Of a stretch of 64,000 nt of DNA, positions 1-64,000 are shown piece by piece. The stretch comes from Anaerohalosphaeraceae bacterium. Its GTDB lineage: Bacteria > Planctomycetota > Phycisphaerae > Sedimentisphaerales > Anaerohalosphaeraceae. Each line of letters starts with the position of its first letter. Position 1 is the first letter of the stretch. The DNA lies in assembly GCA_050309605.1 (NCBI GenBank), contig JBNRMN010000021.1, positions 32,001 to 96,000 of the forward strand, read 5' to 3'. Both the position numbers and the translations under genes were made by a program. Below the pieces are notes generated by a model, which ran no database searches, was not told the DNA's origin, and saw only the letters and a program-made list of their open reading frames with translations.

Positions 1-644
1 AGGTCTTTCTGGTGGATGAACCGATGGCCGCGGGGATCGGGGCGGGGCTGCCGATTACCGAGCCGACCGGCTCAATGATTGTGGATATCGGCGGCGGCAC
101 CTCGGAGGTGGCGATTATCAGCCTGGCCGACATCAGCACGTGTGAATCCATCCGCGTCGGCGGCGACAACTTCGATGAGGCGCTGATTGCCCATCTGAAA
201 AAAACCTACAACCTGCTGATCGGCGAATCCCGCGCCGAACAGGTCAAGATACAGATCGGCTCGGCCGCCCCGCTGGAGCAGGAAATGACGATGGAAATCG
301 CCGGTCGCGACACCATCTCCGGTCTGCCGCGAAAAATCGTGATTACCAGCGAGGAAATCCGCGAGGCTTTTCGTGAGCCGATCGCCGGGATTATTGAAGC
401 GGTGATGCGAACGCTTGAACGGGCCGAACCGGAACTGGCCGCGGACCTGATAGAAAACGGGGTTACGCTGTGCGGCGGCGGCGCCCTGCTGCGGGGGATG
501 GATAAAGTGCTGGCCAACGCCACCGGCCTGCGGGTGGTTCACGCCGAGGACCCTCTGACGTGCGTGGCCCGCGGGACGAGCGTTTATCTGGAAAATCTTG
601 AATTGTGGAAGGACACGCTGGATTCCACCGGCACCGCGTGGTAA
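1..644 (+). CDS. mreB: Rod shape-determining actin MreB (5'-partial, runs off the window start)
   Basis: EPMAAGIGAGLP, VDIGGGTSEVA, GGDNFDEAL, AEQVKIQIG, LCGGGALLRG and EDPLTCVARG motifs; frame is open back to the window edge; followed by mreC/mreD. Confidence 0.96.
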   Translation, partial: VFLVDEPMAAGIGAGLPITEPTGSMIVDIGGGTSEVAIISLADISTCESIRVGGDNFDEALIAHLKKTYNLLIGESRAEQVKIQIGSAAPLEQEMTMEIAGRDTISGLPRKIVITSEEIREAFREPIAGIIEAVMRTLERAEPELAADLIENGVTLCGGGALLRGMDKVLANATGLRVVHAEDPLTCVARGTSVYLENLELWKDTLDSTGTAW

Positions 645-761
645 CCCCTTCGATTGCAGAGGACCAAGAGCAGGTCTGTCTCATGATGACCGTATGTCCG
701 CCATCCGCCCCGGCGATGGGGACAGGAAACCGAAATTTTTAACCGGCAAATTGTGTTTTAT

Positions 762-1592
762 ATGGCACGCAGACATTTTCAGCTATCCAACGGCGGTTTG
801 TTTTTGCTGTTGCTGAGCAGCGGATTTGTGCTGCTGCTTTTGCCGCGATCCGTGACGCAGCGTGTCCATTTTCTGTTTGCCGAGACGTTTGAACCGCTGC
901 TTCGCATCGGGCGTCGATTTCCCGACCACGCCGCGGCGCCGAGTCCGCAGGAGCAGTATGTTTCGCTTGAAGAGCACAACGCGCTGTGGAAAAACTACCA
1001 TAATCTGCACGCCCGGCTGATGAAACTTCAGGACGAATACAACACGGCGGCCCGGATTCGCAGCAGTCTGCCTCGATTTTACAGCGGGCTGGTCGTCGCC
1101 GACGTGGTGGGGCCGGCGGCGGGTCTGAATCATGAAATCCTGATCAACAAAGGCGCCGCCGACGGAGTGCACAGCGGCTGCTATGTGATGAGTCCCGAAC
1201 ACAACAGCATTATCGGTGTTGTTCGTGAAACCTCCGACGCGATGGCACGAGTGCGTCTGCTGACCGACGCCAACCAGAGTATTCCGATTCGAATCCGCCG
1301 GGACGGGGCTGCTTTGGATGTGGCGGCCATGATGATCGGCGACGGCAAACGCGGGGGCGTTGTGCCGATGGTCGAGCGTGAAAAGGATATCCGACCGAAC
1401 GATGCCGTCTATGCGGCGCCGCGGCCGGGGCTGCTGGATACGCCCGTGATCATCGGCAAAGTGGCCGAGGTACAGCCGGATGAAGAGTCGCCTTTGCTGT
1501 GGAAAATTTTCGTGCAACCGACGGACATTGGCGCTGAACCAAAAACCGCCGCCGTGATCGTGTCCGATACGCCGGGAACCGAGAGGCAATAA
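762..1592 (+). CDS. mreC: Rod shape-determining protein MreC
   Basis: N-terminal TM helix, coiled segment, ILINKGAADGV, IGVVRET..ARVRLLTD and IIGKV motifs; lies between mreB and mreD; ATG 762 preferred over GTG 753. Confidence 0.88.
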   Translation: MARRHFQLSNGGLFLLLLSSGFVLLLLPRSVTQRVHFLFAETFEPLLRIGRRFPDHAAAPSPQEQYVSLEEHNALWKNYHNLHARLMKLQDEYNTAARIRSSLPRFYSGLVVADVVGPAAGLNHEILINKGAADGVHSGCYVMSPEHNSIIGVVRETSDAMARVRLLTDANQSIPIRIRRDGAALDVAAMMIGDGKRGGVVPMVEREKDIRPNDAVYAAPRPGLLDTPVIIGKVAEVQPDEESPLLWKIFVQPTDIGAEPKTAAVIVSDTPGTERQ

Positions 1593-1597
1593 ATTCA

Positions 1598-2125
1598 ATG
1601 CGATGGGTTCTGTTTGCGATTCTGGTTTTGCTTGGTGCTGTGCTTGAGGCAGGCAATCTGCTGAATGCGGTTGCGCTGGGTCAATGGCATATTCGGCCGT
1701 CTGCGCTGATTGTGCTGCTTGTGTTTTTTGCCGTTCACTGCCGCACGCATGAGGCGATTATTACCTCGTTTGTGATTGGTCTGGCAATGGACATCAGCGG
1801 CAGTCAGATCGGGCCGCACACGATCAGTTATTGTCTGATCGGCGGGCTGCTCAATCAGCTCGGCGAGTATTTTGTGCTGCGGCGCGAGGTGTCTCCGGCG
1901 GCGCTGATTTTTTCGGCCTATGTCATCGCCGCCGTGATCGCCTATTGGCTGGGCGCATTGAAAACCGGCGAGCGGCAGGACTACGCCTATCGAATCTTCG
2001 TGCTGACGGGACTTTATTCGGCGTTCATCGGTTCGTTTTTTTGGCGGTTTCTGGAACGGATCAATCAACCGGCGTCGTCCCAATCGCTTCAAACGTCGCC
2101 TCCTCAGCGCGGATACCTGCGATGA
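1598..2125 (+). CDS. mreD: Rod shape-determining membrane protein MreD
   Basis: 175-aa hydrophobic multi-TM protein with FVIGLAMDISGSQIG (GLxxD) motif; synteny. Confidence 0.85.
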   Translation: MRWVLFAILVLLGAVLEAGNLLNAVALGQWHIRPSALIVLLVFFAVHCRTHEAIITSFVIGLAMDISGSQIGPHTISYCLIGGLLNQLGEYFVLRREVSPAALIFSAYVIAAVIAYWLGALKTGERQDYAYRIFVLTGLYSAFIGSFFWRFLERINQPASSQSLQTSPPQRGYLR

Positions 2126-2184
2126 GACAGACAGAACGGAATGTCAATCCGTTATGAGTTAATCAATCACTTTCAACGATTTTT

Positions 2185-4284
2185 ATGTACCAACGTCGAT
2201 TGAAGATCTTTGTCGCCCTGTGCGTCGGGGTGCTGCTGATTGCGCTGGCACGGCTGGCGATGCTGCAAGTGTTCGGGGTCAACGAGGCGCGGCGCCAAAC
2301 CGAACTGCTGCGGATCCTGCCGCCGGAGTCGCTGGCGACGGTCCGCGGCAAAATCTTTGATCGCAACGGACGAACGCTGGCGCTGGATCGTCCGGCGTTT
2401 TCGCTGTATATCCGCTATGCCCTGACCCGATACGCCGATCCGCGGTGGCAGGAAGGTCAGATTCTTCGCCGAATAACACCGGACACCTCCCGACAAGAGG
2501 CGGAATCCGCCTTGCAGGCGGAATGGGCCGAGCATCTGCTGACGCTTCGCGAGGCGGCGGCACTGGCGGCGGATCTGGGCGGCGTACCGCAGGCCGAGAT
2601 CGAGGCGCGGATTGAAGGGATCAACAATCGCATCTGGGAGCTGGCACGCTACATCTGGTGGCGGCGGCGAAATCCTGATGCCGCAATGGCCGACTATCGT
2701 CGGCAGCGCGACACAATCAGTCCGGCCCAGATCGTGCGTGTGGACTTGCGGGAAATGGCAGAGTTTTATCCGTTGATCGATCTTCCGGATGAAGAATCGC
2801 TGTTCAGTGCTCAACTGGCGCTGATCCATTTTGACGGCGTGGCCATTCGACCGGAGGCGCGTCGCGTTTATCCTTACGGCACGGCGGCCTGTCAGCTTCT
2901 CGGCTGGGTCGCGCCGGGGCAGGATGAGGAGATGCAGCTTTTTGAAGAGGACGAATATCGGCGGTATCTTGAGGGAGAAGTTCTCGGCAAGGACGGCATT
3001 GAAAAGGCCTACGAGCCGGTACTCCGCGGACGGCGCGGGCGCGTGGTTTATGACAAGGACGGCAATGAGCTGTCGCGGACTGACCCGGAATACGGCGGCG
3101 ATGTGTCTGTGTCGCTGGATATTGAGCTTCAGCAGCAGATTGAATCGCTGCTGCAAAACCCCGAAACCAACCCGAATGCGTCCAGTCCCTGTGCGGCGGT
3201 GGTGCTGGACGGGGCGACCAATGACATTTTGGCGCTGGTCTCGACGCCGGGATTCGATTTGAATACCGTCCGACGCGATTATACCCGTCTGATCAATGAC
3301 CCCAACAAGCCGATGCTGCACCGGGCGCTGGAATCCAATTATCCGCCCGGCTCGACCGCCAAGCCGCTGATTCTGCTGATAGGTCTTGAAGAAGGCGCCG
3401 TTCGTCCGGACGAAATCATCAGTTGTCCCTATACCAACCCGCCGGCGGGCTGGCCGCGCTGTCTGCTTCAGCGTCAGGGAAGCTGCCACGACTGGCGATG
3501 GGAACACGAAGGCGGCAACAACGCCCGCAACGCGGTCCGCGGAAGCTGCAACATCTATTTTTCGCGGCTGGCTCATCGGCTCGACAGTCAGACGCTGCAA
3601 TCGCGGTTGTTTGATCTCGGTTTCGGGCGGTCGATTTTGCACCTGGATTTGCCGCACACATTCGTTCAGGATCATCCGCGATTTGCCGAGATGCAGCCGC
3701 GTATCCGACAGGCGCACGGCAGCCTGATCGCCGGTATTCAGTCCGCCCCGGCTGACAGCCCCGACGATCTGCCGGCCCTGGTGGACTGGGAACGCAAGTT
3801 CTGGGGCATCGGCCAGGGCAACCTGCGGGCGACTGTGCTTCAAGTGGCCAATGCGCTGGCCGTGATCGCACGCAACGGCATTTACAAATCGCCGCGACTG
3901 GTACTTGACGAGGCGGATGTGTTTAATGAACGGTATCAGCGCCGCGTGCCGATTTCTGTCCGAACGCTTGAGACGGTACGAGACGGGATGGCGGCGGTGG
4001 TCAACGAACAAGGCGGCAGCGCATATCGTATCTTTCGCGACAGCGAACTGTTTCGCCGCGGCCTGACCATTTTCGGCAAAACCGGCTCGACCGAACGTCC
4101 GGAACATGCGTGGTTTGAGTGCTTTGCCGAAGATCAGGCCGGACGCATTATCATTGCGGCGGTGCTGGTGGAAGGCGGCTCGCGCGGCTCCGATGACGCC
4201 GCCCCGCTCGGACACGGCATCCTGACCCTCTGCAATGAGGCCGGTTATATCGGCACTCGTCCGACCCAAGCGCCGCCCCTGTAA
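2185..4284 (+). CDS. mrdA: Class B penicillin-binding protein 2 (peptidoglycan transpeptidase)
   Basis: N-terminal TM, RGKIFDRNG, RVYPYG, GKDGIEKAYE; catalytic SxxK (PGSTAKP), SxN (SCN) and KTG (GKTGST) motifs; follows mreBCD. Confidence 0.88.
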   Translation: MYQRRLKIFVALCVGVLLIALARLAMLQVFGVNEARRQTELLRILPPESLATVRGKIFDRNGRTLALDRPAFSLYIRYALTRYADPRWQEGQILRRITPDTSRQEAESALQAEWAEHLLTLREAAALAADLGGVPQAEIEARIEGINNRIWELARYIWWRRRNPDAAMADYRRQRDTISPAQIVRVDLREMAEFYPLIDLPDEESLFSAQLALIHFDGVAIRPEARRVYPYGTAACQLLGWVAPGQDEEMQLFEEDEYRRYLEGEVLGKDGIEKAYEPVLRGRRGRVVYDKDGNELSRTDPEYGGDVSVSLDIELQQQIESLLQNPETNPNASSPCAAVVLDGATNDILALVSTPGFDLNTVRRDYTRLINDPNKPMLHRALESNYPPGSTAKPLILLIGLEEGAVRPDEIISCPYTNPPAGWPRCLLQRQGSCHDWRWEHEGGNNARNAVRGSCNIYFSRLAHRLDSQTLQSRLFDLGFGRSILHLDLPHTFVQDHPRFAEMQPRIRQAHGSLIAGIQSAPADSPDDLPALVDWERKFWGIGQGNLRATVLQVANALAVIARNGIYKSPRLVLDEADVFNERYQRRVPISVRTLETVRDGMAAVVNEQGGSAYRIFRDSELFRRGLTIFGKTGSTERPEHAWFECFAEDQAGRIIIAAVLVEGGSRGSDDAAPLGHGILTLCNEAGYIGTRPTQAPPL

Positions 4285-4308
4285 TATTTGGGGATGTCGC
4301 AGCGGGGT

Positions 4309-7300
4309 TTATCGCGGATCAGGCACGGGATGGAGGGCAACCAATGTCGGTCGGTCGTCGGGCGAGACAACCTGGCTGCGATCAAAAATCGCGATCATTC
4401 GCCGTTCGGGGCCGTTCGGGCCGAGACGTACCAGGATATAGGCCGTAAAGACATCGCTGCGTACTGTAAAGATATTGGCCAGACGCGAGACGATCCAGTC
4501 GCGCTGCTCGAAATCACCGTGAATCATCGGATCGCCGAGGGTGATATCTTCGGGTTCGATCTCGGCAAATTTCCTGAACGCATCCATGCCCAGCAGTTCA
4601 CTGACGCGCCGATAGGGACGGTTGGCGACGATCTGTTCGGCCAGAACCAGGGCGTTTTGTTCGTCGTCCGGATCGGCCATCACCAACTGCGGAGCAATGG
4701 CCGCGGCGATGACGTGTTTGGCGGCGGTGTTGATGTTGATCCGACCGGGCAGCGTGCCTTTTTCCGGACGATTCAGAAAGCAGAGATAATCCAAAAGCCC
4801 AGGGGCCGTTTGGATATCCAGACGAATGTCCGACTCGTCCTGGGCATCGGCAATCTGCTTCGTGATGGGTTGGGGGTTATCGCCCTCCTTTTGATTGGAT
4901 ACCCACATTGTCTTGAGAAAATCAGCCAGTCGGTCCGTCGGCGTTTCGTCATCCGCCACAGGAAGCTGGTAGCCTTTTCGCTGGGGAAATATGCCTTCGA
5001 TGTCGTTATTTTGGCCCAGCGTCGCTTCCCAGGGGGTACTGAACCATATCTCCTGCGCAATTTCGCTATTCGTAAATCGCCATTGGGTGTCATCGCGTTT
5101 GGCGGAATGATAGGTGTCGCTGAATAATTGCGTCAGTTGGTTTCCTCGGAACCGATCAACCGATATATATTCGTCTTCGTTTCGGGGATCGGGGCGCTGC
5201 AATGTCAGATTCTGATTTCGCATGAGACTGAGAAATTCAGGACTCGGATACATGACATTATCGCCTGTCACCTGCACGGGATACATTGCAATCGACTGCG
5301 ACCGCCAAATCGTCAGTCGGCCGGGTTCATCGCCCGAACGGGCGGGCACTTCGTATTCCTGTCCGTCCAAAGGGATGGGCAGCGAACCGAACTGAAACCG
5401 CCAGCCGTCCAGACGGATCGGTTCATCGTAGGGGTTGAGCAGTTCAATGGCAAACGCCCTGACCGCCCCGCCGGGTACACTGCCGTCATACTGGCAATAA
5501 ATTTCCGACAGGAACGGCTGACGCTCGTAGCCGTACACTATATCGTCAGGGTCCAATCCAAAAGCCAATTCAGGATACAAAGCGATATCAAGACCGGCTT
5601 CGTCGAGCATTTCATTGATGATCGCTTCGGTAATAAAGGTGGGATCGGGGTTGTCCTGCGCCCCGAATCGGGCGGCGTAAAACGGTCCCTGCGCAGCGGG
5701 GTTGTCGTCGTCCAGATAATCAATCAGGTTGGCTGCGGCCTGAGCGGCCTTGAAGGCCGCCTGCTGCAGGGCTTCCGGCTGGTCATCCGGTTCTTGCTGG
5801 TCAACGTCGCTCGGCAGAAAATACGCCCGATAGGCATACAGCAAATGCAGGAGATGGCCGCGCGCGCCGGGGGTGTTGGCCGTGATGCGGTCGGGATTGG
5901 CCGGGTCGGTGATATGCCGCAGATCAATCGGACGAAAATCCAGCGGACGAAACACCGATTCAATATCTCGGAGCCGTTGCCTGGCTTCGAGGGGAGAATA
6001 GCCGGCGTCAATCAGCCCACTGTATTCCGCCGCCAGGGCCGCGTCCAACAGCGGATACCGCCCGGTGCGCAGGGGACGATCAAAACTGTAAAACGTCGTG
6101 ATATGCCGACGGTCGTAAATAAAATCATCAAGCGAGTCGCTGTCCGGGTTCCAGTCAAAGTAAAGCGGGTCCAGCTTGTCGCGCCATTGGACAAGTTCAC
6201 CCTCGGTAAAGGGGGTACGCGGAACTCGGCTTTTTCCGTAACCGGCTTGATCATAGTCGAATGTGCCTCTTCCATAATCAAAGGTATAATACAACGTGCC
6301 CGAATAAGGGGCCGGCGGAACGGCGTCGCGGGATTCGGTATCCAAATGGCGTTTCTCAAATCGGGCAATCGCGCTGCTGGTCAACAGATACCGATTGCGA
6401 ATTTCCAATTCATCATCGATACCGAACAGCAGGAATTGCGATTCCGGTGATTCAATCGACATAACGAGTTGATTGTGAAAATCATCCGGTGCGGTAAGTA
6501 AAAGCTGCGAATCCCGTGCTCTGTGCAATCGCTCCACCCGGCTGCGATCATAGGCCCGAAGCAACGGCGCGGCATTGACTTCGCTCAGATACCTCCCCAG
6601 TTCATTGCCGAAATCGGCGGTATGGTAAGGGTCATTTGTACCGCTCGGATTGGTCGGAGAGATATATCGATACCACGGTTTGCTGTGCCAGGGGCGTGAG
6701 TCGATGCCGGAAGGCATCTGGTAAAACCCAAAGGCGGTATTGAGGTTGAGCATGGAACAATTGTCAATGATGCGGATGGCGGCAAAGACAGGCTCTGCCC
6801 GGCTGGTGGTCAGGTTGGGAACTTGTATCCAGCGACTGTCGGCCACCCCGTCGCCGTCCGCATCGGCCGGGAATCCCTGGATAGTGTCGCTGCCGTACGT
6901 TTGGCCGGGGGTTATAATCTGCGGGGGCAGATTGCGGCTGTCAAAAGGCGGCCATGAGCCAGGCTCCGATAAATCTGAAATATAGTCCCATTGAAAGTCA
7001 TTATCGCTGTTCGGCTCCAGCACGGCCAGCCAGGGACAGCAGCGATTGCCCGTCCGGGGGTCCGGCCCCGGCCAGGTATAATCCGGGCCGTCTTTGCCAA
7101 TGGTCCCGTCGGGTTCAAACAAGTCCTCGACCAGCACGCTGTGAATGTGCGCAACGACGGTATCGACGGCGGCGTCGAGGTCGCGGCTGTCGATGACGGC
7201 CGAGGTTTCCATCTCGCCGAGCCGGGCGACCATGACAAACATCACCCCCACCACCGCCAATAAGACGGTGACCACCACGACCAAAATCATCGCCGAGCCG

Positions 7301-7338
7301 CGACGGCTGTTATTTTGTTGTCTTGTGCCTGACATCAT
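4309..7338 (-). CDS. Very large GspK/PilX-like minor (pseudo)pilin, 1009 aa
   Basis: RRG|SAMILVVVVTVLL class III signal lacking E5; DADGDGVADSRW; LNLNTA and RININTA motifs; C-terminal FTVRSDVFTAYILV; K position after H-I-J-like genes. Confidence 0.7.
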   Translation of the reverse strand: MMSGTRQQNNSRRGSAMILVVVVTVLLAVVGVMFVMVARLGEMETSAVIDSRDLDAAVDTVVAHIHSVLVEDLFEPDGTIGKDGPDYTWPGPDPRTGNRCCPWLAVLEPNSDNDFQWDYISDLSEPGSWPPFDSRNLPPQIITPGQTYGSDTIQGFPADADGDGVADSRWIQVPNLTTSRAEPVFAAIRIIDNCSMLNLNTAFGFYQMPSGIDSRPWHSKPWYRYISPTNPSGTNDPYHTADFGNELGRYLSEVNAAPLLRAYDRSRVERLHRARDSQLLLTAPDDFHNQLVMSIESPESQFLLFGIDDELEIRNRYLLTSSAIARFEKRHLDTESRDAVPPAPYSGTLYYTFDYGRGTFDYDQAGYGKSRVPRTPFTEGELVQWRDKLDPLYFDWNPDSDSLDDFIYDRRHITTFYSFDRPLRTGRYPLLDAALAAEYSGLIDAGYSPLEARQRLRDIESVFRPLDFRPIDLRHITDPANPDRITANTPGARGHLLHLLYAYRAYFLPSDVDQQEPDDQPEALQQAAFKAAQAAANLIDYLDDDNPAAQGPFYAARFGAQDNPDPTFITEAIINEMLDEAGLDIALYPELAFGLDPDDIVYGYERQPFLSEIYCQYDGSVPGGAVRAFAIELLNPYDEPIRLDGWRFQFGSLPIPLDGQEYEVPARSGDEPGRLTIWRSQSIAMYPVQVTGDNVMYPSPEFLSLMRNQNLTLQRPDPRNEDEYISVDRFRGNQLTQLFSDTYHSAKRDDTQWRFTNSEIAQEIWFSTPWEATLGQNNDIEGIFPQRKGYQLPVADDETPTDRLADFLKTMWVSNQKEGDNPQPITKQIADAQDESDIRLDIQTAPGLLDYLCFLNRPEKGTLPGRININTAAKHVIAAAIAPQLVMADPDDEQNALVLAEQIVANRPYRRVSELLGMDAFRKFAEIEPEDITLGDPMIHGDFEQRDWIVSRLANIFTVRSDVFTAYILVRLGPNGPERRMIAIFDRSQVVSPDDRPTLVALHPVPDPR

Positions 7339-7388
7339 TATCCAGAAATCTCTCTAATTCAGGTATATTTATGCTAAAAACTTTTATC

Positions 7389-7417
7389 TTGACTTTTTTT
7401 TCGATATTTGTTATCCT
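7389..7417 (+). promoter_or_regulatory. Sigma70-like promoter of the PEP-CTERM gene
   Basis: TTGACT (7389-7394), 17-bp spacer, TATCCT (7412-7417), with an extended -10 TG. Confidence 0.6.
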
Positions 7418-7544
7418 AATGGACATATTCCCCCGGAAAAGGAATCCGCAGCAATTTGGCTCACGGGGAAATGACGGAAAGTTCAGGAGCATTCCGACAA
7501 TGGGAAAACAACGCGAGGGATTGAAAACTGAGGATGGACGGAAG

Positions 7545-8435
7545 ATGATGAAAAAAATGATACTGATCGCAGCAGCGGCTGCTTTTATTGGGGGGTTTTG
7601 CCCTAACGCCGCCGCAGGATTTCTGACCATCAGCAACCCCGGCAATGTGGCCGATACCCGCGTAATGAGCGACGGTACGACCGGTTACGGGGCCGTCGAA
7701 TACACCTACCAAATCATGCGTTACGCCGTGACAAACGCCCAATGGAACGAGTTTGTCCAGGTTGCCGGTGCTCCGACGGGCGCTGACGGCGGGTACAGCC
7801 ACAGCTCAACCTACACCGAGGACGCCCTGCCCGTTCAAAACGTCAGTTGGTATGAGGCAGCTCAATACTGCAACTGGCTGACCAGCGGCGACAAGTACAG
7901 CGGCGCGTATCTGTTCGGACAGGACGGCCGCTTTGCGGGCATCGATCGCGAACAGGCCATGCTGGACTACGGCAAGGTGTATGCCCTGCCAACCGAAGAT
8001 GAATGGTACAAGGCCGCGTATTATGACGCTCAAAACGATACCTACCATTTGTACGCCAACGGCTCCGACGACCCGCCCGCAGCAGGCGTGGATGCGATGT
8101 ACGGCCAGACATGGCCCTACGACGGCCCCTGGAACATCACCGACGGAACACGGGAGCAGAACGGCACTTATAATATGATGGGCAACGTCTGGGAGTGGAA
8201 CGAAACGGCCGTCGGTTCCTATCGGGTGTTGCGCGGCGGCGCATTTGATACGCAGGACGACTTTGTCCTCTCCTCGGCCTATCGGCATTACATTGCCGTT
8301 CCGCACGGTGAATTCAGCAGTGCGGGATTTCGCGTCGTGGTCTTGGTCCCCGAGCCGACAACGCTGGCGCTGCTGCTGACGGGCGGGCTGGTTGGGTTCA
8401 GAACAAAAGTCAAGCGACACATGCAAGTCGGATAA
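7545..8435 (+). CDS. PEP-CTERM-anchored protein with FGE/SUMF1-sulfatase-like domain
   Basis: Signal peptide MMKKMILIAAAAAF; VTNAQW, PVQNVSWYEAAQYCNWL, LPTEDEWYKAAY, MMGNVWEW, GFRVV; C-terminal VPEPTTLALLLTGGLVGFRTKVKRH. Confidence 0.88.
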   Translation: MMKKMILIAAAAAFIGGFCPNAAAGFLTISNPGNVADTRVMSDGTTGYGAVEYTYQIMRYAVTNAQWNEFVQVAGAPTGADGGYSHSSTYTEDALPVQNVSWYEAAQYCNWLTSGDKYSGAYLFGQDGRFAGIDREQAMLDYGKVYALPTEDEWYKAAYYDAQNDTYHLYANGSDDPPAAGVDAMYGQTWPYDGPWNITDGTREQNGTYNMMGNVWEWNETAVGSYRVLRGGAFDTQDDFVLSSAYRHYIAVPHGEFSSAGFRVVVLVPEPTTLALLLTGGLVGFRTKVKRHMQVG

Positions 8436-8538
8436 TTCCGGCACAACCCACCCGGCCGCGTTTAGATCGGGCTGCGGCGCTGTTGTATATTTGACCCATT
8501 GCCTGTTATTAAATTGTCCAAAGAGCACTCGAGGCTGT

Positions 8539-9627
8539 TTATTCAACGGTTACTATCTGGGTAAACGTCCTGCCGTCCGGGAACAATCCCTTTTCGTCAT
8601 ACACGGTAAACGTGAACTTCAGCGCCCGAGGGAAAAAATCCTGACGAAAAATAAAGCCGCCGGTCTTGCAGCCGGCTGCATTAAACCAATCCATCATCGC
8701 GGTGCCGCCGGGCAGTTGAAAATAGACGCCGAACTCATTGGCACCCATTGACTGGAAATCCGATGACACCGAGCCATTGCCGGCCGGATCCTCACTGGGC
8801 CACCAGCGTACACCCGCAAAGGCATTCTCCGGCAACGGTAATCCTGTTTCGGGATTCAGCAAGTCCTGACTTTTATAGGCCCACTGGACCTTAAATTCGC
8901 TGATGTGTTCTGACAGGAGTAAGTGGAGCGTCTGCGCCTTCTGCGCCTGGGTCATATCGATCATCGGGCGTCCGGTCAACACCATATCTCGCTCATTAAA
9001 AAAATTACGCAGCAACAAAGCTGTCGCATTTTGAGTATTCCGCATCAAATTTTTCCAGTGGGTTAGTGCCAGACGGTCGTACTCAAGCCGATTATTTGCA
9101 GACGGCACAAAGGTGTCCACAAAGTTTTCCGGATCAGGGAACAGCGTCAGTTCCAAATCCGAAGTCAGCACATGTGCCCGGCGGGATAACAGATCAGAAG
9201 ACGGCAAAGCCCCCACGTTCGGGCGGTATCCTTTCAAAAAAGTTCCCGCCGGATAATTCACCTCCCAGGCGTGGCCGTAGTAAATCCGCGACAGGTTACC
9301 CCAGACGGTTTTATCGGCATAGCGGTTGATGGTCTGAAAATTACCGTTGGCAAAAAACAGAATCTGATCGTAATGCCGGCCTGTCGCCGGATCGCGTTCG
9401 AACCGGATCGCCAGCGGGGCGTCTTTTCGCAGGCCGCGAACGTCGCTGAGCAACTGCTCTGCGATGACCTCGGCGCGGCGCGAGATTTCGATGGTCGAGT
9501 CGGCGGTGCGATGCGCTCGGACGGCGGCGGCAAAGATCACGCTGGACAGCGCCACCAGGATCACCACCAGGGTCATGGCGACCAGCAATTCAACAATCGT
9601 AAACGCTTTGTCTGTTGTCGTTTTCAT
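8539..9627 (-). CDS. Minor pilin/pseudopilin, PilW/GspJ-like
   Basis: KA|FTIVELLVAMTL N-methylation motif; C-terminal PRALKFTFTVYD typical of J-type subunits; gene order. Confidence 0.75.
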   Translation of the reverse strand: MKTTTDKAFTIVELLVAMTLVVILVALSSVIFAAAVRAHRTADSTIEISRRAEVIAEQLLSDVRGLRKDAPLAIRFERDPATGRHYDQILFFANGNFQTINRYADKTVWGNLSRIYYGHAWEVNYPAGTFLKGYRPNVGALPSSDLLSRRAHVLTSDLELTLFPDPENFVDTFVPSANNRLEYDRLALTHWKNLMRNTQNATALLLRNFFNERDMVLTGRPMIDMTQAQKAQTLHLLLSEHISEFKVQWAYKSQDLLNPETGLPLPENAFAGVRWWPSEDPAGNGSVSSDFQSMGANEFGVYFQLPGGTAMMDWFNAAGCKTGGFIFRQDFFPRALKFTFTVYDEKGLFPDGRTFTQIVTVE

Positions 9628-9639
9628 GGTATGCCGTTC

Positions 9640-10467
9640 TTACTCCAGCCGCATCACTTTTTGGCGCACCGCAATCACGGGATTGCGGGGGCTGCCGATG
9701 CCCGGCGGGATGACCCAAAACCGGAAGCTGTCTCCTGCTTCAGGCGGCACATAAGGCTCTCGCAGCACGAGCGTTTCGCGAAGGCCGTCGCCGTCCCTGT
9801 CTTGCGTTTCCTGTACATAATACAGCTTGCCGCTGCGGTCATCGACCAGAACCGTGCCGGCGCTGAAAAAGTCGTACTCATCACCCCACAACAAGGTCAC
9901 AATTTTCAACTCTTTGGGATTGCCTTCGTATCCCAAGCGCAGCGTCACCGGTGAAGGCCAAGGCCAAGGCCGTTCTTCGTCCGGCAATGGTCCCACGTCT
10001 GTACTTTTAAAACTGCGAAACTGAATATTCGGCGCGACTTTTCGGGTCACAAAGACCGTTACCTGAACCTCATTGTCGCTGAGTTTTCGGCACAGCGCCG
10101 ACCAATGGTACACGCGCTGCCGGTTGGAATCCTCGTTCGACTCATACAGAAACTCCTTCCACGACAAATCCACGTCCGACCAACCGGGTAAGCCGGCATT
10201 TTTGGCATTCAACAATCGGAGAAATCCCACGCTTGTCTGGTTCGGCAAAACCGGCCAATTCTCCGCGTCCGGAAGACCCCACAGCTTAATTTTGGCGAAG
10301 GCCTCATCGGCGGCGATGGCGCCGATGGTGCGTTCGGTCGTGATGCTTGTCAGTTTGATGCCGACCGGAAAGACCATCGCAATCAAGACCAGCCCCACGC
10401 CGAGAATGCCCGTGGCCAGCATCGCCTCGATGAGCGAAAAACCGAATTGTCGCCGATAAGGAGTCAT
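9640..10467 (-). CDS. Minor pilin/pseudopilin, PilV/GspI-like
   Basis: FG|FSLIEAMLATGILGVGLVLIAMVFP motif; gene order. Confidence 0.75.
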   Translation of the reverse strand: MTPYRRQFGFSLIEAMLATGILGVGLVLIAMVFPVGIKLTSITTERTIGAIAADEAFAKIKLWGLPDAENWPVLPNQTSVGFLRLLNAKNAGLPGWSDVDLSWKEFLYESNEDSNRQRVYHWSALCRKLSDNEVQVTVFVTRKVAPNIQFRSFKSTDVGPLPDEERPWPWPSPVTLRLGYEGNPKELKIVTLLWGDEYDFFSAGTVLVDDRSGKLYYVQETQDRDGDGLRETLVLREPYVPPEAGDSFRFWVIPPGIGSPRNPVIAVRQKVMRLE

Positions 10468-10472
10468 TCTTA

Positions 10473-10500
10473 TATAGTTTTTAGTTCGTAGTTCGTAGTT
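10473..10500 (-). repeat. Heptamer tandem repeat (AACTACG)2-AACTAAA-AACTATA
   Basis: Fills the spacer between the 10500 stop and the 10467 start; shares an exact 20-mer with 41356-41375. Confidence 0.8.
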
Positions 10501-11099
10501 TATTCGCCAAGCAGTTCGCCGGTATAAGGACTGACCATCAGTATTCTGGCCGAATCCGGATCATTATTCTCCGACAAATAAAAGCGGCTAACGCTCGGGA
10601 TATTCATACCGGAATCATAAGGTTCCGGCGGTATTCTGAACGGCAGGCGTCCTTTGTATCTGACAGGATGCGATGTCAGTCTGCCCGCCGCGTTGAAAAC
10701 GATAGGGAAAAGCGTATGTCGGGCACCTTCTATTTTTGCAAACACGGCAACGCCATCGGGCAAGGCAACGGCTTTTCGCCCTTCAACCGGTCGAAATCCA
10801 TACGCTAAACCTGTTCCGCCGGCCGACTCCGGCCTGCTGTCATGAACAATGAAAATCATATAAGTTTTTTCATCAGTCTGATGAAACCAGAGACCGGCAT
10901 AGGTTCCGTGTCGGACGGCGATGGCGCGGGCGTTGCTCATGGCGGCGCTGATCATCCCGCGTGCGCCGGCGCCGCCCTGGAGCGAGGACGTCAGCCGCTT
11001 GGCCGCGGGCACCGCCAGCGTCATCAAAATCGCCATGACCGCTACGGTTACCGTCAGCTCCGTGAGCGTCAGGCCGGATTGTTGCCTGTGTGTGCGCAT
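10500..11099 (-). CDS. Minor pilin FimT/FimU/GspH-like
   Basis: SG|LTLTELTVTVAVMAILMTLAVP; AMSNARAIAV; IVFNAAG; SPYTG. Confidence 0.78.
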   Translation of the reverse strand: MRTHRQQSGLTLTELTVTVAVMAILMTLAVPAAKRLTSSLQGGAGARGMISAAMSNARAIAVRHGTYAGLWFHQTDEKTYMIFIVHDSRPESAGGTGLAYGFRPVEGRKAVALPDGVAVFAKIEGARHTLFPIVFNAAGRLTSHPVRYKGRLPFRIPPEPYDSGMNIPSVSRFYLSENNDPDSARILMVSPYTGELLGE

Positions 11100-11132
11100 C
11101 GCCGTGAAAGACCGTCCCGTTTCGGGGGCGTC

Positions 11133-12017
11133 TTAGTCCCTTTCATCAAAGTTAAACACATCGTCGGTCGTGCCGTACACCCCGTCCGGGCCGGCGCTGT
11201 GCAGGATAAACGACTCGGCCCGATACGGCCGGGGCGGATCGGTAAAATTCGGATTCCGCGTTCTTTGGTAAAACCAACCCGCTTCAATCGACTTCCCCGT
11301 GCGTGTAGCAATTACATTGCCTTCCGCATAAGCATAGGTGTTGGCCCCTATGGTATCTGCACTATGGCCTGTCTTCAGACGATTGGCACGATAATATAAT
11401 ATCGGCCGTCCTGTTTTACGGCCGGTTGTTAATTTGGCCGTCTTGAACACATCGGCCAGCACCAGACTGGGCGGCCTGTTTTGTGTCAAATCCTGATAGA
11501 TCGGGCCGTAATCGCTGAGCCGCACTGCATTGGCATTTTCCAATTCGAGGTACGGCCCCTTGCGAACGGCGCGATTCTCCTCGGCTGTCTGCACATAATC
11601 ATCACTGCTGCATATCACGCCGTCAATTGCGTTGTAAATCGTAGTATTGGGGGCCGTAGGGTCCAGAACCCCATCGCCGTCGATGTCCCCTTTGCCGTTC
11701 TCATGAAAACGGGAGGCGGGATGAAAGCCGAATCCATCGCGCCCGACCACCGCCTCGGCCAGACGCTGCGAGGCAGAATATTGGCCATAGCGTGGTACAT
11801 CCCACACACTGGGCGGGTAGTCGCCGGTATCGGAGCGGAAGGTTTCGAGGGCGATTTCAATGTTTTGAAACTGCGCCCGTTGTTTGACGATCATGGCCGT
11901 CTTGCCGACCTGATTAAACGCGGGGATGAGCACCGCCAGCAGAATCCCGATGATCGCCACCGTCGTCAGTACCTCGACCAGGGTGAAGGCTCGAATTGTC
12001 TTTTTGCTGTTCTGCAT
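11133..12017 (-). CDS. Large GspG-like pilin (paralog 3)
   Basis: RA|FTLVEVLTTVAIIGILL; LETFRSDTGDYPPS; C-terminal SAGPDGVYGTTDDV. Confidence 0.8.
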   Translation of the reverse strand: MQNSKKTIRAFTLVEVLTTVAIIGILLAVLIPAFNQVGKTAMIVKQRAQFQNIEIALETFRSDTGDYPPSVWDVPRYGQYSASQRLAEAVVGRDGFGFHPASRFHENGKGDIDGDGVLDPTAPNTTIYNAIDGVICSSDDYVQTAEENRAVRKGPYLELENANAVRLSDYGPIYQDLTQNRPPSLVLADVFKTAKLTTGRKTGRPILYYRANRLKTGHSADTIGANTYAYAEGNVIATRTGKSIEAGWFYQRTRNPNFTDPPRPYRAESFILHSAGPDGVYGTTDDVFNFDERD

Positions 12018-12123
12018 AATTATTATCCTTTTATCATGGACACAGATTCACACTGATTTCGGCTTGCTGTTCCTGTTTAATCCTCTGTGTCGAAAAAACG
12101 AACCTCTGTTGACTCGATGTATT

Positions 12124-13074
12124 CTAATCAAAGTTGACTATGTCGTCTTTTGTGCCAAAGACGCCGTCCCAGCCGGCGGAAATCAGGATGAACGTACTTT
12201 GATTATGCGGCCTGAAAAAGCCGCGCGACGGGTTGCTGCCGGGCTGGGTGATCTGTTCATAAAACACCTGTGCATGGGTTTTGCCGGGGTCATCCGGGTC
12301 CTGATAGTGCCGATTCAGACCCGGCGTTACGCTCGTATCGCGCAGCCACGGCAATTCAAGGATTGCCCGATTGTCATCAAAGTTGTACGTCCATTGTCGG
12401 TAGTCGGCGGGAGCAGGGATAGTAACGGGCTGACGTGTGGTCGGGTCAATTCGAAACACTTTGGACGGATCGGCCTTGAAATACAAAATCGGCATCCCCA
12501 CACGTCCGACAGGCGTGTCATTGCGATTAAACACATCCGTAATGACGGGCGAACGGTATCGCATTTCAGACGGCGCGGAACCGGAATCATAAACAGGCGA
12601 ACCGCCCTTGACGCCGTCCCACAACTCAAAGAGGGTGTTGACGCTGCCGTATTTGAGTTCAAAATACGGCCCCTTGCGACGCGCCAGGCTTTCGGACGTG
12701 CTGCTGTACAGACTTGTGATCGGCGAATCGGGGCGATAGTGCGTATCGTCCGGCGGATACCATCCGGTGCGCGGCTCAAAACCCTGCTCGTCGCGTCCGA
12801 GCAGGGCCTCGACCAGATGCTGAGCGCCGGTGACCTGCTGATTGCCCGACTGATGGCGAACGGCTGAATCGGGGTAATTTTGAAAATCGCCGCTGAACAG
12901 TTCCAATCCGACCTTCATCGCGTGAAAGACGGATTTTTGCTGCAGGCCTTTGCCGATAATGGTCACCTTGCGCGTACCGACGCTGAAGATCATAATCAGC
13001 ATCGAGATGATCGCCACGACCGTCAGCAGTTCAATCAGCGTAAACGCCCTTAATTGTCTTTGCCTGTGCTGCAT
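12124..13074 (-). CDS. Large GspG-like pilin (paralog 2)
   Basis: RA|FTLIELLTVVAIIS; LELFSGDFQNYPDS; SAGWDGVFGTKDDI; ATG 13074 preceded by AAGGA. Confidence 0.8.
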   Translation of the reverse strand: MQHRQRQLRAFTLIELLTVVAIISMLIMIFSVGTRKVTIIGKGLQQKSVFHAMKVGLELFSGDFQNYPDSAVRHQSGNQQVTGAQHLVEALLGRDEQGFEPRTGWYPPDDTHYRPDSPITSLYSSTSESLARRKGPYFELKYGSVNTLFELWDGVKGGSPVYDSGSAPSEMRYRSPVITDVFNRNDTPVGRVGMPILYFKADPSKVFRIDPTTRQPVTIPAPADYRQWTYNFDDNRAILELPWLRDTSVTPGLNRHYQDPDDPGKTHAQVFYEQITQPGSNPSRGFFRPHNQSTFILISAGWDGVFGTKDDIVNFD

Positions 13075-13170
13075 TGTGTATTCCTTTATCAACGACCGCT
13101 GGTGGGCTGTACTCTCTGCAACAACCCGACAGTGCAAACTGCCGGTGCAAAACCCACAAGTTTACGTTTT

Positions 13171-13199
13171 ATCGGGCAGCTCGCGCTGCCGCGTTTTTG
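13171..13199. repeat. REP-like palindromic repeat, single copy
   Basis: ATCGGGCAGCTCGCGCTGCCGCGTTTTTG; stem GGCAGC/GCTGCC; near-identical to the tandem copies at 23662-23737. Confidence 0.75.
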
Positions 13200-13772
13200 T
13201 TACCGGTTCTCAATATCGTCCTCGGTTCCGAATTGGCCGTCCGGCCCGGCCGAGCGAAGCCGCGGGAAATGATCGCTCGGCACATACTCATACCGCAGGC
13301 TCATCCCCCAGGGGTCAACAAAACGCAGTAGGTTTTTGCGCTCGCCGTCGGCCAGTTGAATCACAATCGGCCGGGCGGCCGCATCTTCGGCACTGACCAG
13401 ACGGCTTGAGACGGCGGCGATGATGTCCCGACTGTGGGGGCTTCGGTTCAGCATCCAATACAACGCAGCGCTGGACCAATAATCAGCCGACACTGCGCCA
13501 TTGACCACGGTTATGGATGTTCCCGTCGCCACTTCAAAACCCGCTTCTGACGCCGCGTGAACCTGCGGCGGAAACGCTTGATAGTCTTCATAATACAACT
13601 GCATCGCCGTGTCGATGACGCTGAGCAGACTGTCGGCCAACTGCACCGCCGAACGGGTCTTGACGTATTGGCCCAGCCGGGCCGCGGCGCTGATCAGAAT
13701 CAGCAGCACCACCAGCGAGACCAGCACTTCCGTCAACGTCATCCCGAATTGTCGGCGAGTGGCAAATATCAT
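13200..13772 (-). CDS. Short GspG-like pilin/pseudopilin
   Basis: FG|MTLTEVLVSLVV; YYEDYQAFPP; DPWGMSLRY and SAGPDGQFGTEDDI GspG C-terminal motifs; start may extend to TTG 13790. Confidence 0.8.
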   Translation of the reverse strand: MIFATRRQFGMTLTEVLVSLVVLLILISAAARLGQYVKTRSAVQLADSLLSVIDTAMQLYYEDYQAFPPQVHAASEAGFEVATGTSITVVNGAVSADYWSSAALYWMLNRSPHSRDIIAAVSSRLVSAEDAAARPIVIQLADGERKNLLRFVDPWGMSLRYEYVPSDHFPRLRSAGPDGQFGTEDDIENR

Positions 13773-13818
13773 CAAAGACTCTTCATTCAAAATTCAAATT
13801 CAAGAATTAAGAATCGGG

Positions 13819-14778
13819 TTACTCGGCTTCGCGCGTGAAGTTAAAGATATCATCGGCGGTGCCGAACGAGCCGTCCTTGCCGGCTGACCACAGGATGAAC
13901 GACCCGGCCTTATACGGCCGTCGAACCGCCTGCACGTTCTTGTTGAGAACCATATCGTCGAAATTTTCAAATTCATTATTGCCCGTTGTATAAAGGGCAT
14001 GACCCGCTCCGGTATCCGGCATTCCCATTTCCAGTATGCGCTCATTGTCGGGGAAGTAATAGATGGAGTTTTCCATATCGGCGGCCGTTCGTGAATCCTG
14101 CTTCGTATGATGCGTTCTGGCCCTGAAATACAAAATCGGGGTACCGGTCTTTTTCGCGCCGGTTCCGGACCGCTTTCGTGAATAGACGTCGCAAAGCACC
14201 AAGGGATACTGATTGTCCCACGCTGTACTGAAAAAACTGCCTAAATTGGCCGCCGGCCCATACACCTCGTCCATACGAAATGCGTTGGCGTTTTCCAGCT
14301 CCACGTAGGGGCCTTTTCGCGCCTCAATATTTTCCCGTGCCGTCTGCCACGCTGCCTGAGAGTCATTGAACGCCCAATAAACGATGTATTCCTGACTATT
14401 TAAGTTTTTGTCCACCACGATGTTGGCCCCGTCCGCCCGGAAGTCGGAGCTGGGATGAAACCCCAGATAATCCAGCCCGACCATCGCCTCGGCGAGCTTG
14501 TTGGCGCCGAGATAAGGGGTCGGATCCGCTGTTTTTTGTGGACTGCTGGCGGTGTTGACATTATTGTCATTGGATTCGGGGTAGTCGCCGAAATCGGCCT
14601 TGAACATCTCCAGTCCCGACGTGATGGCGTGGAACTGGGCGCGCTGCTGAACTTCCTTGGCGCGATCTTTGACCAGGGCAAGTGCCGGCACGAGCAATCC
14701 GATCAGCAGTGCGATGACCGCCATGACCGTCAGCAATTCGACAATGGTAAAGCCTTTGTTTTGTCCGGTTCGCTTCAT
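13819..14778 (-). CDS. Large GspG-like pilin (paralog 1, probable major subunit)
   Basis: KG|FTIVELLTVMAVIALLIGLLVP; LEMFKADFGDYPES; SAGKDGSFGTADDI; first pilin after pilC; start may extend to 14796. Confidence 0.8.
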   Translation of the reverse strand: MKRTGQNKGFTIVELLTVMAVIALLIGLLVPALALVKDRAKEVQQRAQFHAITSGLEMFKADFGDYPESNDNNVNTASSPQKTADPTPYLGANKLAEAMVGLDYLGFHPSSDFRADGANIVVDKNLNSQEYIVYWAFNDSQAAWQTARENIEARKGPYVELENANAFRMDEVYGPAANLGSFFSTAWDNQYPLVLCDVYSRKRSGTGAKKTGTPILYFRARTHHTKQDSRTAADMENSIYYFPDNERILEMGMPDTGAGHALYTTGNNEFENFDDMVLNKNVQAVRRPYKAGSFILWSAGKDGSFGTADDIFNFTREAE

Positions 14779-14846
14779 TTTTTTGTCCTTTCGCAATGTA
14801 TGACAAGTTCGTTAAAACCGCAAATTTCTGTTTGTCTTCTGACAGA

Positions 14847-16103
14847 TTACATCAAGACCTGAATCATCGTGACCATCGGCAAAAACATCGCCAGTACAAT
14901 CGTTCCGACGACACCGCCCAGAACGACGATCAAGATCGGTTCGAGCATACTCATCATCGCCCCGACCAGCACATCGGCCTCTTCGTCGAAGTTGTCGGCG
15001 ACCTTCAACAGCATTTTATCCAGATCGCCCGTCTCCTCGCCGACGTCCACCATATTGACCACGATGGCATCGACCGTCTTGGACTGGCGGAGAGGATTGG
15101 CGAAGGTATCGCCCTGGCGAATCGCCTGATGCACCTTGCCGAGCATTCGGGCATAGACCTCATTGCCGCTGGTTTCGCGGGTGATGTTCAGGGCTTCGAG
15201 AATCGGTACACCGGCACTGATCAGCGTCGCCAGCGTTCGCGTCCAGCGGGCGACGGTCGTTTTATACGACACTTTGCCGATGACCGGCAAATGCAGCATC
15301 AGCCAGTCCAGTCCGAAACGGGTATGCCGGAACTGGCGCAGCAACCGGAAAATCGCCACCAGTATAAACGGCACCATCAGCACCATCAGCGCGTTTAGCC
15401 CCTTTCGTCCCTGGAGCCATTCGCTCATGGACAGCAGGGCCAGCGTCAGCCCCGGCAGTTTGCCCTCGCCATCGCTCATATCGGTCAGCACTTCGGCGAA
15501 GGTGGGGACGATAAAGATCATCAGCCCCATCACGATGACGAAGGCGACAAACAGCACCACCACCGGATAGACCAGGGCGCCTTTGACCTTGGCTTTAAGC
15601 CGTTCGGATTTTTCCATAAAATCGGCCACGCGATTGAGAATGACATCCAGCACACCGCCGACCTCGCCGGCGGCGACCATATTGACAAACAATCGGTTAA
15701 AACAGCGCGGGTATCGGCTCATCGCCTCCGAGAGGGTCGCGCCGCCTTCAATGTCCTCGGATACATAGCCGAGAATCCGCTTAAACGCGCCGGGTTTTTC
15801 CTGTTCTTCGAGAATGCGAAGCGAACGCAGAATCGCCAGGCCGGCGTCCTGAAGCGTCGCCATTTGACGGGCGAACTGGGTCAGCTTCTTGAGCTTGACT
15901 TTGGCGTTGACGCCGCGGCGCTTTGGAGCAGTCGAGGCCGCAGCGGCCTTGACCTTCCGAGGAGCATTTTGCGCACGCACCTTGGTGGGGAACAGTCCCT
16001 TGTTGCGGATCTTGCTGATGGCCTCTTTATTGCTGAGGGCCTCAATCTCCGCTTTGACTTCCTTGCCGTTTGCATCCAACGCGGTATATTGGAATACGGG
16101 CAT
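14847..16103 (-). CDS. pilC: Type IV pilus/T2SS inner-membrane platform protein PilC/GspF
   Basis: FARQMATLQDAG, MVAAGEVGGVLD, ALVYP, GEETGDLDKML, LEP and AMFLPM motifs. Confidence 0.93.
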   Translation of the reverse strand: MPVFQYTALDANGKEVKAEIEALSNKEAISKIRNKGLFPTKVRAQNAPRKVKAAAASTAPKRRGVNAKVKLKKLTQFARQMATLQDAGLAILRSLRILEEQEKPGAFKRILGYVSEDIEGGATLSEAMSRYPRCFNRLFVNMVAAGEVGGVLDVILNRVADFMEKSERLKAKVKGALVYPVVVLFVAFVIVMGLMIFIVPTFAEVLTDMSDGEGKLPGLTLALLSMSEWLQGRKGLNALMVLMVPFILVAIFRLLRQFRHTRFGLDWLMLHLPVIGKVSYKTTVARWTRTLATLISAGVPILEALNITRETSGNEVYARMLGKVHQAIRQGDTFANPLRQSKTVDAIVVNMVDVGEETGDLDKMLLKVADNFDEEADVLVGAMMSMLEPILIVVLGGVVGTIVLAMFLPMVTMIQVLM

Positions 16104-16232
16104 TGTTTATACCTCCCAAAAACGTCCCGAACTCACTGCCGAAACGCACATCAACCGGTTATATCAATCTCTTAAATGTCCTATTTCAAATTTTTGTTTT
16201 TTATTGTCATCCGCATGCTGCCGTCAGCTTGA

Positions 16233-17987
16233 TCATTCCTCGGCGGCCAGCGTTTCGCGGACGACTTCTTCAATCGTGGTGATTCCGTCATAAATCGCCG
16301 ACAGCCCGTTTTCACGCAGCGTATGCATCCCGGCGCGTTTGGCCGCCTCACGCAGGACGGCGGTCGAGGCGTGATTCATAATCAGATCGCGAATCTCATC
16401 GTTCATGGCCATGATTTCATACAGGCCTGTTCGACCGCGGAAACCGGTGTTGTTGCACTGGTCGCAGCCTTTGCCGTAATAGAAGGTTTTGTCGCCCACA
16501 TCTTCGGGCATCAATCCCAGTTCCATTAACTGTTCTTCTGTCGGGCGAAATTCGGTTTTGCAGTGGGTGCAGATACGCCGCACAAGACGCTGGGCAATGA
16601 TGCCTTCCAGTGTGGCCGTGACCAAAAACGGTTCCAGCCCCAAATCGAGCAAACGAGCCACCGAGCTGGGGGCGTCGTTTGTGTGCAGGGTCGAGAACAC
16701 AAGGTGACCGGTCAGGGAGGCCTGAATCGAAATCTCGGCTGTCTCCAGGTCGCGAACCTCACCGACCATCACAATATCCGGGTCCTGACGCAAGATCGAA
16801 CGCAGACACTTGGCAAACGTCAGACCGATCTCAGGGCGAATCTGCACCTGCACCAGACCGTCAATATCGTATTCAACGGGGTTTTCCGTCGTGATAATCT
16901 TGGTTTCCACATCATTCAGCTCCTTCAAGCAGGAATACAGGGTGGTCGTCTTGCCCGAACCGGTCGGGCCGGTCACGACGACAATGCCGTTGGGTTTGTG
17001 GATCAACTGGCTGACCGCTTTTAATTCATGTTCCCGCAGCCCCAGCATATCCAGCCGTAAATCCACCTGCGAGCGGTCCAGGACACGCAGCACCACGCTT
17101 TCGCCGAACATCGTGGGCAAAATGCTCACACGCAAATCCACGGGGTTGCCTCCGACCACCAGCGGAATACGTCCGTCCTGGGGCAATCGCCGCTCGGCAA
17201 TATCCAATTGGGCCATGACCTTGATACGGCTGCTCAGGGCCATCGCGATATGTTTGGGCGGCGGGACCATCTCATACAGCACGCCGTCGATGCGGTAGCG
17301 CATTTTGTATTCGTCTTCAAACGGCTCAAAGTGAATATCCGAGGCCTTGTCGCGAATGGCCTGGAGCAGCACCAGGTTCAGCAGCTTCTTGACGCCGGTC
17401 GAATCGGCCATTTCTTTCAAGTCGTCCAGATCGATGCTCTGATCGCGTCCCTGAAATTGTGTGAGGGAAACATCGCTCTCAATTTCGCCGATCAGTTCAT
17501 TCAAGCTCGAATCTTCTTCTTTGTAGTATTTATCCAGCGCCGCCGAAATCGCCTCCTCGTCGGCCACCTTTGCCTCGACCGAAAAGCCCATCAGTGTGCT
17601 CAGGTCATCGGTGGCCCGGAAATTATCAGGGCTGTCCATCACCACCGACAGCCGATTGCGCGACTTGTCATATTGGAGGGGGATAATCCGGTAAGTCCGC
17701 GCCATCTGCGCGGGGACATATTCGAGCACAGACTGAGGCACCTCGATATTTTCAATATCGACATACTCCATACCCCGCTGCCCTGCCAAGGCAATCTGCA
17801 AATCGCGTTTTTTAATCAAATTCTGCTCAAGAAAAATCTGGCCTAATTTGACCTTTCCTCCGCGTTCCTTTTGCAGGACGAGACATTCGTGGACTTTTTC
17901 GCGAGTCAGAAGCCCCATTTTAATGAGAATTCGTCCGAGCGAACGTCCTTTCAATTCAATTACCGGAGGTATTTTTCTTTTTGCCAT
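16233..17987 (-). CDS. pilB: Type IV pilus assembly ATPase PilB/GspE (copy 1, MshEN N-terminus)
   Basis: ASDIHFEP, ERRLPQDG, Walker A GPTGSGKTT, LRQDPD, GHLVFSTLHTN, tetra-Cys (CTHC/CDQC). Confidence 0.92.
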   Translation of the reverse strand: MAKRKIPPVIELKGRSLGRILIKMGLLTREKVHECLVLQKERGGKVKLGQIFLEQNLIKKRDLQIALAGQRGMEYVDIENIEVPQSVLEYVPAQMARTYRIIPLQYDKSRNRLSVVMDSPDNFRATDDLSTLMGFSVEAKVADEEAISAALDKYYKEEDSSLNELIGEIESDVSLTQFQGRDQSIDLDDLKEMADSTGVKKLLNLVLLQAIRDKASDIHFEPFEDEYKMRYRIDGVLYEMVPPPKHIAMALSSRIKVMAQLDIAERRLPQDGRIPLVVGGNPVDLRVSILPTMFGESVVLRVLDRSQVDLRLDMLGLREHELKAVSQLIHKPNGIVVVTGPTGSGKTTTLYSCLKELNDVETKIITTENPVEYDIDGLVQVQIRPEIGLTFAKCLRSILRQDPDIVMVGEVRDLETAEISIQASLTGHLVFSTLHTNDAPSSVARLLDLGLEPFLVTATLEGIIAQRLVRRICTHCKTEFRPTEEQLMELGLMPEDVGDKTFYYGKGCDQCNNTGFRGRTGLYEIMAMNDEIRDLIMNHASTAVLREAAKRAGMHTLRENGLSAIYDGITTIEEVVRETLAAEE

Positions 17988-18036
17988 AGCCTAACTCTCC
18001 GCGTCTTGATTCATCACATCGACGCCTTACATCATT

Positions 18037-18065
18037 ATTATACGGACGTTTTTGAAAAAAAGCAA
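18037..18065 (-). promoter_or_regulatory. Sigma70-like promoter upstream of pilB copy 1
   Basis: Minus strand TTGCTT (18065-18060), 17-bp spacer, TATAAT (18042-18037), in an AT-rich 300-bp gap. Confidence 0.55.
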
Positions 18066-18291
18066 ACTTTTTAAGGATAGACACTTGGCATAAGAGACGA
18101 TTTTTTATGCCACTGTCTGCTTTATCGACTTATGACATTGCAGATAGGTCATTTTAATGCTGAAAAAGGATATGAGAGCCGCAATCAAAATAAATATCGC
18201 TTTTTTGAGTCAATAAATACATAGACACTTGGCGTACAGTACACTGGAAACCTATCTAAAAAAATCATTTTTTGGACTATTAAATGTCGTC

Positions 18292-19422
18292 TTATCCTGT
18301 TTTCAGGACTTGGCCGTACTCATCATCCAATTTCTTTTTAACCTTCAGCGACGCTCCGGCTTTCTTTTCAGCTTTTTCCAGCATATCGCCGGGATTTCTC
18401 GCCTTATCCAGCAATTCATCCAGATCAATCAATTCCTTATCATATAGTTCCCACAAATGATCGTCCAGAAGCTGCATCCCCAGTTTCTTGCCGATCTGAA
18501 TGCTGGATTCAATTCGGTACACCTTATTCTCACGAATGAGGTTGGAAATCGCGGGCGTAACGACCATAAACTCGTAGGCCGCCACCCGTCCGCCTCCGCG
18601 CCGGGGGCACAGCGTCTGGCTGAGCACCGCAATCAGGTTGGTGCTGAGCTGAACGCGAATCTGCTCCTGCTGGCTGACGGGAAAGGCATCAATAATACGG
18701 TTGACCGTGCCCTGACAGCCGGTGGTATGCAGGGTTCCAAATACCAAGTGGCCGGTTTCGGCGGCGCTGATGGCCGCTTCCATGGTTTCAAGATCGCGCA
18801 GTTCGCCAACCAAAATCACGTCGGGGTCCTGCCGCAAGGCACGCCGCAGGGCCTCGGCAAATGCCGGCACATCCAGGCCAACCTCACGCTGAACGATCAC
18901 CGATTTTTTGTGCTGGTGATAGTATTCGATCGGCTCTTCAACCGTGATAATATGACGGTCGAGCGTTTCATTGATGTAGTTGATCATTGAGGCCAGGGTT
19001 GTCGTCTTACCGGAACCGGTCGGCCCTGTGACCAAAAACAAACCGCGCGGCCGACGGCACAGCGAGGCGCAAATCTTCGGCAGCCCGATCTGCTCAAAAC
19101 TCAGCAGTTCCGATGGAATCAGACGCAGCACCATCGAAATATGACCCTTCTGGCGAAACACAGAGGTACGAAATCGCCCTGCGTCGCCAAACGCAAAACC
19201 ATAGTCCGTTCCGCCGACTTCCTGAAGTTCCTGCTGATTGCGCTCGGGGGTGATACTTTTCATCAAGGCCACTGTATCGTCCGGCTCGAGTACCTTGGTG
19301 TCCAGCGAACGGAGCCGACCCGAAATACGCAGCACAGGCGGACGTCCCACAACGATGTGCAAGTCGGAACCGCCCATTTTAATGCAGGCTTCCAATAAAC
19401 GATCAATATGAAGTGTTGCCAT
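18292..19422 (-). CDS. pilT: Type IV pilus retraction ATPase PilT
   Basis: SDLHI, GPTGSGKTTTLA, ALRQDPDVILVGELRD, AAETGHLVFGTLHT, AISNLIRE (AIRNLIRE-type) and GMQ motifs. Confidence 0.95.
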   Translation of the reverse strand: MATLHIDRLLEACIKMGGSDLHIVVGRPPVLRISGRLRSLDTKVLEPDDTVALMKSITPERNQQELQEVGGTDYGFAFGDAGRFRTSVFRQKGHISMVLRLIPSELLSFEQIGLPKICASLCRRPRGLFLVTGPTGSGKTTTLASMINYINETLDRHIITVEEPIEYYHQHKKSVIVQREVGLDVPAFAEALRRALRQDPDVILVGELRDLETMEAAISAAETGHLVFGTLHTTGCQGTVNRIIDAFPVSQQEQIRVQLSTNLIAVLSQTLCPRRGGGRVAAYEFMVVTPAISNLIRENKVYRIESSIQIGKKLGMQLLDDHLWELYDKELIDLDELLDKARNPGDMLEKAEKKAGASLKVKKKLDDEYGQVLKTG

Positions 19423-19463
19423 ACCTGTACCCTATCACTTATTATGCCATACTCTTATTTCTC

Positions 19464-19483
19464 TCGAACGCCCGGGCGTTCGA
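19464..19483. repeat. Perfect 20-bp palindrome TCGAACGCCCGGGCGTTCGA
   Basis: Exact self reverse complement, in the pilB copy 2-pilT spacer. Confidence 0.75.
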
Positions 19484-19526
19484 TGTTTCCTGTCCCTTTT
19501 CTTTGTAATCGACGCACTGCGGCCTC

Positions 19527-21245
19527 TTACGCATCCATCACCAGCCCTTCGGCCTGCGTGACATGGGAGACTTCCTGCGGCGTCGTGACGCCGCGAAAGA
19601 CCTTAATTCGTCCGTCCTGCAACAGCGTCTTCATTCCGGAAGCGATGGCCGCTTTTCGCAGCTCGCCGGAAGGCGCACGGGCAAACGCCAACTCGCGAAG
19701 CTGATTGTTCATTTCGAGCATCTCAAAAATCGCGATTCGCCCCTTGTAACCGGTTCCCTGACAGCGGCTGCAACCGGCTCCCTTGTAAACCGGATTCTTG
19801 CGCAGTTCGTCCGGCGTGATATTCAGCAGACGCAGAAAATGCGGGTCGGGCGTTTGATCGATGGTTTTGCAGTTTTCGCAAATCACGCGCACGAGTCGCT
19901 GGGCCATGATGGCCTGGATCGAGCTGGCGACGAGAAACGGCTTGACACCCATATCAATCAAACGGGTGATCGCACTGGGGGCATCGTTGGTATGCAGGGT
20001 GCTGAACACCAAATGCCCGGTCAAGGCCGCTTGAATGGCAATATCGGCGACGACGCCGTCTCGAATTTCACCGATGAGAATGATGTTCGGGGCCTGACGC
20101 AGCATTGACCGCAGAATCGCCTCAAAGCTCAAGCCGATCTCGGTACGCACCTGGCACTGGTTGATGCCGGCAATGTTGTATTCGACCGGATCTTCGGCCG
20201 TGATGATCTTTTTATCCGGACGGTTTAATTCCTGTAAGGCTGAATAGAGTGTGGTGGTCTTACCGGAACCGGTCGGTCCGGTCACCAGGAAGATGCCGTT
20301 GGGACGTTTGATAATTTTAGTAAACCGCTGGTAGTCGTCCGACTCAAAACCAATCGCCTGAATACCGATATTGACCGAATCCGGCCGCAAGATACGCAGC
20401 ACTGTGCTTTCGCCGTGATAACCGGGCAGACAGGATACACGAAAGTCAATGTCCTGATTGTCGATGGTGCGTTTGATACGTCCGTCCTGGGGCAAGCGGC
20501 GCTCGCCGATGTCCATTCCGGACAGGATTTTGATACGCGCCAGGATCGGGGCCTGCATATTTTTGGGGATATTGTCGCGTTCGACACACACGCCGTCAAT
20601 ACGATACCGCACCCGTACCCTGTCGGCCATCGGCTCGATGTGAATATCACTGGCCCGCATTCGCACGGCCTCGTCGATAATCAAGTTCACAAGGCGAATA
20701 ATCGGGCCTTCTTCGTCGTCTTCTGTGGCCTGGGCACGTCGGACTTCGGCCTCAATCGTGTGCCCTGCTGCGGCCAGTTCCGCTGCCGTGGCGTCAATGC
20801 TGCTGCGAACGGCATCCATGCGACCGTTGATAAACGTGTCGATTTTCGTGGGGCTTGCAAGACAACATCGCAGCTCGGTATTCAGGCGAAACCGGAGCAA
20901 ATCCAATAAATCCAAATCCATCGGGTCTTTGATGGCGATTTTCAGCTCGCCATTGTCCTGTCCCAGAGGGACGACGCGATGTTTTTTGATCAGATCTTCA
21001 GGGATGAGTTTTGAGGCGTTGGCAGGGATTTCGACTTCGTCGAGATTAACATATTCCAGGTTGAACTGCTTGGCGAGGGCTTCAGTGATTTGATCCTCGG
21101 TGGCCAGTCCCATTTCAAGCAAGGTCTCCCCCAGCCGTTTGTTGGTTGTTTTGGACTTTTTGAGGGCACGAATCAGGTTATTTTTGTCCACAAATCCCTT
21201 ACGGTACAGGATTTCGCCCAAATGTCGTTGTTTTTTCTGCATCAA
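19527..21245 (-). CDS. pilB: Type IV pilus assembly ATPase PilB/GspE (copy 2, MshEN N-terminus)
   Basis: ASDIHIEP, ERRLPQDG, GPTGSGKTT, LRQAPN, GHLVFSTLHTN, CENC/CSRC. Confidence 0.9.
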   Translation of the reverse strand: MMQKKQRHLGEILYRKGFVDKNNLIRALKKSKTTNKRLGETLLEMGLATEDQITEALAKQFNLEYVNLDEVEIPANASKLIPEDLIKKHRVVPLGQDNGELKIAIKDPMDLDLLDLLRFRLNTELRCCLASPTKIDTFINGRMDAVRSSIDATAAELAAAGHTIEAEVRRAQATEDDEEGPIIRLVNLIIDEAVRMRASDIHIEPMADRVRVRYRIDGVCVERDNIPKNMQAPILARIKILSGMDIGERRLPQDGRIKRTIDNQDIDFRVSCLPGYHGESTVLRILRPDSVNIGIQAIGFESDDYQRFTKIIKRPNGIFLVTGPTGSGKTTTLYSALQELNRPDKKIITAEDPVEYNIAGINQCQVRTEIGLSFEAILRSMLRQAPNIILIGEIRDGVVADIAIQAALTGHLVFSTLHTNDAPSAITRLIDMGVKPFLVASSIQAIMAQRLVRVICENCKTIDQTPDPHFLRLLNITPDELRKNPVYKGAGCSRCQGTGYKGRIAIFEMLEMNNQLRELAFARAPSGELRKAAIASGMKTLLQDGRIKVFRGVTTPQEVSHVTQAEGLVMDA

Positions 21246-21292
21246 TCCCTACTTGGCAAAAAATAAAATATGCGTTGACTCTTAAGCAATTT

Positions 21293-21321
21293 ATTATACC
21301 ACGTTCGGTAATCGTCGTCAA
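21293..21321 (-). promoter_or_regulatory. Near-consensus sigma70 promoter of the pilus cluster
   Basis: Minus strand TTGACG (21321-21316), 17-bp spacer, TATAAT (21298-21293), with an extended -10 TG; the -35 overlaps the cinA stop codon. Confidence 0.72.
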
Positions 21322-22559
21322 ACAGTCAATTCAAGCCGCAGCAGATTTAGCGCAGTTTGCGCTGTTCGCAGTCGTACCGAGGCCCGACCGGCATTGGCAA
21401 AATGACAGCGGTGAACATGACAAATTCCCTTGTTCATTACACTTATATAGACAAGACCGACGGGTTTTTGTTCCGTACCCCCGCCGGGGCCGGCGATGCC
21501 GGTTATCCCGATTGCGCAATCGGCATGGGATTTTTGGATCGCCCCTTCGGCCATTGCCTGGGCTACCGGTTCGCTGACCGCGCCACATTCCTCAAGCAAT
21601 GCAGGCGGTACCCCCAATTGTTCTATTTTCGCCTGGTTACTATATGTAATCCACCCGAAATTAAAATATTCACTTGACCCGGGTACGTCGGTCAAAAGCT
21701 TGGCGACGAGTCCGCCTGTACAGGATTCCGCCACTGTTACTATCTTTTTTTGAGCACTCAAAAGTCGCCCAACAACCTCTTGAAGTGCGTCTTCGCCGGT
21801 TCCAAAGACCAGATTGCCCAACATTTTTTCCAGTTCGAGGCGCTCTTGTTCAAGCCGTCGTTCGGCCTCTTGCGATGTGTGGGCCTTGGCAATTACCTGA
21901 AGCGTTATAATGCCTTCGCTGACGGTGCAGTTGACCAGCGGATTGCGGCCTCGCCGCATTCGGTCACCCAGGATCTCGGCCACAGTCGATTCGCCAGCTC
22001 CATAACAACGGAGATTGATCGACCGCACGACCGGGCCGCCGAGTCGTCGTCGGATACGAGGCAGCACCGACAATTCAAACATGGCCTTCATCTCTGCCGG
22101 CACGCCCGGCATCAACGCAATCAGCGTTTGGTCTGTTTCATATAATACGCCCGGCGCGGTGCCGCGGGGATTGTCAATCGGCTCTGCACCTTGGGGGATA
22201 CAGGCCTGCACGCGGTTTCGTTGGGGCATTGTCAGGCCGCGCGATGTGAAAAAAGCCTCAATCTGTTCGCCCAGTTCGGGGTGATAGATCAACTCCACGC
22301 CCAGATAGGCCGCCAGCGCCTGGCGTGTCAGGTCGTCGTCGGTCGGGCCGAGTCCGCCGGTGACCACCACGACATCTGCCCGCTGTACGGCCAGACGCAG
22401 GGCCTGGACGATATCGGCCGTTTCGTCGGCGATACACTGAACCGAGGCCGTCTGCACCCCCGCCGCGAACAATCGCCCGCTCAGCCAGGCAGCATTGGTA
22501 TCCACCGTCCGCCCGCAGAGCAATTCATTTCCGATACTGAGTAAATAGGCTCGCGTCAT
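21318..22559 (-). CDS. cinA: Competence/damage-inducible protein CinA (MoCF-like + PncC domains)
   Basis: SIGNELL.G..VDTNA, TGGLGPTDDDLT, GTAPG, PGVPAEM, VAESCTGG, GAVS, TGIAGPGGG. Confidence 0.93.
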   Translation of the reverse strand: MTRAYLLSIGNELLCGRTVDTNAAWLSGRLFAAGVQTASVQCIADETADIVQALRLAVQRADVVVVTGGLGPTDDDLTRQALAAYLGVELIYHPELGEQIEAFFTSRGLTMPQRNRVQACIPQGAEPIDNPRGTAPGVLYETDQTLIALMPGVPAEMKAMFELSVLPRIRRRLGGPVVRSINLRCYGAGESTVAEILGDRMRRGRNPLVNCTVSEGIITLQVIAKAHTSQEAERRLEQERLELEKMLGNLVFGTGEDALQEVVGRLLSAQKKIVTVAESCTGGLVAKLLTDVPGSSEYFNFGWITYSNQAKIEQLGVPPALLEECGAVSEPVAQAMAEGAIQKSHADCAIGITGIAGPGGGTEQKPVGLVYISVMNKGICHVHRCHFANAGRASVRLRTAQTALNLLRLELTV

Positions 22560-22721
22560 CTTAATCTCAGTTCTACTCTATGTAACTGATGTATTTTAGA
22601 TAGACAAATACCTAATTTCACATTATCTCCACTTGGAAGCCGGTTCACCGACGTCGCCCTAAGGATTTTACCCGGAACAGGACTGTAATTCTATCCCGAA
22701 TCGATGAAAGTTGATGAGGAA

Positions 22722-22750
22722 TTGACAACGTCTGCATTTTGCGGCACAAT
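22722..22750 (+). promoter_or_regulatory. Sigma70-like promoter of lipA (probably gives a leaderless mRNA)
   Basis: TTGACA (22722-22727), 17-bp spacer, CACAAT (22745-22750); ATG 22758 follows after only 7 nt. Confidence 0.6.
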
Positions 22751-22757
22751 AGCCGCT

Positions 22758-23633
22758 ATGACAGATACCCCCCTACGACGACTGCCGCCGTGGCTGAAAC
22801 GGCGAATCGGATCGGGCCAGGTGTTTCAGCACACCCACCACACGCTCGATACATACGGGCTGGAGACGATCTGCACCCATGCGAATTGTCCTAATCGGGG
22901 CGACTGCTGGAGCCGTGGGACGGCGACGGTGCTTATCTTGGGCGATATTTGTACTCGAAATTGCAAGTTTTGTTCCGTCGGGCACGGAAAACCTCTGCCG
23001 CCGGATGCGACCGAGCCGGATCGCGTGGCTCAAATGGCCAAAGAAATGCGGTTAAAGTACCTGGTCATTACCAGTGTGGATCGGGACGATTTATCGGACG
23101 GCGGGGCCGGGCACTTTGGCGATGTCGTCAATCGGTGCCGCCACGTCCTGCCGGAGTTGAAATTTGAGCTGCTCGTGCCGGATTTTCGCGATTGCCAGGA
23201 CAAGGCGATTGAAATTCTGGCTTCGGCACGTCCGTTTGTGTTCGGGCACAATGTCGAGACGGTCCCATCGCTGTATGCCAAAGCCCGTCCGGGCGGCGAT
23301 TATGCGCGGTCGCTGGCGCTTTTGCGCAAGGCCAAGGCCGCCTGGCCCGACATTCAGACCAAATCCTCGCTGATGCTCGGCCTGGGCGAGACGGATGAGC
23401 AGGTTCTTGAGGTTTTGAAGGATTTGCGAAACGTTGGCTGCGACCGCGTGGCCATCGGTCAATACCTGCGGCCCAGCAAAACATCGCTGGAAGTGGTTGA
23501 CTATATCACGCCCGATAAATTCGACTGGTGGGTGCAGCAGGCCCGCAAACTGGGGTTTGGCTGGGTGATGAGCAGCCCATTTACACGCAGTTCCTACCAC
23601 GCAGAGGAGCAAACTGCCCAGCGGCGCAAGTGA
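22758..23633 (+). CDS. lipA: Lipoyl synthase
   Basis: CX4CX5C (CTHANCPNRGDC), radical SAM CX3CX2C (CTRNCKFC), TSVDRDDL, HNVETV, GQYLRP, RSSY. Confidence 0.96.
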   Translation: MTDTPLRRLPPWLKRRIGSGQVFQHTHHTLDTYGLETICTHANCPNRGDCWSRGTATVLILGDICTRNCKFCSVGHGKPLPPDATEPDRVAQMAKEMRLKYLVITSVDRDDLSDGGAGHFGDVVNRCRHVLPELKFELLVPDFRDCQDKAIEILASARPFVFGHNVETVPSLYAKARPGGDYARSLALLRKAKAAWPDIQTKSSLMLGLGETDEQVLEVLKDLRNVGCDRVAIGQYLRPSKTSLEVVDYITPDKFDWWVQQARKLGFGWVMSSPFTRSSYHAEEQTAQRRK

Positions 23634-23661
23634 GCCGGATGGCGTTACCCACACGGTCCCG

Positions 23662-23737
23662 CATCATCGGGCAGTTTGCGCTGCCGCGCTTTTGACGAAC
23701 ATCATCGGGCAGCTTGCGCTGCCGCGCTTTTGTCGAG
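23662..23737. repeat. Two tandem 38-bp REP-like palindromic repeats
   Basis: CATCATCGGGCAG(T/C)TTGCGCTGCCGCGCTTTTG(A/T)CGA(A/G) twice, period 38; same core as 13171-13199. Confidence 0.85.
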
Positions 23738-23761
23738 TTTTTTGCCCCCTCCCTTCGGGGA

Positions 23762-23783
23762 TATCTTATAGTTTACTAAGATA
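23762..23783. promoter_or_regulatory. Candidate operator, TATCTTA-N8-TAAGATA inverted repeat
   Basis: Perfect 7-bp arms ending 42 bp upstream of the orphan PilX start. Confidence 0.35.
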
Positions 23784-23825
23784 CAACAGTCTTTATTTGT
23801 ACACTGATATTATGGGGGTGTTATT

Positions 23826-25376
23826 ATGAGAACCTGTAAGGTAACCCAACGCAGGGGCGTGGCCCTGTTTGCGGCATTGATTTTTATCGCCGTTTTTATG
23901 GCAGCCTCGGCGGGGATGCTGGCGATGTCGTCGCAGAATACGCTGGCCGCAGCCAATCTGCAGGCCGGCAACCTGGCCCGTTCCACCGCTGAATCGGGAC
24001 TGGAAGTCGTGCGGTACTGGCTGAGCCAAACCGACGTTGAGGCCGATTCGCAGGAGGCGTTGTTTGCCCAATTGGCCGACACATTGAAAGCGTCGGTCGA
24101 AAACATCACCGACGAGAATTTCATTTGGGATAACGACGGAAATTTGACGGGCCTTGATATTCCCGGCGTTGCGTTGCAGAGCAATCAAAGCGGCGTCCTT
24201 CAATCGTTTGATGCCGAGATTCGTTATGATCAAGCAAATACGATCACAATGACCGTCACCGGGCGCACCGTCACCGGGAACAACAACATACTGCGCAGGC
24301 TTGAGGTGCAGTATAAAATGGACCCTGTGACCACCCAGAGCGAAACCGAACCCGAACTGCCTCCTTTGTCGCCTTTGTTCGGCTATGGCGTTGCCAGTAA
24401 AGGGCCTATTTCGATGACCGGCAACACGCTTGTGACCGGCTACAACCAAGCCTCGGAAGGATCGATTTTTGTTGAAGCGTTGAACAGCAGCCAGACGTTC
24501 TCCATCAACGGAAGCTGTACCATCTCCGGCAATGTCAGCATCGCCAACCCCAACCATACCACGGTTCAACTGGGCGGCAATCCCTGGATTGACGGCAGTG
24601 CGGTTCAGCCCTGGTGGCCCTTTAACCCCAACAATTTTACCGAACAGGAAATCAACGATCGCGGCGTGTATGTCAACACCACAGGCGTGGAGTTTCCCCG
24701 CCCCAATCCTCAGCAGTTTCGCCAGTACGCCACCGGCCCTGAAATCACCAGCTCGATGAGCGGCGTCTATACCCTGGACAATGCGGTCATCAAAGCCGGA
24801 ACCAATCCCACGTTTACCGGCGTTTATGAAATCCGCGGCGTTCTTTATATTGAACAGCCCAATACAGTCACATTTGGCGGAAGCTGTACGATCAGCGCGA
24901 TTATTGTGGCCGAGGGCGACCACGAAAACGCCGACCCCGCGAATAACAAAATCACGTGGAGCGGCCATGTGACCAATAACAATGTTCAGAATTTACCCGA
25001 TGAGGCCCAATTTGCACAAATCCGCCAGCTTCAGGGTATGTCTGTTTTGGCGCCCGGCTTTGAGCTGAATATCGGCGCGACTTACAATGCCTATGAACGG
25101 TTCCACGGATCAATCGTCGGCAACGGGATCAAATTCACCGGAGACCCAACACTGATCATCAACGGCACAGTGATCAATTACAGCGACGACCCTATGACGA
25201 TGGGGGGCAGCTCGAAATTATATTTTGACAACAAGGATATCGACTCCTGGCCCGTGGGGTTGCTGCCCGAAGGCTTTGACGATCTGGAAGGCCAAACGAT
25301 CGAAACCACGACCTATCGCATTCAGTATAACCCCGCGTCCTACAGGGAGATTCCCACCTGTCATCTGCAGCAGTAA
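23826..25376 (+). CDS. PilX N-terminal domain protein (orphan minor pilin with beta-rich C-terminus)
   Basis: RRG|VALFAALIFIAVF signal lacking E5; ARSTAESGLE PilX_N motif; G/T/N-rich beta-solenoid-like tail. Confidence 0.75.
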   Translation: MRTCKVTQRRGVALFAALIFIAVFMAASAGMLAMSSQNTLAAANLQAGNLARSTAESGLEVVRYWLSQTDVEADSQEALFAQLADTLKASVENITDENFIWDNDGNLTGLDIPGVALQSNQSGVLQSFDAEIRYDQANTITMTVTGRTVTGNNNILRRLEVQYKMDPVTTQSETEPELPPLSPLFGYGVASKGPISMTGNTLVTGYNQASEGSIFVEALNSSQTFSINGSCTISGNVSIANPNHTTVQLGGNPWIDGSAVQPWWPFNPNNFTEQEINDRGVYVNTTGVEFPRPNPQQFRQYATGPEITSSMSGVYTLDNAVIKAGTNPTFTGVYEIRGVLYIEQPNTVTFGGSCTISAIIVAEGDHENADPANNKITWSGHVTNNNVQNLPDEAQFAQIRQLQGMSVLAPGFELNIGATYNAYERFHGSIVGNGIKFTGDPTLIINGTVINYSDDPMTMGGSSKLYFDNKDIDSWPVGLLPEGFDDLEGQTIETTTYRIQYNPASYREIPTCHLQQ

Positions 25377-25395
25377 GTCGCCGAACGATTCTGCA

Positions 25396-25424
25396 TTGCA
25401 AACGGCGGGCTTTTCGGGTATGGT
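25396..25424 (+). promoter_or_regulatory. Candidate sigma70 promoter of the GT4-ABC-redox operon
   Basis: TTGCAA (25396-25401), 17-bp spacer, TATGGT (25419-25424), about 40 bp before ATG 25464. Confidence 0.4.
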
Positions 25425-25463
25425 GGCATCGCAAACACGGATGCCTTATCGGGAAAGACTGCC

Positions 25464-26780
25464 ATGCGAATCGTACAATTGACGCCGGGATCGGGTGATA
25501 ATTTTTATTGCGAAAACTGCCTGCGCGATTTGGCGCTGGTGCGGGCGATGCGTCGTTTGGGACACGAGGTGACCCTTGTGCCGATGTATTTGCCGCTTCA
25601 GATTCGCAACCCCGAACCATTACAGTCCGCCCCTATCTTCTTTGGGGGCATCAATGTCTATCTCCAGCAGAAACTCGGCCTGTTTCGCAAGGCCCCGATG
25701 TGGCTGGACCGCTGGCTGGACAGCCCGCTGCTGCTGCGGCCGATTGCAAAACTGTCTTCGATGACCCGGGCACGCGATCTGGGTGAAACCACCATTTCGA
25801 TGCTTGAGGGTGCAAACGGACGCCAGAGAAAAGAAATCGAGCGACTGTGCGACTGGCTGAGGAGTCTGCCGGATCAACCGGATATGATTTTGCTGTCCAA
25901 TGCGCTTTTGAGCGGACTGGCTCAGCCGCTTCGCGAAGCATTGGCTCGTCCTGTCGTCTGCCTGCTGCAGGACGAAGACGGCTTTTTGGACGGATTGGGG
26001 CATCCGTGGGCCGAGCGTGCCTGGCAGGTACTCCAACAAAATACCTCCGATATAGACCATTTTATCTCGGTCAGTCGCTACTTTGCGGATGTAATGGCCG
26101 AACGGATGGGGCTGGATTCGGAGACCCTCACAGTCATTCCGACGGGCATTGAGGTCAATGACTTTACCCCCGCGGCCGAACCGCCCGACAAGCCGACCAT
26201 TGGCTTTCTGGCTCGAATGTGCCACGACAATGGGCTGGATATCCTCGTCAATGCGCTGTTTATGCTGCGTCGGGATGAGCGGTTTGCGCAGGCTCGGCTG
26301 CTTGTAACCGGCGGCAGTCTTCGCAGCGACGCCGTTTTTCTGCGCAAAGTCAGACGCCGAATCGAGGCGCTGGATTTATCGGATTATGTCCTCTTCGAAC
26401 CGGACTACACCGGTACGGCACGAAAAAAATTCCTGAACCGTCTGTCGGTCATCAGCGTACCGGCACGTAAGCCGATGGCGTACGGTTTGTTTGCCATTGA
26501 GGCGATGGCCTGCGGCGTGCCGTTCATTGAGCCGGACGCGGGCGTATTTTCTGAACTGGCCCGCCATGGCGGAGGCGCTGTTTATGCTCAGAACAATCCG
26601 GTGCATTTGGCCGAGATGTTGAGGGATGTGCTCAGCGATCAGGCACGGTTTGCGCAATTGCGGCGCCGTGCCAGAGAAACGGCCGAAACGATCTTTGATA
26701 TTGACCATACCGCCGCTCAAATGGCGGCGTGTTTTCAGACGGTCATCGGTCAGGCGCATCACGCCGCGACAAATGAATAA
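25464..26780 (+). CDS. Glycosyltransferase family 4 (GT-B)
   Basis: MRIVQLTPG start, GHEV, IPTGI, IGFLAR, GLFAIEAMACGVP; N-terminal FYCENC. Confidence 0.85.
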   Translation: MRIVQLTPGSGDNFYCENCLRDLALVRAMRRLGHEVTLVPMYLPLQIRNPEPLQSAPIFFGGINVYLQQKLGLFRKAPMWLDRWLDSPLLLRPIAKLSSMTRARDLGETTISMLEGANGRQRKEIERLCDWLRSLPDQPDMILLSNALLSGLAQPLREALARPVVCLLQDEDGFLDGLGHPWAERAWQVLQQNTSDIDHFISVSRYFADVMAERMGLDSETLTVIPTGIEVNDFTPAAEPPDKPTIGFLARMCHDNGLDILVNALFMLRRDERFAQARLLVTGGSLRSDAVFLRKVRRRIEALDLSDYVLFEPDYTGTARKKFLNRLSVISVPARKPMAYGLFAIEAMACGVPFIEPDAGVFSELARHGGGAVYAQNNPVHLAEMLRDVLSDQARFAQLRRRARETAETIFDIDHTAAQMAACFQTVIGQAHHAATNE

Positions 26781-26798
26781 CGGGATAACGGGGACGAA

Positions 26799-27479
26799 AT
26801 GCTTGAATTAAATCATATCAGCAAACGTTACGCCAACGGCGGCGATGTCGTCGAGGTCTTGCGGGATGTTTCACTGCGGGTCGAGTCGGGACAAACGGTC
26901 TCGATCGTCGGGCCGTCCGGAAGCGGCAAGAGTACCCTGCTGAATCTGATCGGCGGACTGGATCGTCCCGATGACGGGACGATTGTTCTGGACGGCGAAA
27001 ATCTGGCCGGTCTTTCCGATGACGCGCTGGCGGCAGTACGCAACCGCAAAATCGGTTTTGTGTTTCAGCTTCATCATCTGCTGCCGCAATGCACGACGCT
27101 GGAGAATGTGCTGCTGCCGACACTGGCGACGCGCTGCAGTGCCGCGCAGCGCAGGACATTCGAGCAGCGCGCCGAGGCACTGCTCGAAAAAGTCGGCTTA
27201 ACGGACAAGCACCACAGTTTCCCCGGCCAGCTCAGCGGCGGCCAGCGCCAGCGCGTTGCGCTGATTCGGGCTTTGATCTGTCAGCCCCGGATTGTGTTGG
27301 CGGACGAGCCGACCGGTTCATTAGACGCCGAGGCCGCCGAGCAAATTGCTGAATTGCTTATCGCGCTGAATCAGACCGAAGGGACGACGCTGATTGTTGC
27401 CACTCACGCCCTGCCGCTGGCCGAGCGAATGGAACGGCGGCTTCGGCTGGATCGTAAGCAACTAAAAAAACTCGCTTAA
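26799..27479 (+). CDS. ABC transporter ATP-binding protein, LolD/MacB-like
   Basis: GPSGSGKST, IGFVFQ.HHLL, LSGGQRQR, LADEPTGSLD, ATH. Confidence 0.92.
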   Translation: MLELNHISKRYANGGDVVEVLRDVSLRVESGQTVSIVGPSGSGKSTLLNLIGGLDRPDDGTIVLDGENLAGLSDDALAAVRNRKIGFVFQLHHLLPQCTTLENVLLPTLATRCSAAQRRTFEQRAEALLEKVGLTDKHHSFPGQLSGGQRQRVALIRALICQPRIVLADEPTGSLDAEAAEQIAELLIALNQTEGTTLIVATHALPLAERMERRLRLDRKQLKKLA

Positions 27480-27507
27480 TTGGACTGTCACAATAATACG
27501 GAAATCC

Positions 27508-30500
27508 ATGCGGTTCGGTAAGGTGTTAACTCGTTCTATTCGGTATTATCGGCGAACGCATACGGCGCTGATTTGTGCCGCGATGGTGTGTACCGCCGTG
27601 CTGACCGGCGCCCTGCTGGTAGGCGATTCGGTGCGGGCCGGGCTGGAGCGACTGGCAGCCCTGCGGCTGGGACGGGTGCAATACACGCTGCTTGCCGGAG
27701 AATACCCCTTTCAAACCGACCTGGCCGAACGCATCAAACAGCGTACGGGCTATGAGACCGCCGCGGTGCTGATGACCGACGCGACAGTCGAGACCCCCGA
27801 TGGCTCGGTGCGAATTCATCGAGTTCGTATGCTCGGCGTCGATGAGGCCTTCTTTGCCCTGGGTCATTCTGAACCGTCCGACCGGGTCGTGCTGCCGGCA
27901 ATCAATGAAGCGCTGCGTCGGCGACTGGGCGCATCGTCGGTCGATTTGATCGTGCGTCTGGACGATCCGTCGGCGTTGTCGCGCGATTTGATCTTTGCCT
28001 CTGATGAACAATCACGCCGAACGCTGCGAATCAGCATCAACGGCCTTGTTCCGGATGACTCACTGGGGCGATTCAGCTTGCAGGCCGACCAGCAGGCGCC
28101 GCTGAATGTCTTTGTGCCGCGTTCGTGGCTGGCCGGACAGCTTGACCTTGAGGGACGCGCCAATCTGCTGGTTGTTTCCGCCGCGCCTTCGGGTCCCTCA
28201 TCGGCATCGCAATTGGATCGCGCTCTGGCGTGCGTGGTTCAACCAGAAGACTTCGGCCTGGAATGGATTGAGTATCCGAACAACGGAACGATTGAACTGC
28301 AAAGCATGCGGCTGTTTATTCCGGACCATGTCGGTCAGGCCGCCGTGCAGTGCGGCCGCGGCCCGCTGCGTGTGTTTTCGTATTTTGTCAACCGTCTTTC
28401 GCACGGCACTCGGGCTGCGCCTTATTCGATGGTCGCCGCCCTCGAAGGAACAGACCGTGCCGATTTGTTTGCAACACTGGGCGACAACGAAATCATCATC
28501 AATGAGTGGCTGGCCGACGACTTGAACGTCGAGCCGCGCGATACGCTGCAAATGGATTATTTCGCCATCAGCCCGACCCATACGCTGATTGAACAAAGCC
28601 GGACGTTCCTTGTCCGTCAGATCGTGCCGATGCTCGGTTTTGCCGCCGATGCCACGCTGATGCCGCCGTTTCCCGGCTTGGCGGATGCGGAAAATTGTCA
28701 GGACTGGGATCCGGCGATTCCAATTGATCTGAATCGGATTCGCGATAAGGATGAGGCGTACTGGGACCGTTATCGCGGCACGCCCAAGGCGTTCATCTCG
28801 CTGACCACCGCGCAGGATTTATGGCGCAATCGATTCGGCAATCTGACGGCGATTCGCTGGCCGATGGCAGACAATACGGTTGAATCGCTGGGCGAGGAGC
28901 TGGCCGAGGTGCTGGAGCCGGCGTCGCTGGGGCTGTTTTTTATCGATGCCGCCGAGCACAGTCGGCGCGCCGGGGCCGGATCGACGGATTTCGGGGGGTT
29001 GTTTGCCGGACTGAGTCTGTTTTTGATATTGGCCTGTGTGGTGCTACTGGCGTTGATTTTTGTGTTTTCTCTTCAACAGCGCAGCCGTCAGGCGGGGATT
29101 TTGCTGGCCATGGGCTGGACGAAAGGCAAAACAGCCCGGCTGCTGCTGGGCGAGGGCGCATTGCTGGCGCTGCTGGGAACTGTCGGCGGCACGATGCTGG
29201 GGGTTGGCTATACACTGGCGATGATGGCGGGTTTGCGAACGGTCTGGCAGGACGCAGTGGCCGGGGCAATGCTGCGGTTTTACGCCAATCCTGTCACATT
29301 GGTTATCGGCGCGGGCGCGGGTTTTGTGGTCGCCATCGGCGCTATGGGGTGCGGCCTTCTCGTCCATTTCAAGAAGACACCGATTGACCTGCTGTCTTAT
29401 ACCCCCGCTGTTATTTCCGGAACATTTTCGACTGCCGCACGAATCATCCGGCTGGTGCTGTTGGCGGTTCTGGCGGCGGCGTTGATTGGTTCATTTTATT
29501 TGCTTGATTCGCTACTCCGGCCTGAGCTGTTTTTCTTTATGAACGGCAGTCTCTTGCTGCTGATCTTGATGCTGTGGGCCGCGGAAATGATGCGTACCGC
29601 GGCTGTGATCCGCAAAACACCGTCCCGTTCGTCTCGGCTGATTGCCAAAAACATGATCCGGCGTCCCGGCCGCAGTCTGGCGGTGATGCTGACGGTGGCG
29701 TGCGGGGTATTCATCGTGCTGGGTGTTGGACTGAACCGCCGAAGTCCTGCGCGTTATGCTGAACGCGATTCCGGTACGGGCGGATTTGCCCTCTGGATCG
29801 AGACCGCCCTGCCGATGGCCAAAGTGCCCGATGCCTCGTTTGTCGGTCAAGTCGCCCACGCTGCAAACGCATCCGACGACATCGCAATAGTCGCTTTGCG
29901 GCAGCGCCGCGGCGACGACGCCAGTTGTCTGAATCTGAACCGCGCTCAAAATCCGACACTTTTGGGCGTTGACCCCGACGAATTTGCCCGGCGCGGAGCG
30001 TTTTCATTTCGCAGCGCTGAGCCAAGCGGGCCATCACCCTGGACATTGCTGACCCAAACCCTCGATGATGGTATGATTCCGGTCATCGGGGATCATGCCA
30101 CGGTGTATTGGGGACTGGGGCTGGATTTGGGCGATACCCTTGCGGTACAGGATGACCGGGGACGAGAACTTCATCTGAAAATTGTCGGTATTTTGAAAGA
30201 ATCCGTCTTTCAGGGTCGTCTTCTTGTCAATGAACGGGATTTTATTGAGCGGTTCCCGTCGGAAAGCGGGTACACGGTCTTTCTGGCGGAGTCCGACTCC
30301 GATAAGATTGATACGCTGACCTCGGCGTTTTCGCGGCAGCTTGCCGATTATGGCGCGGAAGTAGTTCCGACGAGCGATGTGCTTCGGGACTTTTTGCGGG
30401 TAGAAAACACCTATTTAACTATTTTTCTGGCATTGGGCGGACTGGGACTGATTCTCGGCAGTGCCGGCGCGGGATTGGTGTTGCTGTTTAACGTGATTGA

Positions 30501-30786
30501 TCGACGCGGAGAGCTGGCGATGATGCAGGCAATGGGCTTTTCCAAGGCCGTCCTCAATCGGCTGCTGCTGGCTGAACACATCGGTTTGTTTGCCGCCGGG
30601 GTCCTGGTCGGCGGGCTGTCGGCCATTGTGGCGGTGCTGCCTGCGGTTCAGTCCGCAGGCCTGGGAACCCTGGCCACGGCGCTGCTGCTGACGACCGTGG
30701 TTTTATTAAGCGGATTTGTCTGGGTTTGGTTCGGTGGACGGACGGCGATGAAACACAACCTGTTGGACAGTTTGCGAAACGAATGA
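27508..30786 (+). CDS. Large duplicated FtsX/MacB-type ABC permease (1092 aa)
   Basis: Two repeats of TM, large periplasmic domain, 3 TM; R..GILLAMG and RRGELAMMQAMGF FtsX motifs; ends LDSLRNE. Confidence 0.85.
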   Translation: MRFGKVLTRSIRYYRRTHTALICAAMVCTAVLTGALLVGDSVRAGLERLAALRLGRVQYTLLAGEYPFQTDLAERIKQRTGYETAAVLMTDATVETPDGSVRIHRVRMLGVDEAFFALGHSEPSDRVVLPAINEALRRRLGASSVDLIVRLDDPSALSRDLIFASDEQSRRTLRISINGLVPDDSLGRFSLQADQQAPLNVFVPRSWLAGQLDLEGRANLLVVSAAPSGPSSASQLDRALACVVQPEDFGLEWIEYPNNGTIELQSMRLFIPDHVGQAAVQCGRGPLRVFSYFVNRLSHGTRAAPYSMVAALEGTDRADLFATLGDNEIIINEWLADDLNVEPRDTLQMDYFAISPTHTLIEQSRTFLVRQIVPMLGFAADATLMPPFPGLADAENCQDWDPAIPIDLNRIRDKDEAYWDRYRGTPKAFISLTTAQDLWRNRFGNLTAIRWPMADNTVESLGEELAEVLEPASLGLFFIDAAEHSRRAGAGSTDFGGLFAGLSLFLILACVVLLALIFVFSLQQRSRQAGILLAMGWTKGKTARLLLGEGALLALLGTVGGTMLGVGYTLAMMAGLRTVWQDAVAGAMLRFYANPVTLVIGAGAGFVVAIGAMGCGLLVHFKKTPIDLLSYTPAVISGTFSTAARIIRLVLLAVLAAALIGSFYLLDSLLRPELFFFMNGSLLLLILMLWAAEMMRTAAVIRKTPSRSSRLIAKNMIRRPGRSLAVMLTVACGVFIVLGVGLNRRSPARYAERDSGTGGFALWIETALPMAKVPDASFVGQVAHAANASDDIAIVALRQRRGDDASCLNLNRAQNPTLLGVDPDEFARRGAFSFRSAEPSGPSPWTLLTQTLDDGMIPVIGDHATVYWGLGLDLGDTLAVQDDRGRELHLKIVGILKESVFQGRLLVNERDFIERFPSESGYTVFLAESDSDKIDTLTSAFSRQLADYGAEVVPTSDVLRDFLRVENTYLTIFLALGGLGLILGSAGAGLVLLFNVIDRRGELAMMQAMGFSKAVLNRLLLAEHIGLFAAGVLVGGLSAIVAVLPAVQSAGLGTLATALLLTTVVLLSGFVWVWFGGRTAMKHNLLDSLRNE

Positions 30787-30821
30787 AAAAACAACATTCT
30801 TATTACTGGAAATCCTGACAA

Positions 30822-32519
30822 ATGAAGGCAGAACACCGTCCTCAAAAAACGGACTCGGTCGTCTTTGAGCCAATGCCTTCGACGGTTCAGCCATTGAGCC
30901 GTCGAGATTTTTTACGTCTGGGGGCCATTGGCGCAGCCGGGACCTTGCTGGGACATCTTCGGCCGTCTGTCGCTGCGCCGGCTGATACCGTCTCATTGCC
31001 CGATCGGCCCCATATTGTGCTGATTATGTGCGACGATATGGGGTATTCGGATCTGGGCTGTTATGGCGGTGAGATTCATACCCCCATTCTGGACGGCCTG
31101 GCGGCCAATGGGGTGCGGTTCACGCAGTTTTACAACGCGGCACGCTGTGTGCCGACACGCGCGAGCCTGATGACGGGGCTTTACCCGCATCAGGCAGGGC
31201 TGGGACACATGGTCAACGACCGCGGGCATGACGGGTACAGAGGCCGGCTCAACGACCGCTGCGTCACCCTTGCCGAGGTGCTGCGCCAGGCGGGCTATCA
31301 GACCTTTATGAGCGGCAAATGGCATGTTACGCCCTATGATTATGCCAATCCGAAATCGACGCTGGATCGGGAAAGCTGGCCGCTTCAACGGGGCTTTGAC
31401 GAGTTTTTTGGGACACTTGCGGGGGCCGGCAGTTTTTACGCGCCCGTTTCGCTGATGCGCAATAACGAATTCATCGCGCCGGGGGATGATTTTTACTATA
31501 CCGATGCCATCAATGACCAGACCGCCCGTTATATCCGACAGGCAGACAAGAATCGTCCGTTATTCCTGTATGTCGCGCACACCGCCCCGCATTGGCCGCT
31601 GCACGCGCCGGAGGAAACTGTCGCCAAGTATGCGGACACCTATACTGTCGGCTGGGATGCGATTCGCCAAGCACGGTACAAACGGATGGTCGAGATGGGA
31701 ATTATTCAATCCGATTGGCCGCTGACCGAACGGGACAGTCGCGTGCCGCCGTGGGATGAGGTTGAGCACAAAGACTGGCAAGCAGGGCGCATGGCGGTAC
31801 ATGCGGCCATGGTGGATGTGATGGACCAGGGTATCGGCCGCATCGTCGAGGCACTCAAAGAAACCGGACGTTTTGAAAATACGCTGATCCTGTTTTTGTC
31901 GGATAACGGCGCTTCCAATGAAGTGATTCAGGGTCAAAACACCCGTCATGGACAGTTTGCCCGCGGCGGAACACGTCCTGATGTGATGCCGGGGCCGCCG
32001 GATACGTATGCGTCGTTCGGTATCCCATGGGCAAATGCGTCCAACACGCCGTTTCGGCTTTACAAAAAGTGGATTCATGAAGGCGGTATTGCCGCGCCGC
32101 TGATTGCCCATTGGCCGGACGGCATTCAAGCACGCGGCGAATTGCGTGCCGACATAGGACACATTATTGACATTATGGCCACCTGTGTCGAGGTCTCCGG
32201 CGCGACCTATCCGGCTGAGCGTAATGGCGTATCGGTGCTGCCGTGTGAAGGGCTTTCGCTCGCGCCGGTCTTTGCCGGAAAACCGCTTCGGCCGCGAGCG
32301 ATCTTTTTCGAGCATGAGGGCCATCGCGCAGTGCGTTATGGGCGGTGGAAACTGGTTGCCGAGCATCAAAAGAACTGGGAGCTTTATGATATGCAGGCCG
32401 ACCGAACGGAAATGAACAATTTGATCGATAGACATCCGGAGCTTGCCTCGTTAATGGAAGCACTTTATGAACAGTGGGCCAAACGCACCGGCGTTCTGCC
32501 CTGGCCTGTGCAAGGCTGA
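30822..32519 (+). CDS. Tat-exported Cys-type arylsulfatase
   Basis: SRRDFL Tat motif; PHIVLIMCDDMG; CVPTRASLMTG (CxPxR); GKWH; SDNG; exact start uncertain (30822 or a downstream ATG). Confidence 0.93.
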   Translation: MKAEHRPQKTDSVVFEPMPSTVQPLSRRDFLRLGAIGAAGTLLGHLRPSVAAPADTVSLPDRPHIVLIMCDDMGYSDLGCYGGEIHTPILDGLAANGVRFTQFYNAARCVPTRASLMTGLYPHQAGLGHMVNDRGHDGYRGRLNDRCVTLAEVLRQAGYQTFMSGKWHVTPYDYANPKSTLDRESWPLQRGFDEFFGTLAGAGSFYAPVSLMRNNEFIAPGDDFYYTDAINDQTARYIRQADKNRPLFLYVAHTAPHWPLHAPEETVAKYADTYTVGWDAIRQARYKRMVEMGIIQSDWPLTERDSRVPPWDEVEHKDWQAGRMAVHAAMVDVMDQGIGRIVEALKETGRFENTLILFLSDNGASNEVIQGQNTRHGQFARGGTRPDVMPGPPDTYASFGIPWANASNTPFRLYKKWIHEGGIAAPLIAHWPDGIQARGELRADIGHIIDIMATCVEVSGATYPAERNGVSVLPCEGLSLAPVFAGKPLRPRAIFFEHEGHRAVRYGRWKLVAEHQKNWELYDMQADRTEMNNLIDRHPELASLMEALYEQWAKRTGVLPWPVQG

Positions 32520-32591
32520 TCGATTGAAAGGCATTTAACGAATGCGTGTTAAGACGCTGTTTATCAATGGAATACGGGCCGGTCTGAGACG

Positions 32592-33989
32592 ATGAAGCAT
32601 ACGATTGGATGGATGATACCCACCCTTGTGGCGGCGGCGGCGGCGTGGGCGGTGATTGACTGGATACAGCATTTCCACACCTTCAGCGTTGAGCCGCGGG
32701 TGGAAGGGATGGACGGACGTCCGGAGGCTGCGGCGGTCACTGAGCAGCCGCTTGATCTGACCGGAACGCTGGAGATGTTCGACGGCGTGCCGTCGGCGAT
32801 TACGGCAAGCTGGCCGGGCTTTCGCGGTCCAAACCGCGACGGGGTGTGGGACGATGCGTCGTTCACACCAGCCGAATCGTGGCCGAGCGACGGGCCGCCA
32901 GAATTATGGCGCGTCGAAGCGGGCGAGGGGTACGCCGGGGCGGCGGTCCACAACGGGCGAGTCTATCTGATCGATTATGATATGGACAACCAGCGCGATG
33001 CGATTCGCTGTCTGTCGCTGGATGACGGACGCGAAATCTGGCGTTATTCCTATCCGGTCGTGGTGCGGCGCAATCACGGAATGAGCCGCACCGTGCCGGC
33101 GGTCAACGATGATTATGTCGTGACCATGGGGCCGAAATGTCATGTGGTGTGTCTGGATGCCAAGACGGGCGAATTCAAGTGGATGATCGATCTGATTCGC
33201 GAGTACGGTACGGTTGAGCCGCTCTGGTATGCCGGACAGTGTCCGCTGATTATCGATGACACGGCGATTATCGCGCCGGTCGGGAATGAGATATTGATGA
33301 TGGCGGTGGAGCTGGAAACCGGCACTGTCCGCTGGCAAGCGCCGACCTTTGACCGCTGGCAGATGACGCATACGTCTGTTTTGCCGATGCGGTTCGGCGA
33401 CACTGAGGCGTATGTCTATTCGGCCAATGAAGGGATTGCCGCGGTATCGGCTCATGACGGCTCGATTGTGTGGAAAACCGATGCCTGGCGTCTGCGCATC
33501 GGTATCGCTTCGCCGATTGACGTTGAACAGAATCGCATTTTTATCTGCGGCGGATACAATAAAGGCTCAATGATGCTGCAAATCGAGCAACAGGCGGATA
33601 ACTTTGAGCCGCAGGTTTTATATGAACTCAGGCCGGAGGTCTTCGGTTCCGACCAGCAGACGCCGATTTTTTATGAGGGCGTCATTTACGGGGTTCGGCC
33701 GGACAAGCAGTTGGTCTGTATGAATACAGACGGCTCCATCCGGTGGACAAGCGGGCCGGAAAACCGCTATGGATTGGGGCCGTATATCCTTGTCAACGGC
33801 TTGATATATATTCTAAATGATGACGGGGTTTTGTCTTTAATTCGGGCCAATCCCGACCGCTTCGAACGGCTGGCTCAGGCCAACGTGCTGGACGGTCATG
33901 AAAGCTGGGGGCCGCCGGCGTTTGCCGCGGGACGGCTGATTGTGCGGGATTTGACGACAATGGTCTGTCTTGATGTGTCGGCTCAATAG
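32592..33989 (+). CDS. BamB/PQQ-like beta-propeller protein, membrane anchored
   Basis: N-terminal TM; WPGFRGPNRDG; repeated CLD..TG...W blades; C-terminal GRLIVRD...MVCLD. Confidence 0.85.
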   Translation: MKHTIGWMIPTLVAAAAAWAVIDWIQHFHTFSVEPRVEGMDGRPEAAAVTEQPLDLTGTLEMFDGVPSAITASWPGFRGPNRDGVWDDASFTPAESWPSDGPPELWRVEAGEGYAGAAVHNGRVYLIDYDMDNQRDAIRCLSLDDGREIWRYSYPVVVRRNHGMSRTVPAVNDDYVVTMGPKCHVVCLDAKTGEFKWMIDLIREYGTVEPLWYAGQCPLIIDDTAIIAPVGNEILMMAVELETGTVRWQAPTFDRWQMTHTSVLPMRFGDTEAYVYSANEGIAAVSAHDGSIVWKTDAWRLRIGIASPIDVEQNRIFICGGYNKGSMMLQIEQQADNFEPQVLYELRPEVFGSDQQTPIFYEGVIYGVRPDKQLVCMNTDGSIRWTSGPENRYGLGPYILVNGLIYILNDDGVLSLIRANPDRFERLAQANVLDGHESWGPPAFAAGRLIVRDLTTMVCLDVSAQ

Positions 33990-34071
33990 GCAAAAACTTG
34001 CATTTTGACGCCTATAGTAGAACCAAGCAAGTTATAGGACAATCTGACTAAGCATAATCCTGATCCATCGG

Positions 34072-35118
34072 ATGCACATAAAAGCAGGGACAATACAGCC
34101 GACATTGATCGGCGGACTGGTTGTCGCAGCGGCCATCGCGACCGGCCTGGCGGCGTTTTTTTTGATTGATCCGGGCCGCCCGCTGGCAAAGCTCGGTTCG
34201 GAATACAGTTATGATTTATCCGAGTACGCTGCGATTGATCCCGACTTGATTCTTTATGAGCAGGTCGGCGAGCCGTTTTCGACCGGCTTATCGCAAAGTC
34301 GGGTGATTGTCGTTGGCCCCAAGGGCACGATATGGATCGCCGGCGACCAACAGCTTGTCGAATTCAGTCTTGATGGCCGGCGTCTGCGAACCATCGACTG
34401 CGACGGCGAGCCGACTTGTCTTGCTCTGGATGCTGACGGTCGGTTGTATGTCGGTCTGATCGACCATCTCGTTGTTTTCAGTCCGACCGGCGAGTTCATT
34501 GCCCAATGGTCTATGCCCCATCCCGACGCCCTGCTGACGTCAGTGGCGGTGCTGGGTGATTCGATTTTTGCCGCCGAGGCCGAGCGTAAGACGGTTTTGC
34601 GATTCGACAAGGACGGCGCACTCATCGCGCAGTTCGGCCAAGCCAATCCCGAACGCAATCATCCGGGGTATGTCATTCCCAGTCCTTACGGCTTTAATCT
34701 GGCCGCGGCGCCGGACGGCTTGCTGCGGATCGTTAATTCGGGGCGGCATCTGATTGAGGCCTGGACGATTGACGGGCATCGGGAGTGGTGGTGGGGCACG
34801 TCGTCAATTCGCGTAGAGGGCTTCAGCGGCTGCTGCAACCCGGCGGGGCTGGCGCTCTTGCCGAACGGCCATTACATCACCAGCGAAAAAGGACTGGTAC
34901 GCATTAAAGAATACGACGACCACGGACGGTTTATCGGCGTGGTCGCCGGGCCGGAGCAGCTCAACTGGGTCGAGCCGCTGCGCGTGCACGAAACACCGCA
35001 GGATGCGCACGTCCGCGGATTCGGCGTGGCGACCGATGCGACTGGTCGTGTGTATGTTCTGGATGTCTTTCGAAATCGGGTGCGCGTGTTTGAAAGAACA
35101 GAAAATGATTCAAATTAA
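34072..35118 (+). CDS. NHL-repeat beta-propeller protein with GCCNP motif
   Basis: N-terminal TM; LALDADGRLYV and VATDATGRVYVLD..RNRVRVF NHL repeats; GFSGCCNP. Confidence 0.75.
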   Translation: MHIKAGTIQPTLIGGLVVAAAIATGLAAFFLIDPGRPLAKLGSEYSYDLSEYAAIDPDLILYEQVGEPFSTGLSQSRVIVVGPKGTIWIAGDQQLVEFSLDGRRLRTIDCDGEPTCLALDADGRLYVGLIDHLVVFSPTGEFIAQWSMPHPDALLTSVAVLGDSIFAAEAERKTVLRFDKDGALIAQFGQANPERNHPGYVIPSPYGFNLAAAPDGLLRIVNSGRHLIEAWTIDGHREWWWGTSSIRVEGFSGCCNPAGLALLPNGHYITSEKGLVRIKEYDDHGRFIGVVAGPEQLNWVEPLRVHETPQDAHVRGFGVATDATGRVYVLDVFRNRVRVFERTENDSN

Positions 35119-35380
35119 AGCCAACAATATGACACCACAACACCACCCCAAACTAAAGCGGCGCGGTATGCTGCGGGCGTGTGCACGGTTCGGCATTGCA
35201 CTGGGAGCGGTGCTGGGCGGCGCGGCGCTGTCGAAGCGCAACGGCGGTCGGCTCGACGAAAACGCCTGTCCGGATCCGCGTGGACGAACCGGCTGCGGAA
35301 CGTGCAGGCTGCTTGAGGCGTGCCGACTTCCGCGGGGTTTATCCTACAAACAGGTGCGAAAGGACAGCGACTATGTCTGA
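35105..35380 (+). CDS. Small Tat-like Cys-rich protein
   Basis: KRRGML, hydrophobic helix, then C-x8-C-x2-C-x5-C; fills the gap between the NHL and ferredoxin genes and overlaps both; start 35105 or 35129. Confidence 0.62.
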   Translation: MIQIKANNMTPQHHPKLKRRGMLRACARFGIALGAVLGGAALSKRNGGRLDENACPDPRGRTGCGTCRLLEACRLPRGLSYKQVRKDSDYV

Positions 35381-35930
35381 TAAACCGACCACGACACGAC
35401 GGCGTTTTCTGCGCGAAGGGGTGTGGGGCGGCGTACTGGCCGCGACCGCGGCAGCGGGGGCGACGCTGGCGGCACGGGCCAAAAACGACCGGCTCGTGTG
35501 GCAGATCGATCCATATAAATGCATCGCCTGCGGGCGCTGCGCAACGCACTGCATCTTTACCGAATCGGCGGTCAAGTGCGTGCATTCGTATGCGATGTGC
35601 GGCTATTGCGATTTGTGCACGGGTTATTTCATCCCGGAACCGAAAGACCTGACTACCGCGGCGGAAAATCAGCTTTGTCCGACAGGCGCTATTATTCGGA
35701 CGTTCGTCGAAGACCCGTATTTTGAGTACACCATTGTTGAATCGCTGTGCATCGGCTGCGGCAAGTGCGTCAAGGGCTGTGGTGCATTCGGCAACGGCTC
35801 GCTGTATCTGCAAGTACGGCATGACCGCTGCGTCAACTGTAACGAATGCGCAATCGCGGCGGCTTGTCCCTCGCAGGCGTTTGTGCGTGTACCCGCCGAA
35901 AAGCCCTATTTGCTGAAGGAATTCAAATGA
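35373..35930 (+). CDS. Tat-signal multi-[4Fe-4S] ferredoxin (NapG/MauM-like)
   Basis: TRRRFLR; CIACGRCATHC, CGYCDLC..LCP, CIGCGKCVKGC, CVNCNEC..ACP; AAGGA upstream of ATG 35373. Confidence 0.85.
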   Translation: MSDKPTTTRRRFLREGVWGGVLAATAAAGATLAARAKNDRLVWQIDPYKCIACGRCATHCIFTESAVKCVHSYAMCGYCDLCTGYFIPEPKDLTTAAENQLCPTGAIIRTFVEDPYFEYTIVESLCIGCGKCVKGCGAFGNGSLYLQVRHDRCVNCNECAIAAACPSQAFVRVPAEKPYLLKEFK

Positions 35931-37240
35931 GCCGTGCATTCAACAGGCGCTGGATTGTTGTAATGCTGTGGCTGGGGCTGTTTTCGGTGGCGACGGCGGT
36001 GCAGCGGTTTCCGCCGCCTCAATTCAGCGAACCGCGCGAGCTGCCGGAACCCACAACACCGCCGCCGCGCTCAATGACAATGGAGACCGTTGATGTGGCG
36101 GTGCTGGCCGCGGCGCTGATGCTGGCGGCCTGGCTGATTCTCAAAAAACGCCGTCGCGGGTGGATCGTGGCGCTGATGCTGTTTTCGCTGGGGTATTTCG
36201 GTTTTTGGCGTCAGGGGTGTATCTGTCCGATCGGCGCAATCGGCAACGTATCGCTGGCGATTTTTGACGCATCGTATGCCCTGCCGCTGACGGTGCTGGC
36301 GTTTTTTCTGCTGCCGCTGCTGTTTACGCTGTTTTTCGGACGGGTTTTTTGCGGGGCGGTCTGTCCGCTGGGGATGGTGCAGGATCTGGTCTTGATCCGC
36401 CCTCTGCGCATCCCGGCATGGCTCGAATCGGGGCTTCGGTTGTTTGCGTGGCTGTACCTGGGGCTTGCAATCTTAATGGCCGCGACCGCCAGTGCGCTGG
36501 TCATCTGTCGATACGATCCGTTTGTGGCGTTTTTCCGACTGGGGGCCAATCCGCAATTGTGGATAATCAGCCTTTCGGTCCTGGTGGTTTCGCTGTTTGT
36601 GGGCCGGCCGTACTGTCGCTTCCTGTGTCCTTACGGCGTGATTCTTCGGCAATTGGGACGGCTGTCCAAATACCGCGTGACGATCACGCCCGATGAGTGC
36701 ATTCATTGCCGTTTGTGTGAAGACGCCTGTCCGTTTGGGGCGATAGACAAACCGACCGTCGAATGGCCTGACAGCCAGCGCGTCAAAGCGCGTCATCGGG
36801 CGCGCGTGCTGCTGATGCTGCTGCCAATGATCCTGTTGCTGGGCGGCTGGATCGGCTTCAAAGCCGCACCGGCACTGGCCCGCTCCAATGCCGCCGTTCG
36901 GCTGGCCGAGCGGATTCGACTGGAAGAGGCCGGCCTGGTTGCCGACCGGACGGATGAAAGCACCGCCTTTCGCACAACCAACCGCACGATTGAAAGCCTT
37001 TACACAGAGGCCGAGAACAAACAGCAGGATTTTGTCATTGGCTCGACGCTACTGGGCGGTGCAATGGGACTGTTGTGCGGCCTGACGCTGATGCGGACTC
37101 ATATCTGTTTTCGGCGCGATCAATATGAGGCCCATCGCGCCGGCTGCGTGGCCTGCGGGCGCTGCTATCTGTCCTGTCCGCGTGAACAACTGCGACGACA
37201 ACGACGAACTGATCTTCAACCGGCGGAGTCAACTGCATGA
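35927..37240 (+). CDS. Polytopic membrane Fe-S protein (NapH/MauN/RdxA-like)
   Basis: Multiple TM; CxxxCP motifs FCGAVCP and YCRFLCP; CIHCRLCEDACP and CVACGRCYLSCP; ATGA overlap with the upstream gene. Confidence 0.85.
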   Translation: MSRAFNRRWIVVMLWLGLFSVATAVQRFPPPQFSEPRELPEPTTPPPRSMTMETVDVAVLAAALMLAAWLILKKRRRGWIVALMLFSLGYFGFWRQGCICPIGAIGNVSLAIFDASYALPLTVLAFFLLPLLFTLFFGRVFCGAVCPLGMVQDLVLIRPLRIPAWLESGLRLFAWLYLGLAILMAATASALVICRYDPFVAFFRLGANPQLWIISLSVLVVSLFVGRPYCRFLCPYGVILRQLGRLSKYRVTITPDECIHCRLCEDACPFGAIDKPTVEWPDSQRVKARHRARVLLMLLPMILLLGGWIGFKAAPALARSNAAVRLAERIRLEEAGLVADRTDESTAFRTTNRTIESLYTEAENKQQDFVIGSTLLGGAMGLLCGLTLMRTHICFRRDQYEAHRAGCVACGRCYLSCPREQLRRQRRTDLQPAESTA

Positions 37241-38979
37241 GAGACTATGACGATACACCTGAAATCAGTCCGCTTCGACAGGCCGCGGGCGGCACGGCCA
37301 TTGTAACCGGCGTCTTCGGCGTGTTCATTGCGGCGCTGCTGGCGCTGCATTTGTATCACTACGTTGTCACTGACCCGGCGCGAACGGATGAACTGGAACA
37401 GTTGAAAGAGCAGTACACCCGCGAGCCGACTAATGCGCAACTGGCCGAACGCATTTATGAACTGGATATTCAGACGCGGCGGGATCAGTTTGCCCGATTG
37501 TATTTCCTGCAGCGCGGCACCTTGCTGCTGGTGATTGATTTGGCGGTCTTTGTATCGGCGGTTTTGATTCGTACGCAACATTGGCGCACGCCCGCCCTGC
37601 CGGATGCGGCCGGCGACCGCAAAACCGAACAAATCCGCCACGCGCTGCATGTACGTACGGCGGTTACGCTGACGGCGGTTGTGCTGGCAGGAGGCGGGCT
37701 GTATCTGGCGCAGCATCCTTTCGAAACTCCGCCGCCCCCGGCTGCGTCCGATGCAGCCGATCCGCAACCGGCTGAACCGGTGTATGCATCGTTTGAAGAC
37801 ACGCTGGCTCAGTGGCCGGCCTTTCGCGGCCCGCAGGGGCTGGGCGTTACCGAGTTGGACACAATTCCTGACGACTGGGACGGTCCGAGCGGGCGCAACA
37901 TCCTCTGGAAAAGTTCGGTTCCGCTTGAGGGGCATAATTCGCCGGTGATTTGGGAAGATCGCGTCTTTCTGAGCGGTGCAACCGACCAGCAGCAGCAAAT
38001 CTTCTGTTATGATCTCAACAGCGGGCAACTGCTCTGGGCCGGCGACGTGGCGATAGCCGACGATCCAGATCGCGAAAATATGTACATCATGGAGGATACC
38101 GGTTACGCCGCACCGACGGTCGTAACCGACGGCTATCGGGTCGCAGCCATCTTTGCCGGCGGCGACGTGGGCTGTTTCACCGTCGAGGGGGAACGTTTGT
38201 GGCATCGGCACCTGGGCGTGCCCGAAAGCGCCTACGGCTATGCCGCGTCGCTGACGGCGTATGAACAGAACATTATCGTTCAATACGACGTGAGTTATGA
38301 AGCCGGCCAAAGTCGGCTGATCGCACTGGACTGGCAGACCGGCCGCATCGTCTGGCAAACGCCGCGTCCCGTGCCGAACTCATGGTCGTCTCCGACGGTT
38401 GTACAAGTCGGCGAGACGCCGCAACTGTTGACCAGCGGCTCGCCGTGGGTCATTGCCTACGATCCGGCCGCCGGCACAGAATTGTATCGCGCCGACGCCC
38501 TCAGCGGCGATGTGGCGCCGACACAGGTTTTTGCCGACAACAAGATTCTGGCCATTGAACCGTATAACTCCATCGTGGCAATTCGTACTGAAGAGGCCAA
38601 CGGCGATGTAACCGACACGCATCTGGCCTGGCGCAGTCCGGCCGACATCCCCGACATTTCCAGTCCGGTCAGCGATGGAACGCTCGTCTGGACGCTGAGC
38701 ACCTACGGCACACTCATCGCATTCGATCTTTCGGACGGGAGCGAAGTCTATTCCGAGCGTCTTGATTTTGAATTTCAGGCTTCGCCAAGCATCGTCAATG
38801 ACCGGCTGTATCTGCTGTCTGTCCGGGGGACGATGATTCTGGCCGAGACCGGGCGCCAATACCGTGAAATCAAACAACTTGAGCTGGGCGAAAAGTGCTA
38901 CGCCACGCCGGCCTTTGCCCCGGGACGCATCGTTATCCGCGGCATCAACCATTTGTATTGCATAGGAACAGCACCGTGA
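37237..38979 (+). CDS. BamB/PQQ-like beta-propeller with three N-terminal TM helices
   Basis: Three hydrophobic segments, Pro-rich linker, WPAFRGPQGLG, SWSSP, YATPAF, IRGINHLYCIG; ATGA overlap. Confidence 0.83.
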   Translation: MRDYDDTPEISPLRQAAGGTAIVTGVFGVFIAALLALHLYHYVVTDPARTDELEQLKEQYTREPTNAQLAERIYELDIQTRRDQFARLYFLQRGTLLLVIDLAVFVSAVLIRTQHWRTPALPDAAGDRKTEQIRHALHVRTAVTLTAVVLAGGGLYLAQHPFETPPPPAASDAADPQPAEPVYASFEDTLAQWPAFRGPQGLGVTELDTIPDDWDGPSGRNILWKSSVPLEGHNSPVIWEDRVFLSGATDQQQQIFCYDLNSGQLLWAGDVAIADDPDRENMYIMEDTGYAAPTVVTDGYRVAAIFAGGDVGCFTVEGERLWHRHLGVPESAYGYAASLTAYEQNIIVQYDVSYEAGQSRLIALDWQTGRIVWQTPRPVPNSWSSPTVVQVGETPQLLTSGSPWVIAYDPAAGTELYRADALSGDVAPTQVFADNKILAIEPYNSIVAIRTEEANGDVTDTHLAWRSPADIPDISSPVSDGTLVWTLSTYGTLIAFDLSDGSEVYSERLDFEFQASPSIVNDRLYLLSVRGTMILAETGRQYREIKQLELGEKCYATPAFAPGRIVIRGINHLYCIGTAP

Positions 38980-41321
38980 GTGAGCCGGACTTGACATTTG
39001 TGGATCAAAGCGTTGAGCGCATCGGCAAAGCGCCGCGATTCGTTCTGCCGCTGCTGCAGGCGATCCAGGGGCACTACGGCTATCTGCCGAGTGAAGCGCT
39101 TGAGCGTCTGTGTGCTGTGAGCGATTGTCAGCCGGGCGATGTGTGGTCGGTGGCGACGTTTTACGACCAGTTTCGTCTGCGTCCGGCCGGCAAGCACTTC
39201 GTGCGGGTTTGTATCGGTACGGCCTGCCATGTCAAAGGGGCAACTCGTATTTATGACGCCTTTCGTGACTATCTGAAGATCACCGGCGATGACGACACCG
39301 ACACCGAGCGCCAATTCACGGTGGAAAAAGTCGCCTGTCTGGGTTGCTGTATGCTGGCGCCGGCGATTCAGATTGACGATGTCATCTATGGGCATTTGCA
39401 GCCGGAAACGGTCGGGCAGGTGCTGGATGATTTCCTGGCCCAGCAGGACAGCAAGCCCGCCGAGGAGCAGGATAAAGACGCTCACGCCGTTCATCACGGC
39501 CAGGCGCGAATTTGCCTGGATTCGAGCTGCCGCGCCGTCGGCAGTGACAAGGTGTACGCCGCGCTGAAACAGGTCGCTAAACGACTGCGTCTGCCCGTGC
39601 GTGTCAAAGACACCGGCTGCCACGGGATGTCTTATCTGGCGCCGCTGGTGGAGGTGCTGACCGAGGACGGGCGGGTGTTTCGATACGGCCGTGTCCAGCC
39701 GGCGGATGTCGAGCCGTTGCTGCGCCGACACTTTCGACCGGCCTCACTGCCGGCACGCATCGGGGCCAAAGCGGCGGATTGGCTGGATTCGCTCGTCGAA
39801 GATCGTCTGGACGAAGGACCGGTACGCTATACGCTGCACGTCCGCCCGCACGAGACGGATCGCTATCTCGGCCCGCAGGTACACATCGCCACCGAACATT
39901 TCGGCCACGCCGAGCCGTTGGATATTGAGGAATACCAATCGCATGGCGGATTTACGGCACTGCGCCGCTGCCTGGAACAGAATGACCCTGAGGCTGTGGT
40001 TGCTGCAATAGAACAGGCCGGCCTGCGCGGTCGCGGCGGCGGCGGATTTCCTACCCATCTGAAATGGTTTGCTGTGCAGAAAACACCGTCGGACAAAAAA
40101 TACATTATCTTAAACGGCGATGAAGGCGACCCCGGTGCGTTTATGGATCGGATGCTGATGGAGTCGTATCCGTTTCGCATCCTGGAGGGAATGGCGATTG
40201 CCGCCGCGACGGTCGGGGCCGACGAGGGCTATTTGTATATTCGCGCCGAGTATCCGCTTGCCCTTGAACGGATGCGAAAAGCCATTGAGCTGTGTCGTCA
40301 GCACGGCTATTTGGGGCGCCGCATTGGCGGCAGCGGGTTTTCGCTGGATTTGCATATTTACGTCGGCGCCGGGGCGTTTGTCTGCGGCGAGGAAACGGCT
40401 TTGCTGGCCAGTATCGAAGGCCGACGCGGGATGCCGCATCTGCGCCCGCCCTATCCGACACGCCAAGGCCTGTGGCACAAGCCAACGCTGGTCAACAATG
40501 TCGAGACCTATGCGCTCGTACCCTGGATACTGCGCAACGGTCCGGAGGCCTTTGCCGCATACGGCACCGAACACAGCAAAGGCACCAAGGTCTTTGCACT
40601 GGCCGGCAAGGTGCGCCGGGGCGGATTGGTCGAAGTCCCGATGGGCATTACGATCCGCCAAATCGTCGAGGACATCGGCGGCGGCATTGAACACGACCGG
40701 GCGCTGAAGGCTGTCCAGATCGGCGGTCCGTCGGGCGGCTGTGTAGCGGCGTCGATGGCCGATACGCCGATTGACTACGAATCGCTGCATCACGCCGGGG
40801 CGATTATGGGTTCCGGCGGTATGGTCGTGCTGGATGAGACCGACTGTATGGTTGATATCGCCCGCTATTTTCTGGCGTTTACGCAGGAACAATCCTGCGG
40901 CAAATGCACGTTCTGCCGGGTCGGCACCAAACGAATGCTTGAACTGCTGGATCGTCTGTGCGAGGGGAAAGGCAAGACCGGCGACATTGAAAAACTGACC
41001 GAGCTGGGACATCAGATTCAGCAAAGCAGCCTTTGCGGACTGGGCAAGACCGCCCCGAATCCGGTGCTGTCCACGATTGCCCATTTTCGCGACGAGTATG
41101 AGGCACATCTGCACGGGCACTGCCCGGCGTGTACCTGTCGGTCCTTGATCCGCTTTACGATTACCGACCAATGTATCGGCTGTACGCTCTGTGCTCAGCA
41201 CTGTCCATCGGATGCCATCTTGATGAAACCGTATGAACAACACGAAATCGATCAGGATAAATGTGTCCGCTGCGGCGTCTGCAAGAGCGTCTGTCCGGCC
41301 GATGCGGTCCACGTCGAGTAA
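38976..41321 (+). CDS. Fused NuoE/NuoF-like (HydC+HydB, BfuCB-type) FMN/NAD-binding Fe-S protein
   Basis: NuoE CIGTAC..CLGCC; second thioredoxin-like domain; GLRGRGGGGFPT; NGDEGDPGAFMDR; CGEETAL; GGPSGGC; SCGKCTFCR..CGLG; two C-terminal CxxCxxCxxxCP; GTGA overlap at 38976. Confidence 0.9.
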   Translation: MSEPDLTFVDQSVERIGKAPRFVLPLLQAIQGHYGYLPSEALERLCAVSDCQPGDVWSVATFYDQFRLRPAGKHFVRVCIGTACHVKGATRIYDAFRDYLKITGDDDTDTERQFTVEKVACLGCCMLAPAIQIDDVIYGHLQPETVGQVLDDFLAQQDSKPAEEQDKDAHAVHHGQARICLDSSCRAVGSDKVYAALKQVAKRLRLPVRVKDTGCHGMSYLAPLVEVLTEDGRVFRYGRVQPADVEPLLRRHFRPASLPARIGAKAADWLDSLVEDRLDEGPVRYTLHVRPHETDRYLGPQVHIATEHFGHAEPLDIEEYQSHGGFTALRRCLEQNDPEAVVAAIEQAGLRGRGGGGFPTHLKWFAVQKTPSDKKYIILNGDEGDPGAFMDRMLMESYPFRILEGMAIAAATVGADEGYLYIRAEYPLALERMRKAIELCRQHGYLGRRIGGSGFSLDLHIYVGAGAFVCGEETALLASIEGRRGMPHLRPPYPTRQGLWHKPTLVNNVETYALVPWILRNGPEAFAAYGTEHSKGTKVFALAGKVRRGGLVEVPMGITIRQIVEDIGGGIEHDRALKAVQIGGPSGGCVAASMADTPIDYESLHHAGAIMGSGGMVVLDETDCMVDIARYFLAFTQEQSCGKCTFCRVGTKRMLELLDRLCEGKGKTGDIEKLTELGHQIQQSSLCGLGKTAPNPVLSTIAHFRDEYEAHLHGHCPACTCRSLIRFTITDQCIGCTLCAQHCPSDAILMKPYEQHEIDQDKCVRCGVCKSVCPADAVHVE

Positions 41322-41349
41322 CAACACGGAATACACCGACCGCTCGACG

Positions 41350-41383
41350 AACTAAAACTACGAACTACGAACTAAGAACTAAA
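41350..41383 (+). repeat. Heptamer tandem repeat AACTAA-(AACTACG)2-AACTAAG-AACTAAA
   Basis: In the spacer before GTG 41390; exact 20-mer shared with 10481-10500 (minus strand). Confidence 0.8.
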
Positions 41384-41389
41384 AAACTC

Positions 41390-43006
41390 GTGCCAACACT
41401 GACCATTGACAATCAGACGGTTGAGGCGCCTGATGGCGCTACGATTCTTGAGGCAGCTCATGCGGCCGGGATTCACATCCCGACGATGTGTTATCTGAAA
41501 GGTTTTGCTCCCTCAACAAGCTGTATGGTGTGCGTCGTGCGGGTCGAGGGCGTCAAGTCCCTCGTGCCGGCCTGCGGGGCTATGGCGGTGGATCGGATGC
41601 ACGTCACCACCGACAGCGACGAAATCCGCGCCGCCCGCAAGGCCGCCATTGAACTGCTGCTCAGCGATCATTTGGGCGACTGCGTCGGGCCGTGTCAGAT
41701 GGGCTGTCCGGCGGGAATGAACATCCCGCTGATGCTTCGGCATATTGCTGACGGTGATGACCGGGCGGCGATAGAAGTTATCAAACGCGACATTCCTTTG
41801 CCCGCGATTTTGGGCAGGATATGTCCGGCCCCATGCGAAAAGGTCTGCCGACGGGCCAAAATTGACCAGGCCGTGTCCATTTGTCGGCTCAAACGCTTTG
41901 CTGCGGACATAGATTTGGATTGCGGCGAACCTTTTGAGCCGTCTGTACGTTCTAATAAGAGTAAAACCGTCGCCATTATCGGCGCTGGGCCGTGCGGCCT
42001 TTCGGCGGCATATTATCTGGCCTGTGAGGGAATCGAGTGTGTCGTCTATGATGAACATGCCCGGCCCGGCGGTGCGGTGCGATATGGGCCAATTGATCGA
42101 AAGGTACTGCCTATTGATATCGTTGAGCGGGAAACGGGACTGTTGTTGAAACACAATATTACATTTCAACCGCAGCAGCGAATCGGCAAAGATGTCGCGT
42201 TTGATACGCTATGCCGAGACTTTGACGCGGTGCTCGTGGCCGCGGGCGACCCGATGCTGTACGACAGAAACGAGTTTGCACTGGATGTCAAAGACAACCA
42301 CATCCGTGTGGATCGCCAAACGTATGCAACCTCGCGTAAGGGGGTCTTTGCCGCAGGCGGGGCAATCGGCAGCCGTCGATGGGCGGTGCGGGCGGTCGCC
42401 GACGGCAAAGAGGCCGCGGATTCGATAGCCGTGTATCTGGAGAAAAAACCCCTTGTTTCAAAAAAACCGTTCAACAGCCGAATGGGCGCCTTGTCGCCGG
42501 AAGAACAGAAAACGCTGCTCGCCACCGCCAACGCCGAGCCGCGATATGAACCGAGTGAGCCAACCGCCGGTTTGGACGACACGGATGCGCGGGCTGAAGC
42601 GCGGCGGTGTCTGCATTGCGACTGCCGCAAGGCCGAACACTGTCGCCTGCGTGATTTGGCGTTCGAGTTCAATGCCCGCCAAAGCCAATGGGCCGGTCAG
42701 CGCAAGACAATGCGGATTGAGTTTGGCAAGGATTGCGTTGTCTATGAACCGGGCAAGTGCATCCAGTGCGGCCTGTGCATTCAGACCGCCCGGAAAGCCG
42801 ACGAAACAACAGGGCTGGCCTTTGTCGGTCGGGGATTTGCAATGCGCATCGGGGTCCCGTTTGAAAAAACTTTGCCCGAGGCAATCGCCCGTGCGGGAGC
42901 CGAATGCGTCGCAAACTGCCCGACCGGCGCCTTGGCGTTTGACGACTCTTCGCAGGATATGGAGAACCAACAGCAAGAAACGACAAATGAATCGTTCCGA
43001 CAGTAA
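41390..43006 (+). CDS. NuoG/HydA-N-like Fe-S protein with inserted GltD/NfnB-like FAD domain (BfuA/SfrB-like, truncated)
   Basis: [2Fe-2S] PTMC..SCMVC..PAC; PCQMGCPAG and GRICPAPCEKVC; IIGAGPCGL Rossmann; EARRCLHC; KCIQCGLC..CPTGAL; no GGGxxAxD domain. Confidence 0.8.
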   Translation: MPTLTIDNQTVEAPDGATILEAAHAAGIHIPTMCYLKGFAPSTSCMVCVVRVEGVKSLVPACGAMAVDRMHVTTDSDEIRAARKAAIELLLSDHLGDCVGPCQMGCPAGMNIPLMLRHIADGDDRAAIEVIKRDIPLPAILGRICPAPCEKVCRRAKIDQAVSICRLKRFAADIDLDCGEPFEPSVRSNKSKTVAIIGAGPCGLSAAYYLACEGIECVVYDEHARPGGAVRYGPIDRKVLPIDIVERETGLLLKHNITFQPQQRIGKDVAFDTLCRDFDAVLVAAGDPMLYDRNEFALDVKDNHIRVDRQTYATSRKGVFAAGGAIGSRRWAVRAVADGKEAADSIAVYLEKKPLVSKKPFNSRMGALSPEEQKTLLATANAEPRYEPSEPTAGLDDTDARAEARRCLHCDCRKAEHCRLRDLAFEFNARQSQWAGQRKTMRIEFGKDCVVYEPGKCIQCGLCIQTARKADETTGLAFVGRGFAMRIGVPFEKTLPEAIARAGAECVANCPTGALAFDDSSQDMENQQQETTNESFRQ

Positions 43007-43059
43007 CGTCTTTATCGTCAAATTAAAAAACGTCAATGTTAAAGATTGGGAAAACAGCA

Positions 43060-44244
43060 ATGAAAGCAAAAATTTGGATGACATTTATTTCCGCAGCTAT
43101 CGTCTTGTCCGCCTCGGCGATCGCGGCCGACTGGCCGCATTGGCGCGGCCCGAATCTGGACGGCATCAGCACCGAGACTGACTGGAATCCGCAGGCGCTG
43201 AACGATTTGAATATTGTCTGGGAGGCTGAAATCGGCATCGGCTTTTCCTCCGTCAGCGTTGCCGGCGGCAGGGCCTATGTCATGGGCAATATCAATCGCA
43301 ACACCGATGTGCTGTATTGCTTTGACGCGGCCAGTGGCGATGAGCTGTGGCGATTTGAGTACGCCGAGCCGCTGAATCCGAAGTACTATGAAGGCGGCCC
43401 CGGCTCGACGCCGACCGTCCATGAGGGCAAGGTCTATACCCTCAGCAAAACCGGCAAAGTCCACTGCGTTAACGCACACACCGGCGAGCTGATCTGGAAT
43501 CTCAACCTGCCGCACAAGGAAACGACATGGGGATTTGCCTCGTCGGGGCTGATTCTTGACGACAAGGTCATCTTCAACGTCGGCGCATCGGGGGTGGCCT
43601 TGAATAAGAATGACGGCAGCATCGTCTGGGACAGCGATAAAAGCGAATCCGGCTACGCCACACCCGTTCCCTTCACGCACAATGGAAAAACCCTGCTGGC
43701 CATTTTTGGCAAAGAGACGCTAATGGCTGTCGATCCGACGGATGGAAAGCGAATGTGGAGCTATCCCTGGAAAACACAGCACGACGTGAATGCCGCTGAC
43801 CCGATCATTGTCGGGGATGAAATTTTTATTACTTCCGGCTACAATCGCGGCGCGACGCTGCTGAAAATCGCCTCGCCGCCGACGCGCGTCTGGGAAAACA
43901 AAAATATGCGCAGCCAGATGAGCGGACCGGTACTGATCGACGGCTATCTGTACGGCATCGATCAGAATCAACTGGCGTGCGTGGAATGGAAAACCGGCAA
44001 ACAGCTCTGGGCCGAGCGCAAAGCGGGCAACGGCTCGCTGACCGCCGCCGGCGATAAACTCATCGTCGCCAGCGAAGGCGGGCGATTGATGATCGTCCAG
44101 GCCACGCCGGACGGTTTCCAGGAATTATCCGGCGCCGACATCCTGAGCGCCCGCTGCTGGGCGCCGCCGGTACTGTCGGGCGGCCGTATCTACTTTCGCA
44201 ACTCACGCGGAAAGCTGGTCTGTGTGGATGTAAGGAATCAATAA
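43060..44244 (+). CDS. Secreted BamB/PQQ-like beta-propeller protein
   Basis: Sec signal ending AIAA|DWPHWRGPNLDG; GYATP; WAPPVLSGGRIYFRN..LVCVD. Confidence 0.87.
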   Translation: MKAKIWMTFISAAIVLSASAIAADWPHWRGPNLDGISTETDWNPQALNDLNIVWEAEIGIGFSSVSVAGGRAYVMGNINRNTDVLYCFDAASGDELWRFEYAEPLNPKYYEGGPGSTPTVHEGKVYTLSKTGKVHCVNAHTGELIWNLNLPHKETTWGFASSGLILDDKVIFNVGASGVALNKNDGSIVWDSDKSESGYATPVPFTHNGKTLLAIFGKETLMAVDPTDGKRMWSYPWKTQHDVNAADPIIVGDEIFITSGYNRGATLLKIASPPTRVWENKNMRSQMSGPVLIDGYLYGIDQNQLACVEWKTGKQLWAERKAGNGSLTAAGDKLIVASEGGRLMIVQATPDGFQELSGADILSARCWAPPVLSGGRIYFRNSRGKLVCVDVRNQ

Positions 44245-44294
44245 GTTTAATACAGCAATCATTTGACAACCTTGATTAAACAGGAGAACGAAAC

Positions 44295-45119
44295 ATGTTG
44301 ATGAAAAGGTGGATGTGGTTTGTGGCGGCGGCGGTCTTGATGACGGCAGTGTCTGTTTTGGCGGACAATATTCCAGTCGCCAATCATTCATTTGAAATTC
44401 CGGCAATTGATCCAGTCGAAAATCCTTTTTTGGCTATTCCAGTTACACCTTATTGGATCGCACTGGATTTGGATGATGATTTCGGAAGCAACACGGGAAT
44501 CTTTAAAAATACACCTCCGGACAGCCCCGCCGGCGACCATATTGTCAATGCACATGGTGAGCAGTTAGCGTTTCTCGGCAGCCAGACGGGCAATGCGCTT
44601 TTGCAGGATTTGACGGCACCCTATGAGGCGGGCAGAAACTATCGAATGACGGTTGAAGTGTGCCCTTCAAAGCGGTATCCGCCGTCGGAAGCCGATCCTA
44701 ACAATACGCTAAGCCTTGAGTTTTATTATATCAACAATGAGCCAAATCTTGTTACCCTTTCCGCTTCGCCGGTTCCGTCAACTGCTCTGACGGCAAATTA
44801 TCTCAAGCCTTTTTCTGTCATATTGCCGACGGTGGAGACAGACGACGCATGGGTTGATCGGCCCATCGGCATTGCGATTCGCGCCAACGGTGTCGCGGGG
44901 GGGTATTGGGATTTGGACAACGTGCGGGTGACGGCCTTTCCGCGTGTCCCGGAGCTGAGCGGAGACGGGATTGTTAATTACGATGATTTTTCGATATTGG
45001 CCGCCGAATGGGAATCCTGCCAGGCCGTGACAGCGGATCTGACGGGCGACGGTTGTGTATCGACAGGTGATCTGTTGATCTTGGCGGATTTCTGGCTGGA
45101 GCAGCTATTTATAGAATGA
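44295..45119 (+). CDS. Secreted protein with carbohydrate-binding-like domain and C-terminal dockerin-like repeats
   Basis: Signal peptide; VANHSFE..LDNVRV jelly-roll pattern; GDGIVNYDDFSILAAEW and ADLTGDGCVSTGDLLILADFWL. Confidence 0.65.
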   Translation: MLMKRWMWFVAAAVLMTAVSVLADNIPVANHSFEIPAIDPVENPFLAIPVTPYWIALDLDDDFGSNTGIFKNTPPDSPAGDHIVNAHGEQLAFLGSQTGNALLQDLTAPYEAGRNYRMTVEVCPSKRYPPSEADPNNTLSLEFYYINNEPNLVTLSASPVPSTALTANYLKPFSVILPTVETDDAWVDRPIGIAIRANGVAGGYWDLDNVRVTAFPRVPELSGDGIVNYDDFSILAAEWESCQAVTADLTGDGCVSTGDLLILADFWLEQLFIE

Positions 45120-45895
45120 CGCCCGACTGCAATTCATCCTGTTGCCGAAGACGAATCGGTTTTACGCTGATTGAGTTACTGGTCGTTATAGCGATTACTG
45201 CATTGCTGATCGGCATATTGACGCCGTCGCTGAGAAAGGCGAAACAGAAAGCCCGCATATTGGGTTGTGTCTCCAATTTGCGTTCAATCGGTATCGCTGT
45301 TCAGACCTATGCGCATGATTATAACGATACGATTCCTTTCGGTCCTGCGGGGCGTCCCATTGCCGGCGGCAATTTTTATACCGTTACGGGAAATGTGACC
45401 AGTTTGCTGTCGCTGCAGGATGGGGCGCCGGTTGGACTTGGGCTTCTGCTGGACGGGTATCTGTCACATCAACCCCGTGTGTTATTCTGCCCCGGCGCTG
45501 ATCAGCCTTCAGAAGCTGATACCCAACTGGCCCGTGTCAATATAAGACAGGCACAATCTGATTATTTTTATCGTCATGCGTCGGTTGCCTTGCTGGTCGG
45601 AGAACCGGATACATCTCACATTCGGCTTAGCCGTTTGGGGAAAAACCGTCAAGGACGTGCAATTTCCGCACTTGCAATGGATGTTCAGTTTTTAGCGCAT
45701 CCGTCGCTTGAGGCGTTTGGCGTTCTGACACGTACCAGCCATCGGCGTCAATTTTTGAATATTCTGATGTCCGATGGACAGGTCTTTTCTGTACCCAACA
45801 CCGATCAGCAGTACACCATTGATATCGGCGCAGAACCATACGATGCGCTGGAGAGGATTCTACGGGTGTTCGAACGAGCCGATGAACTGCGATGA
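45116..45895 (+). CDS. Prepilin-type N-terminal / DUF1559-like PVC protein
   Basis: IG|FTLIELLVVIAI, CVSNLRSIG, LFCP, C-terminal H..NILMSDGQV; ATGA overlap with the upstream gene. Confidence 0.82.
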   Translation: MTPDCNSSCCRRRIGFTLIELLVVIAITALLIGILTPSLRKAKQKARILGCVSNLRSIGIAVQTYAHDYNDTIPFGPAGRPIAGGNFYTVTGNVTSLLSLQDGAPVGLGLLLDGYLSHQPRVLFCPGADQPSEADTQLARVNIRQAQSDYFYRHASVALLVGEPDTSHIRLSRLGKNRQGRAISALAMDVQFLAHPSLEAFGVLTRTSHRRQFLNILMSDGQVFSVPNTDQQYTIDIGAEPYDALERILRVFERADELR

Positions 45896-47026
45896 TTACT
45901 CCGGGCCGTGGGTTCGGTACGGCATGGCCGCCGGATACTCGCGGATAATTTCCTCATAATCATCCAGCCAGCAGGCCTCGGGGTTGGAATTGCACACCAG
46001 CACCTTGCCGCTGTCGGTATCGTCGGCGGCGCGATGGTATTTGAAAAAGATTTTGGTATCTGTTTTCGACAAGATCTCAATCTTGCCGGTTGCGTGCGAC
46101 ATCACAAACCGCAAGCGCTTGGCCAGCCCCGACACCCGGGCCTTAGCCGCTTCGTAAATGGCATACCCCTCTTCAATCGGCACCGTATAAGCGTGATTGC
46201 CCAATGCCGGGCGACACTGAAACAGATAATACGGCACAACTCCCGCAAAAGACAATCGGCGGAGCAGCTCGGCCAATACATTCGGATCGTCATTGACGCC
46301 CCGAATAAGCGGGAACTGATTGGTCAACACCGCACCAGCTCGCACCAGCTTGTCCAGGCCCGCACAGGCAGTGTCGGTCAGCTCGCGCGGATGACAGAAA
46401 TGCGTCATCACATAAATCCGCTTGGTCGGCAGGCTGTATGTCGAAATCATCTCCGCCAGCCCCGGATCGTCAAGAATTCGATACGGATTAAATACCGGCA
46501 TGCGTGTCCCGAGGCGAATAATCTGCACGTGCTCAATCTTGCGCAATTCGGAAATAATGTGCTCCAGCTTGCGCGTCGCCAGCACCAGCGGGTCGCCGCC
46601 GGTCAGGAGTATATTGGTAATTTCCGGATGTGCGTCGATATACGCCATCGCCGCGGAAATATCCCTGAGTGATTCCTTCTGCGGGTCAATAAACACCCGC
46701 TTGCGAAAACAATAGCGGCAAATCCCCTCACACACATTGCTGACCAGCAGCAGCGCGGTGGAATGATACTTATGCTCCAGGCCCGGCAGTACCGTATAAG
46801 CCTCTTCATTGGAAGGATCCAACCGGCCCCAACCTTCCAGTTCGTCGGTGTGCGGTATAATCAGCCGACGAATGGGGCAGGCCGGATCGTCCCAATCAAT
46901 CAGCGACAAATAATAATCGTTAGCCCGAAATGCGAATCGCTCGGTAACCTGCCGCAGCGTATCGCGTTCGGACTGTGTCAACTGCTCAATATCCCCAATA
47001 TTGTGATAATACTTAATCTTACGCAT
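45896..47026 (-). CDS. KamA-family radical SAM aminomutase (lysine 2,3-aminomutase-like)
   Basis: GLEHKY, CEGICRYCFRKR, LLTGGDPL, RLGTR, HFCHPREL, NQ.PLIRGVND, PYYLFQ, TGKI; substrate not determinable from sequence. Confidence 0.88.
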   Translation of the reverse strand: MRKIKYYHNIGDIEQLTQSERDTLRQVTERFAFRANDYYLSLIDWDDPACPIRRLIIPHTDELEGWGRLDPSNEEAYTVLPGLEHKYHSTALLLVSNVCEGICRYCFRKRVFIDPQKESLRDISAAMAYIDAHPEITNILLTGGDPLVLATRKLEHIISELRKIEHVQIIRLGTRMPVFNPYRILDDPGLAEMISTYSLPTKRIYVMTHFCHPRELTDTACAGLDKLVRAGAVLTNQFPLIRGVNDDPNVLAELLRRLSFAGVVPYYLFQCRPALGNHAYTVPIEEGYAIYEAAKARVSGLAKRLRFVMSHATGKIEILSKTDTKIFFKYHRAADDTDSGKVLVCNSNPEACWLDDYEEIIREYPAAMPYRTHGPE

Positions 47027-47090
47027 AAACCTCGCTGTTTGTACTACGGGTAATCATTTAAAATAAATAACGATATGTAGCCAATTGAAT

Positions 47091-47119
47091 ATGATAGCAG
47101 AAGACACAGCCTTATGCAA
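47091..47119 (-). promoter_or_regulatory. Sigma70-like promoter of the KamA-family gene
   Basis: Minus strand TTGCAT, 17-bp spacer, TATCAT, with an extended -10 TG. Confidence 0.5.
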
Positions 47120-47291
47120 GCCCACGTTAAAATACTATCAATAAATTACTTACGTACAGGGGCCGATGGCGTGGGAAAGATTGTGGGGCATTATCTCATG
47201 GCAGGCAAATAAAGATAATGTTTAGCGGATAAAGGCCCATTATCCGAAATTAATGGATTTATGCAGAGGCGACCAGATTGTAACCGGCCGT

Positions 47292-48728
47292 CTATTCGTC
47301 TGGTTGATCATACGGCTGAAGCCAGATTTCGGCAAACACATGCAAGTCAAAAATATCGACGGTTTGATTCATATCGAAATCGAATCCGCCGCACCAGCCG
47401 CAATCAACTTCGAGCCAGAGGTGTGCAAGCCAACTCAAGTCCACAAGATTCACAAAACCATCGTCGTCATAGTCCCCCGGAACCACGGGTTCGGGCAATA
47501 TCTTAAACACGTCGCCGCTGTTCAAATTCAGGATATAGAGATTTCCCAAGCCGTCCTGCCCAAAAGAAGAAATGCTTGCAATTGAGCCGACATCCGGAGT
47601 CATCTGGGGTGTTCGGTTTATTAAATGGGTTACTGTATCGCCGTCATACACAAACGTCCAGATTTGGGCGTTGACGTAGTCCGCAAAGAAATAGGTCCCT
47701 TGCAGTTCCTGCCTTGCCCCGCGATAGACATAACCGCCTGTGACCGAGCGCCTGCCGCTCGGCCCCGGTACGTGGTCATAAACATAAATCGGATCTGTAA
47801 AGCTCGAATCGAAACAGGGAATCGGATCGCCTGAGGTGTAACACAACTGGCCCTCCATAACGCGCCAGCCGTAATTTTCACCGCCCGGACTGTCGGCCGG
47901 TTGGAAGTTTATCTCTTCTTGAGCATTCTGCCCTACATCGGCAATATACAAATCGCCGGTCAGACGATCAAAACTGCACCGCCATGGATTCCGCAATCCA
48001 TAGGCCCAGACCTCATCGGCCCCATTGCCACCGAGAAACGGGTTATCGGGCGGAATGCGGTAATGTCGCGCCGGATCGTCCGGAAAATCATCGCCATGCA
48101 CATCAATACGCAACAGTTTGCCGAGCAGAACCGTCGTGTCCTGAGCGTTTCCCAGGACGGGGGTATGGCCGGAATCATTATCGCCGCCGCCGCCGCCGTC
48201 CCCGCTGGAGATATATAAATACCCGTCCGGCCCGAAATCAATCCAACCACCGTTATGATTGCTCTGGGGCTGGGAGTAGCTGATGATCAAGGTTTCGCTG
48301 TCAGGGTCAGCGATATCACGATTTCCAGAGACTTGATAACGCCGTATTTGGGTCGCGCCGGTTCCGGCCACAGTGACATTGACATAAAACCAGCCGTTGT
48401 CATGATAGTCTGGATCAAATGCCATACCGAGCAAACCCTGCTCAAAGCCCGTCGCCAGTCCATCAATTTCCAAAAAAACTTCGGAGTTGATTCGGCGTGT
48501 TAATAGATTAAGGATCCGGATTTTGCCCGTATACTGCTCCAGCACAAACAAACGCTCCCCGTCCCCCGGCGGCGAGACAGCATAGAGCGGTCGTTGAAAT
48601 CCTGTCGCAATGCGATGGGTGGTGACGGCACCAGAGCAGGGGAATATCCCCAAAATATAAAAAAACGCAATAATGCTCAATAAGTGCCAAAAACTCACGA
48701 TTTCGTGTTCGATTGTCTGTGTTTTCAT
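47292..48728 (-). CDS. Glucose/sorbosone dehydrogenase-family (PQQ-dependent sugar dehydrogenase-like) protein with C-terminal dockerin-like tail
   Basis: EQGLLGMAFDP, NHNGGWIDFGPDGYLYISSGDGG, GKLLRID, AYGLRNPWR, DVGQ..EEIN, ISSFGQD; GDYDDDGFVNLVDL and DFDMNQTVDIFDL..FAEIWL. Confidence 0.88.
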   Translation of the reverse strand: MKTQTIEHEIVSFWHLLSIIAFFYILGIFPCSGAVTTHRIATGFQRPLYAVSPPGDGERLFVLEQYTGKIRILNLLTRRINSEVFLEIDGLATGFEQGLLGMAFDPDYHDNGWFYVNVTVAGTGATQIRRYQVSGNRDIADPDSETLIISYSQPQSNHNGGWIDFGPDGYLYISSGDGGGGGDNDSGHTPVLGNAQDTTVLLGKLLRIDVHGDDFPDDPARHYRIPPDNPFLGGNGADEVWAYGLRNPWRCSFDRLTGDLYIADVGQNAQEEINFQPADSPGGENYGWRVMEGQLCYTSGDPIPCFDSSFTDPIYVYDHVPGPSGRRSVTGGYVYRGARQELQGTYFFADYVNAQIWTFVYDGDTVTHLINRTPQMTPDVGSIASISSFGQDGLGNLYILNLNSGDVFKILPEPVVPGDYDDDGFVNLVDLSWLAHLWLEVDCGWCGGFDFDMNQTVDIFDLHVFAEIWLQPYDQPDE

Positions 48729-48912
48729 AAATCCTCCGCAAATATGTTAACGCATTCAACATTAAGCCGCTGACAAATCTACCCTCACCATAAGCACAGT
48801 GGTATCAGTATAATCCTGATTTTGAGGGGGATAATAACTTATGCGGAACAAAACGCGTTGTCCCGCTTCGACCTGTTCCTGAGTACGCACCAACAGGCCA
48901 ATGTAACGCCGT

Positions 48913-48951
48913 AAAAAAAGCCCCCGATTCACATTTGCGAATGGGGGCTTT
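48913..48951 (-). terminator. Rho-independent terminator after bfr
   Basis: Minus strand AAAGCCCCCATTC-GCAAATGT-GAATCGGGGGC followed by T7. Confidence 0.8.
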
Positions 48952-48978
48952 GGGGGTTCGTGAACCGGCTAAATAAGG

Positions 48979-49515
48979 TCATTCGGCCGGAGGCACCACA
49001 AATCCTTTGGAAAACCCGCCGGTACTGCTCGACGTGCCGGCAATGCGTGCCAAGTAGGCCTGCCCCAGTTTACCGATATGGTCATTGACATTGTCGAAAT
49101 AGTTAAAGTGCGCCTGCTCTTCGTCAATGATTGCCTCAAAAAGCTTCATCGTCACGCTGTCGCCGTTCTCGCGGCACACATTCAGGAACTGATTGTAGGT
49201 GAAGATGGTGTCGTCTTCCAGGTTGCTGTCGAAGGGAAAGATTTTTTCGACCGCCTGGCCCCGCTGAACCTTGTCCGCCAAATCGGCGGTTGGTTCGCCG
49301 CCCAGTTCTTTGATGCGTTCAGCAAACTGCTCGGCGTGGCGCATCTCGTCAATCGCGATCAACTTGACGTTGGCCGCCAACTCGCCGTAATCCATATCAT
49401 CCAGATTATAGTGCTGATTCATATACTGCCCGATCGCGTGCAGTTCCATCGAACGCGCCTTGTTAAGCACTTCAATGACCTTTTGCCGTGCGGCTTCTTT
49501 TGCATCTTTTGCCAT
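48979..49515 (-). CDS. bfr: Bacterioferritin
   Basis: MELHAIGQY, IDEMRHAE (heme Met), RIKELGGEP, EEQAH ferroxidase residues; AGGAG RBS before ATG 49515. Confidence 0.92.
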   Translation of the reverse strand: MAKDAKEAARQKVIEVLNKARSMELHAIGQYMNQHYNLDDMDYGELAANVKLIAIDEMRHAEQFAERIKELGGEPTADLADKVQRGQAVEKIFPFDSNLEDDTIFTYNQFLNVCRENGDSVTMKLFEAIIDEEQAHFNYFDNVNDHIGKLGQAYLARIAGTSSSTGGFSKGFVVPPAE

Positions 49516-49617
49516 TTTCTCGACTCCTAAAATCGCATTTATCGTATTTGACTCATTCACTGCGTTGTTCATTGTATCCACACCGGCCGGGAATTCCAGC
49601 GTTAATTAGCAAAAAAA

Positions 49618-51057
49618 TCAGCGTCCAACCGCCTTCGCCACGCCCTTGCCGTAAGCCGGGTCGGCCTTGGCAAAATGGGCAATCATTTTGTCCTGAATCT
49701 GTTTCGGCGCCTTTTTCAAGCTGCCGGCGATATTTTCACACAGTCGCTTTTGCTGTTCAGGAGTCATCAGGCGAAACAGATTGCCGGGCTGTATATAATC
49801 GTCATCAACACCGCGTTTTTGCTCGTACCAATCGGCATCGCCGGTGATTTTCAGCGGCGGTTCGCGAAATTCCGCAGCTTCTTTGGGACCGCCGAAGCTG
49901 TTCGGCTCATAATTAACCGACGCTCCCCCGTTGCCGTCAACGCGCATCGCACCATCACGCATATAGTTATGCACCGGACACTTCGGACGATTGACCGGGA
50001 TACTCTCATAATTGACACCCAGCCGATACCGATGCGCATCAGCATACGAAACAATCCGTGCCTGAAGCATCTTATCCGGTGAAAACGAAATCCCCGGCAC
50101 GACATTACCGGGTGAAAACGCCGCCTGTTCGACCTCGGCAAAGTAATTTTCCGGATTACGGTTCAGTTCCAGCACACCGACATCATGAAGCGGATAATCC
50201 CCGTGCGGCCAGACCTTAGTCAGATCGAACGGATTCCACCGATAGGTTTCGGCCTCTTTTTCCGGCATAATCTGCACCTTCAGCGTCCACTTGGGAAAAT
50301 CGCCCTTCTTAATCATCTCAAACAACTGCTTGGTATGATAGTCCGGATCGCAGCCGGCCAGTTTGTCAGCCTCATCCGACGGCATATTTTGAATCCCTTG
50401 CTGAGTCTTGAAGTGGAATTTCACCCAAAACCGCTCATTATTCGCATTGATGAAACTGTAAGTGTGGCTGCCGTATCCGTTCATAAACGGAATACCCGCC
50501 GGGATTCCCCGGTCGGAAAAAAGAATCGTCACCTGATGCAGAGCTTCGGGCACTTGAGACCAGAAATCCCACTGCATTGTGTCGTTTTTGGCGTTGGTCT
50601 GCGGGTCGCGCTTCTGTGTATGAATGAAATCGGGAAACTTGATTGCATCCCGTATGAAAAACGTCGGCGTGTTATTACCCACCAAATCCCAGTTGCCTTC
50701 TTCGGTATAGAACTTGAGTGCAAAGCCGCGCACGTCGCGAACCGTATCAGCGGACCCTTTTTCCCCGGCCACGGTGGAAAACCGTCCAAACATTTCAGTT
50801 TTTTTTCCAACCTGTGAAAAAATCTTTGCCTTGGTATATTTCGTTATGTCGTGGGTCACGGTAAATGTTCCATAGGCTCCGGCCGCCTTGGCATGAACGA
50901 CACGCTCCGGAATCCGCTCCCGATTAAAATGAGATAACTTTTCCAGCAGATAATGATCCTGCAACAACGTCGGGCCGTGTTGGCCTGCGGTCAGCGACGT
51001 TTGGTTGTCCGGCACGGGAATTCCGGCCCTTGTCGTAAGTCGTTCCGGTGTATCCAT
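49618..51057 (-). CDS. katA: Monofunctional small-subunit heme catalase
   Basis: [55 protein letters not shown]. Confidence 0.96.
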
Positions 51058-51147
51058 AATAGTATCTCCTGTTAAAATATCCTGTTAAGTTTACTCTTTC
51101 GAAAAAGAGTCCAATTCTCGGCATCCGGCACACATATACTCAAATGT

Positions 51148-51176
51148 ATGATATAGGACAGGTTCATGGTTTTCAA
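51148..51176 (-). promoter_or_regulatory. Sigma70-like promoter of katA-bfr
   Basis: Minus strand TTGAAA (51176-51171), 17-bp spacer, TATCAT (51153-51148). Confidence 0.5.
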
Positions 51177-51666
51177 GCCAAATTGAAAAGATTCCCTAAG
51201 TCCAAGAACGAGATATAAAAAACAGCACCATCGCTTTTTTTAATGCCACCACCACATTCCTGACCAGAAGCACACTGCAAAACATCAGGAAACATACGGG
51301 CGCAATTAGACTTCCGCGATGCAATTGTTGTCCATTATAAACCAAACGGTATCATCTCAAACTTATGGGTTAGATGGATTGTTTTCTTTCTGTGTCGCCA
51401 ATTCGATTATCTGCTGAAATCTGCTTTGGCCTTGAGAAAGAGCAGCTCCTTTGTTAAAATTATCACTACAGTGGAGGCTTATTTCTGCTGAATTAATATA
51501 ACGTCTTTTCGAATAACAAGTTGTATCAAATATTAAAAAATGACACCACACAAATCAAAACGCATTGCTGTGCGACAGGGTCTCCATTCAGACGACTTTG
51601 CCGGTTCACGGCACCGATGTGGATCGTTCGCCATACGAATTGTTTTCAATATACAAGGAAAATACG

Positions 51667-52041
51667 ATGAATCTTAAAGATTATTTTTCTCAGACACAAG
51701 GGCTGGGCGTTTTGGCGACCAGCGATGCAGCCGGCCATGTGGATGTTGCGCTCTATGCCGCCCCGCACATACTGGATGAAAACACCATTGGATTTATTAT
51801 GCGGCCTCGCCGTAGCCTGGACAATATACAGAAAAATCCCCAGGCCGCGTATCTGTTTATTGAAAAAACCGAAGGTTACAAAGGCGTACGGCTTTATCTT
51901 GAAAAAAGCGGCCAGGAAAACGACCCGGAAAAAATCAATCAGCTACGGCGAAGTCATCACGGCGGTGATGAGGAAAGGGCCACACTGGTGTACTTCAGCG
52001 TGACCGAGGTGCGCCCGCTGGTCGGCGACAAGACCACGTAA
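51667..52041 (+). CDS. Pyridoxamine 5'-phosphate oxidase-family (FMN split-barrel) protein
   Basis: GVLATSDAAGHVDVA, SLDNIQKNP; AAGGA RBS before ATG 51667. Confidence 0.8.
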   Translation: MNLKDYFSQTQGLGVLATSDAAGHVDVALYAAPHILDENTIGFIMRPRRSLDNIQKNPQAAYLFIEKTEGYKGVRLYLEKSGQENDPEKINQLRRSHHGGDEERATLVYFSVTEVRPLVGDKTT

Positions 52042-52090
52042 ACGGTTGTTCAATAAACCTATCCGGCGTCTCATAGAGTTTTGCTGCACG

Positions 52091-52984
52091 ATGGCTGCTC
52101 CAACAACCATTCTGATCAGTGGTTCGACCGGTTTTATCGGTTCGGCGGCGGCAACGCATTTTCAGTCTGCCGGACATACGATACTCCGTTTGAGTCGTTC
52201 GCCCGGCAAGAACGCGGTAAGCTGGCAGCCGTTGGCCGGCCGGATGGACGCCCTGCCGGATCATGTGGAAGCCGTGGTGCATTTGGCCGGGGAGAACATA
52301 TTCGGACGGTGGACGAAACGTAAGAAAGAACGCATCTACGCCAGCCGTGTGCACGGCACGACCCTGCTGGCCGACCATATCGCCGCGATGAAATACAAGC
52401 CAAAGGTGCTCATCTGCGCATCGGCGGTGGGGTACTACGGCGACAGCGGCGATGCGATCCTGACCGAGCAATCGCCGCCGGGGGACGGCTTTTTAAGCCG
52501 GGTCTGTCGTGATTGGGAAACGGCGGCAGAATCCGCTCGTCAGGCAGGAATTCGCACTGTCCATCTTCGGCTGGGTATGGTCCTGGACAAAAACGGCGGC
52601 GCATTGGCCGCAATGCTGCCGGTCTTCAAACTGGGTCTGGGCGGCGTGCTCGGCGGCGGAACGCAGTGGGTCAGTTGGATTTCGCGGGCGGATGTGATTC
52701 GAATCATCGACTTTGCAATCCAAACCGAAACACTCAGCGGTCCGGTGAATGCCGTCTCGCCGCAGCCGGTACAAAATCGTCTATTGACTCGGACACTCGG
52801 ACGGCTGCTGCATCGCCCGACGTTTCTGTCGGCGCCGGCGGCTGTCCTGCGGCTGGGGTTGGGCGATTTTGCACAGGAAACACTGCTGGCTTCTTCGCGC
52901 GCCGTTCCTGAACAACTGCTCAAGGCGGGTTTTGTGTTTACACACCCCACACTGGAGGAGGCTGTATCGGCAGCCATTTCATAA
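52091..52984 (+). CDS. TIGR01777/YfcH-family NAD-dependent epimerase
   Basis: ISGSTGFIG, VHLAGE, SRVHGT, ASAVGYYG, CRDWE, GGGTQWVSWI, GPVNAVSP, GFVF. Confidence 0.9.
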   Translation: MAAPTTILISGSTGFIGSAAATHFQSAGHTILRLSRSPGKNAVSWQPLAGRMDALPDHVEAVVHLAGENIFGRWTKRKKERIYASRVHGTTLLADHIAAMKYKPKVLICASAVGYYGDSGDAILTEQSPPGDGFLSRVCRDWETAAESARQAGIRTVHLRLGMVLDKNGGALAAMLPVFKLGLGGVLGGGTQWVSWISRADVIRIIDFAIQTETLSGPVNAVSPQPVQNRLLTRTLGRLLHRPTFLSAPAAVLRLGLGDFAQETLLASSRAVPEQLLKAGFVFTHPTLEEAVSAAIS

Positions 52985-53014
52985 AAAAACGGCGCTGAAT
53001 GGCAGCGCCGCTTT
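52983..53014. terminator. Probable bidirectional terminator between convergent genes
   Basis: A7-CGGCGCTG-AATGG-CAGCGCCG-CTTT. Confidence 0.7.
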
Positions 53015-53035
53015 GAGATCAAATTGACGCCGAAT

Positions 53036-54853
53036 TTATATGGCGATCATCTTTGCGGAATGTCTTTTTTTAACCGCTTTGTTCAGGCTCTTAAGGACAT
53101 ATTTTTGCACGACGGCGTCCCAGCCCATATGACGGGCAAGCTCGTAGCCGCTTTTAATCATTCGGTCGGCTTCCTGGTCGGTCTTGGGCAGCCGCGCACA
53201 AATTTCCAGCGCCACTTTACCACTGATTTTGTGTTCGATGCGGTCGCGGTAGGCGCGATCAATACGAAGCATCTCTTCGATTTCAAGCCCTGCATCGCCG
53301 TTTAGCTCAGTATAGTCGGCGGTTATCACATTGGCGACGGGTTTGCCGCCGGAGATCGCCCTGACAAAGCCGGCACAACCGCAGACATTGGTCACGACAC
53401 AGAGTCCGCCGAAACACAGCGGCTCAAGCTGCGCAATGCCGAAAGGCTCATAAATGCTTTGACCGAATTCCACATCACTGCCCTTGCGGATGTCCATAAA
53501 TTCCATTTCAGCCGGCATCCGCGCGCCGCAGCAGGCCCGCGTAAAACCGAACTGATTGATAAAGATAACCTTGATATTACGACTGCGGGCGTTGAATTCC
53601 TGCACCCCCGCATAATAAGCCGCCTCGCCGCCGGATAAATCGGGCATCCCCTCACGATGAGCAACCGGCCAGTTGTATGCCGCTTCCATCTCATAAATAT
53701 CGCGATCACGACGTTTGTGCGTCTCAGTGCTGAGCACCAGCAAAACGCCGGTCTTGTTGAGGGCGGCAAACTCGCGATCCATATGTTCCAGGACGCGCAG
53801 GTCCCGCCACAGTCCCTTGCTGAGTACCAGACGAGTTACGTGCGTAAACACAAAGTCAGGTTTCCAGCCGAGCAGATTTTCGCAATACTGACGAAGCCGA
53901 TTGCGCGATTCATACCGCTCGGCCAGACTGATTTGATAGGCCGGGATGCCGTTGTAGGTCAGATCAATATCGGCAATTTTGAACTCCGGCGATAAAAATT
54001 GAAGCTCCTGGACCACACAATCGCCCACCGCCAGCACATTGTCGCAATGGCGCGCAGCCTCCACCAAAGCATACTTGAAATTGTGAGTCTGATCGCCGAA
54101 TATATCGTTGACGTAAAAGTCATTTTGTGCTGCCTTATGCATCACATTATAAAACATCGTATCGTGGCCGGGATGGCTTTCGACGATGCCGCGCATCGGA
54201 GCAACTTCGTGGGCATAAAAGACCGTCTTGAAATCAAACGGATCGAGAATCCCCGCCAGCGCCGCAGGCATTCCCATAAATTCGTGCGATACAAGAATAG
54301 TCTGTCGGTCGCGCTCGGCGGCGCCGATGGCCTTCAACGCAGCCATCGCGGGAATCGCCAATCGGACGTACTGTTCATATTCCCAGTACTGCTCATAAAG
54401 ATTGCTGCGAATACCGAATTCACGGAACAAGGCCCCCTTGAATTCGTTGATATATCGCTGCTCCATCCGCGTGATATCCACCAACAGCACTTCCGGATGG
54501 CTCTGTATGCCGGTCATCGGATCGACGAATTTTCGCCGCCCATAGACAATGTTGACATTGAACATATTTTCGATGCGGCGAAAGCTCGACATATAACTGC
54601 TGCGCACCAGACCGTCCAGCGAGGAGTACAACACCTCGCCTCCCGGACCCAGCCGATGGGAAATGTCTCCTTCAGATGAAAACAGCGGACTGACCAAAAT
54701 CGTTCGCGCCACGGCTTGGTCATAGGCCCGACTGGTGAACATTCCGTCAAGGACGGCGCCGATGCCGCCGATTTTTCCCGTCGCCTCATGGGTGACATGC
54801 ACAACCGTTGGTTTCTGATTCATCTGTGTGCCCTCGTTTTCGCCATTTACCAT
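53036..54853 (-). CDS. GT-B glycosyltransferase, glycogen synthase-like (GT3-like)
   Basis: HEATGKIGGIGAV (KxGG), SHEFMG, YNGI, SIYEPFG..LE; start 54853 or 54823. Confidence 0.65.
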   Translation of the reverse strand: MVNGENEGTQMNQKPTVVHVTHEATGKIGGIGAVLDGMFTSRAYDQAVARTILVSPLFSSEGDISHRLGPGGEVLYSSLDGLVRSSYMSSFRRIENMFNVNIVYGRRKFVDPMTGIQSHPEVLLVDITRMEQRYINEFKGALFREFGIRSNLYEQYWEYEQYVRLAIPAMAALKAIGAAERDRQTILVSHEFMGMPAALAGILDPFDFKTVFYAHEVAPMRGIVESHPGHDTMFYNVMHKAAQNDFYVNDIFGDQTHNFKYALVEAARHCDNVLAVGDCVVQELQFLSPEFKIADIDLTYNGIPAYQISLAERYESRNRLRQYCENLLGWKPDFVFTHVTRLVLSKGLWRDLRVLEHMDREFAALNKTGVLLVLSTETHKRRDRDIYEMEAAYNWPVAHREGMPDLSGGEAAYYAGVQEFNARSRNIKVIFINQFGFTRACCGARMPAEMEFMDIRKGSDVEFGQSIYEPFGIAQLEPLCFGGLCVVTNVCGCAGFVRAISGGKPVANVITADYTELNGDAGLEIEEMLRIDRAYRDRIEHKISGKVALEICARLPKTDQEADRMIKSGYELARHMGWDAVVQKYVLKSLNKAVKKRHSAKMIAI

Positions 54854-55139
54854 TATCTCTACGCTGTCGAATCAAGTCAGTTGATACCTTTCGCCATATA
54901 AAATATAGGGTAAAATCGACCCGCTGCCAACTGCCTCTTGAGGTGTTTTTACGGAAAAACGTGATGATGATTCCGCTGGTATTCAAAACGGTGATTTTAT
55001 CGGATTGTCAGGAAAATTTTATTAAAAATTTTTGTAGAATTCGGTTTTACAGTATTGAAAGTCTCATTTTTAGCATCACACCGTAAAGCACCTTTGGGCC
55101 GATAATAAAGCGATTTTCAGACCTATTGTGTTTTTTGTC

Positions 55140-56015
55140 TCAGGCGTTAAAACAAGACAAAAATGCGTCTTTGAGCCAGTCGATCAGATCGGTTGCCGTG
55201 AGACTGATTTGTCCCAGTTTGTCGGCGGCCAAGTCGCCGGCCAGACCGTGCACATACACCCCCAGCACAGCGGCGTCGAAACGGTTCATTCCCTGGCCGC
55301 ACAGCGCCGCAATGACGCCGGTCAGGACATCACCCGCTCCGCCGGTGGCCATGCCGGGATTGCCGGTCGTGTTGACATAGTATCGGCTGCCGTCAGTGAC
55401 AACGGTACCGGCGCCCTTGAGGACCACGATACAATCAGTCTGCTCGGCCAAACGGACCGCCTGTTCCACTCGATCCGCAGGCATCGACTCGCGACATACG
55501 CCGTGCCACAAACGCCGCATCTCACCGGGGTGAGGCGTCAGGATGGGGCGCGCCTTTTTGGTCTGAATCCAGCAGCCCGCCCCGCACATCGCGGCGAGCA
55601 CATTCAAACCGTCGGCGTCAATGACCAGCGGCAGGTCTTCTATACTCAGCAAGGCCGACACACACTGCCGCACCCCCCTGCCGGTTCCTGCGCCCGGGCC
55701 AAAGGCCGCCACGTCATTGTCTCGGGCACATCGAACAAGCTCGCAAGCCGCCTGCTCGTCGCATTGACCCGATTCATCTTCCGGCAGAGTCAGTGTGGTA
55801 TAGCACGGGTCCAGGGCGGCCACAATCGGCTGAATCGAACGCGGCACGGCCGCACAGACCAGACCGGCTCCGCTGCGCAGCGCCGCTTTGGCCGCCAGCG
55901 CGGGCGCCCCGCTGAAACCCCGACTGCCGCCGACAATCAAGACTTTGCCAAATGTCCCTTTATGGCCGTCGGCCGGTCGTTTGGAAAGTTTCGGTATTGC
56001 GAGTTGTTGTTTCAT
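55140..56015 (-). CDS. nnrD: ADP-dependent NAD(P)H-hydrate dehydratase
   Basis: HKGTFGKVLIVGGS, GAGLV, GPGAG, IDADGL, LTPHPGE, LKGAGT, MATGGAGDVLTG. Confidence 0.93.
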   Translation of the reverse strand: MKQQLAIPKLSKRPADGHKGTFGKVLIVGGSRGFSGAPALAAKAALRSGAGLVCAAVPRSIQPIVAALDPCYTTLTLPEDESGQCDEQAACELVRCARDNDVAAFGPGAGTGRGVRQCVSALLSIEDLPLVIDADGLNVLAAMCGAGCWIQTKKARPILTPHPGEMRRLWHGVCRESMPADRVEQAVRLAEQTDCIVVLKGAGTVVTDGSRYYVNTTGNPGMATGGAGDVLTGVIAALCGQGMNRFDAAVLGVYVHGLAGDLAADKLGQISLTATDLIDWLKDAFLSCFNA

Positions 56016-56070
56016 TGTTTTTTATCAGGTGAGCTATTCTGGCTATTACCGCAATCAATCAACCCAATTA

Positions 56071-56829
56071 TCATAAACCAAGCATTTTTGATAAAATACG
56101 AATAGACTTTTTGGTATAATGTTGTAGATAACTGCCCAACCCGACTCGCTGAACAAATACTTTTGTTTCTGTTTTAATATCAGATACATTAACAGCTTCC
56201 GATTGGTTTATTTTTTGGGCATATGCCCAATTGTCTCTAATAATAAAATTGCCAAAATCAGGATGCGGCTTAACAAGCAGCTCATATATTTTTCTGACCT
56301 GAGGAGTATCTCGTTGATCCTTCGGCATTTTTTTCACATTTTCATTATCGGCCATACTTTGACCGAAAGTCCAATCAAGATCATCAAAAATAATCCATCC
56401 GCCGCTTTTCAGCAGTTGATTGACAAGGAAAAAGGCAAACCCATCCGTTGCCCACGTATGGGCACCATCGATATAACACAAATCATACTTCGGACCTGAA
56501 GAAACTTCAATCATTTTCATCAATCGCCATAGATACGAGGTGGGTTCGTAGAAAATTTCCACATACTGTTCCAGCCTCAAACCCTTGACAAGTTGTTCAA
56601 TATTGGGGTGAAATGTTTTGGCAATCTCCAAATCAATGGTGGTTACGCATCCGGTACCTAACTCATCCAAAGCACCGGCTATATAACAGGTTGATACACC
56701 GTGTTTAAATCCCAGCTCAAGCACTTGTGTGGACTGATTTTTCAGGATGAACTCGGTCAGGGTCTTTGCCTGTTCATAGTTCATCACAGGAATGCCCTCC
56801 ACTTTATACCGAATCTTGTCAATATGCAT
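56071..56829 (-). CDS. Class I SAM-dependent methyltransferase (Methyltransf_24-like), AT-rich
   Basis: VLELGFKHGVST, VTTIDL, DLCYIDGAH, LLKSGGWIIFDD. Confidence 0.85.
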   Translation of the reverse strand: MHIDKIRYKVEGIPVMNYEQAKTLTEFILKNQSTQVLELGFKHGVSTCYIAGALDELGTGCVTTIDLEIAKTFHPNIEQLVKGLRLEQYVEIFYEPTSYLWRLMKMIEVSSGPKYDLCYIDGAHTWATDGFAFFLVNQLLKSGGWIIFDDLDWTFGQSMADNENVKKMPKDQRDTPQVRKIYELLVKPHPDFGNFIIRDNWAYAQKINQSEAVNVSDIKTETKVFVQRVGLGSYLQHYTKKSIRILSKMLGL

Positions 56830-56956
56830 AAATGCTCTCTATTCCCGCGTGAAGGCGATTCTTAACGGCTGTATCAAGAATACCCTGTCTGTTTGGTGAT
56901 TACCCTTTTTCACAGAATACATTTGTCCGTAATTAGGTGTCTCATCGGGTGATGTA

Positions 56957-58627
56957 CTATTCTCCGGTCACCACGCTGCTGTTCATCCAGTTCGCTGCGA
57001 TCAGCGCCACATCGGCCAAATCGACAACACAATCCTGATTGATATCTCCTACCGGATAGGCCGGACAGGAAGGCGTACTTTCAAAATGCGTCAACACAAC
57101 ACGGCCCTCCTCATACAGCACCTCAAAACGCCCGTCCTGAAACAGATAATGCGACGCAGCGTTAAGAAAACGTCCTTCGACCGTTCTCGCATCAATGATC
57201 ACAAATTCATCGTCATAGGCCGGAACAAATCCCTCTTCCAAACGCACTTCAAGCCGTCCGTCAAGGATCGCCGTGCCGTCGTCCTGATTCGGCAAAACCA
57301 GGCCGCCATAATCCCAATACGCCTCCGTTCCGCCGAGACTGATGCTCAATCTGCCGGTCGCATACTGGACATAGTTATAGTGAATCTCCAGCGCCTTCCA
57401 GTCGCCGACGGCGCCGGGAGCAACCACGCCGCTTTCGTTTTCGACGTCGGCCCAAATCCACCCCCAGCCTTCGAGCGTTCCGCCTTTAAGCCGCAGCGAA
57501 TTGGCCCGATGTTCGTCATAGTGCATCAAGATCGCCCCGCCGTTCATTCGCACCGTCCCCCGCGGCCAGACGACCAGATAATCCCCTTCCTGAGGGGCGC
57601 AGGTCAGATCGGCATAAATGGAACTGAACGGATCGTCCTCAAAATAGAGCAGCCCCGCCCCGCCGGCGTCGCTGAGATTGCCGCCGACGGCAAGCGACCC
57701 GGCTACATCAACCCATGAGTCGTCATAGATGTTAAGCTGCCCGCGGCTGCCGGCCTGTTCAGCGATAAGCGTCGGGCCTGCGCTGTACAGCATGGCATCG
57801 GTCAGGTTGATTTGGCCGTGTCCTTCGGCGCCGATAATCAGCGAGGCATAATCGTCGTCAATCTCCGCCGCCAATTCGGTCTCGTATCCATTGCCGTCAA
57901 CATCAATAACCGCCGACGCCTCCGGAAATAAACCTATATCCAGATACCCCGTCAGCATCGCGGCTCCATCGGACAGGCTCATTGTGGACCACCCTTCAAG
58001 TGCCATTCCAAACCAGCCGTCCACATACCATTCGGTGTCCACGCCGCTGATCTCAATATAAGCCTCATCCTCCGGAAAGTTGGCGCTGAAGCCCTCGCCG
58101 TGGGCCAGTACTGCCTGGTCCCGAAGTGAAAAATCCGCCGTCCCGCCGTCGGCAATAAAGAACCCGCCCCATTGATCGTCCCTATATACATACCATTCCG
58201 TCCCCTGACCGTGTACATCCACGCGGGCCGCCGATCCGGGATTCCAGCAGAGATGCACATCAGCCGAGTCCAGCCAGCCGCCGTAAACCTCCATCGCACT
58301 GTCCAGATTTTCGCCGATCATCACGGCGTAAGCATCGTATTTTCCTTCAATCTGATAATAATAACCGTCCAGATTCAGCGCAAGCTGCGAACCGTCCACC
58401 CGCAGCCGATCATGAATCACATCGTCGGTCAAATAAACCGTATAGGCATTCGGCAGTAAAAAATCGGCAAAATCATCGCTGCCGGGGATGCCAGAGGGTG
58501 TCCAGTTGGCCGAATTGTTCATCGCGCCGCCCGCGGGCGCGTTCCACTGGTAAACATCGGCATTCACGACGGCAAAAAACGCCGGAAGAACAAGACATAT
58601 TAGACGTGTTTTCATCTTTCTACCCAC
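56957..58627 (-). CDS. Secreted beta-helix (autotransporter passenger-like) protein with C-terminal dockerin-like motif
   Basis: Signal peptide; W..SANWTP.GIPG; repeated G..T.W and L.IG..G.G turns; GGTLEGWG..VEN.SG.VAPG; GDINQDCVVDLADVALIAANW; start 58627 or 58615. Confidence 0.68.
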   Translation of the reverse strand: MGRKMKTRLICLVLPAFFAVVNADVYQWNAPAGGAMNNSANWTPSGIPGSDDFADFLLPNAYTVYLTDDVIHDRLRVDGSQLALNLDGYYYQIEGKYDAYAVMIGENLDSAMEVYGGWLDSADVHLCWNPGSAARVDVHGQGTEWYVYRDDQWGGFFIADGGTADFSLRDQAVLAHGEGFSANFPEDEAYIEISGVDTEWYVDGWFGMALEGWSTMSLSDGAAMLTGYLDIGLFPEASAVIDVDGNGYETELAAEIDDDYASLIIGAEGHGQINLTDAMLYSAGPTLIAEQAGSRGQLNIYDDSWVDVAGSLAVGGNLSDAGGAGLLYFEDDPFSSIYADLTCAPQEGDYLVVWPRGTVRMNGGAILMHYDEHRANSLRLKGGTLEGWGWIWADVENESGVVAPGAVGDWKALEIHYNYVQYATGRLSISLGGTEAYWDYGGLVLPNQDDGTAILDGRLEVRLEEGFVPAYDDEFVIIDARTVEGRFLNAASHYLFQDGRFEVLYEEGRVVLTHFESTPSCPAYPVGDINQDCVVDLADVALIAANWMNSSVVTGE

Positions 58628-58688
58628 CCTTCGCCGTTATCGGCTTCTATTGGAAAGCATCAATCTTATGTTAAATAACTCGACCTAA

Positions 58689-58718
58689 ATTATACAATTT
58701 TTCACAGGTAAAAGTCAA
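58689..58718 (-). promoter_or_regulatory. Sigma70-like promoter of the beta-helix gene
   Basis: Minus strand TTGACT, 18-bp spacer, TATAAT. Confidence 0.55.
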
Positions 58719-58771
58719 GTGCGGGCTTCCTGTTTTCTGATATATAGACCTGGAATGCCCGATTAAAACAG

Positions 58772-59812
58772 TCAGCCGGTTGCCTTCGGCTCCAGACTCA
58801 TCGGGGCAAACAGGCCGGCCCGATATTTGTGGTAAGCCAGCGCGGCAATCATCGCGGCGTTATCCGTACAGAGCCGTTTATGGGCAATCAGCAGCCGCAG
58901 GTGTTGTCGTGCCGCCAGCGATTCCATCGCCTGTCTCAGTGCGCCGTTGGCGGCTACCCCACCGCCGATGAGAATGGTCTTGGCGCCGACTTGTACAACC
59001 GCCCGCCGGGTCTTTTCCACCAGCACATCCACCACCGCGGCCTGAAATGAGGCGGCAATATCGGCGATGTCCTGCGGCGACATTGCAGGAACTCGATTTT
59101 GCCCTTTCATATCCTGTCCCTGACAGTGATACAGCACGGCGGTTTTGAGGCCGCTGAACGAAAAATCAAGCGATGTCTTACCCAGCAGCGTCCGCGGAAA
59201 AGCAATCGCGTTGGGGTTGCCCTGACGGGCGGCTTTTTCAATGCTCGGCCCTCCCGGATACGGCAGATTCAAAATGGCTGCGACTTTGTCAAAGGCTTCT
59301 CCGGCGGCGTCATCAATCGTCTTGCCCAACAGCTTCAGTTCAAGGCAGGACTCGGCATCATACAGGTTCGTATGGCCGCCGGACACAATCAGCGCCGCCG
59401 CAGGCAGTTCAATCGTATCGGCCTGTTCCAGCATCGCCGATTGAAAATGCGCGTGAATATGATTGACGGCAATCAACGGCTTTTGCCACGCCCAGGCCAG
59501 CGCTTTGGCCGCTGTAACACCCACCATCAGCGCAATGGTCAACCCCGGCTGATTGGCGACAGCCACCGCGGCAAGCTGCTCAGGCACGACATCCGCCTGT
59601 TCCATCGCGTTGCGCACAACAGGCAAAATCTGCTCCACGTGGGCGCGCGACGCAATCTCCGGCACCACCCCGCCGAAACGTTCGTGCAGCCGGGTCTGGG
59701 AAGCCACGACGGAGGACTTGATCTGACATCCGTTGCTGACCACCGCCGCGGCGGTTTCATCGCAACTGGTCTCGATGGCAAGAATCAGCGTCTCATTGGT
59801 TTGTTTAGTCAT
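58772..59812 (-). CDS. tsaD: tRNA N6-adenosine threonylcarbamoyltransferase TsaD
   Basis: LAIETSCDET, FGGVVPEIASRAH, HIHAH, VSGGHT, TIDDAAGEAFDKVA, FSFSGLKT, GGVAAN, CTDNAAM. Confidence 0.96.
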   Translation of the reverse strand: MTKQTNETLILAIETSCDETAAAVVSNGCQIKSSVVASQTRLHERFGGVVPEIASRAHVEQILPVVRNAMEQADVVPEQLAAVAVANQPGLTIALMVGVTAAKALAWAWQKPLIAVNHIHAHFQSAMLEQADTIELPAAALIVSGGHTNLYDAESCLELKLLGKTIDDAAGEAFDKVAAILNLPYPGGPSIEKAARQGNPNAIAFPRTLLGKTSLDFSFSGLKTAVLYHCQGQDMKGQNRVPAMSPQDIADIAASFQAAVVDVLVEKTRRAVVQVGAKTILIGGGVAANGALRQAMESLAARQHLRLLIAHKRLCTDNAAMIAALAYHKYRAGLFAPMSLEPKATG

Positions 59813-59869
59813 AAGGGATACTCGCGAATGCCTTTCGCAAAAGGGGAACAACAAAACACACACGTCGTG

Positions 59870-60082
59870 TCAATCGGCATCCGAAGACGATTGTGGGTCG
59901 GCAGACTCGCCGCCCGGTTCGGCACAGACCCTGTACCGCTCGTCCAGCCACGCGCCCAAATCAATCAGACGACACCGCTCGCTGCAAAATGGAAAGAACG
60001 GCGCGTTAATGTGTTTTTTGCCGTCATCGGCCGTGGTGACCGACGGAATCACTTTACCACAAATGGGACATTGATACGTCAT
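59870..60082 (-). CDS. yacG: DNA gyrase inhibitor YacG
   Basis: CPICG..PFCSERCRLIDLGAW. Confidence 0.92.
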   Translation of the reverse strand: MTYQCPICGKVIPSVTTADDGKKHINAPFFPFCSERCRLIDLGAWLDERYRVCAEPGGESADPQSSSDAD

Positions 60083-60149
60083 CGTACAATCGTGTTTTCA
60101 ATGGATAATCGCCTGTCTGCTTACTCATCCCGTGATCGATCATTGTCCT

Positions 60150-60926
60150 TTAATGAAAGTACGGCTCATCCTCTTCGTAATCCTGCTCTAACAGTTCTTC
60201 TTCATCGTCGGCTTCGGTTAGCAGGGACATATAACGGCCGTTCGAAAAGTCATTGTGGGTCGATTCAGCGACTTGGCCGTTTTCAATCATCTCGGCATAT
60301 CGTACGCTGTATCTGGCCCAGGGGAACGCCTCCAGCCGGGGTTTGGGAATTGGCTCGCCAGTGCCTTCGCACATCCCGTACGTTCCTTCCTCAATCCGTT
60401 TCAGCGCCAGCAGGATTTCCTGCACCGTCTTGCGTTCATTGGTCATCAATCCAAGGGTGAATTCCTGTTCATAATTATCGCTTCCGATGTCGGCCATATG
60501 AATTGGCATGCTGGACAGATCGCCGGCGGCATCCTGACGTGATTTTTTCAGAAATTCATTTTCAATATAATCCACATCACCGGTGATTTCCTTCAGTTTG
60601 TCGATTAAAATCAGCCGGAAATGCTTCAACTCGGCTTTCGAGAGATAAGTTTTAATTTTTTTAGGTACGGTTTGTTGTGTTTTAGTCGCATCGACCGTAT
60701 TGGATGTCTTTGCCGAAGCACGCTGTGCTGGCGGCTTTTGTTTTGCCGAGGCAGGTCTTTTTTTTGAAACGGCTTTATTTTTTATCGATTTTTTGGCCGC
60801 TTTTTTGGCCGTTTTCTTAACGGTCCGGGTGGATTTTGGGGCTTTTTCAGCCGTCAACTTTGAAGTTTTTGTTTTTTTGGAGGCTTTCGATGCAGTCGCC
60901 TTTTTTTTGGTAACCTTTTTTGCCAC
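60150..60926 (-). CDS. dksA: TraR/DksA-family regulator with Lys-rich N-terminal extension
   Basis: HMADIGS coiled-coil tip; ALKRIEEGTYGMCEGTGEPIPKPRLEAFPWA; about 90-aa K/A/T-rich N-terminus. Confidence 0.8.
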   Translation of the reverse strand: MAKKVTKKKATASKASKKTKTSKLTAEKAPKSTRTVKKTAKKAAKKSIKNKAVSKKRPASAKQKPPAQRASAKTSNTVDATKTQQTVPKKIKTYLSKAELKHFRLILIDKLKEITGDVDYIENEFLKKSRQDAAGDLSSMPIHMADIGSDNYEQEFTLGLMTNERKTVQEILLALKRIEEGTYGMCEGTGEPIPKPRLEAFPWARYSVRYAEMIENGQVAESTHNDFSNGRYMSLLTEADDEEELLEQDYEEDEPYFH

Positions 60927-61183
60927 AGGAATTTACCCTTCAATCACCGGTTTTTGAATTCAGATCTGCCGCTCACATAACAAAGGTTTAGCCCTTTATT
61001 ATATCTCATCATTCAAGCGAATGGAATGGAAATTATAAAACAAATAAACAGACCGACGCTGTCTTTTTACGGGCATAATTTTGTGTTGACGCCCCCCGAT
61101 TTTTCTGCATACTGACAGGCGCACGATAGGCCCTGTCAATTTAACCCAATTGAAGAAACAACGTACAGGATAAGGAGATTGCA

Positions 61184-62605
61184 ATGTCATCTTATCGCTC
61201 TTTTCTGTCGGCTATTGCATGTTTACTGTTGCTTGGCGGGTGCTTTGAAGATGAGGCAATCATCACGCTCAACAGTGACGGAAGCGGCACATTTTCCCAA
61301 AAATTGACACTCTCTGAACGACTCATCGCAGCCGCTTCGGATGACAACACGTCCAGCGACCTGCCGCCGATCACAATAGACGATGTTCGCAGCGAAATCG
61401 GCTCGGCATTGAACATCACCGATATTCGTGAAACCGGCCTGCCCGACGGCGGCAAAGTCATCGAAATCGAGGGAACCTTTGACAAACCGGAGGCGTTTTT
61501 TCTATCGGAATTTTGTCGGGAAACACTCCGCGTTCGTCTCGCTTCGGCTGACACAGGCAAAGCGGCGATTCACCATACGATGGAATCCAGCGACGACAGT
61601 TCGCCCGGCCCGACCCTGACGCAGCTTTACGGCCTGGCCAAAGGGTTGTATGTCAGCAGAACCGTCCGGCTGCCCGCACCGATTGAGCGGACCAACGGTC
61701 AACTGAGCGACGACAACAGAGCCGTCCAATGGGAAATGGATTTACGAAATCAACAGGGACTTGAAAAAACCAGAGCGTTTGTGGAAGGTGCGGACAAAGG
61801 AAAAGGCATCGCTGTTTTTGACGCTTCGGCCCTGACTTTCAGCCTGCCGCTTCAAGTGGAAACAACGGCCGAATCGACTGCATCCGGGCAAGAAGACACA
61901 GCGGCATCGTCTTCTCTTGCCGCAACGTCGGACCCAAACCTCTTTCAGGCGGACGCGGCCTGGTTGAGCGTCAATAAAAAAAGGACGGCCGACGGTGAGA
62001 TGGAAATGTCAGATTTTCAAATCGGCATCGAACTGCGATGGAATGAAGGGGTTAATCCGACGCGATGTGAACCGGCGGTACTGACAAGCGCACGAGATGA
62101 TACCGGCAAGGATTTGCTGACTGATTCGCGTCAGATGTCCCGTCAAATCAATGATTTTGAACGTCGAAACAGAAAAAAAGAACTGACTCGTGAATTGGCC
62201 CTGCCTTCTGAAAACGCCCGAACACTCAAGGCTATCTCCGGCTATGTTGAGGTCGTTGCGGAAGTCGAAACCCGGCAGATTCTCATCGATGACATCCATT
62301 CGCTGGTCAATGCCGAATCCATCGGTCATGAGATTCTTGACGGGTTGAACTTCAAGATACTCAGTATCGAGCAAAACGGAATGCGAATCCACATTGACGG
62401 CGGCCGCAATACCATCGTCTCAATCGAGCCTCTCAGAAAAGACGGCAATTCTGTTCAACAACGAGGATACAGCGGCTGGGAAAACACATATCACTACCAA
62501 TTCGCCGACGATCTGTCCGATGTGAATCAATGTCGGCTCGAGGTGGTTGTGGCCGAAAAGACGGTCAACGTTCCCTTTTCGCTGGCTGAGATAGCGCTGC
62601 CTTAG
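61184..62605 (+). CDS. Hypothetical lipoprotein
   Basis: Lipobox LLGG|C followed by ITLNSDGSG; AAGGAG RBS; 473 aa with an S/T/A linker between two domains. Confidence 0.7.
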   Translation: MSSYRSFLSAIACLLLLGGCFEDEAIITLNSDGSGTFSQKLTLSERLIAAASDDNTSSDLPPITIDDVRSEIGSALNITDIRETGLPDGGKVIEIEGTFDKPEAFFLSEFCRETLRVRLASADTGKAAIHHTMESSDDSSPGPTLTQLYGLAKGLYVSRTVRLPAPIERTNGQLSDDNRAVQWEMDLRNQQGLEKTRAFVEGADKGKGIAVFDASALTFSLPLQVETTAESTASGQEDTAASSSLAATSDPNLFQADAAWLSVNKKRTADGEMEMSDFQIGIELRWNEGVNPTRCEPAVLTSARDDTGKDLLTDSRQMSRQINDFERRNRKKELTRELALPSENARTLKAISGYVEVVAEVETRQILIDDIHSLVNAESIGHEILDGLNFKILSIEQNGMRIHIDGGRNTIVSIEPLRKDGNSVQQRGYSGWENTYHYQFADDLSDVNQCRLEVVVAEKTVNVPFSLAEIALP

Positions 62606-62631
62606 CAAGAACCTGAAAAACGAACAGATTG

Positions 62632-63414
62632 TCAGTGGGTTCTCGAAATTCCTGTCGGCACCACCACGCGGCGGCCTGCAATGGTTCCCTGGGCAACCTG
62701 GACTTCAAAAAAGGATTCGATGGTCGTGGTATCAAGCCCTTTTGCGTCGCGCTGATAGGCCGTGCGTCCATCCGCGGCCATCAACAAAAACGAATCGGCG
62801 TAATGCTGAATGAGGTTAATGTCGTGACTGACAAGAACGATGGTTTTGTTCTCATTTTGACGAAGGTCTTTGAGCAGTTCAAAAATCCGGATCTGATGCT
62901 TCAAATCCAGATGACTGGTCGGCTCATCCAGCAGCAGCACAGGCGTTTGCTGAGCCAAAGCACGAGCGATAAAAACACGCTGCCGTTCACCGCCGCTCAG
63001 CGCCGTCAACGGCCGTTCGGCAAAACGGAGGGTATCGGTCATTTCCATCGCCTGCTCTGCCAAATGAGCATCGTGCGGCGTTTCGAACAGTTTGCCGGTC
63101 GGCAGATACCGCGACATCAATACCGTCTCGCGCACGGTAAACCCGAAGGCGGGTGTGGTACTTTGGCAAACCAATGCCATCACGCCGGCCAGCCGAACGC
63201 GCCGATAATCCTGAATTGGCTTGCCTTGGATGAAAAGTTGTCCCGTTTGCGGCCTGAGCAGTCCGGCCAGCAGATTCAGCAGTGTCGTCTTGCCCGATCC
63301 GTTGGGGCCGAGCAGCGCCAGAAAATCGCCGGGCTGAACCGAGAATGTCAAATCCTTCAGCACGGTTTGCAGGCCATAATTAAATGAGAGATGGTGAACA
63401 TCAATCATGCTCAT
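62632..63414 (-). CDS. Iron-siderophore/cobalamin ABC transporter ATP-binding protein (FecE/BtuD-like)
   Basis: GPNGSGKTT, LSGGERQRV.IARALAQ, LLDEPTSHLD, SHDIN; ATGA overlap at 63411-63414. Confidence 0.9.
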   Translation of the reverse strand: MSMIDVHHLSFNYGLQTVLKDLTFSVQPGDFLALLGPNGSGKTTLLNLLAGLLRPQTGQLFIQGKPIQDYRRVRLAGVMALVCQSTTPAFGFTVRETVLMSRYLPTGKLFETPHDAHLAEQAMEMTDTLRFAERPLTALSGGERQRVFIARALAQQTPVLLLDEPTSHLDLKHQIRIFELLKDLRQNENKTIVLVSHDINLIQHYADSFLLMAADGRTAYQRDAKGLDTTTIESFFEVQVAQGTIAGRRVVVPTGISRTH

Positions 63415-64000
63415 TTGCTGCCCCAATGCAGATTTTTACTATGACGTACAAGCAGAATCAGAAAAAACGGCCCGCCGACCATGGCCGTCACCACGCCGAC
63501 CGGCAGCATCGCCGGCGCAACGATCACCCGCGCGATGGTATCGGCCAGTACCACAAACGCCCCGCCGACAAGGGCACTGACGGGGATGAGCTGACGATGG
63601 TCCGGCCCTGCCGCCAAACGCACCGCATGGGGCACGATCAGCCCCACAAAACCAATCAGCCCGCCCAGACACACCGCCGCGGAGGTCATCAGCGCCGAGA
63701 CCGCAAAAGCGACAAGACACACGGTTGAGACCGACAGCCCCGCCGCCGCGGCATCCTCTTGGCCGAAACTGAGCAGGTTCAGCGACGGTCCCAGCCGCAG
63801 CAGCACCATGACCCCTGCCGCCACAAGCAAGGCCGTCGCAGCGACGACCTCAAACCGCTGCATCTGGGCAATACTGCCCATCAGCCAAAACATCGTCGTC
63901 TGCACCTGCCGTGCACGCGCGATCGAGGTCAAAAACATAATCAGTGCCGAAAAAAAAGCGTTGACCACTACACCGGCCAGCAGCAGCGCCGTCATATTGG
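63411..64000 (-). CDS. FecCD/BtuC-family ABC permease (5'-partial)
   Basis: LLLAGV, FWLMGS, G.IGFVGLIVPH, AD..AR, LPVGVVTA.VGGPFFL. Confidence 0.92.
   Translation of the reverse strand, partial: NMTALLLAGVVVNAFFSALIMFLTSIARARQVQTTMFWLMGSIAQMQRFEVVAATALLVAAGVMVLLRLGPSLNLLSFGQEDAAAAGLSVSTVCLVAFAVSALMTSAAVCLGGLIGFVGLIVPHAVRLAAGPDHRQLIPVSALVGGAFVVLADTIARVIVAPAMLPVGVVTAMVGGPFFLILLVRHSKNLHWGSK

Follow-up and report, generated by a model that had tools for sequence, protein, structure and literature searches.

A Conserved Gene Cluster Setting a Predicted Bfu-Type Flavoprotein Core beside NapH-Like Iron–Sulfur and Propeller Proteins in Uncultured Anaerobic Bacteria

Within the Bfu family, the best solved relatives of the two cytoplasmic subunits described here are NfnABC and Stn, represented by the structures of Caldicellulosiruptor saccharolyticus NfnABC (9BOV/9BP5) and Sporomusa ovata Stn (8OH5), together with an archaeal Nfn-Bfu (9N5U). 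In the characterized NfnABC and Stn enzymes, the NfnA-type subunit receives electrons from NADPH. The structural account of C. saccharolyticus NfnABC in PMC11829005 places NADPH beside the FAD of the corresponding NfnA domain and gives the electron path as FAD–A7–A6–A3–A2–A1–B1. The survey of Schut et al. (2022, PMC9304861) leaves 17–18 of 57 BfuB clades without an assigned function. For the membrane side, Meheust et al. (2021, PMC8238504) present PF12801 NapH-like proteins as modular links between cytosolic or membrane electron pools and extracytosolic enzymes, cite Escherichia coli NapH as a quinol dehydrogenase, and state that the reactions of most flavinylated NapH-like systems are unknown.

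An earlier note on a 64,000-nucleotide stretch of DNA (the window) described a 13-gene operon that combines features of both kinds of system. All 13 plus-strand open reading frames (ORFs) are present in the ORF list of the window at the coordinates given there, and Pfam and NCBIfam return the domains named in that note. Five start/stop overlaps, read directly from the junctions, follow one another from the NHL gene to the NuoEF gene: ATG 35105 of the small Cys protein sits 14 nt ahead of the NHL stop at 35118, ATG 35373 of the ferredoxin lies 8 nt ahead of the stop at 35380, ATGA overlaps occur at 35927 and 37237, and a GTGA at 38976 joins Prop2 to NuoEF. The co-oriented genes, their domains, and the overlaps are real, but the limit of 13 genes does not hold, as the co-directional run extends from 22704 to 45895 and contains more than 13 genes. 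The operon ends are undefined by sequence because promoter-like sites (9 found versus 8.9 ± 3.0 expected) and terminator-like sites (27 versus 22.2 ± 4.2) occur at chance level.

The 781-residue NuoEF fusion (BfuC–BfuB; 38976–41321, + strand), assigned from Pfam and PDB sequence matches, comprises a NuoE 2Fe-2S domain, a thioredoxin-like domain, a NuoF FMN/NADH core, and a C-terminal 2x[4Fe-4S] domain. Over residues 178–781 the protein matches NfnB (9bov_B) from end to end at 700 bits. Nine PDB sequences lead the ranking (571–700 bits), and they are NfnB, StnB, or HydB subunits with one exception, 9mqx_B, which is named only as an NADH-binding 51 kD subunit but scores and aligns like the others. 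Six of the nine span the N- and C-terminal domains, and the other three begin at query residues 297–317. Complex I NuoF and FdsB, in contrast, reach 270–411 bits and cover the core only. The cluster Cys residues and the H711/C716/C721/H756 site are retained in 61–62 of 62 orthologues. In common with NfnABC and Stn, the fusion keeps the B-subunit 2x[4Fe-4S] domain at the C-terminus as well as the C-subunit 2Fe-2S Cys residues; unlike in those enzymes, C and B form one chain, and the genes are set among membrane and periplasmic genes. The end-to-end match to NfnB/HydB bears out the proposal of a HydBC/Bfu-type flavoprotein core.

Its partner, a GltD-like protein, aligns as a truncated NfnA-like BfuA of 538 residues when read from GTG 41390 (41390–43006, + strand). 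This start is likelier than ATG 41261 because the orthologues are conserved only from about residue 49 of the long form onward; with it, the gene does not overlap NuoEF. In the alignment to NfnA (9bov_A), query residues 47–329 pair with 6–286 and residues 321–558 with 426–671, a split repeated with StnA (8oh5_C), so that chain residues 287–425 are omitted and the match ends at 671 of about 1175. The similarity amounts to 337 bits over the retained regions, namely the 2Fe-2S N-terminal domain, the GltD-type 2x[4Fe-4S] and FAD fold, and the HydA/NuoG-type clusters. About 140 residues of the NAD(P)H-binding Rossmann domain and the whole Fdh/NuoG-like C-terminal half are missing. Orthologues at nine loci are uniformly 511–530 residues long, and PRK12814 is matched at 408 bits against a cut-off of 916. 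FAD binding is uncertain because the "GD" motif reads FAAGG, without the Asp of 9bov_A. The label "NuoG/GltD-like" thus captured a genuine relation, which the alignment makes more exact: this is an NfnA/StnA relative from which the NAD(P)H-binding and Fdh-like domains have been lost, and the cytoplasmic pair is an Nfn/Bfu-type core. With no NADPH site, the enzyme cannot be an Nfn transhydrogenase.

That deletion sharpens the earlier observation that a catalytic partner is missing. Neither the cluster nor the annotated unmatched ORFs of 12 loci contained a hydrogenase, formate dehydrogenase, Nap, or Nos catalytic subunit, and the same ORFs revealed no other recurrent catalytic subunit in the flanks.

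The NapH-like integral membrane Fe-S protein (437 residues; 35927–37240, + strand; Fer4_5, 59 bits) has about seven hydrophobic segments. Its family is strongly conserved (53–81% identity in set A1), with all 15 conserved Cys residues retained in 80/80 sequences. The best NCBIfam names are NapH/MauN and NosR, but the score against NapH/MauN TIGR02163 is 56.6 bits, versus a curated cut-off of 213. Upstream lies a Tat-signal polyferredoxin of NapG-like layout (185 residues; 35373–35930, + strand; Fer4 families) with RR at residues 9–10 and 17 Cys residues that never vary among 35 sequences and would suffice for four [4Fe-4S] clusters. The small Cys protein (91 residues; 35105–35380, + strand) has an RR-type signal or anchor followed by C-x8-C-x2-C-x5-C and LPRGLS, and it matched no Pfam or NCBIfam family. 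We rejected the idea of a chance ORF: the gene overlaps both neighbors, and an equivalent between the NHL and ferredoxin genes occurs at 57/65 loci, with a shared RRxF-like N-terminus, a hydrophobic stretch, and C-xn-C-x2-C-x5-C-x-LPxA. No cluster protein contains a CxxCH heme motif, and FMN_bind/ApbE was found neither in the window nor in the 35 scanned of 80 unmatched ORFs from 12 loci. Judged by its motifs, the outer side is iron–sulfur throughout.

In pairing a Fer4_5 protein in the membrane with a multi-cluster ferredoxin exported by Tat, the cluster resembles NapGH, NosGH/NosR, MauMN, and PceC, with which it also shares conserved CxxxC(P) motifs and cytoplasmic 4Fe-4S motifs. The beta-propeller partners and a nearby ABC system further resemble nos and mau clusters. 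Unlike in those systems, the membrane protein has additional helices, and its second 4Fe-4S motif, at the C-terminus, is split; NapA, NosZ, MauAB, and a reductive dehalogenase are all missing, and electrons seem to come from a Bfu flavoprotein, not from quinol. The flavinylated systems of PMC8238504 use the same membrane family (PF12801) but are defined by an FMN-binding domain/ApbE, in place of which an all-Fe-S periplasmic chain stands here. Similarly, the predicted Nuo-Bfu and Mbh-Bfu systems share the idea of a BfuBC core joined to a membrane complex; in PMC9304861 their membrane modules pump protons, are of complex-I or Mbh type, and deliver electrons to quinone or protons, whereas the membrane part here is NapH-like and the end point would be periplasmic.

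AlphaFold 2 models Prop1 (32592–33989, + strand; PQQ_2) as a BamB-like propeller of eight blades, anchored in the membrane at its N-terminus (pLDDT 88.9, helix 2–28), and C140, H162, C187, C217, M258, H260, C376, and C459 are invariant in 30 sequences. The NHL protein (34072–35118, + strand) is modeled as a six-bladed propeller, likewise anchored (pLDDT 89.9, helix 10–32). Its F-x-G-C-C-N-P motif (C254–C255) is invariant in 35 sequences, and G.?CCNP occurs in 149/150 best representatives. Foldseek matched Prop1 to BamB and tetrathionate hydrolase and the NHL protein to TRIM2/3 NHL domains, all generic propellers, and these fold searches revealed no cofactor site in either protein. In Prop2 (37237–38979, + strand; PQQ_2), a BamB-like propeller follows a conserved N-terminal membrane domain of two or three helices (hydrophobic segments 21–39 and 88–106; conserved F27, L69, D77, R81, L98, and R140). 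Prop3 (43036–44244, + strand; PQQ_2, 131 bits) is a predicted secreted BamB-like propeller with a Sec-type signal (hydrophobic N-terminus at 13–31) and PDB sequence matches to BamB (E 5e-12); it is often duplicated elsewhere, and Bacteroidales loci carry as many as four additional copies. The likeness to BamB, tetrathionate hydrolase (PQQ_2-type, eight-bladed), and TRIM-type NHL propellers is one of fold. Identity is 13–21%, the curated BamB and PQQ-dehydrogenase cut-offs are missed, and no counterpart of the anchors, the Prop1 Cys/His/Met set, or GCCNP was identified among those matches. The invariant Cys residues of the propellers could be structural disulfides. All cluster parts are placed in the cytoplasm, in the inner membrane, or as periplasmic/anchored proteins, and we found no component of the outer membrane; the term "trans-envelope" used for this wire goes beyond what these parts show.

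Relatives were gathered by searching species-representative genomes with the NapH-like protein, which confirmed at least 576, and the best 80 loci were studied. Among these, the order [GT4–ABC–FtsX]–Prop1–NHL–small Cys protein–Tat ferredoxin–NapH-like–Prop2–NuoEF–GltD-like–Prop3 recurs under at least eight phylum labels (Planctomycetota, Bacteroidota, Desulfobacterota, Verrucomicrobiota, Kiritimatiellae, KSB1, Lentisphaerae, and Spirochaetaceae), which places the arrangement far beyond chance. Counting only loci that reach far enough, the NapH-like gene is accompanied by the ferredoxin in 72/73, NHL in 68/69, Prop2 in 69/70, NuoEF in 61/65, Prop1 in 55/62, GltD-like in 51/61, and Prop3 in 34/54; all nine partners are present in 20 of the 38 loci having both 10-kb flanks. 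The Fe-S proteins and the NHL protein, rather than the ABC/GT4 genes, are the most strictly conserved parts. Twelve of the 13 genes form a conserved unit, and the synteny across these best 80 of at least 576 loci supports the idea of a co-inherited set; the lack of synteny in other genomes, which the note had named as refuting, did not occur. Our literature search found no paper describing it, in keeping with the prior statement that no characterized pathway with this gene set was known to its author.

The thirteenth gene, encoding a Tat-signal sulfatase (30822–32519, + strand; Sulfatase, 201 bits, plus TAT_signal), had been counted as a member of the system. Among the 80 loci, it lies directly upstream of Prop1 only in the window and in the 96%-identical locus L001, and is a lineage-specific insertion outside the conserved system. 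Other unrelated genes inside the cluster include the Sde182-like genes of L026 and, in L057, a TonB receptor together with a phosphorylase.

The remaining upstream genes form an accessory module, often accompanied by its own propeller. The cytoplasmic GT4 glycosyltransferase (438 residues; 25464–26780, + strand; Pfam Glycos_transf_1/Glyco_transf_4) falls far under the cut-off of every NCBIfam match but retains C16, C19, and C166 in 27/27 orthologues. The LolD/MacB/DevA-like ABC ATPase (226 residues; 26799–27479, + strand; ABC_tran, 130 bits) scores 253 bits against LolD TIGR02211, versus a cut-off of 307.75. The duplicated FtsX-type permease (1092 residues; 27508–30786, + strand; two FtsX stretches) has about nine hydrophobic segments and two large extracytoplasmic loops (39–501 and 743–978), with no match among PDB sequences. 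Their inclusion in the cluster is frequent but not obligatory: GT4, ABC, and FtsX occur in 22, 26, and 24 of the 38 full-flank loci, respectively. The suggestion in the note that they may make or export a substrate is a conjecture.

We consider the chances slightly better than even that the products of the conserved genes form a single redox machine across the membrane, namely a Bfu enzyme in which a trans-membrane Fe-S wire has taken over from the third substrate site. In the cytoplasm, the fused BfuC–BfuB would hold the site for NADH and FMN and, toward the C-terminus, the clusters that face ferredoxin, partnered by the cut-down NfnA-type subunit. With the NADPH-binding domain gone, an Fe-S connection to the NapH-like protein would take the place of the third substrate site; from gene order only, we infer that the Bfu pair is physically coupled to NapH. 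The latter may carry electrons over the cytoplasmic membrane to the Tat-exported four-cluster ferredoxin and the small Tat-type four-Cys protein, which would supply the membrane-anchored propellers. The likeliest reactive site may be the NHL propeller with its invariant adjacent Cys pair, and the BamB-like propellers could be scaffold or substrate-handling parts. As to direction and acceptor, our conjecture is outward flow, in which NADH and reduced ferredoxin from fermentation would be oxidized jointly (confurcation) and the electrons would end on an extracytoplasmic acceptor or a thiol/sulfur-type site. Quinone, heme, and covalently bound flavin would all be unnecessary. By analogy with NosDFY, the GT4 and MacB/Lol-type ABC genes probably assemble, mature, or feed the periplasmic part.

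Alternatively, the Fe-S wire and ABC module might build a periplasmic enzyme, formed by the NHL propeller and the small Cys-rich subunit, or keep it reduced, with a small electron flux, no energy or redox sink, and a substrate that is non-redox or unrelated to NADH/ferredoxin turnover. The models would be the proposed roles of MauM/MauN with methylamine dehydrogenase and of NosR/NosGH and NosDFY with N2O reductase. The layout mirrors the mau cluster (propeller, small Cys-rich Tat protein, NapG-like ferredoxin, NapH-like protein) and clade II nos clusters (propeller, NapGH-like pair, ABC transporter), the membrane protein comes closest by NCBIfam name to NapH/MauN and NosR, and the ABC/GT4 module is often adjacent (22–26 of 38 loci). 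We nevertheless find such a maturation role unlikely. A full Bfu-type NADH/ferredoxin core, kept in 61/65 loci, would be a heavy investment, and with Pfam, NCBIfam, and Foldseek we detected no enzyme domain known to carry a cofactor (at Cu, TTQ, or PQQ sites).

The modules might instead be independent neighbors held together by co-regulation or history, with NapH and the ferredoxin as a quinol dehydrogenase feeding the propellers, NuoEF/GltD-like as a separate soluble enzyme, and GT4/ABC/FtsX as an unrelated envelope module. NapGH is regarded as a quinol dehydrogenase, and a quinol-fed wire may be an alternative to the flavoprotein source. In L043, L073, and L077, which have full flanks, NHL–ferredoxin–NapH–Prop2 is kept while the NuoEF and GltD-like genes are absent nearby, as they are in L060, with its shorter downstream flank; the membrane/periplasmic core can thus stand apart, or those genomes carry the flavoprotein genes at another place. 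GT4, ABC, or FtsX is absent from 12–16 of 38 full-flank loci, and unrelated genes are tolerated inside the cluster. However, without the NAD(P)H domain, no obvious substrate site remains in the NfnA-like subunit itself, and NuoEF, joined to Prop2 by the GTGA overlap, follows it in nearly all loci across phylum labels. We regard independence as rather unlikely.

Reversed flow is decidedly unlikely in our estimation. Here the propeller/NHL assembly would oxidize a low-potential extracytoplasmic donor, and electrons entering by the ferredoxin and NapH, in NADPH's place, would be bifurcated by the Bfu core to NAD+ and ferredoxin. The direction described for NfnABC, from NADPH as third substrate to NAD+ and ferredoxin (PMC11829005), favors it, and the replaced domain is exactly the donor site. 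Yet the cluster and the scanned flanks yielded neither a hydrogenase nor a formate dehydrogenase nor any other known low-potential oxidase, and the carriers are labeled as lineages described as fermentative in PMC11266412; such organisms need sinks rather than sources. Envelope biogenesis, in which the BamB-like propellers, Lol/MacB-type ABC, and GT4 would build or transport a lipoprotein, glycolipid, or glycan of the outer envelope and the redox genes merely give reducing power (e.g., for disulfide handling), agrees with BamB as the best structural match of Prop1 and sequence match of Prop3 and with the LolD-like ATPase (253 bits), but is very improbable, as the BamB, LolD, and LolCE cut-offs are all missed by wide margins and conservation is strictest in the Fe-S and NHL proteins.

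All 80 loci are MAG or SAG records, and none of the cultured genera Kiritimatiella, Pontiella, and Sedimentisphaera is named among the 120 + 120 best protein matches. The S0/Fe(III)/AQDS reduction of cultured isolates from these genera, reported without explanation (PMC7356697), is therefore probably not explained by this cluster. The cluster is carried by many uncultured anaerobic bacteria, in which the favored membrane-spanning machine would pass electrons from fermentation outward across the cytoplasmic membrane.

The gene cluster is a real, widespread and undescribed system, new in how it combines known modules. The 13 co-oriented plus-strand reading frames that the earlier note had listed are all present, and Pfam and NCBIfam back their domain content. 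They encode a GT4 glycosyltransferase (25464-26780), a LolD/MacB-like ABC ATPase (26799-27479), a duplicated FtsX permease of 1092 aa (27508-30786), a Tat-signal sulfatase (30822-32519), a PQQ_2/BamB-like propeller (Prop1, 32592-33989), an NHL protein (34072-35118), a small Cys protein (35105-35380), a ferredoxin with an RR signal (35373-35930), a NapH-like Fer4_5 membrane protein (35927-37240), a membrane-anchored propeller (Prop2, 37237-38979), a NuoE-NuoF-2x[4Fe-4S] fusion (NuoEF, 38976-41321), a 2Fe-2S/GltD-like protein and a secreted propeller (Prop3, 43036-44244). The GltD-like gene most likely starts at GTG 41390, since its orthologues are conserved only from about residue 49 of the longer version onward. 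Read directly, the five start/stop overlaps already described between NHL and NuoEF hold: 14 nt, 8 nt, ATGA, ATGA and GTGA. The same-strand run exceeds 13 genes: it opens with a lipoyl synthase at 22704 and closes at 45895 with a DUF1559 pilin-like gene. Matches to consensus promoters and terminators in the window stay at chance level, so transcript ends are not definable from sequence.

Several neighboring genes were also noted. A GspK-like protein of 516 aa (23826-25376, plus strand) is encoded just upstream of the GT4 gene. Directly downstream of Prop3, at 44295-45895 (plus strand), lie two genes that overlap by 4 nt, the first for an HpiC1-like protein whose C-terminal repeats are dockerin-like and the second for a DUF1559/N-methyl pilin-like protein; the same pair directly follows Prop3 in two other Anaerohalosphaeraceae/Planctomycetota loci, L006 (19453-21097) and L022 (19435-21000). 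Convergent with the end of the plus-strand run lies a KamA-family radical SAM aminomutase-like gene (45896-47026, minus strand; 225 bits against a cut-off of 199). Farther upstream, a long minus-strand cluster at 8539-21245 encodes three T2SSE-type ATPases, a T2SSF protein and an N-methyl pilin-like protein, together with several ORFs that match no Pfam family.

To assess conservation, 18 NapH-like proteins were aligned and used to scan one genome per GTDB species, which returned at least 600 pattern matches and at least 576 confirmed NapH-like relatives. For the 80 best loci, up to 10 kb of flanking sequence was taken in either direction, and the window proteins were scored by phmmer against all six-frame ORFs of these loci. 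The order Prop1-NHL-(small Cys)-ferredoxin-NapH-Prop2-NuoEF-GltD-like-Prop3 recurred, providing the synteny in other genomes on which the earlier proposal depended. Among the loci long enough to cover the position in question, we found the ferredoxin in 72/73, NHL in 68/69, Prop2 in 69/70, NuoEF in 61/65, Prop1 in 55/62, the GltD-like protein in 51/61 and Prop3 in 34/54. Both flanks are complete in 38 loci, of which 22 contain the GT4, 26 the ABC ATPase, 24 the FtsX permease and 20 the NapH-like gene with all nine partners. The GT4/ABC/FtsX genes lie downstream of the GltD-like gene, not upstream, in the Bacteroidota, KSB1 and Kiritimatiellae loci, often with one extra PQQ_2/ACSF4-type propeller. 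The NHL-ferredoxin-NapH-Prop2 core also occurs with no flavoprotein genes nearby, in three loci with full flanks (L043, L073, L077) and one with a shorter downstream flank (L060).

The sulfatase, which the earlier note had counted as a member, does not belong to the system. Besides the window, a sulfatase directly upstream of Prop1 was found in a single one of the 80 loci, the 96% identical relative L001, and we therefore regard it as an insertion. A formylglycine-generating enzyme-like (FGE-sulfatase) gene lies 23 kb upstream of it, at 7323-8435 (plus strand). Other insertions were seen elsewhere: in L026, NHL and ferredoxin are separated by two Sde182 nucleoside-hydrolase-like genes (6604-9129), and in the KSB1 locus L057, Prop2 is flanked by genes for a TonB-dependent receptor and a glycogen phosphorylase (11544-13676 and 15618-18083). 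On the Phycisphaerales bin7 chromosome (L048, CP070678.1), a NapH-like gene is accompanied by a partial NuoEF match (490 bits), while matches to NHL, ferredoxin and the GltD-like protein are absent; the cluster may have decayed here.

Going by record titles, Planctomycetota (Phycisphaerae, Sedimentisphaerales, Anaerohalosphaeraceae and others) account for 57 of the 80 loci. The remaining 23 comprise Bacteroidota (6), Desulfobacterota/'Deltaproteobacteria' (4), Verrucomicrobiota (4), KSB1 (2), one each from Kiritimatiellae, Lentisphaerae, Spirochaetaceae, 'Aegiribacteria' and 'Eubacteriales', and two with no taxon label. All 80 are MAG or SAG records, with no isolate among them. Taxon labels cluster on a quick maximum-likelihood tree of the NapH-like proteins, requiring 13 changes versus 22.8 in shuffles, with none of 200 shuffles as low. 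On this tree, the 'Candidatus Aegiribacteria' locus L007 (JAIVYN010000045.1) is nested inside Sedimentisphaerales on a branch of 0.012, for which reason its label is probably a binning artefact. The 'Eubacteriales' locus L053 (CAYFVQ010000115.1) pairs with a KSB1 single-cell genome, and the labels of both MAG contigs are probably wrong. The four Desulfobacterota sequences form one starred clade in the larger, mostly Planctomycetota half, where the fork uniting them with a Phycisphaerae group has a support of only 80%. The carriers are widespread, uncultured anaerobes of sediments and digesters and bear the labels of lineages that have been described as purely fermentative from genomes (PMC11266412). 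In the window, a ferritin/rubrerythrin-like gene adjoins a full catalase (48979-51057, minus strand; 662 bits), a pair that hints at regular oxygen exposure of an organism whose relatives have been characterised as strict fermenters.

The cytoplasmic subunits most closely resemble the bifurcating enzymes NfnABC and Stn. The NuoEF fusion aligns over its residues 178-781, from end to end, with residues 4-584 of NfnB from Caldicellulosiruptor saccharolyticus (9bov_B) at 700 bits. Of its nine top PDB sequences, all are named NfnB, StnB or HydB subunits except 9mqx_B, which is named only as an NADH-binding 51 kD subunit and scores and aligns like them. Scores of just 270-411 bits, confined to the core, were obtained for complex I NuoF and for the beta subunits of formate dehydrogenases. 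The fusion has the NuoF-type FMN/NADH core, N-terminal thioredoxin-like domain and C-terminal 2x[4Fe-4S] domain of a BfuB subunit, and BfuC is present as its fused N-terminal domain (2Fe-2S_thioredx, 149 bits) rather than as a separate subunit. Each of its cluster sites is kept in 61-62 of 62 orthologues: the NuoE-type 2Fe-2S ligands C79, C84, C121 and C125, the N3-type cluster Cys, and the C-terminal 4Fe-4S motifs C733/736/739/743 and C763/766/769/773. The same holds for H711/C716/C721/H756, which would be the counterpart of one of the zinc sites reported for Bfu B subunits in excerpted text of PMC11829005.

The GltD-like protein corresponds to BfuA. It carries N-terminal Fer2_4 and Fer4_Nqo3 domains, aligns to NfnA, StnA and HydA chains, and has NfnA 9bov_A (337 bits), Sporomusa ovata StnA 8oh5_C and archaeal NfnA 9n5u_A as top matches; its conserved Cys are C77 C88 C91 C105, C450 C453 C455 C461 and C500 C503 C506 C553. 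The alignment to 9bov_A is split, with query residues 47-329 matching chain residues 6-286 and 321-558 matching 426-671, so that about 140 residues between the two halves of the FAD fold are missing; the same jump appears against 8oh5_C. In GltD/NfnL-type proteins, this stretch holds the NAD(P)H Rossmann domain, and the NAD(P)H-binding Rossmann domain of NfnA/StnA was not found in the alignments to 9bov_A and 8oh5_C. The Fdh/NuoG-like C-terminal domain is also absent, as the query stops at residue 671 of about 1175-1178 in 9bov_A; the protein misses PRK12814 (408 bits against a cut-off of 916), and in all nine loci in which the gene was called, its orthologues measure 511-530 aa. In the C. saccharolyticus enzyme, NADPH binds beside the A-subunit FAD and electrons follow the path FAD-A7-A6-A3-A2-A1-B1 (PMC11829005, in part). 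With the third-substrate NAD(P)H site of the A subunit removed, the pair is therefore Bfu by architecture and, judged by sequence, cannot be an Nfn transhydrogenase.

In the membrane part, the NapH-like protein shows about seven hydrophobic stretches and 15 Cys kept in 80/80 sequences, arranged as a CxC, two CxxxC(P), a single Cys and two CxxCxxCxxxCP split by two extra helices. A small protein showing an RRxF-type N-terminus, one hydrophobic stretch and a C-xn-C-x2-C-x5-C-x-LPxA pattern is encoded between the NHL and ferredoxin genes in 57/65 loci. The window protein matches no Pfam or NCBIfam family; its Tat-like signal suggests export in a folded, cofactor-bearing state. The NHL protein is modeled as a six-bladed propeller (pLDDT 89.9) and Prop1 as an eight-bladed one (pLDDT 88.9), each behind an N-terminal anchor helix. 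Foldseek searches with these two AF2 models returned generic propellers only (TRIM NHL domains, BamB and tetrathionate hydrolase), and a PDB sequence search with NHL, Prop1 and Prop3 returned only designer propellers, TRIM NHL domains and BamB. Prop1 keeps C140, H162, C187, C217, M258, H260, C376 and C459. The NHL family is marked by an invariant F-x-G-C-C-N-P motif; its profile matched 1858 of 1.84 billion representatives at E <= 1e-30, and G.?CCNP is present in 149 of the best 150 of these. In the Atlas, the protein falls only into 'hypothetical protein'/NHL clusters. One giant multi-propeller relative (P0127, 4276 aa) has nine stretches matching the profile and a sole Cys-Cys in a GECCGLGD context, not GCCNP.

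The systems closest to the wire are NapGH, NosGH/NosR, MauMN and PceC, and it may run in a quinol-fed, NapGH-like mode. The layout of the Tat ferredoxin (RR motif and 17 invariant Cys) resembles that of NapG/MauM, although TIGR00397 is not among its matches at E <= 0.001. The NapH-like protein scores well below the curated NapH/MauN cut-offs (TIGR02163, 56.6 vs 213.05; PRK09477, 49 vs 234). As the earlier note had proposed, the cluster has no known catalytic partner: neither the window nor the 35 scanned of 80 unmatched ORFs (12 loci) encodes NapA/NapB or another known terminal reductase, and none of the known terminal reductases or oxidases is a recurrent neighbor in these flanks. The 'trans-envelope' reach it had ascribed to the wire was not borne out. 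Flavinylated NapH-like systems, by the excerpted account of Meheust et al. (PMC8238504), need FMN-binding or ApbE parts, whereas no such domain was found in the window or in those 35 ORFs; nor does any cluster protein contain a CxxCH heme motif. The predicted membrane-bound enzymes Nuo-Bfu and Mbh-Bfu use complex-I-type modules, and 17-18 of 57 BfuB clades were left unassigned (Schut et al., PMC9304861, in part). The propellers fall short of BamB (best TIGR03300 73.1 vs 285.2), and identity as PQQ dehydrogenases was rejected (best PQQ_enz_alc_DH 60 against a cut-off of 480). Reduction of S0, Fe(III) and AQDS by cultured Kiritimatiellales is unexplained, and one of these organisms achieves it with no quinones or cytochromes (PMC7356697). 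The cluster was rejected as the basis of this activity, as none of the 80 loci comes from an isolate and no cultured species is named among the best 120 matches to the Kiritimatiellae NapH-like query or the best 120 to that of the window.

The GT4/ABC/FtsX/propeller module is accessory. It stays below the curated LolCDE cut-offs (LolD, 253.2 vs 307.75; lolCE, 23.1 vs 362.45), its permease being the 1092-aa duplicated form, which has no PDB sequence match. By analogy with the ABC module NosDFY of nos clusters, it may serve to mature the periplasmic part or to supply it. The GT4 keeps C16 and C19 (a CxxC near the N-terminus) and C166 in 27/27 orthologues; three conserved Cys are, to our knowledge, unusual for GT4 enzymes and suggest a metal or redox site. 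We rejected the idea that the GT4 belongs to a defence system, the GT4-conflict Pfam match being weak (27.8 bits) and one of six overlapping GT4 models.

Reading the conserved parts as a single machine is the simplest account that uses all of them and, in our view, the most likely one, though it reaches beyond architecture. The Bfu core would exchange electrons with the NapH-like trans-membrane Fe-S protein, not with NADPH, H2 or formate, and electrons would pass through the periplasmic polyferredoxin and the small Fe-S protein to the membrane-anchored propellers. Outward flow, in which NADH and reduced ferredoxin would be oxidised jointly, appears favored because the carriers' lineages are described as fermentative and no low-potential oxidase is encoded. 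The Cys-Cys pair of the NHL protein would be the likeliest reactive site, as it is the sole invariant non-cluster Cys feature on the outside and translation of its gene is coupled to that of the Fe-S genes. In its fullest form, this reading joins a Bfu-type enzyme having an extracytoplasmic third substrate, an all-Fe-S conduit and a new catalytic NHL propeller. The conduit would use no quinone, heme or covalently bound flavin, and the terminal site would combine an NHL protein bearing redox-active vicinal Cys-Cys with a small Fe-S subunit exported by Tat. In this way, fermentative anaerobes from many phyla, all uncultured, would discharge NADH/ferredoxin electrons onto an extracytoplasmic acceptor. 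We offer this joint reading tentatively and think it rather unlikely that all of its elements hold together.

The gene set was put forward as undescribed, and we found no account of it in the full-text literature, whose coverage leaves out subscription journals. If the joint reading is true, this would be the first Bfu-type bifurcating or confurcating enzyme with a third substrate outside the cytoplasm. If the modules are coupled, they would provide a third inner-membrane electron route beside the quinone/cytochrome and flavinylated routes, one joined directly to flavin-based electron bifurcation. Such coupling would also give a function to the large 'hypothetical' NHL family and fill one unassigned Bfu type. 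A dedicated extracytoplasmic electron outlet would alter models of the carriers' redox balance, and possibly those of their interactions with minerals, sulfur species and partner cells.
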